In this document: in pieces, positions 1 to 64,000 of the stretch
Position numbering within the stretch: position 1 is the stretch's first letter
How the letters are laid out: each line of letters starts with the position of its first letter
Assembly: GCF_004010195.1 (NCBI RefSeq)
Contig: NC_057738.1
Coordinates: 41,693,693-41,757,692, forward strand
Direction of reading: 5' to 3'
Source: Chiloscyllium plagiosum
Taxonomy: Eukaryota
Length of the DNA: 64,000 nucleotides
Notes under the pieces: model-generated
What the model was told of the DNA's origin: nothing
The model's input: only the letters and a program-made list of their open reading frames with translations
The model's database searches: none
Position numbers and translations under genes: made by a program

Positions 1-645
1 GAAGTCCCGCTGTAGTATGTTCCTCCTCTTCTTCCCGACATCATTTGTGCCGACATGTACCACCATCTCTGGCTCTTCACCTTCGTCCTTGAGGATTTCC
101 TGCACTCTGTTCATGATGTCTTTCACCCTGGCACCAGGAAGGCAACACACCATCCTTAAGTCCCGTCTGCTGCCACAAAAACCCCGGTCAGTTCCTCTCA
201 CGATGGAGTCCCCTATTACCACGGCTCTGTGCGATGTCCGACTCTTCCGCTCTGCCTCCACACCAACTTTTGATTGACAGACCTGGCCTCCTCGCGGACT
301 GGCAGTGTCATCTGTCTCTACTGTTTCCAAAAGCTTCAACTTGTTCCTGACAGGTACTTCCCCCGGGGTCTCTTGCACCTGTCTCCTCTCTGCCTTCCTC
401 ATCGTCTGCTCTCTTCTGCTCTCTTCTGGTATGATTGGTGTAATAACATTGCTGAAGGTCCTGTCCAGAAAGATCTCGTTCCCTTGGATGAGCCTAAGGT
501 CCTCGAGTTCTTTCGTCAGTGCCGCGATATGCTCTGTCAGTGGCTGAATGTGCACACACTTTCCACACTTATACGAGCCAGACACACCAGAGTCGTTGAC
601 CTCCCACACCAAGCACGTAGCGCACTGAACCAGCTTGGCAGTCAT
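1..645 (-). CDS. CR1 LINE ORF1 protein (zinc finger, leucine zipper, SGNH/GDSL esterase); runs off the left edge
   Basis: Hand translation from ATG at 645: 215 codons without a stop. MTAKLVQCATC...YKCGKC (CxxC..CxxC), heptad LTEHIAALTKELEDLRL, then RAVVIGDSIVRG...VCCLPGARVKD...VVHVGTNDVGKK (SGNH GDS and GxND blocks typical of CR1 ORF1). Confidence 0.93.
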   Translation of the reverse strand, partial: MTAKLVQCATCLVWEVNDSGVSGSYKCGKCVHIQPLTEHIAALTKELEDLRLIQGNEIFLDRTFSNVITPIIPEESRREQTMRKAERRQVQETPGEVPVRNKLKLLETVETDDTASPRGGQVCQSKVGVEAERKSRTSHRAVVIGDSIVRGTDRGFCGSRRDLRMVCCLPGARVKDIMNRVQEILKDEGEEPEMVVHVGTNDVGKKRRNILQRDF

Positions 646-1030
646 GTCTTCATCCTCTTCAACTGTGGCATAATCACTTCACTCAACCTCCTTGTCAAAG
701 ACTCCTGAGCTAAAGCCTCACTCTTCAATCCACAGGAACTTCCTTGGACCTTCTTTTTGGGGCAAGTCTGTGGACTCTTAATTTAGGTTAGAGGTGGAGG
801 GAGGGAGGGAGGGAGGCCGTACTTTGTAGGACCTGGGGTCTAGAACACACCCACTCTAATAACAATCACTTACCTTCCTGACTGGCTTTGCGCTCTGTCT
901 TCGCTTCCGCCCAGCTCCCACTGCTCTCTGATGCGAAAAGGGGAGGGCAGGGATTAAATCAAAATAGAGTTGAAGGGGGAAATAATGCACTCCACTCACC
1001 GCGGTGCCCACCTCTCCCTGAAAATCTCAA
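1..1030 (-). mobile_element. 5' end (5'UTR plus ORF1) of a probably young CR1 LINE
   Basis: Intact ORF1 with retained CpGs; upstream boundary approximate. Confidence 0.75.
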
Positions 1031-3174
1031 GGGTGTTGGTGGACACCATGTGTTAATTCCCTGTTTCTATTGTTCAGCCCAGCTCCCCAGATTGGCCCAG
1101 GTTACAACTCCAATCAAGGATCTCATAATCAATAAGATCCACCTGGTTCTAATCACTACAGTACCTGACTGAATTATCCATGAGATTAGAGAGGTACATA
1201 CTTTGCTCCATGGTATTCCCTAGTCAATCTGAATCAATCTGAGCAATAAATCTTCTCAAAACTCGCTAATCTGAATCAATTATGCATGTAGTGCAGTTGT
1301 TGTGATCATTTGAAATTTGGCATACTTGAGTTTGTCCTGATGCTTACAAGCTTTAAATATTCTACAACATGTTTCACTGTTCATCAATAGTCAAGCTCTG
1401 AGCTATCTAGTGACACTATTCTGAATTGGTTCTTTCACAATCTCCAGATCAAAATCCTGAAATCTCCCCCTCTTTAACAATACGGTGAGTGTACCTTTCA
1501 CTCACAGTCTGCAGTGCTTTCATAATGTGGTTCATTCTCACTTTCTAAAGTAATTACAGAGGTAATTAATACTGGCCTTGCATGGATGACTCACCTAGCA
1601 AATAAATTTAAAGAGAAATAGGCAGACAATAGCAACTTGGTTTCCTTCGCCAATTTTCTCCCCTCTCTCCATCTCTCAGGACCACATCAAATGGTCCCTT
1701 AGATATGATCGATCCATTAACACTGGTTATCCTCTGGTAGCTCAACTGAGCAGCTATTATCCAGGTGTACATTGTTGTCAGCAGGCTATGCCTCATGAGA
1801 AACATCACAGCCAAGTCAAAGCTTTCCTCATCTGCTCCCCACACAAACACATCCAGTCGGGAATTCTTGATAATGATCCAGAGTGGCAAGCCTGAACAAT
1901 TCTTCCTCACTAGCACAGGCACAATGAGGACAATCAGAGCCTTCCTTCCAGCTCAAACGTGTTGAATAAAGCTGCAAAGGCTACAAAGGGAGAGTCAACG
2001 AGAAGGATTTAGAGGCATTTAATGTTTCCTAGTGGTGTAAAGCATTGGATTAATTTTAGTCTGGCTTGAATCAGATGGGTAATTAAAATAAGTACTGACC
2101 AGTCTGAATCCTTGTGAACTGTGTGTCTTTCAAGTTTTCAAATATGAAGTCTTTGATTGTTAAAATGCAACATGTTAAAATATGTTCCTCTACATTCGTA
2201 CATACAAACCAATCTTTTCGAGTACTTTGTATTGAATTTCATTCAACCATGAAATCAAAAATACACTGTTTCTCGCAGGAGAAATTGTTATAATTACATT
2301 CCTTAATCAGTGGTAGCATTTCTATGGTGTTTCATTTCATCAGGTTAATGGCAATGCAACTGGGGTCCTTGCCATGTTCTCGTCTGACTCCCTCACAACA
2401 GCCTGAACCCCCTCTTTTATTGTTGCTGCCAAATTGAGCAGAATGCAGCTGGATAAAACAAAAGCAATTTATTATGATGTAGAAACAGGTTAGCAATCAG
2501 GACAGCAGGCTGTGTGCCCTGCTGGAATTGAGCACAGCACTACTCATAATTAAGTCTATTTTAGCAGGCTCTGCTCTGCATACAGCTGAGCATAGCAACT
2601 TATACTGAATAAATATCACTTCCCACATGGTAACAACTTCAGTTACTATCGAGAAACCTCCTGGCTACAGAGCCTCAAAGCCCTGCTTTCACTGCTTCAT
2701 ACTGTTAAAGAGAGATGGAAATAGTGTAAGTCCAGTTTAAAGAGGTTGGGATCTGTGATTGCTTTGCCAATCGTGCATCAAGCCATGTTGGAATTGTCAA
2801 ACAAATTTACTAAGCGTAACTGTTACTTGTTGTGCATCTTATTTTCCCATGTATCCTCCAGGATTGACTGAGCGCTTCCAGGGCAGATTGACCTTGAGGA
2901 CTCTGGTGAACAATCCAGGAGGATATTCATGTACCTTTAAAAACAGATTGTATACTCAAGAAAGAAAAGTGGTCAAGGGTGATCAGACATGGGAGAAGAG
3001 GCTATATGGACTGAGAGTTGAGAAACATCCAATAAGGTAATGAGAAATCTGATCACTTTTTTGGATTGTCTGTGGGAAGTTAAGGGTGTGTTGGATGGCC
3101 AATGGCAGGTTAATGGGTGAGGAGGTGGGGGAGGAGCAGTAGGAGGCTTTGTCATGTGGTGACACTTCCAAAGG

Positions 3175-3720
3175 TGTGTTTATAGTCAGACCACACCTGG
3201 GATACTCTGGACATCTAAGGAAAGATATACTGATATTGGAAACATTCCAGAAAAGGTTCATTACTCTGTCAATCCAGCTTTGGTCTTTTTTCTTAAGAGG
3301 AGAATATGAGTAGGTTAGGCCTGTACTCACTGGAACTTAGAAGAAACAGAGGGGACCTTAATGACACATGTAAGATTCTTAGGGACTTGGCAGGGTAGAT
3401 GTGGAAAGATTGCTTCCTCTTGTGGGGCAGTCTAGGACCAGAGGGCATCACCTTAGGGTAAAGGGTCATCCATTTAAGACAGAAATGAGGAGAAAAATCT
3501 TCACCCAGAGGGTAATGAATCTTTGGAATTGTTTACCACGGAGTTTCTGTTTATTAAGTGTATCCAAAGCTCACAGGTTGAAAATCTGTCTATCAATAAG
3601 GGAATCAAAAGTTATGGGGAAAAGGCAAGAAAGTGGAGATGAGGGTGATCAGATCAAACATAAATGATGAAGTTGATTTAGTCAGCTGAATGTCTATTTC
3701 TGCTCCTGCATCCTATGATC
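3175..3720 (+). mobile_element. CR1 LINE 3' fragment, degraded
   Basis: VRPHL..., SRTRGHHLRVKGHPFKTEMRRKIFTQRVMNLWNCLP (CR1 ORF2 C-terminus). Confidence 0.9.
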
Positions 3721-4290
3721 GCATGAACAATGTAGGTTACTCTAATTACTGCCAGTAGCAAAGCTATAGGCTTTGGAAGATTTTTATGTCCTTCCTAGAC
3801 ATGCTGATCATAGACAGAAAGATTTAAAAAAAACAAATGTGGGTTCTATGTGTGAAGTTGAGGCTATACTCTCGGAGACAATGTTGACAGAGCAGATCTG
3901 TAGGTTTGCTGCTCTGTTCCACCTAAATGGGATTATATATCTCACCTGTTTCAGTAATGGCCATCAGGGTTACATACACTCACTTAAAAATTACATATAC
4001 ATCACGAAAGAATCTTAATCTCATTGAAATCTCTTGCAATACCACTAGAATAGACAAATGGCTCAGCCATGTTAGATCTTGCATTGGGCAGAAGAATGGG
4101 CAGTCTACTTCGATCGTCCCACAAAACACAGTGCTGTTACCAAACTATTCACTCATTACGAACAGGAATTAGTCAACAGTGCCAGAAAGCTATCAAACTA
4201 TTGGCCAATGGCACATTCATTTGGAAATAAGACTTCCCTAGGGGACCACTGCCACTGTATTGACTTGACAGATTTACAAGGCATAAGCTT

Positions 4291-4575
4291 CGGGTGAGAG
4301 GGGAAAGTTTTAAAAGGGACCTAAGGGGCAACTATTTCATGCAAAGGGTGGTGCATGTATGAATGAGCTGCCTGAAGAAGTGATGGAGGCTGGTACAATT
4401 ACAACATTTAAAAGACATCTGGATGAGTATATGAATATGAAGGGTTTAGAGGGATATGGGTCAAGTGCAGGCGAATGGGACGAGATTAGGTTAGGATATC
4501 TGGTCGGTATGGACGAGTTGGACCAAAGGATCTGTTTCTGGGCTGTACATCTCTATGGCTCTATGACTCTATGAT
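4291..4575 (+). mobile_element. CR1 (HER1-like) 3' end
   Basis: NELPEEVMEAGTITTFKRHLDEYM, then 3'UTR ending in ctctatg repeats. Confidence 0.92.
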
Positions 4576-5277
4576 AGTTCCTGCCAGGGAGGTACCATTG
4601 ATTTACAATATGTGGTCATCCAAGACAACCTCTGCATGATGGGTACATTAGGTCTGATTTTGCTGGAGTGGAGAACTTCAAGTATGTCTTGCCTTTTTAC
4701 AATTTTCATCGCATCCTCCAGCTTGAAAATGCTTCACTCAGAGATTGTTAGAAGTGATAATTTCCTACTGACAGCAATGGGATATCTGAGAACAATGAAC
4801 TATCACCTCAACTAATGAGGTTGCAGGCTTGAAAAAAGTAATTGGAGTGACTGAGAGAGAAAAAAATGGGTGAATTAGAGTCAAACCAAGGACTAAGAGA
4901 AAGAGAGGAAAAGGTATCTTGGATTAAAGAGAGGTGGGGAGCAAAACAGACAAGACCATTTCAAAATATTTTTAATTTTAATATGTAACAACAATTGAAT
5001 GGGGTTACACAGTTTAAACAGCTTCATCTCTGGGTGAGACAGGCTGACTGACATCATTTAAACACACATCTCCTTGTTAAAAAATAGTGCTTACACTATT
5101 AATGACCAATATTAAAGTTTTACAATGAGTTCAATCAACAAAGGACAAATGCAGCAATTTCACACATTCACTGGGAAGTTAAAGCTTTTTGAAAAGCCAG
5201 CAGTAACATAGAGAAATTCAAGCAGCAACTTGCAGGTCATTGACAATTCATAGATGCATAGATTTTTTGAACTCCCT

Positions 5278-6016
5278 TTACTGTGGAAGCAGCCACTCAG
5301 CCCATCAAGTCCACACCGATCCTCCGAAGAGCATCCCATAAAGAACCAACCCCCTACCTAATCCCTGTAACCCTGCATCAACATGATAAACCCAGGCCTC
5401 CTTCACCGCCGCTCCCTCACCACCAGACGCCTGGAGGAAGAGCGCCTCATCTTCTGTCTCTGAACACTTCAACCCCAGGGCATCAATGTGGACTTCAACA
5501 GTTTCCTCATTTCCCCTTCCTCCACCTCACCCTAGTTCCAAACTTCCATCTCATCACTGTCCCCATGACTTGTCCTACCTGCCTAACTTCTTTTCCACCT
5601 ATCCACTCCCCCCTCCCCCCGACCTATCACCTTCATCCCCTCCCCCACTCACCTATTGTACTCTATGCTACTTTCTCCCCACCCCCACCCTCCTCTCACT
5701 TATCTCTCCACCCTTCAGGCTCTCTGCCTGTATTCCTGATGAAGGGCTTTTGCCCGAAACATCGATTTTACTGCTCCTCGGATGCTGCCTGAACTGCTGT
5801 GCGTTTCCAGCACCACTCTAATCCAGACTGTGGTTTCCAGCATCTGCAGTCATTGTTTTTACCAACATGACAAACCCACCTAGCCTCATATCCCTGGACT
5901 CAATGGGTGATTTCCTGTGGCCAATCCACCTAACCTGCACATCTTTGGTCTGTGGGAAGAAACTGGAGCAACCAGTTGAAACCCACACAGACACAGGGAG
6001 AATGTGCAAATTCCAA
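5278..6016 (-). mobile_element. HE1-like V-SINE interrupted by a PLE fragment
   Basis: Matches other copies (ccacctaacctgcacatctttgg...gggagaatgtgcaaa); split at 5394/5863. Confidence 0.85.
5395..5862 (+). mobile_element. PLE 3' end (Neptune-type, family A) with hammerhead motif
   Basis: RRLEEERLIF..TLQPQGINVDF (GIY-YIG domain C-terminus); CTGATGA-A-GGGC-TTTT-GCCC-GAAA at 5736-5759; TSD caacatga(t/c)aaaccca at 5379-5394 and 5863-5878. Confidence 0.9.
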
Positions 6017-6344
6017 ACATTGATGGGGTATCTTTTCACAAATTGATAGAAAATTTACACATTAATAATGATGAGCCCCATTAATCTCATCTGTATTTTG
6101 GCAAGAAAATATAGAGAAACAATTTATTGACCAACAATGCTCCCTCTTGTCTGTGCTGTATCTTTTGTATGTTCTCCATTTGAATCTCATACTGTTTTCT
6201 TAATTACATAAATAAATGAATTTACAGATTATTGATATCTGCGCAAGTCTAATAGATTTGGATCCTCCCCAGATATCTTCACATTAGGCCATGACATGAC
6301 CTGGTACCAGCACATTTAATGCTTCATATTGAATAAATTAATTT

Positions 6345-6870
6345 AGGGGGGCATGGGGTGTGGGCATCATTGCCTGGGCCAGCATTTACTGCCCATCCCC
6401 AGTTGCTCTTGAGAAGGTGGTGATTTTCCTTCTTGAACAGCTGCAGTCCATCTGGTATAGACAGACCCTTGGGGAGTTCCAGGTTTTTGACCCAGCGACT
6501 CTGAGGAACAGCGATATATTTCCAAGTCAAGATGGTGAGTGGTTTGGAGCAGAATTTGCAGGTGGAGTTATTCCCATGCACCTGTTGCCCTTATCCTTCT
6601 GGATGGTCCTGTGTTTGGAAGGTGCTGCCTAAAGAACCTTGGTGAATTTCTGCTGTGCATCTTTAGACAGTAGCAGCAGTGTGCACTGAATGTCAATGGT
6701 GGAGGGAATGGATACGTGTGGATGTGGTACCAGTCAAAGGGGTTATTTTGTGCTGGATGGTGCCTTGCTTCCTGAGTGTTGTTGGAGCTGCACCCATCCA
6801 GGCAAGTGGGGAGTATTCAATCAGACTCCTGACTCATGCCTTGTAGATGATGGAAAAGTCTGTTTCTGGG
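6345..6870 (-). mobile_element. Old LINE (CR1/L2 group) 3' fragment
   Basis: Degenerate ORF2 end (..DGLQLFKKENHHLLK) and a 3' tail ggatgggcagtaaatgctggccc shared with a SINE family in this window. Confidence 0.7.
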
Positions 6871-7399
6871 AAGTTTAGAGGACAAAATTCAGGAACCATT
6901 TAACAGAAAGAACACTGCTTTCTCATTGACTTACCCCGTCCAAATATTTGGAGTTGATTAACAAAAATATTGAATGTGTTTGATATGTTTTTAGGGCTAA
7001 AGGGATCAAAGGGTTTAGGGAGAAAGTGAAAACAGGGAACTGAGTTGGATGTTTAGCCATGACCATATTAAATCGCTTGAGGGTCTAAAAGAGAATACTC
7101 AGTGTTATTGGTTAGATTCATTTCCAGGTTTTTGTTTCCCGAGCAATCCTCCAGTGATCTCCTTTCTACAGCAGCTGGCAGTCAGCTCCAGCTAGGGACT
7201 CCGGGCTAGGGGCTGACTCCGAATACATAATGAGGCTAACTTTGTCATCTTGACGAAATGCTTGATGATTATTCGAAGTGGTGCAAGGAGCAGAAAAGGC
7301 TGCATTTTGTCGTCTTGGCAAATCACACAAATGAAATGCCTGGCATGATGCATGCAAGAACATGGTGCGTTTGCAAGGTAGTCAAACAAATTTTTCAGA

Positions 7400-7617
7400 G
7401 TTAAAAATCACACAACAGCAGGTTATACTCCAACAGGTTTAATTGGAAGCACACTAGCTTTCGGAGCGACGCTCCTTCATCAGACGATACTCTTGATGAA
7501 GGAGCATCGCTCCAAAAGCTCGTGTGCTTCCAATTAAACCTGTTGGACTATAACCTGGTGTTGTGTGATTTTTAACTTTGTACACCCCAGTCCAACACCG
7601 GCATCTCCAAATCATGA
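7400..7617. mobile_element. Miniature palindromic PLE insertion (family B)
   Basis: Inverted arms 7400-7483 and 7493-7576, tail 7577-7617, exact 12-bp TSD aaatttttcaga at 7388-7399 and 7618-7629. Confidence 0.92.
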
Positions 7618-7894
7618 AAATTTTTCAGACGTCTTGATCCCTTTTGAATTTTTTGAACAATTGCATCACTCCTTCAAATTTTACTGTTTTCAATAAACAT
7701 CAAACCTTCCAGTTTTTCATTGATTTACACAGTAATAACCAGAGTTAATATCAAACAATACCGTCCTTATTCCAGTGTGTAAATCTTATTATTTTTAAAG
7801 GCCTTACTTCACATATACCAATTTTAACATATACTATTTTCCTTAACAGGGCAGTTACACCATTTTTAAAATGATTTTGCTTTTTAGTGAATCT

Positions 7895-8490
7895 AGGAGT
7901 TGAAGTGACATGTTACGGCTGTCCAGGACATTGGTTCGGTCATTTCTGGAATATTGCGTTTCAGTTCTGATCTCCCTGCTGTAGGAAACATGTTAAACTT
8001 GAAAGGGTTCAGAAAATATTTACAAGGATGTTGCCAGGTTGTGAGGGTTTGAACTATAGGGAGAGGCTGAATAGGCTGGGGCAATTTTCTCTGGAGCGTC
8101 AGAGGCTGAGGGATGACCTAATAGAGGTTTATAAACTCATGAGGGACATGGATAGGGTGAACAGCCAAGGTCTTTTCCCCAGAGTAGGGGAGTCCAAAAC
8201 TAGAGGGCGTAGGCTTAAGGTAAGAGGGGAAAGATATAAAGGAGACCTAAGGGGCAACGTTTTCACGCAGAGGGTGGTACTTGTATGGAATGAGCTGCCA
8301 GAGGAAGTGGTGGAGGCTGGTACGATTACAACATTTAAAAGGCATTTGGATGGGTATATGAGTAGGAAGAGTTTGGCGGGATATGGGCCAAATGTTGCAA
8401 ATTAGACTAGAATAATTTAGGATATCTGGTTGGTGTGGATGAATTGGACCGAAGGGTCTATTTCTGTGCTGTGCACCTCTATGATTCTAT
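7895..8490 (+). mobile_element. CR1 (HER1-like) 3' fragment
   Basis: ORF 8028-8405: RERLNRLGQFSLERQRLRDDLIEVYK...FTQRVVLVWNELP, plus 3'UTR. Confidence 0.95.
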
Positions 8491-8908
8491 GTTGAAAAAT
8501 CAGTCATGATCACAGAGTTTATTGCCTGAGACATGGATCAGAATAACAGCAGCTCTTGGCCTGCGAAGAGGCAGGTAGCATCTGTGCCAGGGAGAGGCTA
8601 TTTCCAACATGAGATACTGCGTCTCAAATTACAACAGTGACTACACTTCTAAAGTACTTGATTGACCATGAAACACTTTGAGGTGCCCAAGGGATCATGA
8701 AAGGAACAATAGAGATGCAATCTGCCCCTTCCTTCAGTCATTTTTTTTCTTTGACCTTCAGAAACATGACAACCAAATTTTCCACCACCATTAAGTGTGT
8801 GTTTTCTTGGTGCAGCCATATCAACCCTTTCATCTGGTGAATGAATGTCCTGCAAAACATGATTCGCCTCCCAGTCTTTCAAACCCCATTTTCAAGGCTC
8901 ATCAGGAA

Positions 8909-9014
8909 TATGTGATGCTGGTGTTGGACTGGGATGGACAAAGCCAAAAATCACACAGCACCATGTCCAAGTAAACCTGTTGGACTATAACCCGGTGTTG
9001 TGTGATTTTTAACT
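8909..9014 (-). mobile_element. Family B miniature hairpin insertion lacking the hammerhead centre
   Basis: Tail plus short inverted arms (aaaaatcacac.. / ..gtgtgattttt); TSD tcatcaggaa at 8899-8908 and 9015-9024. Confidence 0.8.
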
Positions 9015-9239
9015 TCATCAGGAAAAAGGTAGAGAGCTCACCATTGGTCTGGCTGAGCGTATCACAAGCATACTTATGAAGCCTGGCGCAATCCACAGAG
9101 AATAGTACGATTCAGGGAAAAACAGTTTACTAGGGTCTATATCCTTCACTGGCATATTGTACCCCAGTCTATCAAATCTCGAGGATGGACTGCAACAGCT
9201 GAACAATGATAATATTTCGTCTTCAGGATATGATTGCGG

Positions 9240-9590
9240 ATCTACACTCCTGTGCAGTGTTTTATCAGGTAGTGTTGCACAATCAGAGATGCCATTTTTC
9301 TGATGACCTCCTAAACTGAGGTCTAGTCTGTTCTCAGAGGTGAATATAAAAGGTCCCACAGAGAAACAGGGGAGTTACTCCCGGTGTCCTGACCAATATT
9401 TATTGCTTTGCAGATGTCACAAAAACAGACAATTTGTTCGAGATGATGTTTCTGCTTGCGGTAACCTGCTGTGTGCAAGTTAGCTGCTGTATTTCTTACA
9501 CCACAACAGTGACATATACTACAAAACCGCTTCAGTAAACTGTCAGAATACTTTGAGATAGTCACGTGGAGTAATGCAATTAACGCCAGA
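9240..9590 (+). mobile_element. DeuSINE (SacSINE1-like), diverged
   Basis: Deu-domain-like gtgaatataaaaggtccca..ggggagttactcccggtgtcctgaccaatatttat and tail acaacagtgac; related tail fragments near 8615-8730 and 9800-9845. Confidence 0.7.
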
Positions 9591-10059
9591 AACAGAAACA
9601 AAGATGGTGTACTTATGTGGCCCGAACCACATGGTTAACAAGAGAGCTGGAAGCAGACAGGAACACAAATTCATGTGAAGAGAATACGTGGACACACTAA
9701 GCTCTCAACAAAGCATTCTTCCAGAAAACTCTATGAACACCTGCAGTTTTACTTGTGGTGACTAAATAGAGTCAGGCTCCATAAACATGACACATTAGTT
9801 CAGGAGTTGTGAAAGGTGTTATATAAATGCAAGTTTTTTTTGCTCTTTAAAGTAAGAGAAGAACAGTATGGCCCTCCATTCCATCCTGACTTGGGCATAG
9901 CATATAGTTCCACCATCATTGCTGAGTCAAAATCAGGGCATTCCTCATACTTGCAAGAGTTTGAGATTCGTTGGTGAAAACTGAATCCACTGCCACAAAC
10001 TAATCTGACTTTAATCCAATCCATTTTCACCTATTTATATTTCTATTTACACCCATTTT

Positions 10060-10285
10060 ACAGCTCTATCTTTCCTTCACCACCATTAGCAGTCCATTTA
10101 TCTTTTGTTTTGAAAGATTTGTTCCACTCTCTACTTCTCTCCCTCTGTCAACAACATAAAAATCATCATTTTCCAGCTACTTTCCGTTCTGAAAAGGAGT
10201 CATATTGGACTCAAAACGTTAACTGTGTTTTTCTCTCCATGGATGCTGCCAGATCTGCTGAGTTTCTCCAGCAATTTCAGTTTTA
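10060..10285 (+). mobile_element. PLE family C 3' end with decayed hammerhead motif
   Basis: gttctgaaaaggagtcatattggactcaaaacgttaac, then gatgctgccagatctgctgagtttctccagca. Confidence 0.75.
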
Positions 10286-10659
10286 AATCTAACTCTTCTT
10301 TGCAGGAACTGTGCAAGCCAAGTGCAAGGAAACTTTAATTGGCAGAACACCTTCGGTTTTTTTAAAAGATCATTGTGCTTTAGTTACCAGCAAGCAGAGT
10401 TATGAGCAAGAACATGTCTAAAATTCTTCTAATTAGAGATCACTACATATCTGCTGTGTAACTGAGAGCTGGGTTCAGTCTAGCATTGTTCAGAGCAGTT
10501 TAATGTCAACTTAAAGTATCAGAAAGGGCAGAACCAAAGTGTTATGAAAATAGAGAATTTCACAGTATTTTCACCTTGAATATTAACCTCTACATAACTC
10601 CTTTTGTTAAAATGGTTTTCATTGTGACAAGAAGATATAGACTGAAGAAGAAATCTATT

Positions 10660-10980
10660 CAGTTGCCAATTTATTCACAACAAGCTCCCACACACAGCAA
10701 CGTAATAATGACTGGGTAATCTGTTTTAATTAGGTTTTTGTATAATGAATATTGCTAAGGCAATCTGAGAAAACAGTTTAAAATAGTGGGCCTGGGTTTT
10801 TTTGCTGCCAGCTGAGGGCTGAGGGTTACTTTATTGCAAACTTCGCCTGAAGGAAGGCATCTCTGACAGTGCAGCAGTCCGGGAGTGGAGTCTAAATTGA
10901 TATTTATTTTTGCTCAAATCTCAAGAGTGCAATGTGGACCCACAACTACTGACTCAGAAGCAAGGGTGTTGCCCCCTGAA
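10660..10980 (-). mobile_element. DeuSINE-like copy
   Basis: Reverse similarity to 9240-9590 (caagctcccac..cagcaa, ggcatctctgacagtgcagca). Confidence 0.6.
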
Positions 10981-11019
10981 TTAAGAATAACGCAGTGCAT
11001 TAAGAATGCTTCCATTAAA

Positions 11020-11375
11020 CCATAAACCAAGAGCAGAATTAGGCCATTCAGTCCGTTCAGTATGCTCCGTCATTCATTGAGTTCATGGCTGCTCTGCTAG
11101 CCCTCAAATCCATTTTCCTGCCTTTTCCCCTTAATCCTTGACTCCTGTCCTGATTAAAAATCCATCTATGCCTTGAATATACTTAATGACACAGCCTTGA
11201 AAGTCATCTGTGGTAAAGAATTCCATAGATTCACAATCTTCTGAGAGAAGAAAATCCCCCTTTGTCTAAAAATGTGTCACCCATACTCTGAGATGATGCT
11301 CTCTTGTTTGAGACTCTCTCACAAGAAGAAACAATTCTCCCTATCTATACTGTCAATTGCTCTATTAACCTTGAG
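11020..11375 (-). mobile_element. CR1 3' fragment
   Basis: Reverse match to the 3175-3720 type of CR1 end. Confidence 0.8.
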
Positions 11376-11399
11376 TTAATGTTTCAGATTCATTGACCT

Positions 11400-12045
11400 G
11401 TCTTCAGCAATGATTGTAGCTAGGAAAAGGTTGGAATGTAGGCTGAAAGCTGGGATGGGGTTACAGATGGAGGAGTAAACAATAGGTCGAGATGGAGGCC
11501 AGAGAGTGAGAAAGCAGCAATTGGACAAACAAAAGAATGGGGAAAGGTCAGTTTGGGGTGGATAGTTGCTAACGGGGGCCATTAGTGGCTGATTAGATTG
11601 GGGTTGTGGTAGTATCCCATGTGATAACAAGGTATGGTTTGTGGGGATTGGGGTAAGGGCAAGGGAGAGCTCAGTCCATACAATGATTGAACTTGAAATA
11701 GAGTCCTGAAGGCTGCAGTGTCCCTTAACTGAAAACGAGACGCTGTTTTTTCAGCTTGCATTGAGCTTTGTTGGAGCACTGCAGCAAGGCTGAGACAGAG
11801 AGGTTCGCCAAGGAACAGGGGTGTGTGTTGAAGTGAGAGTCAACATGGAGCTCTGGGTCAATAACTCAATATCGATTTCAATAATATTAGGGCTTGAACA
11901 CCTTCTCCCAATGTTCTTTGCCCAGCCTCCTCACACCAGGCCTTGTCATCACCTGACCTGCTACCAGAATCAACCCATTAGGAATCATTAATCATTTCCA
12001 TTAGGAGCTGTTATGCTCCCCCCTTAGTTTTACCTATTCCCTTTT
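11400..12045. mobile_element. Degraded PLE 3' fragment with inversion
   Basis: Minus strand 11400-11855 matches the endonuclease end and 3'UTR at 58270-58620; 11860-12045 repeats part of it on the plus strand. Confidence 0.7.
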
Positions 12046-12049
12046 GTCA

Positions 12050-13690
12050 GGACAAAATTGGCTTGAAGATAGGAGACAGAGGGTGGTGATGAAAGGCTGT
12101 TTTTCAGACTGGAGGCCTTTGACCAATGCCACAGGAATCGAAGCTGGGTCCACTACTTTTCATCATCTACATAAATGATTTGGATGTGAATATTGGAGTT
12201 ACGGTCAGTAAGTTTGCACATGACACCAAAATTGGATGTGTAGTGGACAATGAAGAAGATTATCTCAGAGTACAATTGGATCTTGATCAGATGGGCCAAA
12301 GGACCAAGGAATGATGGATGGAATTTAATTTAGATTAATGTGAGGTGTTTCATGTTGGTAAGACAAATCAGGGCAAGACTTACTTTAATGGCAGGGCCCT
12401 GAGAAGTGTTGCCAAATAAAGAGACTTAGGGGATCCAGTGCACAGTTCCTTGAAAGTGGAGGCATTGGTAGACAGAATAGTGAAGAAGGTGTTTAGCACG
12501 TTTACCTTCACTGGTCAGTACATTGAGTACAGAAGTTGGGACATCTTGTTGTGGCTCTACAGGACATTGGTTAGGCCACTTTTAGAAAACTGCTTACCAT
12601 TCTGGTCTCCCTGCTGTAGGAAAGATATTATTAAATGTGAGAGGGTGCAGAAAAGATTTACAAGGATGTAGCCAGGATTGGGGGTTTGAGCTAAGGGGAA
12701 TTAAACTGAATTAGCTTTACTGTCACATGTACTCATATAAGCACTGTGAAACATTTACATACCGCGGCACCATCTTAGATACTAAGGTGTCTAGGTACAG
12801 CTTCTTCAGGTACAAGATCCTAGAAAACAGAGAAATAATAAGTCCAGCATTGCAAAAATAAAAGTTCGGAATAACAGCCTTCCAACCCAGAACATGCTGG
12901 CACCTCACTCCAGTCTGCACCGGGCCGTGGCTTCACCTCAAGGTTCATGAGATTGGGAGGTTGCTCTGGAATCACCTCGAGACCAGGAGACCACATCGAG
13001 ACCGCATCAGGCTGACAGACCACTACATACTGTCTGAAGACCGCCTCACAGGCCGAGGGGACGCTATGCCTCTGGGTGGATCCCTGGTCATGTCTGCACT
13101 GAGGCTGGGTGTTGTCAGAGGCTGGGAATCGACCGGGGGCCCTGAGCTGTTCGAGGCTGGGAGAGAAGAAAATAAAAAGAACACAGGGAGGGAAAAAAGA
13201 AGAATTGGTGGAGCCGACAATCTCCAGCTGAAGCGTCTTACTCTGCTGCCATCTTGGACTTGATGCTGGAGATATTTTCTCTGGAGCATTGGAGGCTGAG
13301 GGGTGACCTTATAGAGGTTTACAAAATCATGACAGGCATGGATATGGTAAATACCCAAGGTCTTTTCCCCAGGGTAGGGAGAGTCCAAAACTAGAGGGCT
13401 TACATTTAAGGTGAGAGGGGAAAGATTTAAAAGGGACCTGAGGGGGTAGCTTTTTCACGCAGAGGGTGGTATGTGTTTGGAATGAGCTGCTAGAGGAAGT
13501 AGTGGAGGTTGGTACATTTACTACTTTTAAAAGGCATCTGGATGGGTAAATGAATAGGAAGGGTTTAGAGGGATATGGGCCAAGTGCTGGTAAATGGGAT
13601 TAAGTCAATTTAGTATATCTGGGACGTGGACGATTTGGACCGAGAGGTCTGGTCCCATGCTGTATAACTCCATGACCCTATGGCTCTATC
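12050..13690 (+). mobile_element. CR1 ORF2 RT fragment to 3' end, interrupted at ~12700-13258
   Basis: PQESKLGPLLFIIYINDLD...SKFAHDTKI (RT motifs B and C), LYRTLVRPLLE..., 3'UTR. Confidence 0.95.
12700..13258 (-). mobile_element. Non-autonomous element with Rex/Babar-like ends nested in CR1
   Basis: Starts ccaagatggc on minus strand; ends ttcacagtg..gtacatgtgacagtaaa, like the Rex tails at 17950-17993 and 63780-63826; no RT motif seen. Confidence 0.6.
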
Positions 13691-13765
13691 GCCATCTATC
13701 ATTTACTCCTCCTCCCTCCTGCACCCCATCTTCAGCGTGCATTACAATCTTTCCTAGCTACAATC

Positions 13766-13803
13766 AGTTCTGAAGAAGGGCCACTGGGCCCGAAATGTCA
13801 ACT
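13766..13803 (+). ncRNA. Minimal type I hammerhead ribozyme motif (family C)
   Basis: AGUU-CUGAAGA-A-GGGCC-ACUG-GGCCC-GAAA-U-GUC-AACU; helix I AGUU/AACU. Confidence 0.65.
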
Positions 13804-13852
13804 CTGTTTTCTCTCTACAGATGCTGCCAGACCTGTCGAGTTTTTCTTAAAA

Positions 13853-14183
13853 TTCCTACAGTGTGGAAACAGGCCCTTTGGTCCAACAAGTCCACATCGA
13901 AGAGTAACCCACCCAGATCCATTCCCCTACCCTAATACACTACATTTACCTCTGACTAATGCACCTAACCTACACATCGCGGACACTATGGGCAAATTAG
14001 CATGGTCAATTCACCTAACCTCCACATCTTTGGATTGTGGGAGGAAACCAGAGCACACGGAGGAAACCCAAGCAGACACAGGGAGAATGTGTAAACTCCA
14101 CACAGAGAGTTGCCTGAGGCTGGAATCAAACCTGGGTCTCTGGTGCTGTGAGGCAGCGGTGCTAACCATTGAGTACCGTGCTG
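13853..14183 (-). mobile_element. HE1-like V-SINE, near full length
   Basis: tRNA-like head with A box (tcaatggttagc) and B box (ggtttgattcc), V domain, CR1-like tail gggcctgtttccacactgtag. Confidence 0.92.
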
Positions 14184-15819
14184 TCCCAGAGTTTCTCTGG
14201 CAATTTCTGTTTTTGAGTTCTAGCACCCACAATTCTTTGTCTTTTCTCTCTCAAAGAATCTTTTAAGTTTCAATAAAGGCACCTCTCATACTTTTCCATT
14301 CCAGTGACGACAGGCCTAATGTACTCAACTGCTCCTTATAGACAGTTCCTCGTTACTTGGAATCAGCCAGGTGAACCTCTCTGGACTGGCTCCAACGCCA
14401 GCAAATCTTTCCTTAGACAAGGGGCCCAAAACTGTTTGAAGTATGTGATCTGATTATTGCCTCAGATATTTTAGCAAGACCTCCCTATCTCAGCCAATAG
14501 CAGTACTCTTATTCGTACTCCGTAGTAACAGTGGACAACCAGGAAAATCCTCACAGAAGTACAATTCCAAGGAGAGTGAACATTAAATCCGTAATTAACA
14601 CTCCAAGGACCATCATGTCGCAGGAGAGGAAAACAGTAACAAACTAGTTCTTGCTACAATTAAGCAAATAACTAATGAGCCTTTGGGCTGGCATTCCTCC
14701 TTTATCTCTTGTGATCCTCTGACATCTGATGCAGAACAATAGAAAGTAATTGAGATATAGCTCCCCCCCACTCCCCACCCGACCTAACTCTTTAATATTT
14801 AAACCCTCAAGCTGCTGTCTAGGTAACCACACTTTCACAGATAGGCAGAAATCAAGCAACTCTTAAGGTTTCTATTCACTGATTTTTGCTGATTGTAATT
14901 GCAATGAGCTCTATAATGGCTGAGGAGAAATTGCAATCCACAAAACCTGCTGCATTTTCTGCAGCCTTTTCTCAATGTTGCTAGTGAACGGCTTTACTCC
15001 AGGTTCCTCTGTCACCTTGAAGATTGAAATGTAACATTTCATACTTTTATTTCATTGTACCGCTCCCTACATCTTTGTTTGATATTATCCCTTGAACATT
15101 AATTACAGAGGAGGAACCTTCAGGAAGTGTAAATAAGGCTATTGGTGGATAAAGACCCAGGTTGGCATCTCCCCGGCCCCTGTGTGATTTGGGTAGTACC
15201 AACTCAGCTGGGAAACTATGGCCAGATTGAAAAGCATGAGATTCCAGTGGTTGAGAGAAAAGGTCAAACTTAGTGGGGAATGTTTGAACAGAGAGATGAA
15301 AATTTCTCCTAGTGTGTGGCAAGGAGCCTATCTGCAAGCATCGACATCTAATTTTATTTTAATATCTGTTCTTGTTTCAGTTTTATGCATCGGGTTATTT
15401 TCCTACACAATCCAGGCGGTGAGAATTCCTGACAAGCAGTTACCCGACATCTCCAGCTCACTGCCTGCTCCTCTTGAGCCTCCCCCTGGTCTCAGGGTAC
15501 TCTGCCCAAATAGTAACTGCCTGTACCCCTCCTACCCCCTCCAATGAAGTTAGCATCTGATACACACCAGTCTCACCCATCAACATGGCATGTCAAGCAA
15601 AAGCAAAACACTGCAGGAACTGGAACAAATACAGATCCCAGAAAGAAAATCCAGTAAAACTTGAGAATGCTGCATCCTGTCGGACTTGTTTAATATACCT
15701 CAGAATAGACCTCAGTGCGTTAATCTAAAGTGTGACTTTTTTAAAACTGTGTTTTCCCTCTGGGAATGCTGGAAAAGTTAAGCAGGTCTGGCAGCATCTG
15801 AGGAGAGAGAAAGAGATTT

Positions 15820-16635
15820 GGAATGCAGTTCACAAATCTTGGAAAGTGGAGTCGCTGGGTAGATAAGGTAATGAAGAAGGCATTTGGTATGCTTGACTTT
15901 ATTGGTCAGATTTAAAAATCACACAACAACAGGTTATAGTCCAAAAGGTTTATTTGGAAGTATAAGCTTTCAGAGCACTGCTCCTTCATCAGGTAACTAG
16001 GGCAGGATCATAAGTCACAGAATTTATAGTAAAAGACCATAGTGTCATGCAATTGAAACGATACATTGAGAAGCAACAATCTCTGTTTATTCAACATATT
16101 GTTTTAATTGCATACATTTCTGGTCTCCCTGCAATAGGAAAGGTGTTGTTAAGCTTGCAAAGATTCAGAAAAGGATATTGCCAGGTTGGAAGGTTTGAGT
16201 TGTAGGGAGAGGCTGAATAGGCTGGGACTGTTTTCCCTGGAGCATCAGAGGCTGAGGGGTGACCTTATAGAAGTTTATAACATCATGAGTGACATGGAGA
16301 GGGTGATTAGACAAAGTCTTTTCCCCATGGTGGGGTGCCCAGAACTATCGGGCATAGATTTAGGGTGAGAGGGGAAAGATTTAAAAGAGGCCGCAGGAGC
16401 AACTTTTTCACGCAGAGGGTGGTGGATGTATGGAATGAGCTGCCAGGGGAAGTGGTGAAGGCTGGTACAATTACATCATTTAAAAGGCACCTGGATGGGT
16501 ATAAGAATATGAAGGTTTAGAGGGATATGGGCCAAATGCTGCCAAATGGGACTAAATTAAGTTAGGATATCTGGTCGACATGGACGAGTTGGACCGAAGG
16601 GTCTGTTTCAATACTGTATGACTCTGCGACTTCTA
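15820..16635 (+). mobile_element. CR1 3' fragment containing a PLE-B insertion
   Basis: RERLNRLGLFSLEHQRLRGDLIEVY; FFTQRVVDVWNELP. Confidence 0.92.
15911..16062 (-). mobile_element. PLE family B pseudo-LTR fragment
   Basis: ttaaaaatcacacaac..agctttcagagcactgctccttcatcagg (decayed hammerhead). Confidence 0.8.
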
Positions 16636-17154
16636 TGAACCTCTGACTTTAAACTGCAATCACCTCAATTTTGACATGTGTAAAACATAATTATCTTAAT
16701 GCCATTTTAAGCATTTTACGTGTGTGTATTTGAAGGCACTGTTTATTTACTTTTGTTAGGGTTAGTAGTTAATAATATTCCTTTCAGTTTTACTTAAATA
16801 ACTTTGTAATCTGGCACCTTCACTTTGATCTTGTTAGTTATAGTTGCAAGAATGTTGGGCCGAATGGCCTTTCGCTGAGCCATAACAATTCCATGATTCC
16901 AGTTAGATTTTGATTGTACAGTGATAGCTGTGAGCTGAAAAAGACATGAAAATAATTGTTGCAACTGACAAAGGGAAGAAATAGAATAAAGGGGAGTCAG
17001 ATGTCTCTCTTTGCCTGGCAGTAACAAGACAAAAGTAATTTTAAAATATTTATTCAACACATAAATGCTCAGAAGAACATTCATCACATTTTTAGTCAAG
17101 TATTCAAATAATTAGTCTATGGTAGTATTGTTCGCCACAGTCAGGAATTTTTAA

Positions 17155-17530
17155 AAATTCGCTCATGGGATGTGGACATTACAGCTAATATCAGGGTTTA
17201 TCATCTGTCCTTCATTGCCCCCGAACTGAGTGACTTTCTCATCATTTCAGGTGCAATTAAAAGTCAACCACATTGCCACCTTTTTGGAGTTACATGTAGA
17301 CCATACTAGGTAAGAATAGCAGGTTTCCTTCCCTAAAGGACATGAGTAAACCAAGCAAGCCTTTTACAATAATTAACAGTGGCTATAAGGTTGGCATTGG
17401 GCCAACCCAGCTTTTAAAATTGACTTCAAATTCCAGCACCTGCCTTGGGTGAGATTTGAACCTGCATCTCCAAGGTGTTGGCTTGAGGCCATGACTTCTT
17501 AACCCAGTGACATTATCACTACACCAGCCC
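17155..17530 (-). mobile_element. tRNA-headed SINE of a third family
   Basis: agtcaaccacattg..tttccttccctaaaggacat; related copies at 20745, 40240, 43455, 51035. Confidence 0.75.
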
Positions 17531-17534
17531 CTCC

Positions 17535-17993
17535 CAGTCTGGTGCATCACAGCTTGGTGTGGAAACTGCTCTACCCAAGGCTGCAAGAAATGATAGAGAG
17601 TTGTGAATACGGCCCAGTATGTCACGAAAACTGGCCTTCCATCCATTGACTCCATCTACGACTCTCGCTGCCTTGCGAAAGCAGTCAGCATCATCAAAGA
17701 CCCCTCCCACCCTGGTGATACTCTCTTCCAACCTCTTCCATCAAGCATAAGGTGCGAAAGTTTGAAAACACATACCAACAGATTCAAGAACAGCTTCTTC
17801 CCCGCTGTTATGCAAGATCTCTCATATGTTAGAGTTGATCTTTCACTGCCCCTTCTCTGTAGCTGTAACATTATATTCTGCATTCTGTTCTATTACCCTT
17901 CTGTACTTATATAAGGTATGATTTGTCTGGTTAGCATGCAAAACAATACTTTTCACTGTATCTCGGCACGTGATAATAATAAATCAAATCAAT
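17535..17993 (+). mobile_element. Rex1/Babar LINE 3' fragment
   Basis: LPSIDSIYDSRCLAKAVSIIKDPSHPG..FQPLPS..TNRFKNSFFPAV (Rex/Babar C-terminus), tail aataaatcaaatcaa. Confidence 0.88.
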
Positions 17994-18639
17994 TGTGATG
18001 AAGGTGTACGGGTGGAGAATAATGATGATGCTTCATCTGATTTTTCATTGAGGCCTCTGCAGAAAATTCTGAAAGAACTGACAAGAACAGACCAGTAAAT
18101 TTGCAATTTTTAAAAAGAATTCTGAGGGTGTGAGGAGTGATATTTGTCCACACACCCTTCCTCCCCTGCCAGTAACTTGTCCCACTCACCTAACTCCCCA
18201 ATTTTGACTTGGCTACATGGAGGAGGGGATCGATTCTCCCCAGTCACATCCCACCCGACCTCCTCATAAACCGATTCTAACATGGGCAGTTCCACCATGA
18301 AGTGTAAGTGAAGTCCAACATTGGAATAACTCAGGCCAGTGCTCACAGATGTCAGACAAGTTGGCAGAATCTTACAGCCCACAGAATTTGCCCCTAGAGT
18401 AGAAAAAAAACACTTTCGGTTGGTGCCCATGTTGTACCAAGCCTTAAGTAAGTGCAAACTTTAATTAATTAAATTGAAATCCTGCTAAAGGGCAATTTGG
18501 GATTTGAACCTATGTCACCAGGGGAGTAGATTAGTCTCACTACAGACGCACTGACAGGGCAGAGTGGCGAAGTGGCCTCATACCTGGTCACCAGGCCTAT
18601 GACCCATGACCAAGTACTTAACAAGAACGATTGTAAAGT

Positions 18640-18783
18640 TGGACACTTTCTTTATATTGTATGTTTTGGTTCATTTTATTTGTGTTTTAAGATGGCACCA
18701 GACAGCAGCAAGTCTGTACAATATTTTTCACTGTAATTTGTAACAAGATTCACGTGACAACAAATCAATCAATGAATCAAATC
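18640..18783 (+). mobile_element. Rex/Babar-type 3' tail fragment
   Basis: tttttcactgta..cacgtgacaacaaatcaatcaa. Confidence 0.6.
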
Positions 18784-19314
18784 CTGTAGCATCATTATAG
18801 GACTTCATTTAACTTCTTTGCACTTTTTTTATAAAGCTCGAGACTCTGCAGGATGCCTATTCAAGCATAACTGCATGGGTTGCTTGGATTTGCCTGAGGA
18901 ATATTGATGGATTATTGGTGGCATTATGTATTTGCAGTGCACTACTGATGTGCAGTTGGCCAATGATAAATAAAATAATAAATGGCCATGGACTCATGGG
19001 GGTTGACCAATGTTTTTACATTTCATTTCCAGCATTGATTCTGAGAAAGAAAACATTATTTAAAGTTGCTGCTGCCTGCTCTGGCTAGCATCAGCTGACA
19101 CGCACAAAAACAAAATCCAGTAAATCATTAAAAAGGAAACTCCAGGATTTAAACAGCTGCTGCTTAGTTGTAATTGAGACCACAACATAGAATGGTGTTG
19201 ACGGAACCATCAATGTTAGTGCGATTCTCCATTTTACAAAAAGTATGTTGTACATCGCAGTACAATGTTCTTGAAGTTGCTGTTGAAAGAATCAGAAGAC
19301 TAATGGAGCTCATC

Positions 19315-20083
19315 ATCTATGTCATGATGTTTAGATTGATTCTAATCTAAAAAGTGAGATAACAGAGTTTTACATAAATTCATGCAGTTTTTGAACAAAG
19401 TACAATGTAACTCTGCAAGTACAAATTCAGCCCACAAAATATACGTGTGCATGTGGGTACCGGGCAAAGGCTATGACAACGGATGAATGGGCACCGCACA
19501 ACAATCAACAGACAGGAGGGTTCCCTCCCAGTTGGGGAACACTTCAGTGGTCCAGGACATTCAGCCTCGGACCTTCGGGTGACCATCCTCCAAGGTGGAC
19601 TTCAGGACAGGCAGCAGAGAAAAGTGGCNNNNNNNNNNNNNNNNNNNNNNNNNNNNNNNNNNNNNNNNNNNNNNNNNNNNNNNNNNNNNNNNNNNNNNNN
19701 NNNNNNNNNNNNNNNNNNNNNNNNNNNNNNNNNNNNNNNNNNNNNNNNNNNNNNNNNNNNNNNNNNNNNNNNNNNNNNNNNNNNNNNNNNNNNNNNNNNN
19801 NNNNNNNNNNNNNATCGTAACACAGAATTTATAGCAAAAATTTGCAGTTGATTTACACATGAAAGAAGTGAAACTATCACTGTATTCTAACAGATGAAAG
19901 GCTTAACAGACAATCAATTTTTCAATGTATAATTTAAGTTACATCACACTGTAAATTTTTGCTATAAATTCTGTGTTACGATTGAGCCCTCCACTATCAC
20001 CTGATGAAGTACCGTCGCTCCGAAAGCTAGTGTGCTTCCAATTAAACCTGTTGGACTATAACCTGGTGTTGTGTGATTTTTAA
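19315..20083. mobile_element. Rearranged PLE family B spanning an assembly gap
   Basis: RMNGHRTTINRQEGSLPVGEHFSGPGHS (GIY-YIG domain), near-identical to 30770-30908; pseudo-LTR with hammerhead motif at 19998-20032. Confidence 0.88.
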
Positions 20084-20487
20084 CCTGGCTTCATGAAGAC
20101 AGGCTCTCACTGTCTCTACCTGATAGCTGAAAGGTGTTGAATGACACGAAGCTGCTGTATTGTCTTTTGGGACAGAGAGGCAGGAAATCAAAGAGCCCCC
20201 AAATGTGAATTGGAGGCGTGAGATTATATGGTCATGAGCTCCATTATAGGGGGCATTGAATAGAGATTCTATTGGGAACATCCTGGAATGGCTTTGATAA
20301 CATGCACTTGATAGTTTCCATAGAGGAGGGGAATTGAGCAGACACGTTTCTCATCCGTAGCCTCCGAGGGAATGTGACTTCGGGGACTCAACATGTGGTA
20401 TCAACTTTGCTGCCAGATATTGTTTATCTGTGTTTCAGCCTCCATGCTTCTGTCTCTCATTAGGCATTAGGCCCAGTGAGATAATAG

Positions 20488-20720
20488 TTGAAAAGTGCAG
20501 CACTGGAAAAGCACAGCAGGTCAGGCAGCATCCAAGGAACAGGAGAGACGACATTTCAGGCATAAGCCCTTCATTCGGAATGTGTGTGTGCTTGTGTGTG
20601 TACGCTTGTGTGCATGTACGTGTGTTTGTGTGTATGTGTGCGTGTGTATGTGTGTGTATGTGTCAGGAGGGGGAGGGGGCTGAGTAAGATAATATCTTTA
20701 CAAAATAGGGGAGGAAGTGG
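20488..20720 (-). mobile_element. PLE family A 3' end with internal (TG)n expansion
   Basis: gaaaagcacagcaggtcaggcagcatcc..ggcataagcccttcatt, then TG tract at 20581-20663. Confidence 0.75.
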
Positions 20721-20744
20721 CATAAGGGTCACGTCATTAGTTGT

Positions 20745-21165
20745 GGTGTAGTGTTATCGCTGGACTGCTCAGCCAGAGTCCCAAGTAATATGCTTGGCAC
20801 CCAAGTTCGAATCCTGCTGTGGCAGATGATGGAATTTGAATTCAGTAAAAATCTGGAAATCAGAGTTTAACGATGACCATGTCAGGGAAATTCCCATCTC
20901 GTTCACTAATATCCTTGTGTGAAGGAAACTTCCACCCTTACCTGACCTAGACAAGCAGGAGGCTGGGAGAGCACAGTAAGCCAGGCAGCATCAGGAGGTG
21001 GAGAAGTCGATGTTTCTGGTGTAACCCTTCTTCAGGACCTATCCTGATCTGGTTTATATGTAACTCCTGACCCACAGCAATGCGGTTGACTCTTAACTGC
21101 CCACTTGGCAATAAATATTGGCCTAGCCAGTGATACCCTCATCCTGTGAATGAATTTTTAAAAAA
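20745..21165 (+). mobile_element. Third-family SINE with a nested PLE-A-like piece (~20950-21037, minus)
   Basis: B box gttcgaatcc; core ggttgactcttaactgccc; tail ggcaataaatattggcctagccag. Confidence 0.75.
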
Positions 21166-21787
21166 TGGTTTAAATCCCATCTGTGGTGAAATTTGTGCTT
21201 AACAAAACAAATTTGGAATTAGACAGGCGACTCTCATGGTGACCATGTAGCAAATTTCATTAAGCTTCCTCTGGTTCATTATTGCCCATTAGGGATGGGA
21301 AATCTGCATCATTACCTGGGTAGGCCTATACATGACTTTGGACCCACAGCAATGTAGCTGGCTTTTAGTCTTCTGGATAGTAAAACCTGCCTGAGCCAAC
21401 AGCGCCCCGATTGCACAGCAAATTTTAAAAACTCTAAACATGCCATCTTGGTGCTCTTAAAGCTCTTGTGTACCTTAATAATAAAATACTGTAGGTTACT
21501 CTCCTGTTGTTGTGTTCTACTTTGGCCTCACATTCACCCTGCCACTGTCCCTCAACATTCACTGCACAACTGATGGTTACCACACCATCAGCAGCCACAC
21601 CCCCAAACCTTACCTCATTACCCCAACAACAGCTCGCCTTCTCCTCAAATTCTCACCAGATTTATATCCGAGGCATCAAAGAGAGGCCACATCTGTAAAA
21701 TGAGAAGTTTTCAACTATATTCTGCATTGAAAATTCATTCTGGTCATTTCATGTTGACATCAATTCTGTTCCCACCTCCTGCCCCCC

Positions 21788-22198
21788 ATACACACACACA
21801 CACACACACACACAGACATGCACAGACACACACATGTGCGCACACATACATACACACAAACACTAACACACTAGCACACATGCACATTCACAGACACACA
21901 CAGACACATATACACATGCACAACTACATAGACTCACACAGACAAGTACATACACACATACCCACACATACATATGCACGCATATAACATATAAGCACTC
22001 ACATACACACAAGTGCACTCAAACACACAACACATCCATACACACACACATATGTACACACACATACACACATACAGACACAGATATACACATAGATGCA
22101 CACATACACATGGACATACACAAGATCGCACACATGTATGCACACACACACATACACAAACGCTTGCACATACATGTACACACACACAACACACACAG
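21788..22198. repeat. Degenerate (CA)n microsatellite
   Basis: Directly visible. Confidence 0.97.
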
Positions 22199-23121
22199 AT
22201 GCTTCAATTTGATTCAACTGAAAGAAATGTTATTTTTGAAGGAGAAATGTTATTACAAGTGTAGGCTATATGAAAAGGAATTAAGGGGAGAAAACAGAAG
22301 GCAACTGATGCTATGTTATCTGGATCTGAATGAGATATAAGCCAACGTATTGATCCATTTAATTATATCTGCCAGATGTAACAGCAGACTCAATCTCAAG
22401 CTGAAACAAACCCGTTAAATATGCAGCTGGGAATTCACAGTCCCTTCCATGTGTGCAGATGAACAAGCTGCTCCCTGGCTGACCTAATTTGGGAAAAAAA
22501 ATCAATTAACTTTTCATTCTTTTCTGAATATGTTTTTTTGCTGTTGTCACTGGCAAGCTATACAGCAGAGGGATACCATATCCTTAAGCTCCAGTGTACT
22601 TAAACCATTGAATGTTTTAATAAAAAGAAAACAGGGACTGCTGTGTGAGCCATTCAATGAATGAATTTGCTTTTAGTGTAATTCAAAGGCCAGTGGCTAC
22701 ACAGGATAGTAGGCACTTAAATTCAATAAGCTCTGGGTTTTTTTAGCTTCGCATTTCAAAGCATTATAAAAGTTAATTATTGTTCAAAAATTAATGTCAG
22801 GCATTTCAATGGCAGAGTGACTGCTGAGTCATATTAAAATGGCAGAGAGAGGATACAATCTGCACCACAATTTGAAATCCAATCATGTACTTAAAGGAGA
22901 TTTGTAAGCAGTAGATGTGAGGGATCTAAGTGGTGGTTCTGCAAAGTTCAACTGGTGCTGTAATGGCAAGGAATATCAACCACTGAAATCGGATCAAAAA
23001 CAGAGTACATTAAGCAGACAGGAGTGCGTACTACCCAATAACCCAATGCTATGCTTAAAGGTATTGCACAGACAGTGCCTGAGTTGCAAACAGGTTCTAT
23101 TCTTGAATCCACATGTAATTG

Positions 23122-23340
23122 GAAGAGTGCGCTGCTGGAAAAGCACAGCCCATCGGGCGGCATCCGAGGAGCCGGAGAGTTGATGTTTCAGGCATAAGCT
23201 CTTCATCAGCCCTTCCTCATGACGGGCTTATGCCTGAAATGTCAATTCTCCTGCTTCTCAGATGTTGCCTGATCGACTGTGTTTTTCCAGCACCACACTC
23301 TTCGACTCTGATCTCCAGCATCTGCAGTCCTCACTTTCTT
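23122..23340. mobile_element. Miniature palindromic PLE insertion (family A)
   Basis: Inverted arms ~23122-23209 and ~23215-23303 meeting at two decayed hammerhead cores; tail to 23340. Confidence 0.85.
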
Positions 23341-24009
23341 CGTGCAAGTCAATTTGTACACAAGTCGGGACACAATGCAGGATAATGTAACATAGCTACT
23401 TGCAGTTACAGGAAACATTCACATTTCAGTTCTTTGAAGTGCAACCACTGTATAGATTGTGTTTATAAGGATGAACATTTGTAAATCAGTCGGTCATAAA
23501 TCAGGACTCCCACGTATCTGTTTTTGTATAGAGATTGGGACATATGCTGTACAAGGAACAACAAAAACTTAGTCTAGATCACACTGTTACGCAAAGGGAA
23601 TTTTACATAATGGAAGTGCAACAAACAGATGGACAGTTCCCTCTTTCACTGCCCACGCTGTTCCATACAGTCTGGCACCTCCACATGCCCACGGTAGCAA
23701 TAAAAACAATTAAAGGAGGCACGTGCTCCTGCTGCCCAAAGAGACTCCAGCCCAGGATTTAACATTGAAAATAAACAGAGAGTGACAAGCAAAGTTGTGC
23801 CCCTAAACAGGAGGGAGATAAGTAGATAATATGAAACACTGACACTTGCACTTCTCCTGTCTTCAGTGTCACAGGTTAGGCACCATCTGGGTTCACTTGC
23901 ATTTCTCACAATTAATTTGCATAGGCACAGCTCACATATTACAGTTTGTGCTAAATGCATTGGAAAACATTGGAAAATGTTGGCAGATTTGTGGAAACCT
24001 CCCCACCAA

Positions 24010-24300
24010 AGAGTGGGTTTTTTCTGGGTGCTCTGGTTTCCTCCCACAGTCTAAAGATGCACAGGTTAGGTGGATTAGCAAAGATAAATTACCCACAGTG
24101 TCCAGGGATGCGCAGATTAGGTGGATTGGCCAAGCCAAATTACCCACAGTGTCCAGCAATTTGCAGGTTAGGTGGATTACCCAAGGGAACTACAGGGTTA
24201 TGGTGATAGGTAGGATGGTGGGTCTGGGAGGGATCCTCTTCAGAGGGTCAGAATGGACTCGATGAACCGAACGGCCTGCTTCCACATTGGGGATTTGATG
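24010..24300 (+). mobile_element. HE1-like SINE, 5' truncated, with an extra internal repeat unit
   Basis: Three copies of the (c)aggttaggtggatt unit. Confidence 0.85.
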
Positions 24301-24529
24301 ATTCTAAATGCTAAGAAAATCCATTTCATGGCAATTTATGCAAATCTGTGACAAGGCATAACCATCTGCCTCCCCCACCAACACAGACTTTCCCCTCCCC
24401 ACTGTCCTGATTTTGGTCCTTTCTATGAAACAGTTTGAAAATATTGACAATTTTGTATCATTTAGCAGGAAAATAGAAAATTTAAGCAAGTTCATGAAAT
24501 CCTTTAATCTTTTTCTTTTCATATCACAG

Positions 24530-24870
24530 AATTCCTACACTGTGGAAGCAGGCCATTCAACCCATTGAGTCCACATCACCCCTCTGAAAAGCATCCCACC
24601 CAGACCCCCCACCATCCCTGTAATTCTGTATTTCCTATGGTTAAGCCACCTAACCTGCATATCCCTGGACATTGTGGGTAATTCAGCATGGTTAATCCAC
24701 CTGACCTGCACGTCTTTGTACTGTGGGAGAAAACCAGAGCACCTGGAGGAAACCCATACAGACTCAAGGAAATGTACAAACTCTACACAGATAGTGAGGC
24801 TGAGGCTGGAATCAAACCTGGGTCTCTGGCGATGTGAGGTTGCAGTATTCAACATTAACCACCATGCCAC
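24530..24870 (-). mobile_element. HE1-like SINE
   Basis: Head, V domain and tail as at 13853-14183. Confidence 0.9.
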
Positions 24871-24954
24871 CCAAATATTTGTGCATTATTATATGCACAT
24901 TAATTTCCAGTCTTAAAATTTGAAGTATTCAGCAACTTAAAGCATTCAGACAAA

Positions 24955-25090
24955 CCTTCATCAGAACACTTCATCATTTCTGATGAAATGTCACTGGACT
25001 CGAAATGCTAACTCTGCTTTCTTTCTTCACACAGTTGTTGCCGGCCTGTTGAGGTTCACCAGCAATTTCTGTTTTTGTTTTTTTTTAGTT
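24955..25090 (+). mobile_element. PLE family C 3' end with a short inverted core copy
   Basis: ccttcatcagaa ... ttctgatgaaatgtcactggactcgaaatgctaactc. Confidence 0.65.
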
Positions 25091-25224
25091 TCTTGTCAAA
25101 GGCTCACTTATTCTGCCATTTTTAAGGAGAGTTCCATCTGCCAGTCTTCCTCTCACCTTAAGATCAAATTCTCAAGTTTATAAAGGGATCCTGGAGAAGA
25201 CTGGCTCCCAAGAATGCAGAGACA

Positions 25225-25552
25225 CATTAGATTACGTACAGATTAGATTAGATTACGTACAGTGTGGAAACAGGCCGTTCAGCCCAACAAGTCCACACCA
25301 ACCTTCCGAAGAGCAACCCACCCAGAACCATTCCCCTACATTTACCCCTTCACCTAACACTACGGGCAATTTAGCATGGCCAATTCACCTAAACTGCACA
25401 TCTTTGGACTGTGGGAGGAACCCGGAGCACCCAGAGGAAACCCATGCAGACACGGGGAGAACGTGCCAACTCCACACAGACAGTTGCCTGAGGTGGGAAT
25501 TGAACCCGGGTCTCTGGCGCTGTGAGGCAGCAGTGCTAACCACTGAGTCACG
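25225..25552 (-). mobile_element. HE1-like SINE, young
   Basis: Clean A and B boxes (tcagtggttagc, gggttcaattcc); tandem tail ttagattacgtacag. Confidence 0.93.
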
Positions 25553-25689
25553 AGATTAATTTGACAATGATCTTGAGCCTTTAACTGACCTTAAAACTTT
25601 AATCACTGAAACAGCTTCTGATGCGTTGCAATTTACCGAGGTTCAGAGAAGCAATAAAATGATAAATTACTGTTCTGAAATGTGGAGTT

Positions 25690-25790
25690 GTCAAAACGTG
25701 TGGTGCTGGAATAGCACAGCAAGTCAGGCAGCATTCGAGGAGCAGGAGAGTCGACGTTTTGGGCATAAGCCCTTCATCAGGAATGTGGGC
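25690..25790 (-). mobile_element. PLE family A short 3' piece
   Basis: gtcgacgttttgggcataagcccttcatcaggaat. Confidence 0.85.
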
Positions 25791-26244
25791 TATTGCGCAC
25801 ATTTTTGATTGTGGAAGGAAATCACACAATGAATGAGATACAGATATAGTTACTTAGAAATTCAGAATATTAGCTACTGCAACTCTTAAAAATAAAGTCA
25901 AGGTTTTCCAGAACAATGATTTCCTTCTACTTGTGAGAATTACAATAAATTATTGCAGCTCTTCTAAATGGAGTCACCTTCATCCGAATTTCTGGAGTGA
26001 TTTTCTATTGGTTTCCCTTGAACAGTATGGGATTTGGCTTACTTTCACTGTATCTTTCATCAGCACCTGAAACCGTCCGGGAGCTACCTCTTAGCTCCTT
26101 ACTCTTTCTCAATGTTTCTGGGGATTTTCCACTGGAATATGACTCGATATTTAGAATGTGCATACACCTTTCTTTGGACAGATGTATGATAATGAAATGT
26201 TAGTGATTGCAACAGGATACAATTTATATTGTTAATGTATTAGA

Positions 26245-26372
26245 GGTAAAAACAATGACTGCAGATGCTGGAAACCAGATTCTGGATTAGTGGTGCTGGA
26301 AGAGCACAGCATTTCAGGCAGGATCCAAGGAGCAGCGAAATCGACGTTTTGGGCAAAAGCCCTTCATCAGGA
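26245..26372 (-). mobile_element. PLE family A short insertion with TSD
   Basis: Exact 11-bp TSD aatgtattaga at 26234-26244 and 26373-26383. Confidence 0.9.
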
Positions 26373-26509
26373 AATGTATTAGACAATTGCATGAGTCCAT
26401 TTGGGATCACCAAAACAGAGTTGGCTAGTTTCCCATGACTGGCCCTGGAGCTTGTTCTCTTGCCTCAGTCCCAGCCGATTGGCTTAGGAAGGGGAAAAAT
26501 GTTTGTATT

Positions 26510-26640
26510 GGAACATGGAACATAGAACTTAGAGCACAGGAACAGGCCCTTCAGCCCACAATATTGTGCTGAACACGATGCCAAATTAAACTAGTCCCTC
26601 CTGCGTGCCCTTGGTCCATAACCTTTCATTCCTTGCAGAA
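26510..26640 (-). mobile_element. CR1 3' tail fragment
   Basis: gaacatggaacatagaac..acaggcccttcagccca. Confidence 0.7.
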
Positions 26641-27822
26641 GGATCTCCATTCCTTATGATATAGAGATCGACTTTTGGACCAAGTCAGCCTTTCCATTTC
26701 TGTATTCACAACACTGTAAAATTAAAACCTTCAACGTCTCTCAAAATTGACTCCAATAGCTCCTCGCCAGACTTTTTGAAAAACCAATCCCAGGCTCTGC
26801 AAATAATCAAATCTAGACATTTGGTTATGTAGTTGAAACAAAAGACTTTGCAATTTATTAACAATACAGTAACTTTAGCAAAGCAAAATTAAATAAAAAT
26901 GTAATCTAATTAATATCTACGTCATAAACTCAATAAACTTTGTCTTTAGCCCCTTTCACACAAAAGACAGACAAACAAGTACAATTAAGGGATAAAGAAA
27001 ATAACAAAATTGGCTTGATTACTTAAGTAGCTTTGACGATGCATTATTCCACAAGCAGAGATGATTGTTTCTTGGTTGATTTTCCAAAGTCATTAATCAG
27101 GGTCACCTTTTCCATCCACTCAGAAAGAGTCAGTGATACTGATAACTTAGTTCCTGTTCTCTGAATGTCCAATGCTGATAATGGGAGGTTAGGCAGGGAC
27201 CTTTCAAATCTTCATGCTGATCAACAGCCTAACTCATTCTTCCAGAAAACGCAGCCCAAAACCCAATTAAAACTATGGCCTCTCCCTGTCAGACTGAATG
27301 TCTCGGCACAAGTTCTCAGTTTCCATTTAACATCTGCCATTTGCTTGAGCATGAGGTCTCTCAAGGAGTTGCTGGAAGTAATTCTCAGGTACTGGCCTCG
27401 CTTGTGGCTAAACATCCGTTATCTGATTAAACATACTGTCCTTTGCTGCTGTCGAAGAACCAATCTTCTTTAATCAAGAACCAACCTGCAATTAACTTCC
27501 AGCCTCTGCCTCAAAAGCTTGTTTGTTCTCACTGCCTTTTTTGTAACCCAAGCTGCTTCCCACAGTCTATAGGTCATTGTCACCTTGCAGCCCTCAGCTC
27601 GCAGCTCCAAACTAAACTTGATAAAGGAATAAAATAAAAATAATGAAAAATCATTGAGATTTTGTTTAGTTATCTTTAGCAGTCAGGTTCATTATTATGG
27701 GAGCAAGGCAGAGTTGAAGGTTTCCCTGGCAGTTGATCTTGTACCTGTTATATAATAAGATGAGCTGAAAATGTGTTGCTGGAAAAGTGCAGCAGGTCAG
27801 GCAGCATCCAAGGAGCAGGAGA

Positions 27823-27856
27823 ATCGACGTTTCGGGCATAAGCCCTTCTTCAGGAT
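27823..27856 (-). ncRNA. Minimal type I hammerhead motif (family A, best copy) within a PLE piece at 27762-27856
   Basis: AUC-CUGAAGA-A-GGGC-UUAU-GCCC-GAAA-C-GUC-GAU; helix I AUC/GAU, palindromic ACGU. Confidence 0.72.
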
Positions 27857-28549
27857 GAAATGAGTCCTAATGATGAGACGGTGATATATATCAAAGTGAG
27901 CAGTCACAGGCTGGAGACTGTGAAGAAAGGATGGAATAGTCTGCATTAGTGTGTCAGAGACATTTTCAAATTAATTTGTTCACAGATGTTATTACACACC
28001 TTTGGAGCAGGTGAGACTTGAACCAGGACATACTTACAGAGAACAGCCTCATGTATAATAGTACCAACAAAAGACAGCTACCAGAGTGAGACACTCATAG
28101 TTAAGGAGGAAGTGAGACACATGACAAATTTGCAAAAGGGGCAAGGAAAACCACCTCTCTAAAGTGCAGGACAGAACCTTGGGGCAGATGCATCATCACA
28201 ACATAAACCAGTATCTACCATTGCTGGGACAGCTTGAGAGCAGTGTCATTTTTCAGTGGTATCAATGTGGGAAAGTTATTTTAAATTAGATTGGAGATTT
28301 CCTCCCGCTTCTGAACACCAATGCACAGCACCTCGGTAGAAATTTCTCCCCACAATCTCCTCACACCTGAGCTGTAGTTTTGCCCACAACAATTAGAATT
28401 AGCCTGAATTTGGTTAATCTGACAAGAAAAGGGCAAGAGACGTTGAATTGGCATCAAGGTTGTACTGGCTACTCTTTCAGACTGATTCACATCAAGAAGG
28501 AAAGTACAGGTCTTCAGATACATCACAAGCTCAGTATGCACATAAGGCC

Positions 28550-29315
28550 TGTTTTCTCTAGAATTTAGAAGGTTAATCAAAGTCTCCAAGAGGTTAAGAG
28601 AAAAAGATAGGGTAGATAAAGATAAGCTATTTCCACTGGATGGGGATTCCAGAACGTGGGACATAGTCTGAGAATTAGGCTAGAGCATTCAGGAGAGATG
28701 TTAGGAAGCACTTTGACACGCAAAGGATGGTAGATGTTTGGAATTCTCTTCTACAAATGGCAGTGAATGTTGGTCATTTCAAATCTGAGATAGATACACT
28801 TTTGTTAATGCTGAATAGGCAGGGGCCAATTTCCCTGGAGCATCAGAGGCTGAGGGGTGACCTCATGGAGGTTTATGAAATCATGAGGGGCATGGATAGG
28901 GTGAATAGCCAAGGTCTTTTTCCCAAGGTAGGGGAATCCAAAACTAGAGGGGAAAGATTTAAAAGGGGCCTAAGGGGCAATATTTTCACGCAGTGGATGA
29001 TGCGAGTATGGAATGAGCTGCCAGATGAAGTGGTGGAGGCTGGTACAATTACATCATTTAAAAGGCATCTGGATGGATACATGAATAGGAAGGGTTTAGA
29101 GGGATATGGAAAAGTGCTGGCAAATGGGACGAGATTAGATTAGGATATCTGATTGACATGTACAAGTTGGACTGAAGGATAGATTTCCATGCTGGACGAT
29201 TATTTGGCTCTAAATGTTTGAAGGGATACAGATAAATGAAGTTATCAGATCAGCCATGATCATATTGAATAGTGAAACAGGTTCAAGGGGCTGACTGGCC
29301 TACTCCTGTATGTTC
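28550..29315 (+). mobile_element. Composite CR1: younger copy (~28810-29210) nested in an older CR1 3' end
   Basis: Two successive ORF2 C-termini (VDVWNSL.. then RLRGDLMEVYEIMRG..VWNELP); the older 3'UTR resumes at ~29215. Confidence 0.85.
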
Positions 29316-29965
29316 GTAAACACCTTGCACTTAGAGTAACTGCTCAAAGTAGATTTAATTTTTATAAAAATACAGGCTTTCAATATATATTTGAACATAA
29401 AATATTATTAATGTGTTGCTTTAGAAATTTACTCAAGATTGACCTAAGACTATTTTGTAATCTAATCTTTTCCTTTGTTATAGGGGAACCTTGCTCTTTC
29501 TCTCTCAACTGAGTTATCCTTTGGTTCAAAATGAGTATTCTGGCTCCTAGAAATGTATAACTTGTCTGTTCTGATCAATCGGATCAAAACCTGTCTCATT
29601 TAATTGGAAGAGGACCATGAATTATTCAGTGTAGTGCAATTTTAATGTTAACTAAGGATGCATCACAACTCTAAAAATCATATTACCATCTTGTTCCTGA
29701 AGTATGGAAATGTGTAAGAATTTGAAACTTTGGCTTCTGGTGTGATGAAAAGAAGCAAAAAACTTTGACTTTTAGTAGTTCCTTCAATGAAATAAATTTT
29801 ATGAGATTCCACAGACACAATCTTCAAGAATCATTATTTAATTAGAAGAATCTGGGAAACCTGCATCATGACTTGATAGTTTCAAGATGATTGAAGATTC
29901 CCCATTAGACACAGTTAAAAATCACACAACACCAGGTTATAGTCCAACAGGTTTAATTGGAAGCA

Positions 29966-30000
29966 CACTAGCTTTCGGAGCGACGCTCCTTCGTCAGGTG
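29966..30000 (-). ncRNA. Minimal type I hammerhead motif (family B, best copy)
   Basis: CAC-CUGACGA-A-GGAGC-GUC-GCUCC-GAAA-G-CUA-GUG; helix I CAC/GUG, palindromic AGCU. Confidence 0.72.
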
Positions 30001-30043
30001 ATAGTGGAGGGCTCGATCGTAACATAGAATTTATAGCAAAAAT

Positions 30044-30908
30044 CCCACCATCAAACTCACCATGGACTACTCTCGACTATCTGTCTCATTCTTGGACACA
30101 TGCGTCTCCATCAAGGATGGACACCTCAGCACCACAGTCTACCACAAACCCACAGACAACCTCACAATGCTAGACTTCTCCAGCTTCCACCCAAAACATA
30201 TTAAAACAGCCATTCCCTATGGACAAGCCCTACGCATGTCTGCTTAGATGAGGAGGAATGTGACGGACACCTGGAAGTACTCAAGGATGCCCTCACAAGA
30301 ACGGGGTATGATGTTCAACTCATCGACCGCCAGTTCCGACGTGCCACAGCAAGGAACCGTAATGACCTCCTCAGGAGACAGACACGTGCTGCAACTGACG
30401 GGGTACCATTCGTTGTTCAGTACTTCCCAGGAGCTGAAATACTACGCCATGTTCTTCGCAACCTGCAACACATTATCAATGAGGATGAGCACCTCACCAA
30501 GACCTTCCCGACACCTCCACTACTTGCCTTTAAACAACCGCCAAACCTCAAACAGATCATTGTTTGTAGCAAACTGCCCGGCTCTCAGGACAACTCCATA
30601 CAACCCTGTCACGGTGGACACTGCAAGATGTGTCAGAGTGTGGACATAGATACCACCATTACACGTGGGGACACCTTGTACATGGCAGGTACTCATGTGA
30701 CTCAGCCAACGTTGTCTATCTTATACATTGCAGACAAGGATGCCTGGAGGCATGGTACATTGGGGAAACCGAGCAAAGGCTATGACAACGGATGAATGGG
30801 CACTGCACAACAATCAACAGACAGGAGGGTTCCCTCCCAGTTGGGGAACACTTCAGTGGTCCAGGAATTCAGCCTCGGACCTTCAGGTGACCATCCTCCA
30901 AGGTGGAC
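30044..30908 (+). pseudogene. PLE RT thumb, Cys linker and GIY-YIG endonuclease remnant
   Basis: SFLDTCVSI..VYHKPTD..SSFHPKHIKTAIPYGQALR; QPCHGGHCKMC; SCDSANVVYLIHC..WYIGET; frameshifts and a stop. Confidence 0.92.
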
Positions 30909-32629
30909 NNNNNNNNNNNNNNNNNNNNNNNNNNNNNNNNNNNNNNNNNNNNNNNNNNNNNNNNNNNNNNNNNNNNNNNNNNNNNNNNNNNNNNNNNNNN
31001 NNNNNNNNNNNNNNNNNNNNNNNNNNNNNNNNNNNNNNNNNNNNNNNNNNNNNNNNNNNNNNNNNNNNNNNNNNNNNNNNNNNNNNNNNNNNNNNNNNNN
31101 NNNNNNNNNNNNNNNNNNNNNAGTGTTCCCCAACTGGGAGGGAACCCTCCTGTCTGTTGATTGTTTTGCGGTGCCCATTCATCCGTTTTCGTCGCCTTTG
31201 CTCGGTTTCCCCAATGTACCATGCCTCCGGGCATCTTTGCCTGCAACCTATGAAAGAAGTGAAACTATCACTGTATTCTAACAGATGAAAGGCTTAATAG
31301 ACAATCAATTTTTCAATGTATAATTTCAGTTACATCACACTGTAAATTTTTGCTATAAATTCTGTGTTACGATCGAGCCCTCCACTATCACCTGATGAAG
31401 GAGCGTCGCTCCAAAAGCTAGTGTGCTTCCAATTAAACCTGTTGGACTATAACCTGGTGTTGTGTGATTTTTAACTTTGTACACACCAGTCCAACACCGG
31501 CATCTCCAAATCATTAATAGACACAATTATCCTAATTGTTCTAGACTGAATACTCCCCTCAATATGTCAGTGTTTGACAGACACTCTGGTGTCCCATAAA
31601 GCAAGATGTCCCCACTTCGACCCCACTTGAACAATTCCTTACTGACAAACCATGATAGGCAGTTTCTGTGCATGTCTGCACAAAAGGAACTTGTTAATAA
31701 TGGCAGCACTGACGTACTGATAGCCTTCAGGCTCTGATTGAATCATCAACACGCTAACAGACAATGACATGGCAAGAAAAGCATGGATGCTGTGAACATG
31801 CAGGAAGGTGCTACATCAATGAACGTGAGGTCAGCAAGCGAGTGGCTCTGAGATGCAACCTCATGAGCTGAAGTACGATATGATTCTATGACAGTTTAAA
31901 TAGAAATACGGCTGAAACGGTAACAGGGAAAATAGATTCATTCAGTGTTTTATGAAATCATATACCACTGCCAGTTTTGGTTAATAGCAAAGTGGCTTTA
32001 AATGAAAAAGAAAGCGTTGCAATTTTCAACACGAAATTAAAAACAGCCATCACGTTGCTCATTACCACTCTAGGTTTCAAGAAAAGGCTACACTCGTACG
32101 GAACAAATTACAGAAGTGTGGGGTGAGAGGGTCCTGAGTAAACTGAAGGAAATTGTAGCTTCAGCAGAGCCAGGCAAAGAGGGGTTATTATCAGAGAAAG
32201 TCCCTTCCCATGCTCATGGCGAGGGGGAGAATGTGAGGCAATTAAAAAAGAAATACATGCAAACACACACACACACACTATTTATAATCTGATGCAATCA
32301 TGCTGAAAAGTAGCAGCTGTCTGCTTTTAAAGGGGATGGATCAATTAGGAATGAAGACTGGGAGAGCTTAATAAGGTGCCTCTCTACTCAAATCACAATT
32401 AAACTATAAGCATTTAATTGACGAGAAAATAATGAAACATTTTCATAAGGATCTAAAATATCAGCAGCTGTCTGAAGTACAAGATACATCAATATGTAAG
32501 GAAGTTGATTGGATACAAACATAACTGAAGAAATTACAGGAAGAGGCCACTCAACACTGCCAGCTTTGTCTATCATAGGTGATGGTTTATTTGATTGAGT
32601 ACGGGATGGGGGTGCTATAGACTTGTTTT

Positions 32630-32880
32630 ATCTGTCTAGGAGCTGGGTTAGACTGCAGCTGGAGTACAGCCTGCAGTTTTGGTCTCCTAGTCTCAGGAAA
32701 AATAGTATTGCTGTAGAGGGAGTGTAACAAAGGTTCACAAGACTTGTTCCTTGAACGGTGAGACTCTCCAATGAACAGTGATGCGGCAAACTGGCCCTTA
32801 AAATCTCCAGAGTTTCTAATCTCATTGAAATCTCAGTGATCTCATTGAAACCTAGAAAATACTGAAAGGGACAGATGTGG
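32630..32880 (+). mobile_element. Old CR1 ORF2 fragment
   Basis: gttagactgcagctggagtacagcctgcagttttggtctcc (VRxxLEYxxQFWSP). Confidence 0.75.
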
Positions 32881-35800
32881 TAGATATCATCATTGAGATG
32901 GCAATAGTTCAATTTCCAAATTGTCCTTAACCAGCATTTACGCACTAAGCACATTCACTCTACAGGCATTGCAAATAGGCCATTAAATGATTGCAAATTA
33001 GCAATAACTTTAGCTTATAGACTTTGTTTCCTGTATTGCCCCCTTCATTGTCCTAATGTCGTGATGGTCAAGTTGGATCTTGTTACTAGACAAATCAGGG
33101 TCAGATTTAGATCTGGCTTCTTTTTTGGTTTTGGTCTTAATGAGATGGTCTCTCACTGAGTCAGAAACATGTAATGTTTGAGATGTTGTTTCAACAATAA
33201 AACAGAAGTTTATTAAGCAAATAAGTAAATATAAAGTAGAATAAGTCTGGTAATTTACTTGCAGCTCAACTTCAAAGACCTTTAAACACATCATAAACAG
33301 ATAATCCAATTAATTCAGAAACAAGCATTTCCAAGTTTCAAAACAGAAATATTCCTTGTACCATACTCACACCTAATTTATTTTTCCTCTAACATCAGGT
33401 TCAAGGTAACTGACGTTAACACATAGACTGGAAAATTAATAGGTTCTTCTGAGAGCTATCATTCATTTGAGCACAAACTTTTTCAGCTTTAAGTAGCCTC
33501 TTCAGGGTGTTATCTCAACACTTCTAGTTTAGAGCTAACAATAACTCTTTACTCCAATATAGTTTAACTATATTCTCCCTTTCTCAGGAACACTGCTTTA
33601 TCTTCCTACAAGGATTTAACACACCTGCTAAAAACAAAGTCAAATGGAAATAAAACCATTCTCTCTCAGAGTGTTTCCCCAAGCTGGAAAAAATAACCTA
33701 ACTCTAAGCATTTCTAAAAGAACCCTTGCAATGCAAATGACCAACTTGCTAAGCCATACAAGCCTAATGTAAAAAAAAATAAGTTGCCAAAGAAGCTCTT
33801 ACAAACTGATGTAAAAGAAATCACCATGGCTCCAGAAATGCTTGCAAATGAATTATTAACTTTAGATGCACATAAAGCCCATATGTTACTAATTTAAAAT
33901 CCAAAAATCAAAATTAAAATGAATAGTGTTAAAATTATGTAGAAATCCAGCAGTTTAAATCATTCATTCAGCAGATCCTGTACTTTCAGCCATCATATCT
34001 ACATTGGGTGCTGTCCCGGATATTTTCAAATCTGGTGAACGGTAAGTGACAGCAAGAATACAGCTCTGGGTGAATACTTTCAGAACCGAGCCTTTCCTGG
34101 TTGCCAGCTACTTCCTCAGTGTCTCGACAGCTATTTACCTCACATAACCCAGACAGCCCTTTTCTGCCCATACCCCCCACATGGAGACCCAGCACACTGA
34201 TCTTTACCTCTTTGCCCCCAGGCTTTGACATCACACTTTCTTGATGTCAGCCTGGTCCTTTACACTCCTCCCCTCCTATGGATGCCATAGTAGTGGTCAC
34301 TGTCAATGACACTCCAAACATAGCCTTCTATGCCCTCCCAATGTTGTTCCGCATTCTCCCTCTTATTCACATCACCATCCTGGTCCCCATCTCAAAACAG
34401 GCCACTGCTTTCTACCCACCCCCCCCAAACTTGAATGGCCCACCTCTTTTGGTAATGAGACTCCTTTGCCCCCACAACTCACCCATGATTACACCCTCCT
34501 CAACAATCAACACACAGACCCCCATCCCCAAAGGATTTAATTGCCCAAGACCTCCGACTGACTTCATTAAACAGCCACTACACATAACTGACCGAACAGG
34601 TGACCGCTGATGATATGTGATTCCCCTGACGGCTTGTGATAGCCCTACAGAACCGAGCTATGGTCCTGGACTGGAGCTGGATATATCGGCCTGAGCAGGT
34701 GACTGACTGTGGTCAAGCCCTGGAATTGAGTGTGGACTGTGTTGCTGACTGACTCCCTGACCAACCTCTGTGTCTGTGTAGAAGAACATGTTAATGTGGC
34801 ACTATTGATAGCCTTTAAACTTTGGTTAATACGTATGATGTGACTGAGCACTAAAAGAGAGAGCAAACAGCTCAGTCTGTGAGCTGGGTGCAAGTCCCTG
34901 CACACAGTGTCCTTGCTGTAGCCTTTCAATGTTAGTTATCAATGCACCCAGTGATGCCAGCCTGTAGATTCTCGGTGTAGTAAAGACGTGCCTTGATGGT
35001 TGTGAGAGGGTGACAAATACCAGATGCCAATGTCCATGGGCGAGGGCTGCGTGGGGTTGATGCCCTGGATCATGCTCTAAGATGCTGTTTGGGGTGGAGG
35101 CTGTTAGTTATCAGCTATCCCCTCTAAAATTCATTTCAAGATTTCTCAGCACTGATCTCACTCGCAGCGGATGGTAGGATAGAAGATGCACTAAATTGTT
35201 GCCATCACTGTGACAAACCACACCAGACTTCTCCTGCCACATTTCTCACCATATTCCACATCATTCAGGCTCCTATCAGACAATGGGTCAACAGTCGAAC
35301 CTGAGGATGAGCATTCCACACTGAGACAACCTCTCAAAGACTCAAGTTCAAATCCTCCGAAGCCACGTCCAAACTGGATTCTAAACTAAACTGAAATCTC
35401 ATATTGAGAAAAATCAATTTACCTGGAGATGATGCCTTGAATTTTAAGCAGTGCACTTCACCCAGATGGAAACAGGGAATTGTAGCCACAAAACAGTTAG
35501 GCATAGCTGTCAACGTTGATCAATATCTTTAAAATATCAGTTTTATGGCATTGTGAAGCTAACTATTCTACTCCCGATATAGCAAATAATCAACTTCATC
35601 ATACTTTCATCCATATTGTTTTAACAAATTAAATAATCAATGAGGGCAAACTATTTTGAGAGAGTGTTAATGCAATTATGTGTCTGTGCAACTAAAATTC
35701 AAACTTCTCTTTATTATTGTTCATTGGATGTGGGCACTGCTGGCTAGGTTAACATCAGTGGCCCATATTATACCATTGAGAAAGTCTAAGAACTTAACAT

Positions 35801-37164
35801 TGGCATATATAAAATAATCTATTGATGTAGAGAGACAACTGCATTTAGTCATTAAACATTACATTTATAAAGTGGGATATTACATACCTCCTGAGTAAAA
35901 CAATCAAATGTCATGTTTTTGTTATTTGTTCAAACAATGCAGCACACCAATTTATTGAATTAGAGGTTAGCAATTATTCTACTTGATAGGTTGTAACTTG
36001 AAACAATCATATAGCTCCATTTGAGGGCGCTTACTGTGCAGTGGTGGTGTCCCGACCTCTGAGCCAGCAATTCATGACTTAAGTTCCAACTGCTCTAGAA
36101 CTGTCTCATAATGTGGATGAACAGGTTGGTTTTTACAAATAGCTATTGCTGCATTTACTTTGTAGAGTGGTTGCAAACATTAGTTTCTGCCTAATATTGT
36201 GAATAATCAACATAGGAGGTGAACAAAAATAAAGAATATTGTAGGAAAACTCAAGCTATGAACACTACCTGCTGTTTCATTGGAATTTTCTGCAAAGGGA
36301 GCACCTTCAGGATCTCCTTGCAAACTCTGGCCACTCAAATGCATTTTAATATTAAAGTCAGTCACAGATATTTTTGTTCTCTGAACTGTAATCTGGCATG
36401 TACAAGTGTCTGACGATAATTAGCATGTGCAAATAGCAGCTGTTCACACAATTGGGATTACCAAGAACTGCCGTTTACTCTGAGCTACAAGCACAATTCA
36501 AGCAATTCTTGAGAAAATATTCAGGCATCTGGAGCACTCATTTCACATGCAAAGTCTTGTTCACTGCGAGTGGCATTCACTTGCACTCATGTGTTGGTCC
36601 CTGCTTTGCAAGCATTCTATCATTGGGAAAGGATCTAGGGCTGGATGACTTTGTTGGATAAGGATGTAAAGGTGTGAAAGGATTAGTGATGGGAGTGCCA
36701 TAAGCACTACACACTATGCACTATGCTGATATTGTAAGACTTCAGGGAAGAACAGCATTGAAAGACTAAGACCAGCCATCTGGAATTTTCTCAGTCTCTG
36801 CAAGATTGTCTGTCATATAGGTGTAACTTGTACCTAATTACTACCATGGAATAAGCAATTTGCTTTTGAATATAAGCACCTTTTCTCATTAGACTACTGG
36901 GTGGTCTTACTCAATCAATTTAGCACAGCCTGTTGAGATATTTCTACTCAACCAGTTCAGCAATAATCATACGTATCTCTCAGACATGTGGGATTTGAAC
37001 CCACAGCTCCTGGTCCAGAGACTGAGACATTACCACTGTGTCACAGGAGCCCTAAAGAAAGACCTGCTGATCCCGACCAGAAAAGACTATGTTGACAGCA
37101 AACCCACCCCTTGGTGAGTGATGGTATTGAGAGCTTGCATACTGTGTCCATACTTGCCCTAGGA

Positions 37165-37735
37165 AGGGTTCGGAAGAGATTTACCAGGACGTTGCTGGAA
37201 ATGGAAGGTTTGAGTTATAAGGAGAGGCTGGATAGGCTGGGACTTTTTTTTTTCACTGGAGCGTAAGAGATTGAGAGATTTATAAAATAAGGATGGGGTA
37301 TTTCAAAACTAGTGGGCATATCCTTAAAGTGATAGGAGAAACATTTTAAAAAACATGAGGGGCATTTTTTTTTTACACAGAGAGTGATTTGTGTGTGGAA
37401 TGAACTTCCAGAGAAAGTGGTGGATGTGAGTACAATTATGATGTTAAAAGGTATTTGGATAAGTACATGAATAAGAAATGTTTTGAAGGATATAGACCAA
37501 GCACAGGCAGGTGGGACTAGTTTAGTTTGAGATTATGGTTGACATGGACTAGTTAGACTGAAGGTAAAAACAATGACTGCAGATGCTGGAAACCAGATTC
37601 TGGATTAGTGGTGCTGGGAGAGTACAGCAGTTCAGGCAGCATCCGAGGAGCAGTAAAATCGATGTTTCGGGCAAAAGCCCTTAATCAGGAATACAGCAGG
37701 CTGTTTCTGTGTTATATGACTCTCTGACTCTGTAG
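37165..37735 (+). mobile_element. CR1 3' fragment with a nested PLE-A piece (37563-37697, minus)
   Basis: CR1 ORF2 end; its 3'UTR is interrupted by ggtaaaaacaatgactgcagatgctgg..gtttcgggcaaaagccc. Confidence 0.88.
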
Positions 37736-38139
37736 TAGGAAGTGAAGTAGTATGGAGTGCAGGGAACTCAAACATATCCCTGTCTGCACCACAAACACTA
37801 GTTAGGTCATGATTAAAATAGCATTCATACTTTTCCATTCTCAATATTGAGAAAAATTATGGTTCATTATTTTGAATAGCCAATTTTCAGGGAAAGTCTG
37901 CCCCATACAGACCTTAAGGATACAATTAGGATTCCATCACAATTTTACCATTGACTCTGTATTGGCACATAGGACTGAGGTCAATCAAAATCCAGAAAAA
38001 AACGTCATTTGTGCCTGTTTAAAATTTACTCTTGTCATACAAGGAATCTTTGAATTTCTTTTGCCTCAGATGTTCCTGCCTTTGCCATTCCCTCTGCTTC
38101 TCTCACACTCTTCTCCAGAAGTCATCTGCATATTTGGGC

Positions 38140-39140
38140 TGCATGGTGGCTCAGTGGTTCGCACTGCTGCCTCATAGCTCCAGGGACCCAGGTTTGACTC
38201 CACCCTCGGGTGACTGCCTGTGTGGAGTTGACATGTTTTTCCATGTCGCTACGTGGGTTTTCTCTGGGTGTTCCAGATTCTACCCACAGTCCAAAGATGT
38301 GTGGGTTATGTGGATTGGCTATGCTAAATTGCCCATAGTGTCCAGCAATGTGCAGTGTGATGATGCTGCTCCTTTAACAAAGTGGTGTTGGCCTTGGTTT
38401 TTTTCAAAAGTGTTTTACAAGACTCAGGTTCCAAAATTTCTGGCTTGATCTACTTGAAGAAGCTTTTAAGTTTAAAAATTAAAGCCGAGTGGCCAGTTCT
38501 CCCAGCTCAGCTCTGCTCTGGTTTGGTTTGGCTTGGTTTGTATTTAGCAGTCTGGCTGTTCAGAACAAGCAGTCAGTCCATTTTGAGGCTGCAGGTCAAA
38601 GAAATAGCTACAAGGAAGAAGGTGTTCCATGCCAAATCTTTCTGCCATCTCTCTCTTTCTCTGACATCTTTCCTGTAAGAACCTGTGTTTAATTTTACCT
38701 TTTGTGCCAAGGGGATGTTTATGGGGATTGTTGCAAATATTGAGAACGGCACCATTAAGTTGGGATATCCGTTGGGTTTTTGGATAGTTTAAGTTATTCT
38801 ATATTCTTTTCTCTTTTGTTGGTGTTTCATTCGATAATCTTGCTAATAAATTCTGCTTTGTTTAAAACTAAGTTGCTGGGCCAGCTGCATCACTCCTGAA
38901 ATATCCACCTTACACCTGCTTAAAGCAACTAGCAAAGCTAGGGTCTGGGCTACTTTCGTGAAATATTTTGCAGGGGTTTGGCCTGGTACATCCCAGTAGG
39001 CTCGGTTGATTAATCATGAGAAATGCAAGAGTGCAGGGTATAAGGTTGTGAGGATGGGTCCGGGTGGGATACTCTTCAGAGGGTCAGTGCAGACCTGATG
39101 GGCTGAAGGGCCTGCGTCCATAAGTAGGGATTCTGTGACA
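38140..39140 (+). mobile_element. HE1-like SINE split by a solo LTR
   Basis: Head 38140-38355; remainder 39000-39140. Confidence 0.85.
38356..38995 (+). mobile_element. Solo LTR, 640 bp
   Basis: TGTGATG...CATCCCA ends, 4-bp TSD gcag/gtag (1 mismatch), internal AATAAA near 38845; inserted cleanly in a SINE. Confidence 0.75.
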
Positions 39141-40239
39141 TTACCTTCAACTTGTAAACCCAATGTCACGCTGGCATATATGAGCCCCTGATTGTGATTT
39201 CCTGTTGCCTCTTTCCCACCTGTTGTCAAGTCCTGGGTTCAGGTCATTTCTGAGGAAGAGTCAGACTGGGTTCACAACATTAACTCTGTTTGTCCTGAAT
39301 AAAGAAAGTACTTTATTCAATTGGAAACTACCTTGTGTCAATGTTTCTCCATGCGATATGTGTGGATTATCGAGTGGGGATTAATGAGATGCTAATTTTA
39401 TTTCATTCATGAATAAGACTTTCAGAACTGTCACTCCTGGTCTATGAAATATGCTTCTCTCATTAGTGAAGCTGCCCATCTCGCTGTGTATTTTTCTGTA
39501 CTTCAGTTTACTTACAGAATTCTACAACTGGTTTCCTCAAACAAACTTAATTAAGTCTTACATCTTAATAATTATTTCAGACAATAGAAATGTGTGGAGG
39601 AAAAGAATTAACATAAATTTAAAGCAAGCTGTGCAAATAATTGTCAATCTACAAGTACACAACTAATAACCTAGTCAATTCCATTTATCAGGCAGGTGTA
39701 TCATTAAAGTCAAGTCTCGAGCGCTGAACTTAGAATGTCACAGCATTGAAAATGCTCATCATTACTGTATCCAGAATGTTGCTATTCACGTATGTCAACA
39801 CTATACAGCCAATTGCATAAATTTATGCTCCTGCAGAGTGCATATCAAACATCCAATCTGTTCTTTATACATGTTGCCATTAATTATATATATATCTGTC
39901 ATGTAGAATAAAGATTGATGAGGAGTTACAACACAAAGAAAAGAGGCTGTTGGACACATCTGGCAGTGGTTCATAGAACCTCAGAGTAAAAGGTAAGGTC
40001 ATTCGGCCTGTGAAACACGTGCTAACTCCTAGTAAGATATGTGCAGTTTAACTCCACCTCTTACATGTTCAGTCCCCTATAATCTGACAGGTTAGGTCCA
40101 TTCAATCATGTGTCCAATTTTCTTTTGAAAATTTTGATGGGATTTGCTTCTCACTCCCTTTATGTGATATATTCCGGATGTTGTAAACCCCTTAGTGTGC
40201 TGGCTGAAGAATCTCATTTCCTTCTGATACTGTTTTATT

Positions 40240-40560
40240 CATTCACAGGAAGTGAACAATTGCTAAGTCAGCTTTTATTGCCCATCGAGCACTTAAGTGT
40301 CAACTACATTGTTGCAGGGCCTGGAGTCACATATAGGCTAGACCAGATAAAGACAGCAGTTTCCTTCTGTAAAGGATACAAATGAACCAGATGAGTCCGC
40401 ACTCCAACAATCAACAAAATTTTCATGGTCACCATTAATTCTGGACTTGTATTAAATTTGTATTCTAGCATCTAGTATAGTGAGATTCGAACATAGATCC
40501 CGAATACATTAGCTGGGTTGCTGGATTAACAGTACTAGTGATAATATTATTGGCTGTCAC
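40240..40560 (-). mobile_element. Third-family SINE, degraded
   Basis: gtcaactacattgttgcagggcctggagtcacatataggc. Confidence 0.65.
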
Positions 40561-41204
40561 CTCTCCCAAATTACAACATTTGCAACTTACGTTGAATTTA
40601 TGACTTCTGTTTATCAACCCACTTGTCAGAAGAGGAAATTTCTCCTCACTTGGCCAATCTATACCCCTCATAAATATTGGATCTGTTTGTTACAACTGTC
40701 CTCCCATCCTCCTCTGCTCAAAGGAAAACAATCAGAACTTCTCCAATCACTCCACAGAAATGAAATCACTCATCCCTGCTATCACCCTACCAAACTCCTC
40801 TCCATGGATTTGATGACTTCCTGAAATTACATTCAGGGACAGGCTGTTTTACTATAAATGCGGAGCATAACAGCATATTTTTTTAACAATTCTACACTCC
40901 ATTTAAAAAGTCCCACATACCTTAGAGATTGTCAAACTTTATGAATATACTTACATTTTCAGACACCTTTTGCACTTCTAACCCCTCCCTGTGTATCACC
41001 ATTTTGTTCCCTTCCACACTACATCATTTCACTGGAGTAAAGGAAAAAAAGGACTAAGGATTCATGGATCATTTCCCCACTGGCTGTTCGCTCTACTGCA
41101 ACATCTGGGAATGGCAGTTTGTTGTTTTTTTTTCCTTTCTTCAGTGAATTTTATGCCAGTAAGGGTATTATTCATGGTCTTGAATGTTTTCTTAATTTGT
41201 TTTG

Positions 41205-42025
41205 TCACTAAAGAGGAGGAAAACAACAACAAACTGCCATTCTTAGATGTCACAGTAGAACAAACAACCCATGGGGATCTTCAAACCAGTGTCTATTGGA
41301 AAACAACAGATATGGAACAAATATTGAACTACAGAAGCAATTATCCCAACACCCACAAATGGAGCTCCATTAGAACACTATTTCAATGGCCACTGCACAT
41401 TGCAGCACAGAGGAACTATGCAGAGCAGAGGAAAATCACCTGTACAGCGTATTCAAAAAGAATGGGTACCCAATGAACATAGTCCTCCAATTTCTCAGCA
41501 ACATACCCCAACAAGGAGACAAAACACATCCAGAAATCCTAGCCACTCTCCCCTACATCAAAGACAACTTGGAAATGACTGCCAAACCACTCAGACCTCT
41601 TGGCATCATGGTAGCCCGCCAAACCACTCAGACCTCTTGGCATCATGGTAGCCCACAAACCCAGTAACACACTAAAACAGCAGCTAATGAACTTAAAAGA
41701 ACCTATACAGAAAACAAGCAAAACTAATGTCATTTACAAAATACCTTGCAAGAACTGCAACAAACACTACATTGGATAAACAGGCAGAAAACTAGCCATC
41801 AGGATACATGAACATCAACTAGCCACAAAAAGACATGACCCACTCTCACTAGTATCCTTATGTATGGATGAGGAAGGACATCACTTCGACTGGGACAACA
41901 CATCCATCCTAGGACAAGCCAAACAGAGACACTCATAAGAATTTCTAGAAGCATGGCATTCCAACTGGAACTCTATGAACAAACACATTGACTTGAATCC
42001 CATTTACCACCTCCTCAGAAAAAGA
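41205..42025 (+). pseudogene. PLE RT thumb and GIY-YIG remnant without a Cys linker
   Basis: KLPFLDVTV..SVYWKTT..; FKKNGYP; LPYIK; TNVIYKIPCKNCNKHYIG*TGRKL..RIHEH; GHHFDWDNTSIL. Confidence 0.92.
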
Positions 42026-42144
42026 ACAGGAAATGACATTATCATAGGAAATGATGTCACCACAGAAAATTATATCACCAACCCAAGGAAAGTCAAACAT
42101 ATAAATAGAAAGTGGGCTACACCACCAGTGCTTCATTCGGAGGC

Positions 42145-42184
42145 TCACTGAAGATGTTACCGAGCATGGTGATGAAACGTCTGA
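42145..42184 (+). ncRNA. Minimal type I hammerhead motif (family D)
   Basis: UCA-CUGAAGA-U-GUUACC-GAGCAU-GGUGAU-GAAA-C-GUC-UGA; helix I UCA/UGA. Confidence 0.7.
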
Positions 42185-43454
42185 AAATGAACCTTCAGCT
42201 CAGCAAGCAAACCTACATCTAGAAACTCAACCTGAGCTATAAATCTTCTTGAAACAGGATAACTAAGGAATCATTAACACTATGGAGCATTAGGGTTGGG
42301 GGAAATGATGATGAAGCTGGAATTATGATCCAGAAGTGCCAGGCTAAGGCTGTAGGAACATTGGTTTAAATCTCACGTTTCCAGCTGGCAAACACTGTAA
42401 AGGGGAGGTGATGGACTTGTGATATTATCATTGAATTGTTAATTCAGAGACCCAGGGAGTGTTTTGAAAACTCAGGCTTGAATCTACCAGAGCAGATGAT
42501 GGGATTTGAATTCAATAAAAATCTGCATTGAGAGACTAATGATGACCATCATGATACCACATTCCCTGTTTGCAACAATGTCTGAACTTTTATTGGCCGG
42601 AGTTTCTGTTTTCATTACTGATGTGAACTGCTGACTTTATCTGGCTGACATCTTCAAATGCTTATTATAAGCTGTTCTTTCTGTGAATCATTTGTTAATG
42701 TCTCAACATATATTTATTGAAGATCAAGAAGTTTGAAGCACTTGAAGGCTGGATTCTTGACACCTTGACATTTATCTGATTCAGGACTATGGAAGCAGCA
42801 GTCTTTTCTTCAAAAGCTTTGTGAGTGATGTTTATAGATATTCAAACTTGAAAGTGTTCTATGTGTGTCTAGTTATGAACTAACATATACAGAGAAAACG
42901 GGCACACAAGCTACAAGAGATAGCACTGAATTGTTATGGAATGTAAATGAGAGAACATGCAGGTTAGTTGGGGGGATGTTGGTGGATGCTGTGGAGCGAG
43001 TGCTAGATGGCTAAGGATATTCTGACAGATCCTGGACTATGTCTTGGAGAAATCTCAGATAATAGAGGCTAGACTTCTAACCAGCTCACTGACGGTGTGT
43101 TTCCAGGTTTACTGGCCTGACTACACCCATCCTGCTTCTCACAGCTAAAACTGTGTCTCAGGGAAATGCTCATTAAAAAAAAAATCCTGACTTGAACTAT
43201 CCACCACTGTAGTCAAAACCCAGCCTCAAATATTTAATAGTGCAATATTCAAAAGGATAACTACTGGATTTCAAGTGTGACTTTAATCACTTTACAAAAA
43301 GAACTCAACAGTGCATCAAATGTGTAACTTGCAGAAAGTATTCTGGTCATTGACAGTGCATTTTCCTGTACTGAAATTTCTTTACTAAGAGATTGGTAAG
43401 CCTATAGAATTTGCTACCACAAAAAAACAATCAAGATCAAAATATTGTTTTCTT

Positions 43455-43785
43455 CCAGTCATTCATGGGCCATGAACATCACCGGCTAGGCCAACATTTA
43501 CTGCCCATCCCCAATTGCCCAGAGGGCAGTTAAGAGTCAACTACATTGCTGTAGGTTTGGAGTCACAAGTAGGTCAGCAGTTTCCTTCCCTAAAGGACAT
43601 TAGTGAGCCAGATGGATTTTCCTAACAATTGACACATGGTCATCGGTAGATTCGCAATTCCAGATTTTTATCGGATTCCATTTCCACTATCCACAATGGC
43701 AGAATTCAAATCTCTGTCCCCAGTACATTAGTTCAGTCCCTGGATCAAGAATCCAGTGACAATACCACAAGGCCATCAACTCCCG
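43455..43785 (-). mobile_element. Third-family SINE nested in an old CR1 3' end (~43380-43935)
   Basis: gcccatccccaattgcccagagggcagttaagagtcaac; CR1-like flanks. Confidence 0.75.
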
Positions 43786-43960
43786 GAGTGTAATTTCAAG
43801 GAGTTGCTTGTAGCACTTGGAGCTAAAGGGATCAAAGCATATGGGAGCAAAACAGGAATCAACGATTGAGTTGGATGATCAGTCATGATCATGAAGCACA
43901 ATGGCCTTCTCCTGCCTTTATTTTCTATGTTTCCAAATGTTATTACGGAGTGAATTATTT

Positions 43961-44044
43961 AGGAGAAAGTGAGGACTGCAGATGCTGGAGATCAGAGCTG
44001 AAAATGTGTTGCTGGAAAAGCGCAGCAGGTCAGGCAGCGTCCAA
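43961..44044 (-). mobile_element. 84-bp PLE family A tail insertion
   Basis: Exact 14-bp TSD ggagtgaattattt at 43947-43960 and 44045-44058. Confidence 0.9.
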
Positions 44045-44899
44045 GGAGTGAATTATTTGTCATGAATGCGCAAGGAGAAAGTCATACTTTAGATCCAGAC
44101 CTGGATCTCTTTTCTTTTCATGTGTGACATGTAAGCACAGCTCATGGACACTAATTACACAGCTGATAGTACTGTTTTCAATCAGGAATATTTTCAGATG
44201 GTAGAGTTTTTTTGGGATTCTAAATCTTTATGTTCCCTACCCAGTAAAAGGCAGCTGTGAAAACAGGGTCAGGAAAGCTCTCAGTGGAGGCTTTCTCAGC
44301 CCCTTACCTCCATGAGGTCAGACCTCCTTGGACAAGGTGTTTATGGACTGAATTTGAAGATGAAGAGGAGGTGGACAAGTATCAGATGTAGGTTCATCAA
44401 AGCATCAGGCTCCTTTTATTTCAACGCTTTGTATCCGACAATATCCTGCCAGAAGACTAGATCAGGGTGCTCTCCTGTCAATCGTTCGTACTGAGACTGA
44501 CGTGCAAACTCATCTCATCAGCAAGCTGGTGTAACCTTTACCACTCCTCAAGTTCCCTGACAAAATGTGACAAGTACAAAAGCAAGTTCCTCCGGCACTC
44601 TGCACCTTTCAAGAAAATAGGTAAAACAAACACGTTCAAAAGTCTATTAAGATCAGCACAGATCTCCCTAAGTATCACAGCCCTCTGAGAGACAGGATTC
44701 CTAAGATTCACAACACCCTGAGTGAAAAAATATCCTCATGTCACTCCAAAATAATAGAGTATCAACCTCAAGGCTCATTACCCCTGATCAGTGCACAAAA
44801 AAGGAAAATACTCCAGAATGAGGTGTAATAGGAGCATTCCTCAAATCATAGAATGAGAAAGCACTGGAGGAGTCACCAATACACTCTGTTCCACCTGTT

Positions 44900-45050
44900 T
44901 CTCTTGCTTCCTCTGTCTACAACATGAAAACCATCAATTCCACCACCTTGTCAGTTCTGCAGAGCAGTATATCGGAATCAAAACCTGAACTCTGTTTCTC
45001 TCTCCAGAGGTGCTGTTGGACCTGCTGAATTTCTCCAGCACTTCCATTTT
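44900..45050 (+). mobile_element. PLE family C 3' end, decayed
   Basis: aactctgtttctctctccagaggtgctgttggacctgctgaatttctccagca. Confidence 0.6.
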
Positions 45051-45784
45051 TTTCTTCTTCAGCACAGGAGAAGACCATTTGGCTCTTTGTCTGCATTACC
45101 AGAAATCATCATCACTTTACAGACTTGAACATAGCTAAAAGGGACAGAAAGTCAGAGTGTTTTGACCTGCCCTCATCAGGATTGGTTTGAAAACTCCTGG
45201 TGAGTACAAGATAAAAAGGATCAACTTTGTGTCTCTTTTCAGAAATGTTAAAATTCTATGCCACCAAGCAATTACTTTGTTGTCTACAGAACAACAGTAA
45301 AGATGCATTCACATACAATAGAGTCTAACCTCATGAGATAAACACCACAAGGAAAACTGCTTCACAGACCAATTCCATTATCTTTCATCGTTCCTGAGTC
45401 CCTTGCTGAATTATCTATTGAAGTAAGGAACAACATTCAACAACATAGAAAATAAAGCAAATGAAAATGTTAAAAGGAGCATAAATTATCAGAACCCAAG
45501 GAGTGACATGAAGAAATAAGAGGTAACAACTCAGATGGCAAGAGCCACAAAGGGAGTTTGGAAAGGAACTTTTATGTGGAATCAAAATTAACAATTTAAA
45601 AAAAAAAATCATGATAAAGAAAAGAGAGAAAACCAGGAACATTGTGGCCTTCTTGAAAACTGACAAGAGAAACAGTATTGGAAGTAAAGAATGGGTGGAT
45701 TTATTGGGTAATCATTTCACATCAGTAGTTAAGACCCTGAAATAGACATCAACAAACCTGATATCCCCAGGATTGTTATTATAT

Positions 45785-46270
45785 TATTGGAGGCAGTTCA
45801 GAGAAGGTTCACAGGGATGATCCCTAGTATGAAGGGATTGTCTAATGAGCAAAGGCTAAACAAGTTGGGACTCTGATCACTGGAGTTTAGAAGAATGAGA
45901 GGTGACCTCATTGAAACATAGAGGATTCTCAAGCAACTTGACAGGGTCAATATCAAGAAGATGCTCCCCTTTATGTGAGAGTCTAGGACCAGAGGGCATA
46001 GTTTTAGAATAAAGAGACACCAATTTAAGACTGAGATGGGTAGGAATTTTGTCTCTCAGAGAGCTGGGTGTCTTTGGAAGTCCTTGCCACAGAGAACTGT
46101 GGAGGCAGAGTTCTTGTGTACACTTGAGACTGAGATTCTTGATCAGTCAAGGAATCAAAAGTTATGGGGAAAGAGCAGGAAAGTGGCCATGAGGAATGTT
46201 GAATCAGTTAGCATGTAATGGTGGAGCAGACTCAAGGAGCTGAACAGTCTACTCCTGTTCCTATTTCTTA
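45785..46270 (+). mobile_element. CR1 3' fragment
   Basis: VQRRFTGMIP..SLEFRRMRGDLIET..SRTRGHS.. Confidence 0.9.
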
Positions 46271-46717
46271 GAAAATGAATGTTGAATAAGACAAGTGGTT
46301 TCGGCCAAAATTAAAATGACCATCAGCAAACCAACAGAGAGCAAGGAAGTGATCATTTCAAATCAGAAATACTAGATTTTTGCTATAAAAGGCATAATAG
46401 GTATCAATACAGATGTATATACAAAATGGGTGAAGCTGAAAAATAAATCAGTCATCAACTCATTGATAGACAGGACTAGCTCAAGTGGATGAATAATGTT
46501 GTCCTGTTTCTGTGTGCATCATGAAGTTTGTGATTTTCTGTATATAACCCATGTAACATATAGCACAAAGAGCCTGGTTCTTGTTGAGTCAGATAACATG
46601 AAGCTTATTTACAACAAAGGTTGGAATATCACAGATGTATGTGCACAGTCTGGACCACTGATAACTGACATTGCATGGATTGCATGCACATAACTGGCCG
46701 ATAACATTGACTCCATG

Positions 46718-46721
<4 letters not shown>

Positions 46722-46757
<36 letters not shown>
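46722..46757. repeat. (GA)n microsatellite
   Basis: Directly visible. Confidence 0.97.
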
Positions 46758-49194
46758 GGGACTGCAGGTAACATGTGCACCTTTGTACTGGAACATCAGA
46801 TGTTGTGGTGTCATGCAATTGTCTCAAACATCTGTATGGTCTGGAATACATTCTGTTATACATCAGTGTATTAGAGTGTACCATAATGGACTCTGGATTT
46901 CTAAATTTCACATGACAGAGAATTATTTGGCTTTGAAAAATATCTAGCAGCTGTGGGAACAGATAAAGTGGCTGTGGAGGCAGATATAAATCAGAGGGTC
47001 TGCCGATGTCTGGTTTAATGTGGATAATTGCTTAGTAGTCTGTATAGGTGTGAATAATACCTTTAATAACAAGCCAAATAGCTGAAATCATGAACAAAAA
47101 CTTTGGAAATATTCACAGCCTAGTCTTCATATTTATTTCTGCTCTGCAAGATAGCTATTCATAAGACAAACAGAACATTAGGGCACATTGCCAAAAATAT
47201 AGAAGACAAGTCCATGGAGTATGAACCCAGTGGTGTAGCATCAACTGTGTTTAAAGGGAAAATGTAGTCTGGGGATAAGTATTTTGAATTTTAAGGCAAT
47301 TCATTAACAAATGTGATGCATATGCAAATGTCCTCTGTGGAGCTCTGAAGGTATTGATGATGTGGTTAAAGGGATGCATCGGATACTAGGGAGTTTACTG
47401 GTAGGAACTAGATTAAAACATTTTGGTTTGTTTCCCGGATGCTTCCCAATCATCCCACAGCTTGACAAATATGTGAACAAAAGTAGAAAACGAGAGGTGA
47501 TGATGGGTTGGAAACAGCTTTATTCAACTTTATTCTACTGCAAACTGCAGTGAACTAAATGTTCAAGCCAGTGTCCTCTCATATCTCTTCATCAAACTCC
47601 AACAAAGTCCCTCATGTGTTTATCTAACTTCCTCTAATCCCATCTGTGTAAATCTCCTCGCCTCACCTCAGTGATGTGTCACAACCGTGAGTGTATCTCC
47701 ACCAAATGGACAGCCAAGGTTTTCGAAGGCAGGTCACTGCCACTTTCTCTGAGACAAATGAGTCTGGGCAATGAATGTTAGCCTGGCCAGCAATGCCCAC
47801 ATTGCCTTATTGACTAAAACAAAATGGTGTTCCACCTTCTAGCTGCTCTGGTTAAAATATATCTCATGAAGCTTTATTTGTTTTATTAATGACGATCTGG
47901 TGTATATCACTTTGTGTCTGTTCCCTGCTCTGCAAATGGAAATGTCAGTGATGGTCACTCTAGGAACTTTCAATATTTATCATTTATCTTACATTTTGGC
48001 CTCTGTTGTATCTACTTTGTTCGTAATAAGTATTGTGGGGACAGGGGTTATAAGCATCTATATGTCACCTCCTTATTTCTGTAATGACACTTGCATCTAA
48101 ACGGAATAAAGATATCTCAAGGAGTCCATCTGAAAGAAGGATTATCAAGTGAAAGTTGGCACTGAGCTAAACAATATTGTTAGGACAGATGGCCAAAAGC
48201 TGGGCAAGTGATGTGATGGGACAAAACATGCATTAGCATTTAACATTGTAGATAACCATCACCTTCTCAGGGTAATCAGTCAAGGGCAAGAAGTGTGTCC
48301 TTCACAGTGTATCACAAAAATAAATGGCTAAAAATTTAGTTTGAATGTAGTGTCTATTTATAAACAATTGGCACACCAAAGGCCAGGAGTTCCATTCACA
48401 GTACATCAAGGGGAGGTTAGCCTAATAAGAAAGGAGGTATAATCTGTGCCAGCACTGAATAGAGTCAGGCATAAATAACTCGTTTGGAAGCCTACAGCCG
48501 GACACAGCTGCTGGAGCTGAAGCATATTTAAAGCGGTCTTTATTGCCTGGATGGAGTTGGATGAGCTTCTGACAGGGCAAGGACACAGGAGACCACTGGG
48601 ATAATTTTGATCCTTCTCACAGCAAGAGTTGCTGTTTGAGCTTGAGATTTGAAGCAGGTCAGTCCCTCATTTGGCATTTTCAGTGACAAGAAGCAGTCAC
48701 ACCTGGATGGGGGAGAATACAATGGGCCAGTGTTGCATCCAAGAAAATGTTAGCCTACCCCAAAAAACTCACAGGGCACACAGATCGCATGAAGAGGAGC
48801 AAAGTGCACATCTGTGTGCTGAACCTTGCCATGTACATCCACAAGGCAAGTGGTTACACATTTTGGATAAATTGAAATTATCCTTAAATCACTTTGAGAA
48901 TATGATAGACACTGTATGAATGTAATTCATCTTTACAAGAGAAAATAGCAGGGCCAGGCCAATTAATATACAAAGACCTGCAGCCAAGATCATCTGGGCA
49001 GACAGTTCATGCTTGTGGCTGTGAGAGTGCTGATTACATTCAGTTCATATGCCACAGGCAGCCACAGGGGTTTTATACACTTACACTCAGGGTGTCATCC
49101 AGTCACCCAGGTAACTGGCACATTCAGGCAGCAGTGGGGGACTCATGCCATGTCATGTTGTTTGACATGTTGACAAGGTAGTAGAGTTAGCAAG

Positions 49195-49352
49195 AACTAT
49201 CATACAGTCATACAGCATGGAAACAGATCCTTTAGTTTAACCAGTCCAAGCCGAACATAATCCCAAAATAAACTAGTCCCACCTGCCTGCTCCTGGCCCT
49301 TACCCCTCCAAACCTTTCATATTTATGTATCTATCCAAATGTCTCTTAAACC
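49195..49352 (-). mobile_element. CR1 3' end fragment
   Basis: FKRHLDRYINMKGLEG plus 3'UTR. Confidence 0.85.
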
Positions 49353-49539
49353 TGCACTTTTTTCCTTCTGGGTTTTGCCACATTGGCATTGATGCAGTGA
49401 TGCAACTCCTCCAGACTCCTTGTTCACAGAGAGAGGTATTATACATCAACAATCTAGATTGCATGTGATCAGTTCTCTGGCTAATTCCTGTGTTGCTTTC
49501 AATTTCCAGCAACATCTGCCTTATCTTCCATGACAAACT

Positions 49540-49716
49540 GCCACACTCACTGTCACACTCACAATAACATTCAATGTCACAATCACCACCACACTTGCTA
49601 TTGCAATCACTATCACACTCACTTTCAGATTCACTGTCATACTTTCTACAACAGTGAATATCACATGCACAGTTACACTCACTATCACACTTGCTATCAC
49701 ACTCACTACCACACAC
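49540..49716. repeat. Degenerate 6/12-bp tandem repeat (cactat-cacact)n
   Basis: cacactcactgtcacactcac..cactatcacact periodicity. Confidence 0.85.
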
Positions 49717-50429
49717 ATTGTCGTCCTACCTTGCTTCCATTCCAATTCCTCAGGTGTCTCTGAACTGGGCTTTCTGAAGAAGAGTACATGTCCATGGTGT
49801 TGAAAACTCTGAACTAATGGATGGTAAAACTTATTGCTAGTTAGAGCTTCACCCTCAGAGATCCTCCAAATGAAAATGGGTTGGAAAGTTAGACAGTGTT
49901 CCTGAGGAGAGGTAACAGACATGAAAAATGTTGGAGAAACTAATGTTTTGATCTGGTATGATGCTTCTTCAGAATCTCAACTTCAAGTTCGTTTTCCTTC
50001 TCTGGTTGGTTTCTTTGAGCAGTTTTGTTCAATGTGAGTCTGTCAGTCTGAGTGGGGCATGCGGGAGTCTTGGAAAAAACACATCAATCTCCCCTTTTTC
50101 ACCACCAGCTTTCTGTGATGATTTTCTCTTTACACAACAACAACCTTTTACGTCATAAAGGCATAGACTGGTTCTCACCCACATCACACCAGCTCCCAAC
50201 CGGTGGTGTTAGTCAGCCTAAATTAAATATTTGCAGATATAATTACAGCAAATGATGACTTATTTGGTTTGATGCAAATTACTTTGAGTTATTTCTGCTT
50301 AAGCCCTGCATTACTCTAACTGGTGATGTGTTATTCAGAAATGAATGTTTAAATCTGTTTACTGTTGGGATTATGTGGAACGCCAGGTATGTGCTGTGGT
50401 GCCAAAAAAGATTTAAAGTGATGCAATGC

Positions 50430-50700
50430 AGGGTGGCAGAGTAACACAGTGGTTAGCACTGTTCTCTCACCATGCTGGGAACCCACCCTTGGGTCACTGT
50501 GTGGAGATTACACATTCTTCCTGTCTGTACACATTTCCTCCCACAGTCCAAATGTGTGCAGGTCAGATGGAATTGGCCTATCGTGTGCAGGCTAATGGAG
50601 TTAGTCATGTAAATGTGGGGTTATGGGGATAGGGAGGGAACACGGGGTCTGGGAGATTAGATGCAGAGTGAATGGCCTCTTTCTGCACTGTAGTGATTTG
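50430..50700 (+). mobile_element. HE1-like SINE, degraded
   Basis: cagtggttagcactg..cctcccacagtccaaa. Confidence 0.75.
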
Positions 50701-51034
50701 AAATGGTTAGTGTCACAGAGAACACATATTTCCTTTAGAAACTTTTTTGTGAACTCCTTCAGTCATCACCATGAAGCCCCGATTCCCACAGGTCTCACTG
50801 ATTGTCTCCTGGACCCAAACCCCCACCCTCCCTACTGCTTGATGGCCAGCCCCCCCCGCATTCAACACCAGGCACACCCAGCCCCCCTCCCGCAACCCCC
50901 ACACACCTCCACCCTTCCCATTAAAAGTAGAGCCATGTAACTGGAAACAAATGTAGGGATGTTTATAAAATAAACTTGTCAAAGCTCGTCTTCCCTATAA
51001 AGATATAACCAATGAAATACCTTTGTTTTTATCC

Positions 51035-51500
51035 TTTCATGAGGCGTGGATGCTACCAGCAAGGTCAGCATTTGTTGCCCGTCCCCAACTGCCCTTGAAC
51101 TGGGTGGTTTGCTTGCCCATTTCGGAGGGCAGTTAAGGGTAAACCATGTTACTGGGAGTCTGGAGTCACATGTCAGCCAGACCGTGTAAGGAATGCAGAT
51201 TTCCTTGCCCAAAGGATGTTAGTGAACTAAATGGGTTGTTATGATAATTGTTGCGTGACTGACATGAGGCTAACTTTTCTTTCCAGGTTTTATTGAAGTA
51301 ATATTTCACCATCTCACCATGAGGAGTGTTGGATCAGCCATGGTCCTGAAGAATGTTGGAGCAGACTTGAGGGGCCAAATGACCCACTGCTGTTTCTAAT
51401 GGTCAAATGGTTTTATCTGCTATGATGGGATTAAACTCTCATCCATAGAACATTAGTCTGGGACTCTGGGTTACTAATCCAAAGACATTAGTATTGCACC
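51035..51500 (-). mobile_element. Third-family SINE with a CR1 tail fragment inside
   Basis: ggagggcagttaagggtaaacc..gtctggagtcacatgt. Confidence 0.7.
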
Positions 51501-53677
51501 ATGGCTTTTTTGGGGGGTAATTCCTGCCTTCCCTGTCACTCAATAAGATTATGGTGTACTTTCACCCTGACTTCAGTTTTCTACGTTATCCCCAAATCCC
51601 TTAATTCCTTTAGGACCATCTATCTCTCAGTCTTGAATATACTCAATAATTGAGCAGCCAGAGTGCTCTGGGGAAGAATTCCAAGGATTTAGGATCTCTT
51701 GATTGAAAATTTCTCACATTTGTCCCAAATGGCTAACCTCTTCTGCTGAGTGTGTTTGTGCCTATTGGCCCCCCATTTCCGTTCAACAGCTGGTTAAATA
51801 TTTTCTCAAGGATTTACCAAGGATTTTATGTATTTATTTAACGATAGCAGTCTTTACTAGCTAGTGCAGAATTTCACCCATTTTGTTTCACGTTTAATCC
51901 ATAAGAAGCTCCAGTAGAACAGGAACTGCTTCTCATGAACAAGACAACCTTCAAATAGACACACACACAGGCTGCATCTTACAGTGTTTAATATTGTCAT
52001 ATCTTCACACCTTACTTATTCCAAAATAATCCTGTGGTAGGCTGGCTGACTCATACATAAGATGACCCTATGATTATTATTATTATGAACAGGGACCTTC
52101 CCTGCACAAATTAAGGTTGTTTCTTCTTGTCTGACATGACAGAACATTGTTGACAGCAGAGGGCCTGAACTGTAATGGAGTTCAAAGACGTTATAAAATG
52201 TTGATAGCCTTGTAAGTATTCAGCCTCAACATTAGTTCCACTCAAGGTCAGTGAGGTAGAAGGTAGAAAACCAAATTGAATGTGAAACTAAACTCACCTG
52301 ACCACTTCCCCAAGTCCCAGGCACTTAGTGCTTGGACCATTCCAGAATTATAGCTTCCACACAGGCTTAAACATGGCATTGGGAAGGATTTATCTTCATG
52401 TGTCTAGGAAAACGGCATTAAACTGTCCTTTTCCCAATCTGGATAATCTTCTTTCCTAATGGATATGACCAGTATCATCTAACAAGAGGTTTTGTTTGAA
52501 GATTCATTTATTGTAGTGTTCAGCTTTCCAATATCTGTTCCTTTTCTATCTCTGCAGTCTTGGCACAGCACAGTGCCAACACTGTCAGTTCCCGTCAATA
52601 AGACACGACCTTGCAACTTTGAGTCTTTCAGTATTTTTCCGGTTCAGCTACTTCATTTCATAAAGTTGCAGCAGTGGGTTTGAAGATGCCTCACTGTGAT
52701 TCCTTTGCTGAGGAAAAGAAAATCCACTGTTCCAAATCCTGCAGAGACATTTCCTTTCTGTCATTGCCATAGTTCATTGACACAGTTAGTTATACCAAGG
52801 GCAGTGGTGCCAGTTTGACTTGGATTTTCTGCCTTGCCTTCTCTCATGTTGGGCCATCTCACTCACTTATTCTGCTTGAATCAATTTAAAAACTCTGCTT
52901 ATTAATTTTAACTCATTGACTCTGGCAACCATTGATAGCATTTGCAATATGTGCTGGTGTCCCTCGAGTTTATATGGAAGTTCATATTGAAAAAGGCGGA
53001 AGGTACCTCAACAGTTAAGCTTTTCATTTCTCTTCTCAAAAAGCCCTGCAGCTGCTTCAACTATAATTGTCTTTCAGATGAATTTGCAAATTATATTTGA
53101 ATATTTCGGTTCAACATTCACATCCTTATCATTCAGAGCAAGTACCGAAAGCAGTCATAAAGCAAATTGCAGAGTAAAAATAACTTGTAACCTAAAAAGA
53201 AAATGTTAGAATGCATTGAAATGTCTGCAATTGCTTTGAAGTTTATTTTTTCCAGCTGTCAAACTGGTGAGGCGACCAATTCTCTTCAAACCCCTGTAAG
53301 AGCTTTATTGTAGCTACATCTTCCATTTAATCCTCCCCAGATGCAGAGTGGATGCAGCGACACAATTTAAACAGATGGGGCAACTGCACTGTGTGCCCCA
53401 TTCAAATCCACCTGAAACTATTGCCATATTTAAATCAAGCTTTTTGACATGGAATAAAAGTATTTAGGTCAGCTTAAAAGCTGAATGGAAAATCACAGCA
53501 TACATTGAATACTGATTCTGAGACAGCTGTTTCCACGCAAGTATTTGTGTGAGTGTAAAATCAGCTCCATAAACCGATGTTAAAAATATTTAAGTCAGTG
53601 CATTTTAATGACTAAATGGTTCAATTTGTGAAGTAGCTCCCTGAAACCCTTTCGTAACTTTGATGAACGATCCTTGA

Positions 53678-54075
53678 AAAACATTTAAAAGGCATCTGTA
53701 TGTGTAGATGAATAGAAAAGATTTAGAGGGATATGGGTCGTGAGTGTGGTGTTGGAAAAGCACAGCAGGTCGGGCAGCATCTGAGAAGCAGGAGAATCGA
53801 CGTTTCGGGCAAACGTCCTTCAGCAGGAAATGGGAAGTTTTCCTGATGAAGGACTTTTGCCCGAAACATTGATTCTCCTGTTCCTTGGCTGCTGCCTGAC
53901 CTGCTGTGCTTTTCCAGCACCACACTCTTGACTCTGGTCTCCAGCATCTGCAATCATCGCTTTTTCCTTTAGAGGGATATTGGCCACGTGGGGCAAATGG
54001 GACTAGATTAATTCTGGTCAGCACGGATGAGTTGGACTGAAGGGTCTTTTCCATGCTGTACATCTCCATGACTCA
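53678..54075 (+). mobile_element. CR1 3' end split by a PLE hairpin
   Basis: acatttaaaaggcatctg..tttagagggatat [insert] tttagagggatat..catctccatgactc. Confidence 0.9.
53735..53967. mobile_element. Miniature palindromic PLE insertion (family A)
   Basis: Arms 53737-53830 and 53839-53932, tail 53933-53967; exact 13-bp TSD tttagagggatat at 53722-53734 and 53968-53980. Confidence 0.93.
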
Positions 54076-54224
54076 ACAATGTCAGTCATGGCGATTTTTG
54101 AATGTCGGATAAAGTTGGTCACACCAGAAGCTCATGGAGATATGAGGCACAGTGTGTGATATATGCCGCTTTTGAAACAAGACATCATTACACATTGAAT
54201 AGTTTTTTGCTAATAAAGAATGAT

Positions 54225-54580
54225 TTGCCCCTTTCACAATGTCCCTCATTATGTTACATGAACTCCTTCTTTTAAGAGTAGCCACTCTCATATTGTAAGA
54301 GACGCAACAATACATTTGCACACAAATAGTTCCCACAAACCACAAACCAATAACAGTACAACCATCTGGTTTACTGATGGTGGCTCAGGGATAAATGTTG
54401 CCAAGGCAGAATTTCCTGATTGAAATCGTGCCATTGAATCTTTTACATTTACTTGATGGTCGGAGATGGGTCCTTGTGTCAATGCCTTGTCTGAAAGTCA
54501 TCACATTTTGACAGTGCACCATTCTACTCACAGCTTTGTTGTTTTTGATTTTAAATCTCGAGATCGGGCCTTGGGCCTTC
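54225..54580 (-). mobile_element. DeuSINE-like copy
   Basis: gggataaatgttgccaagg..atcttttacatttac..tttgacagtgca. Confidence 0.6.
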
Positions 54581-54784
54581 TGTTTGTTGTGGTTTTGTCC
54601 ATCAGAACTCTCAGGGCGGTTTTGGGTAGTTTGGCTGCCACTAATTATTCCTATCAGTCATGGTCGTCGTAACCAATACCAATTGGGGTTGGATCCCCAC
54701 AATAAATTTTCAGTCGTTGATTAGCCCTGTCATGTGCTGATATTATGACATTGTAATTAATAGCTTGTGACACTAAGCTTGACT

Positions 54785-56405
54785 TAGAGTCATAGAGTCA
54801 TAGAGATGTACAGCATGGAAACAGATCCTTCGGTTCAACCTATCCACGTCGACCAGATATCCCAACCCAATCTAGTCCCACCTGCCAGCACCCGGCCCAT
54901 ATCCCTCCAAACCCTTCCTATTCATATATCCATCCAAATGCCTCTTAAATGTTATAAATGTACCAGCCTCCATCACATCTTCTGGCAGCTCATTCCATAC
55001 ATGTACCACCCTCTGCGTGAAAACGTTGCCCCTTAGGTCTCTTTTATATCTTTCCCCTCTCACCCTAAACCTATACCCACTAGTTCTGGACACCACCACT
55101 CCAGGGAAAAGACTTTGTCTATTTATCCTATCCATGCCCCTCATAATTTTGTAAACCTCTATAAAGTCACCCTTCAGCCTCCGACGCTCCAGGGAAAACA
55201 GCCCCAGCGTGTTCAGCCTCTCCCTGTATCTCAGATCCTCCAACTCTGGCAACATCCTTGTAAATCTTTTCTGAACCCTTTCAAGTTTCACAACATCTTT
55301 CCGATAGGAAGGANNNNNNNNNNNNNNNNNNNNNNNNNNNNNNNNNNNNNNNNNNNNNNNNNNNNNNNNNNNNNNNNNNNNNNNNNNNNNNNNNNNNNNN
55401 NNNNNNNNNNNNNNNNNNNNNNNNNNNNNNNNNNNNNNNNNNNNNNNNNNNNNNNNNNNNNNNNNNNNNNNNNNNNNNNNNNNNNNNNNNNNNNNNNNNN
55501 NNNNNNNNNNNNNNNNNNNNNNNNNNNNNNNNNNNNNNNNNNNNNNNNNNNNNNNNNNNNNNNNNNNNNNNNNNNNNNNNNNNNNNNNNNNNNNNNNNNN
55601 NNNNNNNNNNNNNNNNNNNNNNNNNNNNNNNNNNNNNNNNNNNNNNNNNNNNNNNNNNNNNNNNNNNNNNNNNNNNNNNNNNNNNNNNNNNNNNNNNNNN
55701 NNNNNNNNNNNNNNNNNNNNNNNNNNNNNNNNNNNNNNNNNNNNNNNNNNNNNNNNNNNNNNNNNNNNNNNNNNNNNNNNNNNNNNNNNNNNNNNNNNNN
55801 NNNNNNNNNNNNNNNNNNNNNNNNNNNNNNNNNNNNNNNNNNNNNNNNNNNNNNNNNNNNNNNNNNNNNNNNNNNNNNNNNNNNNNNNNNNNNNNNNNNN
55901 NNNNNNNNNNNNNNNNNNTATAGTTCCCTGGCTTGTCCTTACCACCCTTCTTAAACAGTGGCACCACGTTTGCCAACCTCCAGTCTTCTGGCACCTCACC
56001 TGTGACTATCGATGATACAAATATCTCAGCAAGAGGCCCAGCAATCACTTCTCTAGCTTCCCACAGAGTCCTCAGGTACACCTGATCAGGTCCTGGGGAT
56101 TTATCCACCTTTAACCATTTCACGACATCCAGCACTTCCTCCTATGTAATATGGACATTTTGCAATATGTCACCATCTATTTCCCTCCAGTCTACATATT
56201 CCATATCCTTTTCCACACTAAATATTGATGCAAAATATTCAATTAGTATCTCCCCCATTTTCTATGGCTCCACACAAAGGCCACCTTGCTGATCTTTGAG
56301 AGGCCCTATTCTCTCCCTAGTTACCCTTTTGTACTTGATATATTTGTAAAAACCCTTTGGATTCTCCTTAATTCTATTTGCCAATGCTATCTCATGTCCC
56401 CTTTG
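54785..56405 (-). mobile_element. Young CR1 (HER1-like) ORF2 fragment spanning a gap
   Basis: LKVDKSPGPD..VPEDWRLANVVPLFKKGGKDKPGNY; LERVQKRFTRMLP..; tail (tagagtca)n. Confidence 0.96.
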
Positions 56406-56739
56406 TATGAGAATCCATGATAAGATCACTGGCTGGAAGTAATTACACACTTACTTATACTGAAGTATTCTGGTGCACAACATCAAGCCAACCAAGCATC
56501 TGGCTAGGTCTTCCTAGGAACAGTCTTTAGAACCTGATGGCCAAACATTACCTCATGATGTCAGTTAACCCTTTCAGGTACTATCCTGTACAACAGAATC
56601 ACAGCTTTCTGACGCTGAGGTCGTCATGCTGTCCACTGAGGCTACAGCTGATTCTGAGATGGCTGCAAAATAAAACCTAGCTATTTTCATAATTAACCCT
56701 GTGTCTGCTGCAGCTCAGTGACTGCCTTTGGCTCAGACT

Positions 56740-58825
56740 CACTCCACATGGATTCCAACTCAAGTTGAATCCCTCCTGTTTTGAATCCACCCAAGATCAT
56801 TGATATTCCACCATGTTCAATGCTCCACAGACAGCTGCTCTCACCGTATCCAGAAGTCCACACTGAGTGCTGTGTGGCACCACATGCAGACTCTCGATCT
56901 CTCTCTCCATGCTTGCTCAGAGCTGCACCACTCTCCAGTTCCACTTCATCCTCCGGTTCCATTGCCGTGCTAACAAGAAACTTTCTCTTTTCCTTTCAGG
57001 TATCAAGGCCACAAGATGCAACAACTCAGGGATACCCATGGACCCCTAGGTCCTTCCTCCCCTCCCCTTCCCTCTGACTCCATCCCCAACCCCAACCCCA
57101 CCTCCTGTCGGGTATTCACCATCCCTTCTAACCTTCCACTCTCTGATGCTGAGCATTCTGTGACTCAGCAAAAGGCTATGTTTTATGCCTGTGCGTGCCC
57201 ACCTTAGTGAATTTCAGGAGATAGGGGCAGGCATCTGAGAGCTGAATTTTAGGCACCAAATGACCTTGAACTCTTCTTCTGTCATCTTCCCCCACCCTCG
57301 TGCCTATTTCTTTGGATAAGAGTCCTCCCACTGTCTCCCAGACCCCTTTGCCCAGCTCCACCCCTCCCTTTGCTTGTTTACCTAAACTCAGTCTGTTCAT
57401 TGAGAACTGTCATGACAATGGTCGCCTCAATTTCTCTGCACCCCCCTCACCCATTCTCCTCCTCCTGGGAACTGACTGCACCCTATGCTCTCAGATCCAA
57501 CCCTGACTTTGTCATTAAGCTTGTGCTGATCTGGATGGTGCTGTTGTTGTCTGGCGGACTGACCTCTACATTGCAGAGGCTGAGTGCCAGCTCTTAGATA
57601 CCTGTCCCTATCTCCTTCTGGACCATGACCCCACGATGGACCATCAGGTTATTCTGTTCACAACAATCACCATCCTCAATCCATCCAGGAATCTTCCCCC
57701 ACCCTACACAACTCACATCAGCCTTCTTCCCAAAACCCACAAGCAGGACTGCCTAGCAGACCCATTGTTTCAGCCTGCTCCTGCCCCACAGAATTCATCT
57801 CTTCCCAACTCAACTTGGTTTTTCTGTCCCCTTGTCCAGTCCCTTCCCACTTATATCCATGAATCCTCTGACGCCTCATGTCAGTTTCAGAATTCCCAGT
57901 TTGCGGGCTCCAGCCACTTCCTCTTTACCATGAACACACAATCCCTTTACACAACTATCCCCATCAGGATGGCCTCAGGGTCTCCATTTCTTCCAACCAA
58001 CCCCCACTGCCCCACAACCCCATGGCACCTTGCCCGAAACTGTAAAAGGTGTAACACTTGCTAATTTACTTCCTCCCTCCTCAGTATCTTTGGGCCCAAA
58101 TATACTTCTCAGGTGAAGCAGCACTTTATCTGCACTTCACTCAATCTAGTCTACTGCATTTGCTGCTTGCAATGTGATCTTTACATTGAGGAGATGAAGT
58201 GTAGTCTGGGTGATCGCTTTTCAGAAAACCTATCTTCTGTCCACAAAAAAAGACCTAGGGCTTCCAGTTGCCTGCCATTTCAACACACCACCATGTTCCC
58301 TGACCAATATCTCTGTCTCAGGCTTGCTGGAGTGCTCCAACGAAGCTCAATGCAAGCTGGAAGAACACCATCTCATTTTCCATTTGGGAACTCTCCAGCT
58401 TTCTGGACTCAATATCAAGTTCAACAATTTTAGACACCTTCTCCCATGACTTTATCCCAACCCCACACACCAGGCCTTGTTATCACACAGTCTGCTATTA
58501 CACACAACCCACTGTTAGCCACTAACAAGCCCCATGAGCATCTGCAGTGTATTCATTCTCACGGCTGACCATTATCCACTCCTTTATCTGTCCAGTTGCT
58601 CTTCTGTCTCTTTGGGCTCTATCTCCATCCATCGTTTACTCCTTATTCCTTCTCCCATACCCCCATCTTCTACATAAAAAAAAACAATGTTTTCCTGGCT
58701 CCCATCAGTTCTGAGGAAGGTCACTGGACCCAAAATGTTAACTCTGACTTCTGTCCATAGATGCTGCCAGACTTGCTGAGCTTTTCCAGCAATTTCTGGT
58801 TTTGTTTCTGATTTGCAGCATTTCA
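56740..58825 (+). mobile_element. Degraded Neptune-type PLE (family C) with internal deletion
   Basis: DKG-like ADLDGAVVVWRTDLYIAEA, LLPKTHK, FTMNTQSLYTTIP (RT motif A), CKRCNTC linker, LVYCICC..LYIEE (GIY-YIG), LEEHHLIFHLGTLQLSGLN; decayed hammerhead at ~58707-58744. Confidence 0.88.
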
Positions 58826-59469
58826 TTATCGAGAATCACATTGAATCCAACTGAGACATTCTACCAGCAACTGTCACCTTTCGCTGGCTCAAAATCCCAG
58901 GGCTCCATGTGCATTTCTGTGGACTGGGAACAGCATTAATTCACTGACTGCTGTACTTCAGGAAGATGGCCCACTGTCACCACTGGGACTTCTCAAAGAC
59001 AATGAGGATTAATCAATAAATACTGGCTGCACTGAAACATCCTGGAGAACTGCTTGTTTTAAAAATGAATGGTTTGGGACAGTGTACTTGATAGTGATTG
59101 CAGAATGTGGGAGTGGACCTGTCACAATGTGGAGAAGGGGTTTTGGAAATAAACATAACTGCCAGGAAAGTACATTGTGATGCAACTATGTTCTCGGTAG
59201 TCATGTGATAGAGACTTTGGTAGAAGGTCGGAACTTGAGCAGCTCCAGGCAGAGTTGCCTATTGTATATTGTGTTGGTTAATACTGTTCGAAGGAACACC
59301 TTACCTCTGACCTGAGCAAATCTGATCACAGGAAGCCAGGCCAAGACAGTACAAATTATAAAAAATGCATGATACACTCAAGAATAACCTTCTTTCTCAG
59401 CAAAACCATATTTAGTTGGAAAGATTGTGAGTGGTTCATTATACTCTTATCGAATATAAAGTAACACAT

Positions 59470-59770
59470 AACTTTGCCCTTGGTGGAGCAATCAATGACC
59501 ATAGGGCATAAGTTTAAGGTAATGAGTAGAATGTTTTGAGGGGGTATGAGTAAAAGTCTTTTCACCCAGAAGGTGGCAAGAATTTGGAATTCACAACCTG
59601 TAAGGGTGGGTCAGGAAGAAACCCTCATCATGTTGACAAAATGTTTAAATGTGCATTTGCGATGCCAAGTTCTGGAAAATGGGATGAGAATAGCAAGGTG
59701 GTTGTTTTTAACTGTCATAGACATGACGGACCGAAGGGCCTTTTTCTGGGCTGCAGATCTCTATGACAAT
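59470..59770 (+). mobile_element. Old CR1 3' fragment
   Basis: FTQKVARIWNSQP; 3'UTR ggaccgaagggcc..ctctatga. Confidence 0.8.
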
Positions 59771-62700
59771 GCTTAAAATGGTTATGTGTTATCTGAAAAA
59801 AATTACTGGTCAAATGGAATCAATAGAAAATTTACATGTAGCATCATCAATTGCTTTTCATTGGTAAACCATCTCTGGTTTTGCAGTAAATATGACTTCA
59901 ATCTATAAATAGCCTTATTTCATTTGTCATGAAAAGTTAATGTCAGACACTATAGAAGTTAATCCATGCCTGACAGAGAAACCTTTCAGGTGAAACCCTT
60001 TGATAGGAGCTATGAGGAAGACTTTTAGCTCACCACATTAACTGGTCAATTCCTTTTTAGATGCTTGCTAATCCATTTTCTATTTTAATTTCTATCCTGA
60101 GTTTATTTTTAACTTTCATTCACCCAACCACATGTGGCGTGTTCCTCGAACACAGAGAGGAATTTTCTATGGCAAAGGTCAGCAAAGTGGGAGCAGTGTG
60201 AAAGGAATTGAACCTTTTATTATTTTGGCTTAGCTTCCTGCTGAAACAACATGCAGAATATTATTGAAAAGCTAGCAAGGATATACAAATTGTCTTTTCA
60301 TTGGGAGCCAAGGTATAAAGCTCAGTCACTCTCTCATGCTCATTAGAACGATGCTGTTTATTCATTTTAGTTTGAAACCATCTGTTCCTATTGCTGTGGC
60401 CAAAAGCCGGTCATTTTCATTTACTAGAGACATGGAAGCGATCAGGAACTTGGCTCCAACGTTAAGCTGAAAGCTTTATCATCATCGTTTCCACCTCCCA
60501 CTCAGAAAAAGGTTTTCACTGGGTATTTAGTCTACTGCTTGTTGATTCCCTCATTTTCAAAATATATAATTATTCAATTGGATTGTTCATCATAGCTGGA
60601 TTCATTCTGGAATCATTATTCATGTTCAAGCATTTTCATTCAGTCCATCCACAGTCACACAAAAGGTCAGCTCGCGCACAATGTCAATTAAGAAGAAAAC
60701 AGTGGCTGAAACCTGCAGGGCTAACATACAAATGGAGTGCAAAAAAAGTGTTTCTTTATTGGGAGAATTAAATGTAGAGACATTTCTCAAAAATTACTCC
60801 TGTTTTCTCTTATCATTTTCAATTAAAAGAATACTTATAAAATGGTCAATATTAATTAATGGAAGGAAAAATTGTCCTTTTCATTGTGGCTGTGAGTTAA
60901 TAACACAAAAGTTTTAAGTATTTTTCATGCTCAATTTCATATAGGTCCTTTGATCTGCCTCATGTCAAGGATTAAATGTCTTTCACTGAGCCTATCTGCT
61001 GAGCAGGTCCGAGTGAATTATTAACCTGCACGGAAGTCAATGGATTAAATGGCCTCCTTGTGCGCCATGAATTTCTATGATTCAACCACCCATTTCTCCT
61101 GTCCGTTATAAAAATGTTTCTCCTTTCCATTCATTGCTGATACTGTCAAGATGAAGAATTGACTACTGGAGATCTCACATCCAGCACTCTTTAGATCAAT
61201 CACTAAGGTCAAAGTGCACTAACCACATGCTAGCAATGACCTGTCTTTTTTGGGAAATTATCAATAATAAAGATTTAAAGATCAACAGCAATTAGGGACA
61301 GGATTAGACCATTGAACTTTTTGAGACTGCTGTGTCATTTAGGAAGATCAAGGATGATCCGATTGTGATCTTGACCCCAGTTAGCTATTTCCCCCCACCC
61401 TGACCCTTTTCTTTGTTCTGTCAACAATCTCACTAACTCTGCCCTGAATAAACAAATGGATAATTACATTGATAAATTAAAAATCTATGCATTGTGCCTA
61501 TCTAACTTGACAGCTCATCCATCAGAATTACTTGGCACACACATTTATCACCCATGGGATCATTAAAATGAGCAAAATTCGATGGACTGAAGTAAACTCT
61601 TTATCACTGCTTGATACATACAACAGGCATGCTCTGTTTGCCATTAAGCTTATTAGTTATGTCCTGATATCATTTCAGTTGGATGCAATAACACATGTAC
61701 AGGATTCAAGTTATTTTAAATTGAAACTATTATTTCTCACTGCAAGAACCAAAATTGGCTATGAATCAATATCCCAGTCTAACCTGCTCCTTTATTTGGT
61801 TTGGAATTAAGAACTCATCATGATAATCTGTTTTATAATTGATTTCTTCATCTCTCACACAGTTGCTAAAGATGTCTCGCAGTCAGAACAGTATCAGAGA
61901 CAACTTGTTTCCTGCAAACTGATCCAGCTTCACCTCTTTCAGAGTTTCGCTAAGGTTGGAGAATGCTCATGGATACAGTCAGAAATATAACGGACAAACA
62001 ATTCTGATCCCATCCCCAAGAAGTGGAATTAGCTTTTCCATGTCCCATTTTAAGGGAACATAAGCATCACAGGCAAAAACAGCTTTTAAGATCCATCCAT
62101 AATTTCCCTTGAAAGGAATGTAGAAAGCCATTTACTTGCTGAACGATTGCAGGTGCAGTTAAACTTCAATCACTGTGAAATTGCAATCACATGTTCGCCA
62201 GACTGCTTAAGGGTGGCAGATTTCCTTCCCTAAAGACCAGATCTCCAAAAATCAACCAGAAGGTTGGGGGGGAGAGGGGGCGGGTTGGGCTGGGCTGTGA
62301 AATTCTCTGCCACAGAAAGTGGCTGAGCCAAAACATTGGATAGTTTCAAGAAGGCATCATACCTAGTTCTTAAAACTAAAGGGAACAAAGAGTGTGGGGT
62401 GGAAGTGGGAACAAGGGACTGAGTTGGGTGATCAACCATGATCATATTGAAAGGCAGAGCAGCCTCAAAGGGCTGAATGGTTTACTCTTTTCCTAATCTT
62501 TCCACATTCCCAATTATTTCACATAATAAACTTTTAAATTTCTTATTTGTCAAGGTAGGATTTGAAAATATGTTCAGTCCTCTGGCTTCCCATTCCAGAG
62601 CACATAAACACTATGCCACTAGTATATCATCACATTGGCCTGTATTTGACATAGTAAGCAACAAAAAACAGAAAATATATTTTTATATATTCAATTCTCA

Positions 62701-62774
62701 TGCATGAGTCACAGAAAGTTAGTACAAAGGTACAGCAAATGATGAAGAAGGCTTTTGGAAATGAACATACAAGT

Positions 62775-62912
62775 AAGTTCTGAAAAGAGTCAGACTGGAC
62801 TTGAAGCATTAACTGTTTCTCTCCCTCTGCAGATTCTGCCAGACCTGCTAAGTTTCTCCTGCATTCTCTGTGTTTGTTCCGAATTTCCAGAATCTACAGT
62901 GTTTCACTTTTA
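62775..62912 (+). mobile_element. PLE family C 3' end inside an old CR1
   Basis: gttctgaaaagagtcagactggacttgaagcattaactg..ctgccagacctgct. Confidence 0.65.
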
Positions 62913-63021
62913 TTATAAAAGTAAGGACGTTATGTTTCAGTTTCACAGGACATTGGTAAAACCACACCTCAAATATTGTATACAGTTTTGGTTTCTTTAT
63001 TTGAGGAATAATGTGGAATTT

Positions 63022-63445
63022 CTGGTGGCTTAGTGGTTAGCACTGCTGCCTCAGTGTTTTTTAAAATTAAGAGTCACTCATCCTTTCAGGGCAGAGATGA
63101 GAAGAAATGCTTGCTGTCACTGAGTTGTGCAACCTGTGTGATTCCTTATCTCAGAAGCTGGAGGGCGAAGGATCATTAGATGTTTTAAAGGTAGAGTTAG
63201 ATCAGGGACCTGGGTTTGATTCCACTCCAGGGCGACTGTGTGTGTGGAGTTTCCATGTATTTGAGTAGGTTTCCTCTCACAGTCCAAAGATGTGTAGGTT
63301 AGGTGGATTGGCCATGGGAAATTATGCAGACTAGATGGATTAGCCCTGGGAAATACAGGGTTACAGAGATAGGGGAATGCTGTTTGGAGGGTTGGTGTGG
63401 ACATGTTGGGCTGAATAGCCTGCTTTGATAGTGTAAGGATTCTGT
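63022..63445 (+). mobile_element. HE1-like SINE with a ~150-bp foreign insert
   Basis: Head ggtggcttagtggttagcactgctgcctca, resuming cagggacctgggtttgattcc at 63203. Confidence 0.85.
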
Positions 63446-63584
63446 GTATATGTACTGGAGATGGTTTGGTCATGTTTTGCGAGATTGCTACCTGGAACAA
63501 GGGGCTAACCCTATGAGAAAAGATTTGAGAATCTGGGTTTGTATTGGACTCTAGAAGTATAAGGGCACATTTTATTGCAGAAGA

Positions 63585-63826
63585 TACAAAAGTTTGAAAG
63601 CACGTGCCAACAGATTCCGTAAAACACCCTGCTGTTATGAGACTTTTGAATGGATCTTTCATTTATTAAAATTACTCTGCACCTTCTCTGTAGCTGTAAC
63701 ATTATGTACTGCATTCTGTTCTATTACCCTGTTGTTCTCACCTAAGGTGTGATTTGCCTGGATAAGACATAAAACAATAGTTTTCACTGTATCATGGTAC
63801 ACGTGACAATAATAAATCAAATCAAA
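63585..63826 (+). mobile_element. Rex/Babar 3' fragment
   Basis: Matches 17755-17993. Confidence 0.82.
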
Positions 63827-63899
63827 ATAGCCTTGAATGGTGTTGACAACAGTGACATGGATATGACATTTCGTCTCATGGGCCAATCCAGCAACGGGG

Positions 63900-64000
63900 C
63901 TCAGTGTTTTTTAAAATTAAGAGTCACTCATCCTTTCAGGGCAGAGATGAGAAGAAATGCTTGCTGTCACTGAGTTGTGCAACCTGTGTGATTCCTTATC
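63900..64000 (+). repeat. Exact direct repeat of 63050-63150 (old CR1 fragment)
   Basis: 101 of 101 bases identical up to the window edge. Confidence 0.95.

Follow-up and report, generated by a model that had tools for sequence, protein, structure and literature searches.

Four families of Penelope-like retroelements with minimal type I hammerhead motifs in a 64-kb stretch of shark DNA

RESULTS AND DISCUSSION

Motifs and coding remnants in the window

The window analysed here is a stretch of 64,000 nt from Chiloscyllium plagiosum (NC_057738.1, assembly GCF_004010195.1, positions 41,693,693–41,757,692 of the forward strand). It contains minimal type I hammerhead motifs (min-HHRs) of four families of Penelope-like retroelements (PLEs), which are named A to D in Table 1. 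The motif is of an already known kind; it has the arrangement that Cervera and De la Pena (2014, PMC4209133) described for PLE pseudo-LTRs of metazoans, here in shark DNA. New beyond the known kind are the probable copy number of family A-like sequence, a sharp 5′ boundary, and a TATA-like box with an initiator-like base in families B, C and D. One motif of each family had been quoted in an earlier note, and all four are present with the quoted arms at 27823, 29966, 13766 and 42145. In total, we tabulated 25 copies that bear the motif: 11 of family A (a divergent subfamily among them), 6 of B, 7 of C and 1 of D. This makes the former estimate of about 20 intact or decayed cores a fair one.

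The affiliation of the motifs with PLEs also stands, as each of the four families is tied to RT or GIY-YIG remnants. In 4/4 families the motif is located downstream of these remnants; for family B this is across an assembly gap, which separates the endonuclease piece at 19450–19629 from the motif at 19998. The B coding remnants share 62–86% identity (best protein) with shark RT-endonuclease proteins, and the D remnant shares 62% over 243 residues (E 5e-84). For family C, the RT piece matches at E 5e-07 and the linker plus endonuclease at 7e-04. Judged by the cysteine linker, on which the clade labels rest, B and C would be Neptune-like, and D, which has no linker, Poseidon-like. Family A may group with C, by its endonuclease end only (49% identity to the C counterpart, E 2e-05). 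No element with both pseudo-LTRs was found within the 64-kb window. The B motif at 29966 forms the inverted arm of a unit spanning 29914–31515, and one short inverted piece (41074–41147) lies beside the D coding remnant.

Table 1. Hammerhead motifs, coding remnants and insertion units, in window coordinates
Family	Position	Strand	Feature	
A	5395–5862	+	5′-truncated element: endonuclease C-terminus (~5395–5505), 3′ UTR, HHR, tail	
A	5733–5766	+	Motif with intact core; 2-bp helix I, decayed palindrome (ACAU)	
A	20547–20580	-	Motif, two core changes; short copy adjoining CA/TG microsatellite	
A	21005–21039	-	Motif of a divergent subfamily related to A; GGUC/GACU in helix I, helix II unpaired at its first position	
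A	23122–23339	.	Fold-back pair: motifs 23179–23212 (-) and 23213–23246 (+)	
A	25750–25783	-	Motif, G12 altered; short copy without tail	
A	26245–26372	-	128-bp tailed unit, 11-bp target duplication	
A	27823–27856	-	Min-HHR, descriptor match, predicted cut after 27826 (GUC); no tail	
A	37560–37700	-	Short tailed copy, starts ~11 nt before core; motif 37658–37691, one core change	
A	43961–44042	-	Tailed piece without HHR, begins ~11–15 nt past cut site; 14–16-bp target duplication	
A	53738–53967	.	Fold-back pair: motifs 53796–53829 (-) and 53840–53873 (+); tail on plus arm	
B	7400–7617	.	Fold-back insertion unit: two arms head to head, cores 9 nt apart; 12-bp target duplication	
B	7452–7486	-	Min-HHR, descriptor match; tail-less arm of inverted pair	
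B	7490–7524	+	Motif, two core changes; tailed arm of inverted pair with 7452–7486	
B	8911–9014	.	Fold-back pair without HHR, one arm tailed; 12-bp target duplication, one mismatch	
B	15961–15995	-	Motif of an older subfamily with intact core, helix I unpaired at its first position; TATA-like box at -36	
B	19998–20032	+	Motif, helix II broken; 142 nt upstream 3′ UTR	
B	29966–30000	-	Min-HHR, descriptor match, predicted cut after 29969 (CUA)	
B	30041–30907	+	Coding remnant: RT C-terminal part, cysteine linker, frameshifted GIY-YIG endonuclease, then assembly gap	
B	31389–31423	+	Tailed motif, G12 altered; 142 nt upstream 3′ UTR, TATA-like box at -38	
C	10186–10223	+	Second-subfamily motif, helix II GAGUC/GACUC, two core changes	
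C	11375–11410	-	Motif with intact core, helix I unpaired at its first position; endonuclease end at 11686–11757	
C	13766–13803	+	Min-HHR, descriptor match, predicted cut after 13799 (GUC); helix III AUGU	
C	24977–25012	+	Decayed motif, begins ~8 nt before core	
C	44953–44991	+	Decayed motif, three core changes	
C	57525–58431	+	Coding remnant: RT piece with internal deletion, cysteine linker, endonuclease	
C	58707–58743	+	Motif, G12 altered, one helix II base absent	
C	62776–62814	+	Second-subfamily decayed motif, begins 4–12 nt before core	
D	41207–42007	+	Coding remnant with C-terminal RT part and a GIY-YIG endonuclease, no cysteine linker (Penelope/Poseidon-type)	
D	42100–42106	+	TATA-like box, 48 nt before core	
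D	42145–42184	+	Min-HHR, descriptor match, predicted cut after 42181 (GUC)	

Core conservation and helix pairing

A strict descriptor of our own making gave five matches in the window and none in 300 of 300 dinucleotide shuffles. We also re-coded in a script the RNAmotif descriptor that PMC4209133 gives in its Fig. S7 (CUGANGA and GAAANNUH, helices I and II of 3–7 bp). It returned the same five matches, at 7483, 27853 and 29997 on the minus strand and at 13770 and 42148 on the plus strand, covering all four families; 500 shuffles averaged 0.008 matches and never gave more than 1. The resulting density, for one chosen window, is 79 per Mb versus a null of 0.13 per Mb.

All catalytic-core letters are kept in 12 of the 25 copies, and 8 of 25 also keep 4/4 helix II pairs; adding a helix I of at least 2 bp leaves 6, and of at least 3 bp, 5. 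The extra base between positions 9 and 10.1 is present in 24/25 rows, the copy at 62780 being one base short there. The G10.1-C11.1 pair prevails in A, in B and among the C representatives, and is G-U in the sole D copy. The helix III tetramer is AGCU in 6/6 B copies and ACGU in 4/10 A, 1/7 C and 1/1 D copies, the remainder being mostly CA/TG decay; three C rows were re-registered afterwards, and all three proved to be imperfect palindromes. The four-nucleotide palindrome that had been noticed in the best copies is thus intact in 12/25 rows, but the C copy quoted for it reads AUGU. Position 5761, in the palindrome, is G in the majority of contigs of two organisms. Across the tallied CpG sites, 25/41 read CA or TG.

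The extra base, the G10.1-C11.1 pair and the palindrome (15.2-16.2, also given as 15.1-16.1) agree with the 2014 consensus. Like the metazoan PLE motifs described in PMC4209133, those of the window are of type I with no real helix III, fall into several consensus families per genome, are mostly single motifs from truncated elements and include close pairs on opposite strands. Different from that set, in which cartilaginous fish are absent from both the 56 motifs of Fig. S3 and Table S1, the window is from a shark.

Helix covariation was tabulated for six hand-picked representatives. Between families and subfamilies, 46/48 helix cells are paired, with a column-shuffle mean of 28.1 and 0 of 20000 shuffles reaching the observed value; up to four pair types occur per helix position. 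The covariation that had been claimed holds between families but not within family A, whose copies show CpG decay and where pairing is no better than in shuffles (240 of 500). Family C shows modest covariation of its own (both-side changes: 13 to 109 of 500 shuffles, one row being out of register). Together with the conserved core, the between-family pairing points to selection on the fold.

Of the helix I arms first described, AUC/GAU occurs in only 1/10 core A copies, that at 27853; its homology extends upstream by only 2 nt, so the A of this arm may be flank. In B, C, D and the 21035 subfamily the majority helix I reaches 3 bp or more, whereas in family A it is UUC/GAU, two pairs plus a U-U mismatch at the third, which falls outside the PMC4209133 descriptor. 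A 2-bp helix I has been reported for D. virilis.

We give next to no credence to the idea that the motifs are chance matches amplified inside a repeat. The motif is short and copies within one family are not independent; folding z-scores of single copies are weak in 5/6, and an Rfam search up to E 10 matched neither the whole window nor a 161-base piece to any hammerhead family. Against these stand the descriptor null, the paired cells, the identity of the consensus with that of the 56 published motifs, and the recurrence of the motif at the same place downstream of the endonuclease in four families with unlike flanks and helices; the null, the pairing and the position refute this reading. In 6/6 copies tried, the hammerhead dimer fold is 9–21 kcal/mol less stable than the best cofold, by nearest-neighbour energies that ignore core tertiary pairs and are uninformative as to self-cleavage.

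Short copies are insertion units

The short pieces are insertion units: they show target duplications, their arms are inverted, and a tail of ~40 nt is present on one side only, which internal priming (Frangieh et al. 2024, PMC11167929) predicts. Homology extends ~57–72 nt or ~97–103 nt past the cut site in 15/16 A and B copies, the exception being the 23209 copy (83 and 66 nt); the two 3′ end classes differ by about 40 nt. In 5/5 inverted pairs only one arm is tailed. Target duplications were detected in 6/21 units at p of about 0.003 or less and in a seventh at about 0.03; none was found in 14/21, unit boundaries being approximate. The 5395–5862 element, which sits inside a SINE-like repeat, and the 53738–53967 pair each have a 16-bp duplication with one mismatch. 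The 26245–26372 unit begins 2–3 nt before the core of its motif (26340–26373, G12 altered). In the 23122–23339 pair, whose plus arm is tailed, 6 nt separate the cores; a target duplication was sought there and not found.

5′ truncation, an adjacent inverted copy, a 30–40-bp tail at one end and two 3′ end classes past the hammerhead are likewise features of the units of endonuclease-positive (EN+) PLEs of the Neptune and Penelope/Poseidon clades (Craig et al. 2021, PMC8557442; PMC11167929). Different from those accounts, in the parts considered here, are the sharp 5′ boundary at helix I and the TATA-like box 30 nt before it.

The units also resemble non-LTR retrozymes, reported in one cartilaginous fish (10.64898/2026.07.22.740005), in that both have a type I hammerhead within short, pseudo-LTR-related non-coding sequence. 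Non-LTR retrozymes consist of at least two tandem units, each with a complete hammerhead. In the window, none of 11 tandem-repeat rows covers a motif, self-comparison gave no same-strand tandem, no two intact copies stand in tandem, and the close pairs are inverted and bear PLE tails and target duplications; tandem retrozymes were therefore rejected as the identity of the short pieces.

It is improbable, too, that the pieces propagate themselves as non-autonomous elements (SINE-like or monomeric retrozymes) that have masters of their own and are moved by PLE protein. The short units are discrete and target-duplicated, contig depth summed over the motif exceeds that of the next bin upstream by a factor of ~5 to 12, and animal retrozymes have been proposed as pseudo-LTR derivatives (10.64898/2026.07.22.740005). 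However, no array of motif-bearing units exists among the tandem-repeat rows, and short copies are 92–93% alike to a long copy of the same subfamily, with the same 3′ end and differing 5′ starts. They begin downstream of the TATA-like box and so would be without that promoter. They also lack the RNA beyond the tail that the protein of the anole element needs (PMC11167929). The earlier suggestion that motifs are spread partly by short non-coding pieces is not supported as it was put; these pieces resemble by-products that arise when the element itself inserts rather than a separate vehicle.

Family A-like sequence likely amounts to 10^4 to 10^6 copies, with wide bounds. If the 79 per Mb of this chosen window were typical, the genome would exceed the largest vertebrate counts, ~4,000 in coelacanth and 9,000 in Xenopus tropicalis (PMC4209133), by one to two orders. 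The large reservoir of ribozymes once proposed holds for copy number, but with 5/25 copies passing the descriptor it would be mostly a reservoir of decaying motifs.

A sharp 5′ boundary and a candidate promoter

Thirteen of the 25 copies begin at most 13 nt before the core, their starts spreading from -13 to 0, and 0/25 start inside it. Family A has a sharp 5′ boundary 3–4 nt before the core, which coincides with an initiator-like A. About 13% of partly aligned contigs in two organisms end at -4/-3: loose ends before 5732/5733 number 1680/13010 and 1483/11717, versus about 8 per place if uniform. The flanks beyond are unlike one another (agreement 0.30–0.34), and 1149–1304 contigs have plain junctions to unlike flank at 5732. 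Part of the 5732 peak can come from another A subfamily that diverges upstream of there.

A TATA-like box lies 30–35 nt before an initiator-like A in 4/4 long B copies, 1/1 D and 1/5 long C copies, compared to 0.6% of random places under a TATA-plus-initiator rule that was framed after the sequences had been inspected. In B the spacing is exactly 30 nt in 4/4 copies, including a subfamily about 78% alike; in the C copy at 58707, CATAAAA lies at -38 and the initiator-like base at -4. Since the box stands ~30 nt before the initiator-like base, the transcript of B, C and D may start with the ribozyme. The short A copy at 27853 also fits the rule, in apparent flank. B and C copies mostly begin 46–142 nt or more upstream of the core, two B copies sharing a start at -142, and a single start at -8 does not explain them. 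The Penelope promoter of D. virilis is TATA-less, with a start well upstream of its hammerhead.

The boundary could instead be made at insertion, by a polymerase pause or template switch just after helix I helped by complementarity of the helix I arms (fold-back), or by a poly(A)-type cut; TATAAA and CATAAA can serve as variant poly(A) signals. We consider this possible, though less likely than not. Among the 15 joints listed, the one with most contigs (17 and 23; 11 RNA reads) joins 5732 to 5771 on the opposite strand, near the helix I arms; starts scatter over -13 to 0 with no single base, and the long copy of family A, the family with the sharp boundary, has no TATA-like box. But if the fold blocked the polymerase, stops would be expected at the helices or within them, and 0/25 copies start inside the core; such joins are also far rarer than plain junctions. 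The initiator-like A and the constant B spacing also argue against it.

Transcription, insertion and cleavage

The overall explanation that we favour, and hold to be quite probable, is that these are PLE min-HHRs located just downstream of the coding remnants, and that they are likely abundant through priming just past the motif. Reverse transcription would be primed no more than 60 or 100 bases to its 3′ side; even a very short insertion would then nearly always include the motif, which likely accounts for the abundance. According to PMC11167929, two internal RT start sites define the PLE tail, and 5′ truncation of the template gives a shorter product. The more specific proposal, to which we give about an even chance, is that the 90–135-bp copies would be run-off cDNAs halting at the RNA 5′ end, this end being a transcription start set by the pseudo-LTR promoter directly before helix I.

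The circular-RNA model of Cervera and De la Pena, in which cleavage at NUH and re-ligation shape the copies and insertions record the cut, is improbable here. Selection on the fold is consistent with it, as are two pieces that begin just past the cut site (a third, at 15809, is ambiguous) and the 5732–5771 joint near that site. On the other side, 25 copies continue unbroken across the cut site, the two pieces that clearly start downstream of it do so 8 and 11–15 nt away, and 5764 has no row in the best 18 of 1752 loose-end rows. RNA reads gave no pile-up of ends, in a poly(A) single-cell library that is a weak test. For the anole element, PMC11167929 describes insertion without cleavage, normal insertion of HHR mutants and no reads ending at the site; in published work on other species, uncut RNA is the main insertion template.

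The fold would be under selection only in active master elements, where the ribozyme would cut the RNA late or rarely, and hardly any of the dispersed copies is expected to be active. Published cleavage by PLE hammerheads of other species is weak and dimer- or protein-dependent.

Hammerhead motifs of four families and their decay

The published descriptor of the minimal type I hammerhead ribozyme (HHR) motif of Penelope-like retroelement (PLE) pseudo-LTRs (RNAmotif pattern, Fig. S7 of PMC4209133) was re-coded and run on the window. It gave five matches in 62,997 called bases, that is 79 per Mb (Poisson 95% range about 26–185, calculated by hand), compared with a rate of 0.13 per Mb over 500 shuffles of the window that keep its dinucleotides. 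The motifs are real and well above chance, and the four sequences quoted in the earlier note, from PLE families A to D, were found exactly as written. The descriptor misses the usual form of family A, the commonest of the four. An Rfam search of the window returned no hammerhead family; its best match, mir-515, is below threshold and lies at a family B fold-back pair, i.e. two head-to-head arms. Upon folding of single copies, one of the six tried reached a z below −2.

One copy of each family served as seed for profile searches, which with hand registration gave 25 motif-bearing copies (11 A-type, six B, seven C and one D); 12 are on the minus and 13 on the plus strand, with no strand bias. 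All core letters are kept in 12 of the 25 copies, helix II as well in eight, two base pairs of helix I in addition in six, and three in five. Two further family pieces have no motif, and a third (15809) is ambiguous. Cleavage is predicted to follow GUC in families A and D, CUA in B, and GUU or GUC in C.

The helices had been claimed to covary, which holds between the families. When six representatives, one per family or subfamily, were compared, a partly circular choice as good copies were picked, 46 of 48 cells were paired, and as many as four kinds of pair occur at a position; the column-shuffle control had a mean of 28.1, and 0 of 20000 shuffles reached the observed value. Within family A, however, both-side changes are no more frequent than in shuffles (240/500), and 8 of 11 rows show no pairing at the third position of helix I. 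The AUC/GAU helix I assigned to this family is present in one copy, whereas UUC/GAU is the majority state. Family C shows modest both-side changes (shuffles 13/500 for cells and 109/500 for pairs), which reflect subfamilies. At two consensus CpG sites, CA or TG was tallied in 25 of 41 cases (13/23 and 12/18). Taken together, the pairing between families and the CpG decay within copies indicate that the fold was kept among masters and lost in copies.

Linkage to Penelope-like coding remnants

Family B contains the C-terminal part of the reverse transcriptase (RT), a cysteine linker and an endonuclease, and its frame matches proteins named from Hemiscyllium, Heptranchias, Scyliorhinus, Mustelus and Chiloscyllium. 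The family D remnant shares 62% identity, along 243 residues, with a protein that combines RT and GIY-YIG, and is without the linker; its frame matches a Stegostoma protein. Upstream of 58711, family C contains one RT piece (E 5e-07) and one linker plus endonuclease (E 7e-04), and the endonuclease end of family A is 49% identical to that of family C. Contig loose ends at 5395 have one common upstream continuation (agreement 0.71–0.72). By the linker criterion in the available part of PMC8557442, families B and C appear Neptune-like and family D Poseidon-like. No homolog was found with the frameshifted family C endonuclease frame as query, Pfam gave no RT or GIY-YIG match in the 10 window frames searched, and two exact-pattern scans of metagenome contigs gave 0 matches. 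Two of the three assembly gaps lie where inverted repeats meet within family B elements, so the assembly probably under-represents long young copies.

Short insertion units

Of 16 copies from families A and B, 15 have 3′ homology that extends about 57–72 or about 97–103 nt beyond the predicted cut site, and in all five inverted pairs the longer end is on one arm only. Target duplications of 11–16 bp were found in six of 21 units (p about 0.003 or less versus random pairs) and in a seventh at p about 0.03; the other 14 have none. The short units follow the PLE insertion pattern described in the accessible sections of PMC8557442. According to the available portion of PMC11167929, reverse transcription has two internal start sites, both 3′ of the hammerhead, and the stretch between them is the tail (an extra ~40 nt at one end of the unit); a template shortened at its 5′ end gives a shorter product; and hammerhead mutants insert normally, with cleavage requiring protein. 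Since priming is internal and just downstream of the hammerhead, the motif is among the first sequences copied.

That the short pieces are retrozyme-like vehicles is not supported. The tails and target duplications match PLE insertion, and the window has no tandem motif array, so the units are not retrozymes as defined in the accessible part of 10.64898/2026.07.22.740005. That the short copies are independent short elements is improbable. Because the close pairs are inverted, a transcript through one would be expected to fold into a long hairpin instead of a hammerhead dimer. The target duplication flanking one B fold-back pair contains, as reverse complement, the opening 10 bases of the family A motif; the pair may have inserted into an old motif remnant, or this may be chance.

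About half of the copies begin just before helix I

Thirteen of the 25 copies begin at most 13 nt before the first core base (9/10 core A, 2/6 B and 2/7 C); none starts inside the core, one copy (21035) being unplaceable. For seven of these 13 starts, a target duplication or the facing arm fixes the position; the others rest on homology loss, an effect that divergence between subfamilies could also produce. Among partly matched contigs of two organisms, loose ends before 5732 and 5733 (−4 and −3 of the long family A copy, counted from the first core base) make up 1680 of 13010 in one and 1483 of 11717 in the other (about 13%); the flank agreement is 0.30–0.34. Splicing was set aside as the source of the boundary, as the starts vary over 13 nt and the flanks are unlike. 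Ends defined by ribozyme cleavage receive little credence from us: no loose end lies at the cut site among the 18 of 1752 loose-end rows listed.

Positions 5732 and 5771, on the two sides of the motif, are also joined on opposite strands in 17 and 23 contigs of the two organisms and in 11 RNA reads. Such a join might arise by fold-back through helix I, or from an arm that has its start close to the cut site.

General definitions of TATA-like and initiator-like motifs were used, picked after the data had been seen. By these, a TATA-like box stands 30–35 nt before an initiator-like A in each of the four long copies of family B (with the A at −8 or −6), and box and A occur at this spacing also in family D (−13) and in one of five long C copies (−4); three of the five have TCAGTTC at −4. 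The long family A copy has no TATA-like box. The rule is satisfied by 0.6% of random places; one of eight short copies satisfies it too, in what seems to be flank. In Fig. S3 of PMC4209133, TCA(G/T)T occurs within ~15 bases before the core in 10 of 56 motifs (counted by eye; rows related), compared with roughly 3 expected by a hand estimate of chance, which hints that an RNA start there may be general.

Two observations count against an RNA start at helix I. In the available part of PMC2377424, the D. virilis promoter is TATA-less and upstream of an intron; and two family B copies, 97% alike, at 19859 and 31250, both start exactly at −142. Each of the two adjoins a different inverted piece; their shared start may mark a second favoured boundary, or the two insertions may be related. 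Without such an RNA start, the boundary could come from a poly(A)-type cut, or from pausing or fold-back at helix I; we consider this rather unlikely. Pyrimidine tracts lie 3′ of the motif and where the family A tail ends; in family C, AG and ATG come after the tract. They are possible splice acceptors of a leader intron.

Proposed origin of the short copies

We see about an even chance that the short copies are run-off cDNAs reaching the 5′ end of an RNA, with that end set by a promoter immediately before helix I. This promoter reading joins the motif anatomy, coding linkage, insertion pattern, copy decay and 5′ boundary observed here to the internal priming, uncut template and weak dimer- or protein-dependent cleavage known, from the accessible parts of the reports, in other species.

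A wider reading is tentative, and we lean against it as a whole. The pseudo-LTR promoter would start the RNA on the first helix I bases, making the ribozyme the 5′ end of the message, and short copies would record this start. Internal priming would yield a strong-stop-like cDNA of 90–135 nt, and the short genomic copies, numbering in the tens to hundreds of thousands, would be failed jumps marking the start site. A dimer of the 5′ and 3′ hammerheads would remove the cap upon cutting and would hold the two ends for the template jump required by long copies.

Short copies start sharply at helix I, and three of the four families have a TATA-like box beside this point, which makes the role of the hammerhead in PLEs directly testable. 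Should the RNA begin there, the ribozyme would lie at the cap, and the short copies would map the transposition intermediate at base resolution.

Copy number, RNA and novelty

To estimate the scale, positions 5150–5900 were compared with contigs of two organisms at 80% likeness. The summed depth, which is not a copy number, was 1.19e7 and 1.07e7 in the bin 5774–5799 just behind the motif, and 15.5 and 12.9 on unique flank. Allowing for up to 31-fold overcount from overlapping contigs, family A-like copies are put at 2.5e4 to 8e5. With a genome size that we take to be 3–4 Gb, the window density would give about 1e5 or more descriptor matches genome-wide, an extrapolation that leans high because the window was chosen for its content. 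The available part of PMC4209133 reports about 4,000 minimal HHR motifs in coelacanth and about 9,000 in Xenopus tropicalis. Sharks may hold one of the largest hammerhead-type motif sets reported in a vertebrate.

In one poly(A) single-cell RNA run, 2909 of 12,955,460 records matched, 1882 of them under 90% alike. Records cover the motif in both orientations (452–587 versus 701–869), with no pile-up of RNA ends over it in this run; a second run gave no matching record. This fits read-through of dispersed copies, without bearing on cleavage.

The motif class is already known; the core finding adds lineage and scale. The literature searched, which mostly leaves out subscription journals, gave no paper describing PLE hammerheads in sharks or an RNA start at helix I. 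The interest rests on the scale and on the testable boundary at helix I.

Other repeats in the window

The window is repeat-rich DNA of shark type, has 41% GC and contains three assembly gaps. Pfam searches on its frames identified no host gene; one candidate, a bicarbonate-transporter exon at 33013–33309 on the minus strand, had a single weak, sub-threshold match (68 of 99 listed frames) and was unconvincing on reading. The 3′ ends of a LINE, presumably CR1-like by its protein motifs, recur in the window and are 70–85% alike. We take a second family, at 13851–14181 and elsewhere, to be SINE-like; ARAGORN found no tRNA in it. The long family A copy is inserted within one of its copies.

Positions of features in the window
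Feature	Positions	Remark
Family A endonuclease end	5395–5505	
Family B coding remnant	30041–30907	
Tandem duplication, 37 nt	41581–41661	within family D coding remnant
Gaps at family B inverted-repeat junctions	19629–19813, 30909–31121	
Target duplication of B fold-back pair	8899–8910, 9015–9026	
Pyrimidine tracts	13805–13825; A tail ends at 5862, 23337, 43961, 53967	
LINE 3′ ends	4280–4571, 7962–8491, 13265–13688, 16115–16638, 28810–29212, 37164–37564, 54785–55313, 55938–56141	70–85% alike
SINE-like repeat copies	5280–5378 with 5868–6019, 13851–14181, 24013–24289, 24520–24878, 25250–25551, 38130–38355, 63203–63452	first is the copy split by family A
Tandem triplication, 51 nt	24057–24185	inside one SINE-like copy
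Exact repeat, 101 bases	63050–63150, 63900–64000	reaches window end

Follow-up and report, generated by a model that had tools for sequence, protein, structure and literature searches.

A 218-bp fold-back insertion in Chiloscyllium plagiosum likely assembled from two head-to-head Penelope-like 3'-end pieces

Introduction

What produces a short non-coding insert whose two halves fold back on each other, with a hammerhead motif on either side of the turn? Such an insert occupies positions 7400-7617 of the 64,000-nucleotide stretch of the Chiloscyllium plagiosum genome analyzed here (contig NC_057738.1, positions 41,693,693 to 41,757,692 of the forward strand; hereafter, the window). An initial annotation, made from the sequence, left two readings side by side, the minimal product of integration of a Penelope-like element (PLE) and a self-propagating non-autonomous hairpin family.

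PLEs commonly have an adjacent inverted 5'-truncated copy (PMC8557442, PMC3846280), and the insertions described in the accessible text of one study combine an inverted 5' pseudo-LTR (pLTR) with a 31-bp tail and a target-site duplication (TSD) of 8-10 bp, the head-to-head arrangement being the commonest (Arkhipova et al., 2013, PMC3846280). A tail of 30-40 bp at one end has also been reported (Craig et al., 2021, PMC8557442). Minimal hammerhead ribozymes (min-HHRs) have also been described in pairs, one on each strand and separated by about 100-700 bp, as probably truncated PLEs (Cervera and De la Pena, 2014, PMC4209133). For the anole Poseidon element PAc, both strands were nicked and extended in vitro at AT-rich targets, two internal RNA start sites for RT set the tail, and hammerhead cleavage was dispensable in vitro (Frangieh et al., 2024, PMC11167929). 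All published systems are cited here as far as the accessible parts of these sources go.

Data

Logan contigs of four public runs were compared to positions 6950-7900. Run X3 represents organism A and comes from the same study as the best-matching dataset, maybe the source of the assembly; X9 and X10 represent organism B and come from two other studies. About 89,000-100,000 contigs per run entered the depth comparison. Host genes were sought by a Pfam scan of 127 of the 176 non-repeat ORFs of at least 62 aa.

Results

Layout of the insertion

Inspection of the sequence shows that the insert is bounded by the exact direct repeat aaatttttcaga (Table 1). At such a spacing, with slack allowed, an exact 12-mer repeat occurred by chance at five of 20,000 random window positions. 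The 84-nt arms are complementary at 78 positions and mismatched at six, and the two outer ends differ, the tailless one lying at +84 from the hammerhead C3 and the tailed one at +123 to +125. Read on the minus strand, five of the nine loop nucleotides are identical to the parental bases upstream of C3, the rest being likely filler; the loop is no palindrome in itself. The coordinates bear out the 218-bp insert, 84-bp inverted arms, tail of about 40 nt and 12-bp TSD of the initial annotation. Its claim that the element is non-coding holds as well: none of the ORFs of at least 120 aa in the window overlaps the element, and the ATG frame in the sister copy at 31.4 kb closes after eight codons.

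Table 1. Parts of the insertion and the other head-to-head units of the window.
Feature	Positions	Strand	Details
Left TSD	7388-7399	.	12 bp, AT-rich; junction also in contigs of X3, X9, X10
Inverted tailless pLTR arm	7400-7483	-	From the intact minimal-hammerhead core (C3 = 7483) to +84; 2 private changes
Loop/junction acgatactc	7484-7492	.	9 nt
Direct pLTR arm	7493-7576	+	Core damaged (C3U, G12A); 4 private changes, 2 at CpG
One-sided tail	7577-7617	+	41 nt; matches the tail of the copy at 31476-31514
Right TSD	7618-7629	.	12 bp, same letters as left TSD
Small fold-back, family B	8914-9015	.	Arms start at +61 and +37; without hammerhead core; exact 10-bp TSD
Head-to-head unit, family B	19814-20084		Arm starts -61 and -142
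Head-to-head unit, family A	23120-23329		Arms meet at the cores
Longer sister unit, family B	29909-31515	.	TSD about 10-12 bp, 1 mismatch
Head-to-head unit, family A	53743-53967		Arms meet at the cores; loop differs from that of 23120-23329

Origin of the arms

The arms are 93-97.5% identical to copies of one pLTR family (family B), and the right arm together with the tail matches 31393-31514 with 97.5% identity over 122 nt, which confirms the proposed derivation from the family B pLTR at 31380-31515. The sister copy at 31250-31515 shares one TSD-bounded unit with remnants of an RT thumb and an endonuclease at 30041-30907, and the orientation of the hammerhead is the sense of this RT/endonuclease ORF. 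The remnants match shark proteins, the best one being from Hemiscyllium ocellatum (68%); tblastn aligns the RT thumb and the endonuclease motif, and longer relatives carry the Pfam domain RVT_1. Pfam returned no meaningful match for five out of five PLE fragments, and no GIY-YIG match in these fragments or their relatives; their PLE identity is taken from homologues. The visible motif VYLI..C....YIGET..RL..RMNGH we take to be that of a GIY-YIG endonuclease. Homology identifies the arms as the pLTR, that is, the 3' end, of a Penelope-like element, and the parent is, judging from its remnants, an endonuclease-positive PLE, its GIY-YIG name coming from the motif.

Two further stretches of the window recall PLEs. 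At 57525-57962, a decayed piece shows weak similarity (E 5e-7) to shark PLE proteins in their N-terminal RT region, and at 41074-41277, an old degenerate inverted repeat (69.5%) overlaps an RT-thumb-like ORF at 41.2-41.5 kb, presumably of a different PLE type, judging by its motifs.

Other head-to-head units of the window

Five other head-to-head units, spanning about 100 to 1,600 bp, are found in the window, and all six junctions, including that of 7400-7617, differ. The TSDs of the units are 10, 11, 12, about 12 and 14-16 bp long; in eight of the 14 units tested in the window, a convincing TSD is absent. The longer sister unit consists, in this order, of an inverted tailless arm (to 30043), the 5'-truncated and frameshifted RT-thumb/endonuclease body (30041-30907), an assembly gap, an inverted endonuclease piece and the pLTR with the tail; its arms start at -46 and inside the RT. 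The window has three N gaps (19629-19813, 30909-31121 and 55314-55918), all within inverted repeat arrangements, two of PLEs and one LINE-like, and therefore the structures of those units are uncertain.

A second hammerhead-bearing pLTR family (family A) is represented at 20503-20581, 23120-23329, 25700-25784, 26245-26373, 27773-27855, 37563-37696 and 53743-53967. Among its 12 non-reference matches, nine start at the hammerhead edge, within -8..+1 of C3, with unlike sequence upstream, and the other three start at +31 to +39; this compares with two of the nine family B arm ends in the window, both of them in 7400-7617.

The family B direct arms at 19859 and 31250 start at the identical base, 142 nt upstream of C3, and adjoin different inverted partners. 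This start is possibly a second fixed 5' boundary, either of the full pLTR or of the transcript. The 10-bp TSD of the small fold-back (8899-9024 with the TSDs) is the reverse complement of the start of the hammerhead core and adjoins a CTGATGA...GAAA match at 8890-8905, a likeness due either to chance or to insertion into an older pLTR relic.

Hammerhead cores and predicted fold

The initial annotation had counted two CUGAUGA cores. The left one, read on the minus strand from 7483 downward, is indeed intact (CUGAUGA...GAAA), so that the min-HHR boxes CUGANGA, GAAA and NUH are all present in the left arm; the right one is mutated, reading UUGAUGA...AAAA, and lacks the full set. Both arms miss the parental 5' strand of helix I. 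The hairpin fold is predicted at -140.5 kcal/mol (z -19.7), none of 200 shuffled sequences being equally stable. In the predicted ensemble of the full hairpin, the pairing probability of hammerhead stem II is about zero, and opening the core within the hairpin would cost about 29 kcal/mol. According to these predictions, the hairpin outcompetes the ribozyme fold, helices I and II are not formed in the transcript, and the ribozyme is not expected to form in the hairpin. If transcribed, the insert is predicted to yield a long dsRNA stem. RNA run X22 gave no reads anywhere on the stretch, high-copy repeats included, and so provides no test of expression or editing.

The Rfam search yielded no match to a hammerhead family. 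A match to mir-515 (43.9 bits, with the gathering threshold at 68) was rejected as reflecting the hairpin shape only. The arms begin at +1/+2, and the ribozyme's predicted cut site (+29/+30) was accordingly rejected as the origin of their 5' ends.

The insertion in two species

Contigs of X3 cover 6998-7421 and 7593-7900 with no differences, and those of X9 and X10 stop at 7423 and resume at 7594. The flanks of organism B are about 2-3% diverged (in X10, 14 of 446 and 7 of 307 letters). Both outer junctions occur in both species: on the left, the flank passes into the tailless end, read on its reverse strand, and on the right, the tail passes into the flank. The junction contigs enter the element by only 22-25 nt, less than the 31-nt bridging rule. 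None of the 24 contig pieces listed, with 269,746 more outside the listing, spans the loop, and hence the interior of the insert rests on the assembly. No empty allele was seen among the listed contigs of either species, and the exact 12-bp repeat is thus a putative TSD as regards the pre-insertion allele. Since both flank junctions occur in runs of two species, the insertion is common to them and is older than the split of organisms A and B, an age that agrees with six private changes over 168 arm bases.

Joints, ends and depth of the family

In X3, the summed depth is 740-990 at 7490-7493, compared to 1.6-4.7 million in the arms and 11.4 in the unique flank, contig depth not being equivalent to copy number; coverage of the loop is lower than that of the arms by a factor of about 1,000. 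Even this depth mostly belongs to other letters (at 7490, G in 734 of 989; at 7493, C in 635 of 761), which leaves for the loop no more than about 8-22 single-copy equivalents in X3, upper bounds that were taken at 7493 and 7490; for the arms the figure exceeds 100,000. The corresponding upper bounds are 6-14 in X10 and 18-40 in X9.

The joints comprise 15 listed ones and 339 more; some joints fall outside these counts, and short contigs may be missing. Depth is higher at a few of the joints, at 15-34 times the flank: 7483-7533 in X3, and 7483-7552 in X9 and X10. A mass-amplified family with the loop acgatactc is unlikely; small amplified junction sets are possible. The loop-junction comparison that had been suggested as a BLASTN search, made here on Logan contigs, speaks for integration products, given the diversity of the joints, with the few deeper joints as the exception.

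Loose contig ends, at 500-1,200 contigs per position, cluster behind 7576/7579 and 7614-7617, and the flanks at these ends are AT-rich and mutually unlike (agreement 0.34-0.37). Two 3' ends lying about 38-41 nt apart are preferred in the family, and the insert uses one of them on each side.

Other features of the window

No host gene was identified in the window among the 127 ORFs scanned with Pfam. The sole match, to HCO3_cotransp (33013-33309, minus strand; 19.1 bits at a cut-off of 27), was rejected, having no support from structure or homologues. An ORF-like stretch at 34245-35107, rich in Pro, Thr, Ile and Leu and atypical of the window, has no Pfam match. A perfect 101-bp direct repeat (63050-63150 and 63900-64000, 850 bp apart, clipped by the window end) is either a recent tandem duplication or an assembly duplication.

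Discussion

Comparison with known systems

The insert resembles the units of endonuclease-positive PLEs in its inverted truncated head-to-head copy, one-sided tail, short TSD and type of parent, which encodes RT plus, at the C-terminus, an endonuclease of GIY-YIG type (Arkhipova et al., 2013, PMC3846280; Craig et al., 2021, PMC8557442). Unlike the PLE examples enclosing an ORF or other DNA, both copies are 84 nt here and no ORF lies between them, and the TSD, at 12 bp, and the tail, at 41 nt, slightly exceed the lengths given for rotifers in these sources. We assign it to the published class of PLE insertions with an inverted pLTR and a tail, at its short extreme.

With the metazoan PLE min-HHRs, the arms share the core boxes, the extra base before stem II, the G-C closing pair and the palindromic AGCU in place of helix III; the pairs described in the same source differ from the present cores, which are only 9 nt apart, with one mutated, helix I truncated and the fold outcompeted (PMC4209133). 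Sharks are not among the hosts that the accessible text of this source names for min-HHRs. As in PAc, there are tailless and tailed ends and an AT-rich target; the PAc ORF begins in stem II, and the matching ATG frame of the copy inspected here runs into a stop (PMC11167929).

Non-LTR retrozymes are similarly non-coding, derived from PLE pLTRs with a type I hammerhead, and known from a chondrichthyan, but they are head-to-tail tandems with at least two complete hammerheads on the same strand, whereas the arms here are head-to-head with one intact core (bioRxiv 10.64898/2026.07.22.740005).

We found no description of hammerhead-centred PLE palindromes in sharks; Repbase, Dfam, supplements and most subscription journals were outside the search, and the family may already be catalogued. 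A 30-nt arm pattern had no matches in metagenome_contigs and none in viral_contigs.

Proposed origin and its rivals

Taking all this into account, we consider it probable that the 218-bp insert of two head-to-head Penelope-like 3'-end pieces was built once at integration and has likely been inert since. The parent remnants, the use of both preferred 3' ends and the five window units with different junctions support the minimal integration product of the initial annotation. The insert is likely an extremely 5'-truncated Penelope insertion with priming at both nicks. The GIY-YIG/RT protein would cut both strands of an AT-rich site, with the nicks about 12 bp apart, and both free 3' ends would prime cDNA on pLTR RNA, one from the tailless start and the other from the tailed one. 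Both cDNAs would terminate on reaching the upstream hammerhead edge, through either the 5' end of the RNA or a stall of the RT, and the host end-joining would connect them, adding a few filler bases, so that the hairpin would be a by-product of the two-nick geometry. We infer twin priming, the supporting biochemistry being that of a lizard Poseidon element, possibly of another clade than the present family; the accessible text of that work gives no explanation for 5' ends at the edge of the hammerhead (PMC11167929).

The closest competitor alters the course of the reaction and leaves the product unchanged: the inverted arm might have been formed by self-priming (fold-back) on one template, followed by capture of the second end. 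Self-priming on an antisense template is preferred by Arkhipova et al. (2013) and has been suggested for head-to-head palindromic junctions (PMC3846280), and the five parental bases in the minus-strand loop would suit it. The loop, however, is not palindromic, each outer end falls on one of the two preferred 3' ends, and in vitro both strands are extended by the enzyme (PMC11167929), so that we regard self-priming as unlikely, if still a serious candidate. Much less probable is a self-propagating non-autonomous hairpin family, whose fold-backs would be transcribed and then integrated again in full by the PLE protein, with the loop kept. Both of the preferred start sites do lie on the right arm with the tail, depth is raised at a few joints, and one filler recurs in both organism B runs. 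Against this stand the scarcity of the loop in X3 relative to the arms, the six junctions of the six window units, and an 84-bp stem that would bury the tailless start site; this half of the initial annotation is disfavoured. The chance that some fold-back stubs have been re-copied whole, giving an RNA-mobilised, MITE-shaped non-autonomous family, is about as slight or slighter. The right arm of the hairpin transcript would carry both RT start sites, and two cDNAs primed there would read through the loop, anneal and restore the hairpin; if so, the joints at 15-34 times the flank depth would be its traces.

An assembly artefact, with the palindrome collapsed or invented, is highly improbable. 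N gaps do occur at two other inverted PLE units of the window and the loop is unbridged, yet both flank junctions are found, in inverted orientation, in three independent runs of two species, without differences in X3, the arms differ at six sites, and the unit is only 218 bp long. The least credible reading is a MITE mobilised by a DNA transposase. Like MITEs, the insert is short and non-coding and has a long inverted repeat and a TSD; unlike them, it has an inverted repeat that is not terminal, with the 41-nt tail outside, TSDs that vary from 10 to 16 bp among the units, and a retroelement parent (PMC8969392). The element whose 3' end makes up the arms encodes RT, and RT, not a transposase, is what the partner encodes; the sister units measure about 100 to 1,600 bp, and many copies alike in size and interior were found neither among the six units of the window nor in the three runs. 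A MITE-like amplified family is disfavoured because the loop is rare and there are hundreds of other joints.

Implications

Taken singly, the locus is of little consequence. As a class, however, such stubs preserve, within about 220 bp, the two priming sites and the two stop points of a Penelope integration, and their genome-wide tally could distinguish twin priming from self-priming and could explain what makes copies begin at the upstream hammerhead edge. They are open to misfiling as MITEs or, as the sub-threshold Rfam match illustrates, as microRNA precursors. Being common to two species, the insertion itself is a possible presence/absence marker, given an outgroup check.
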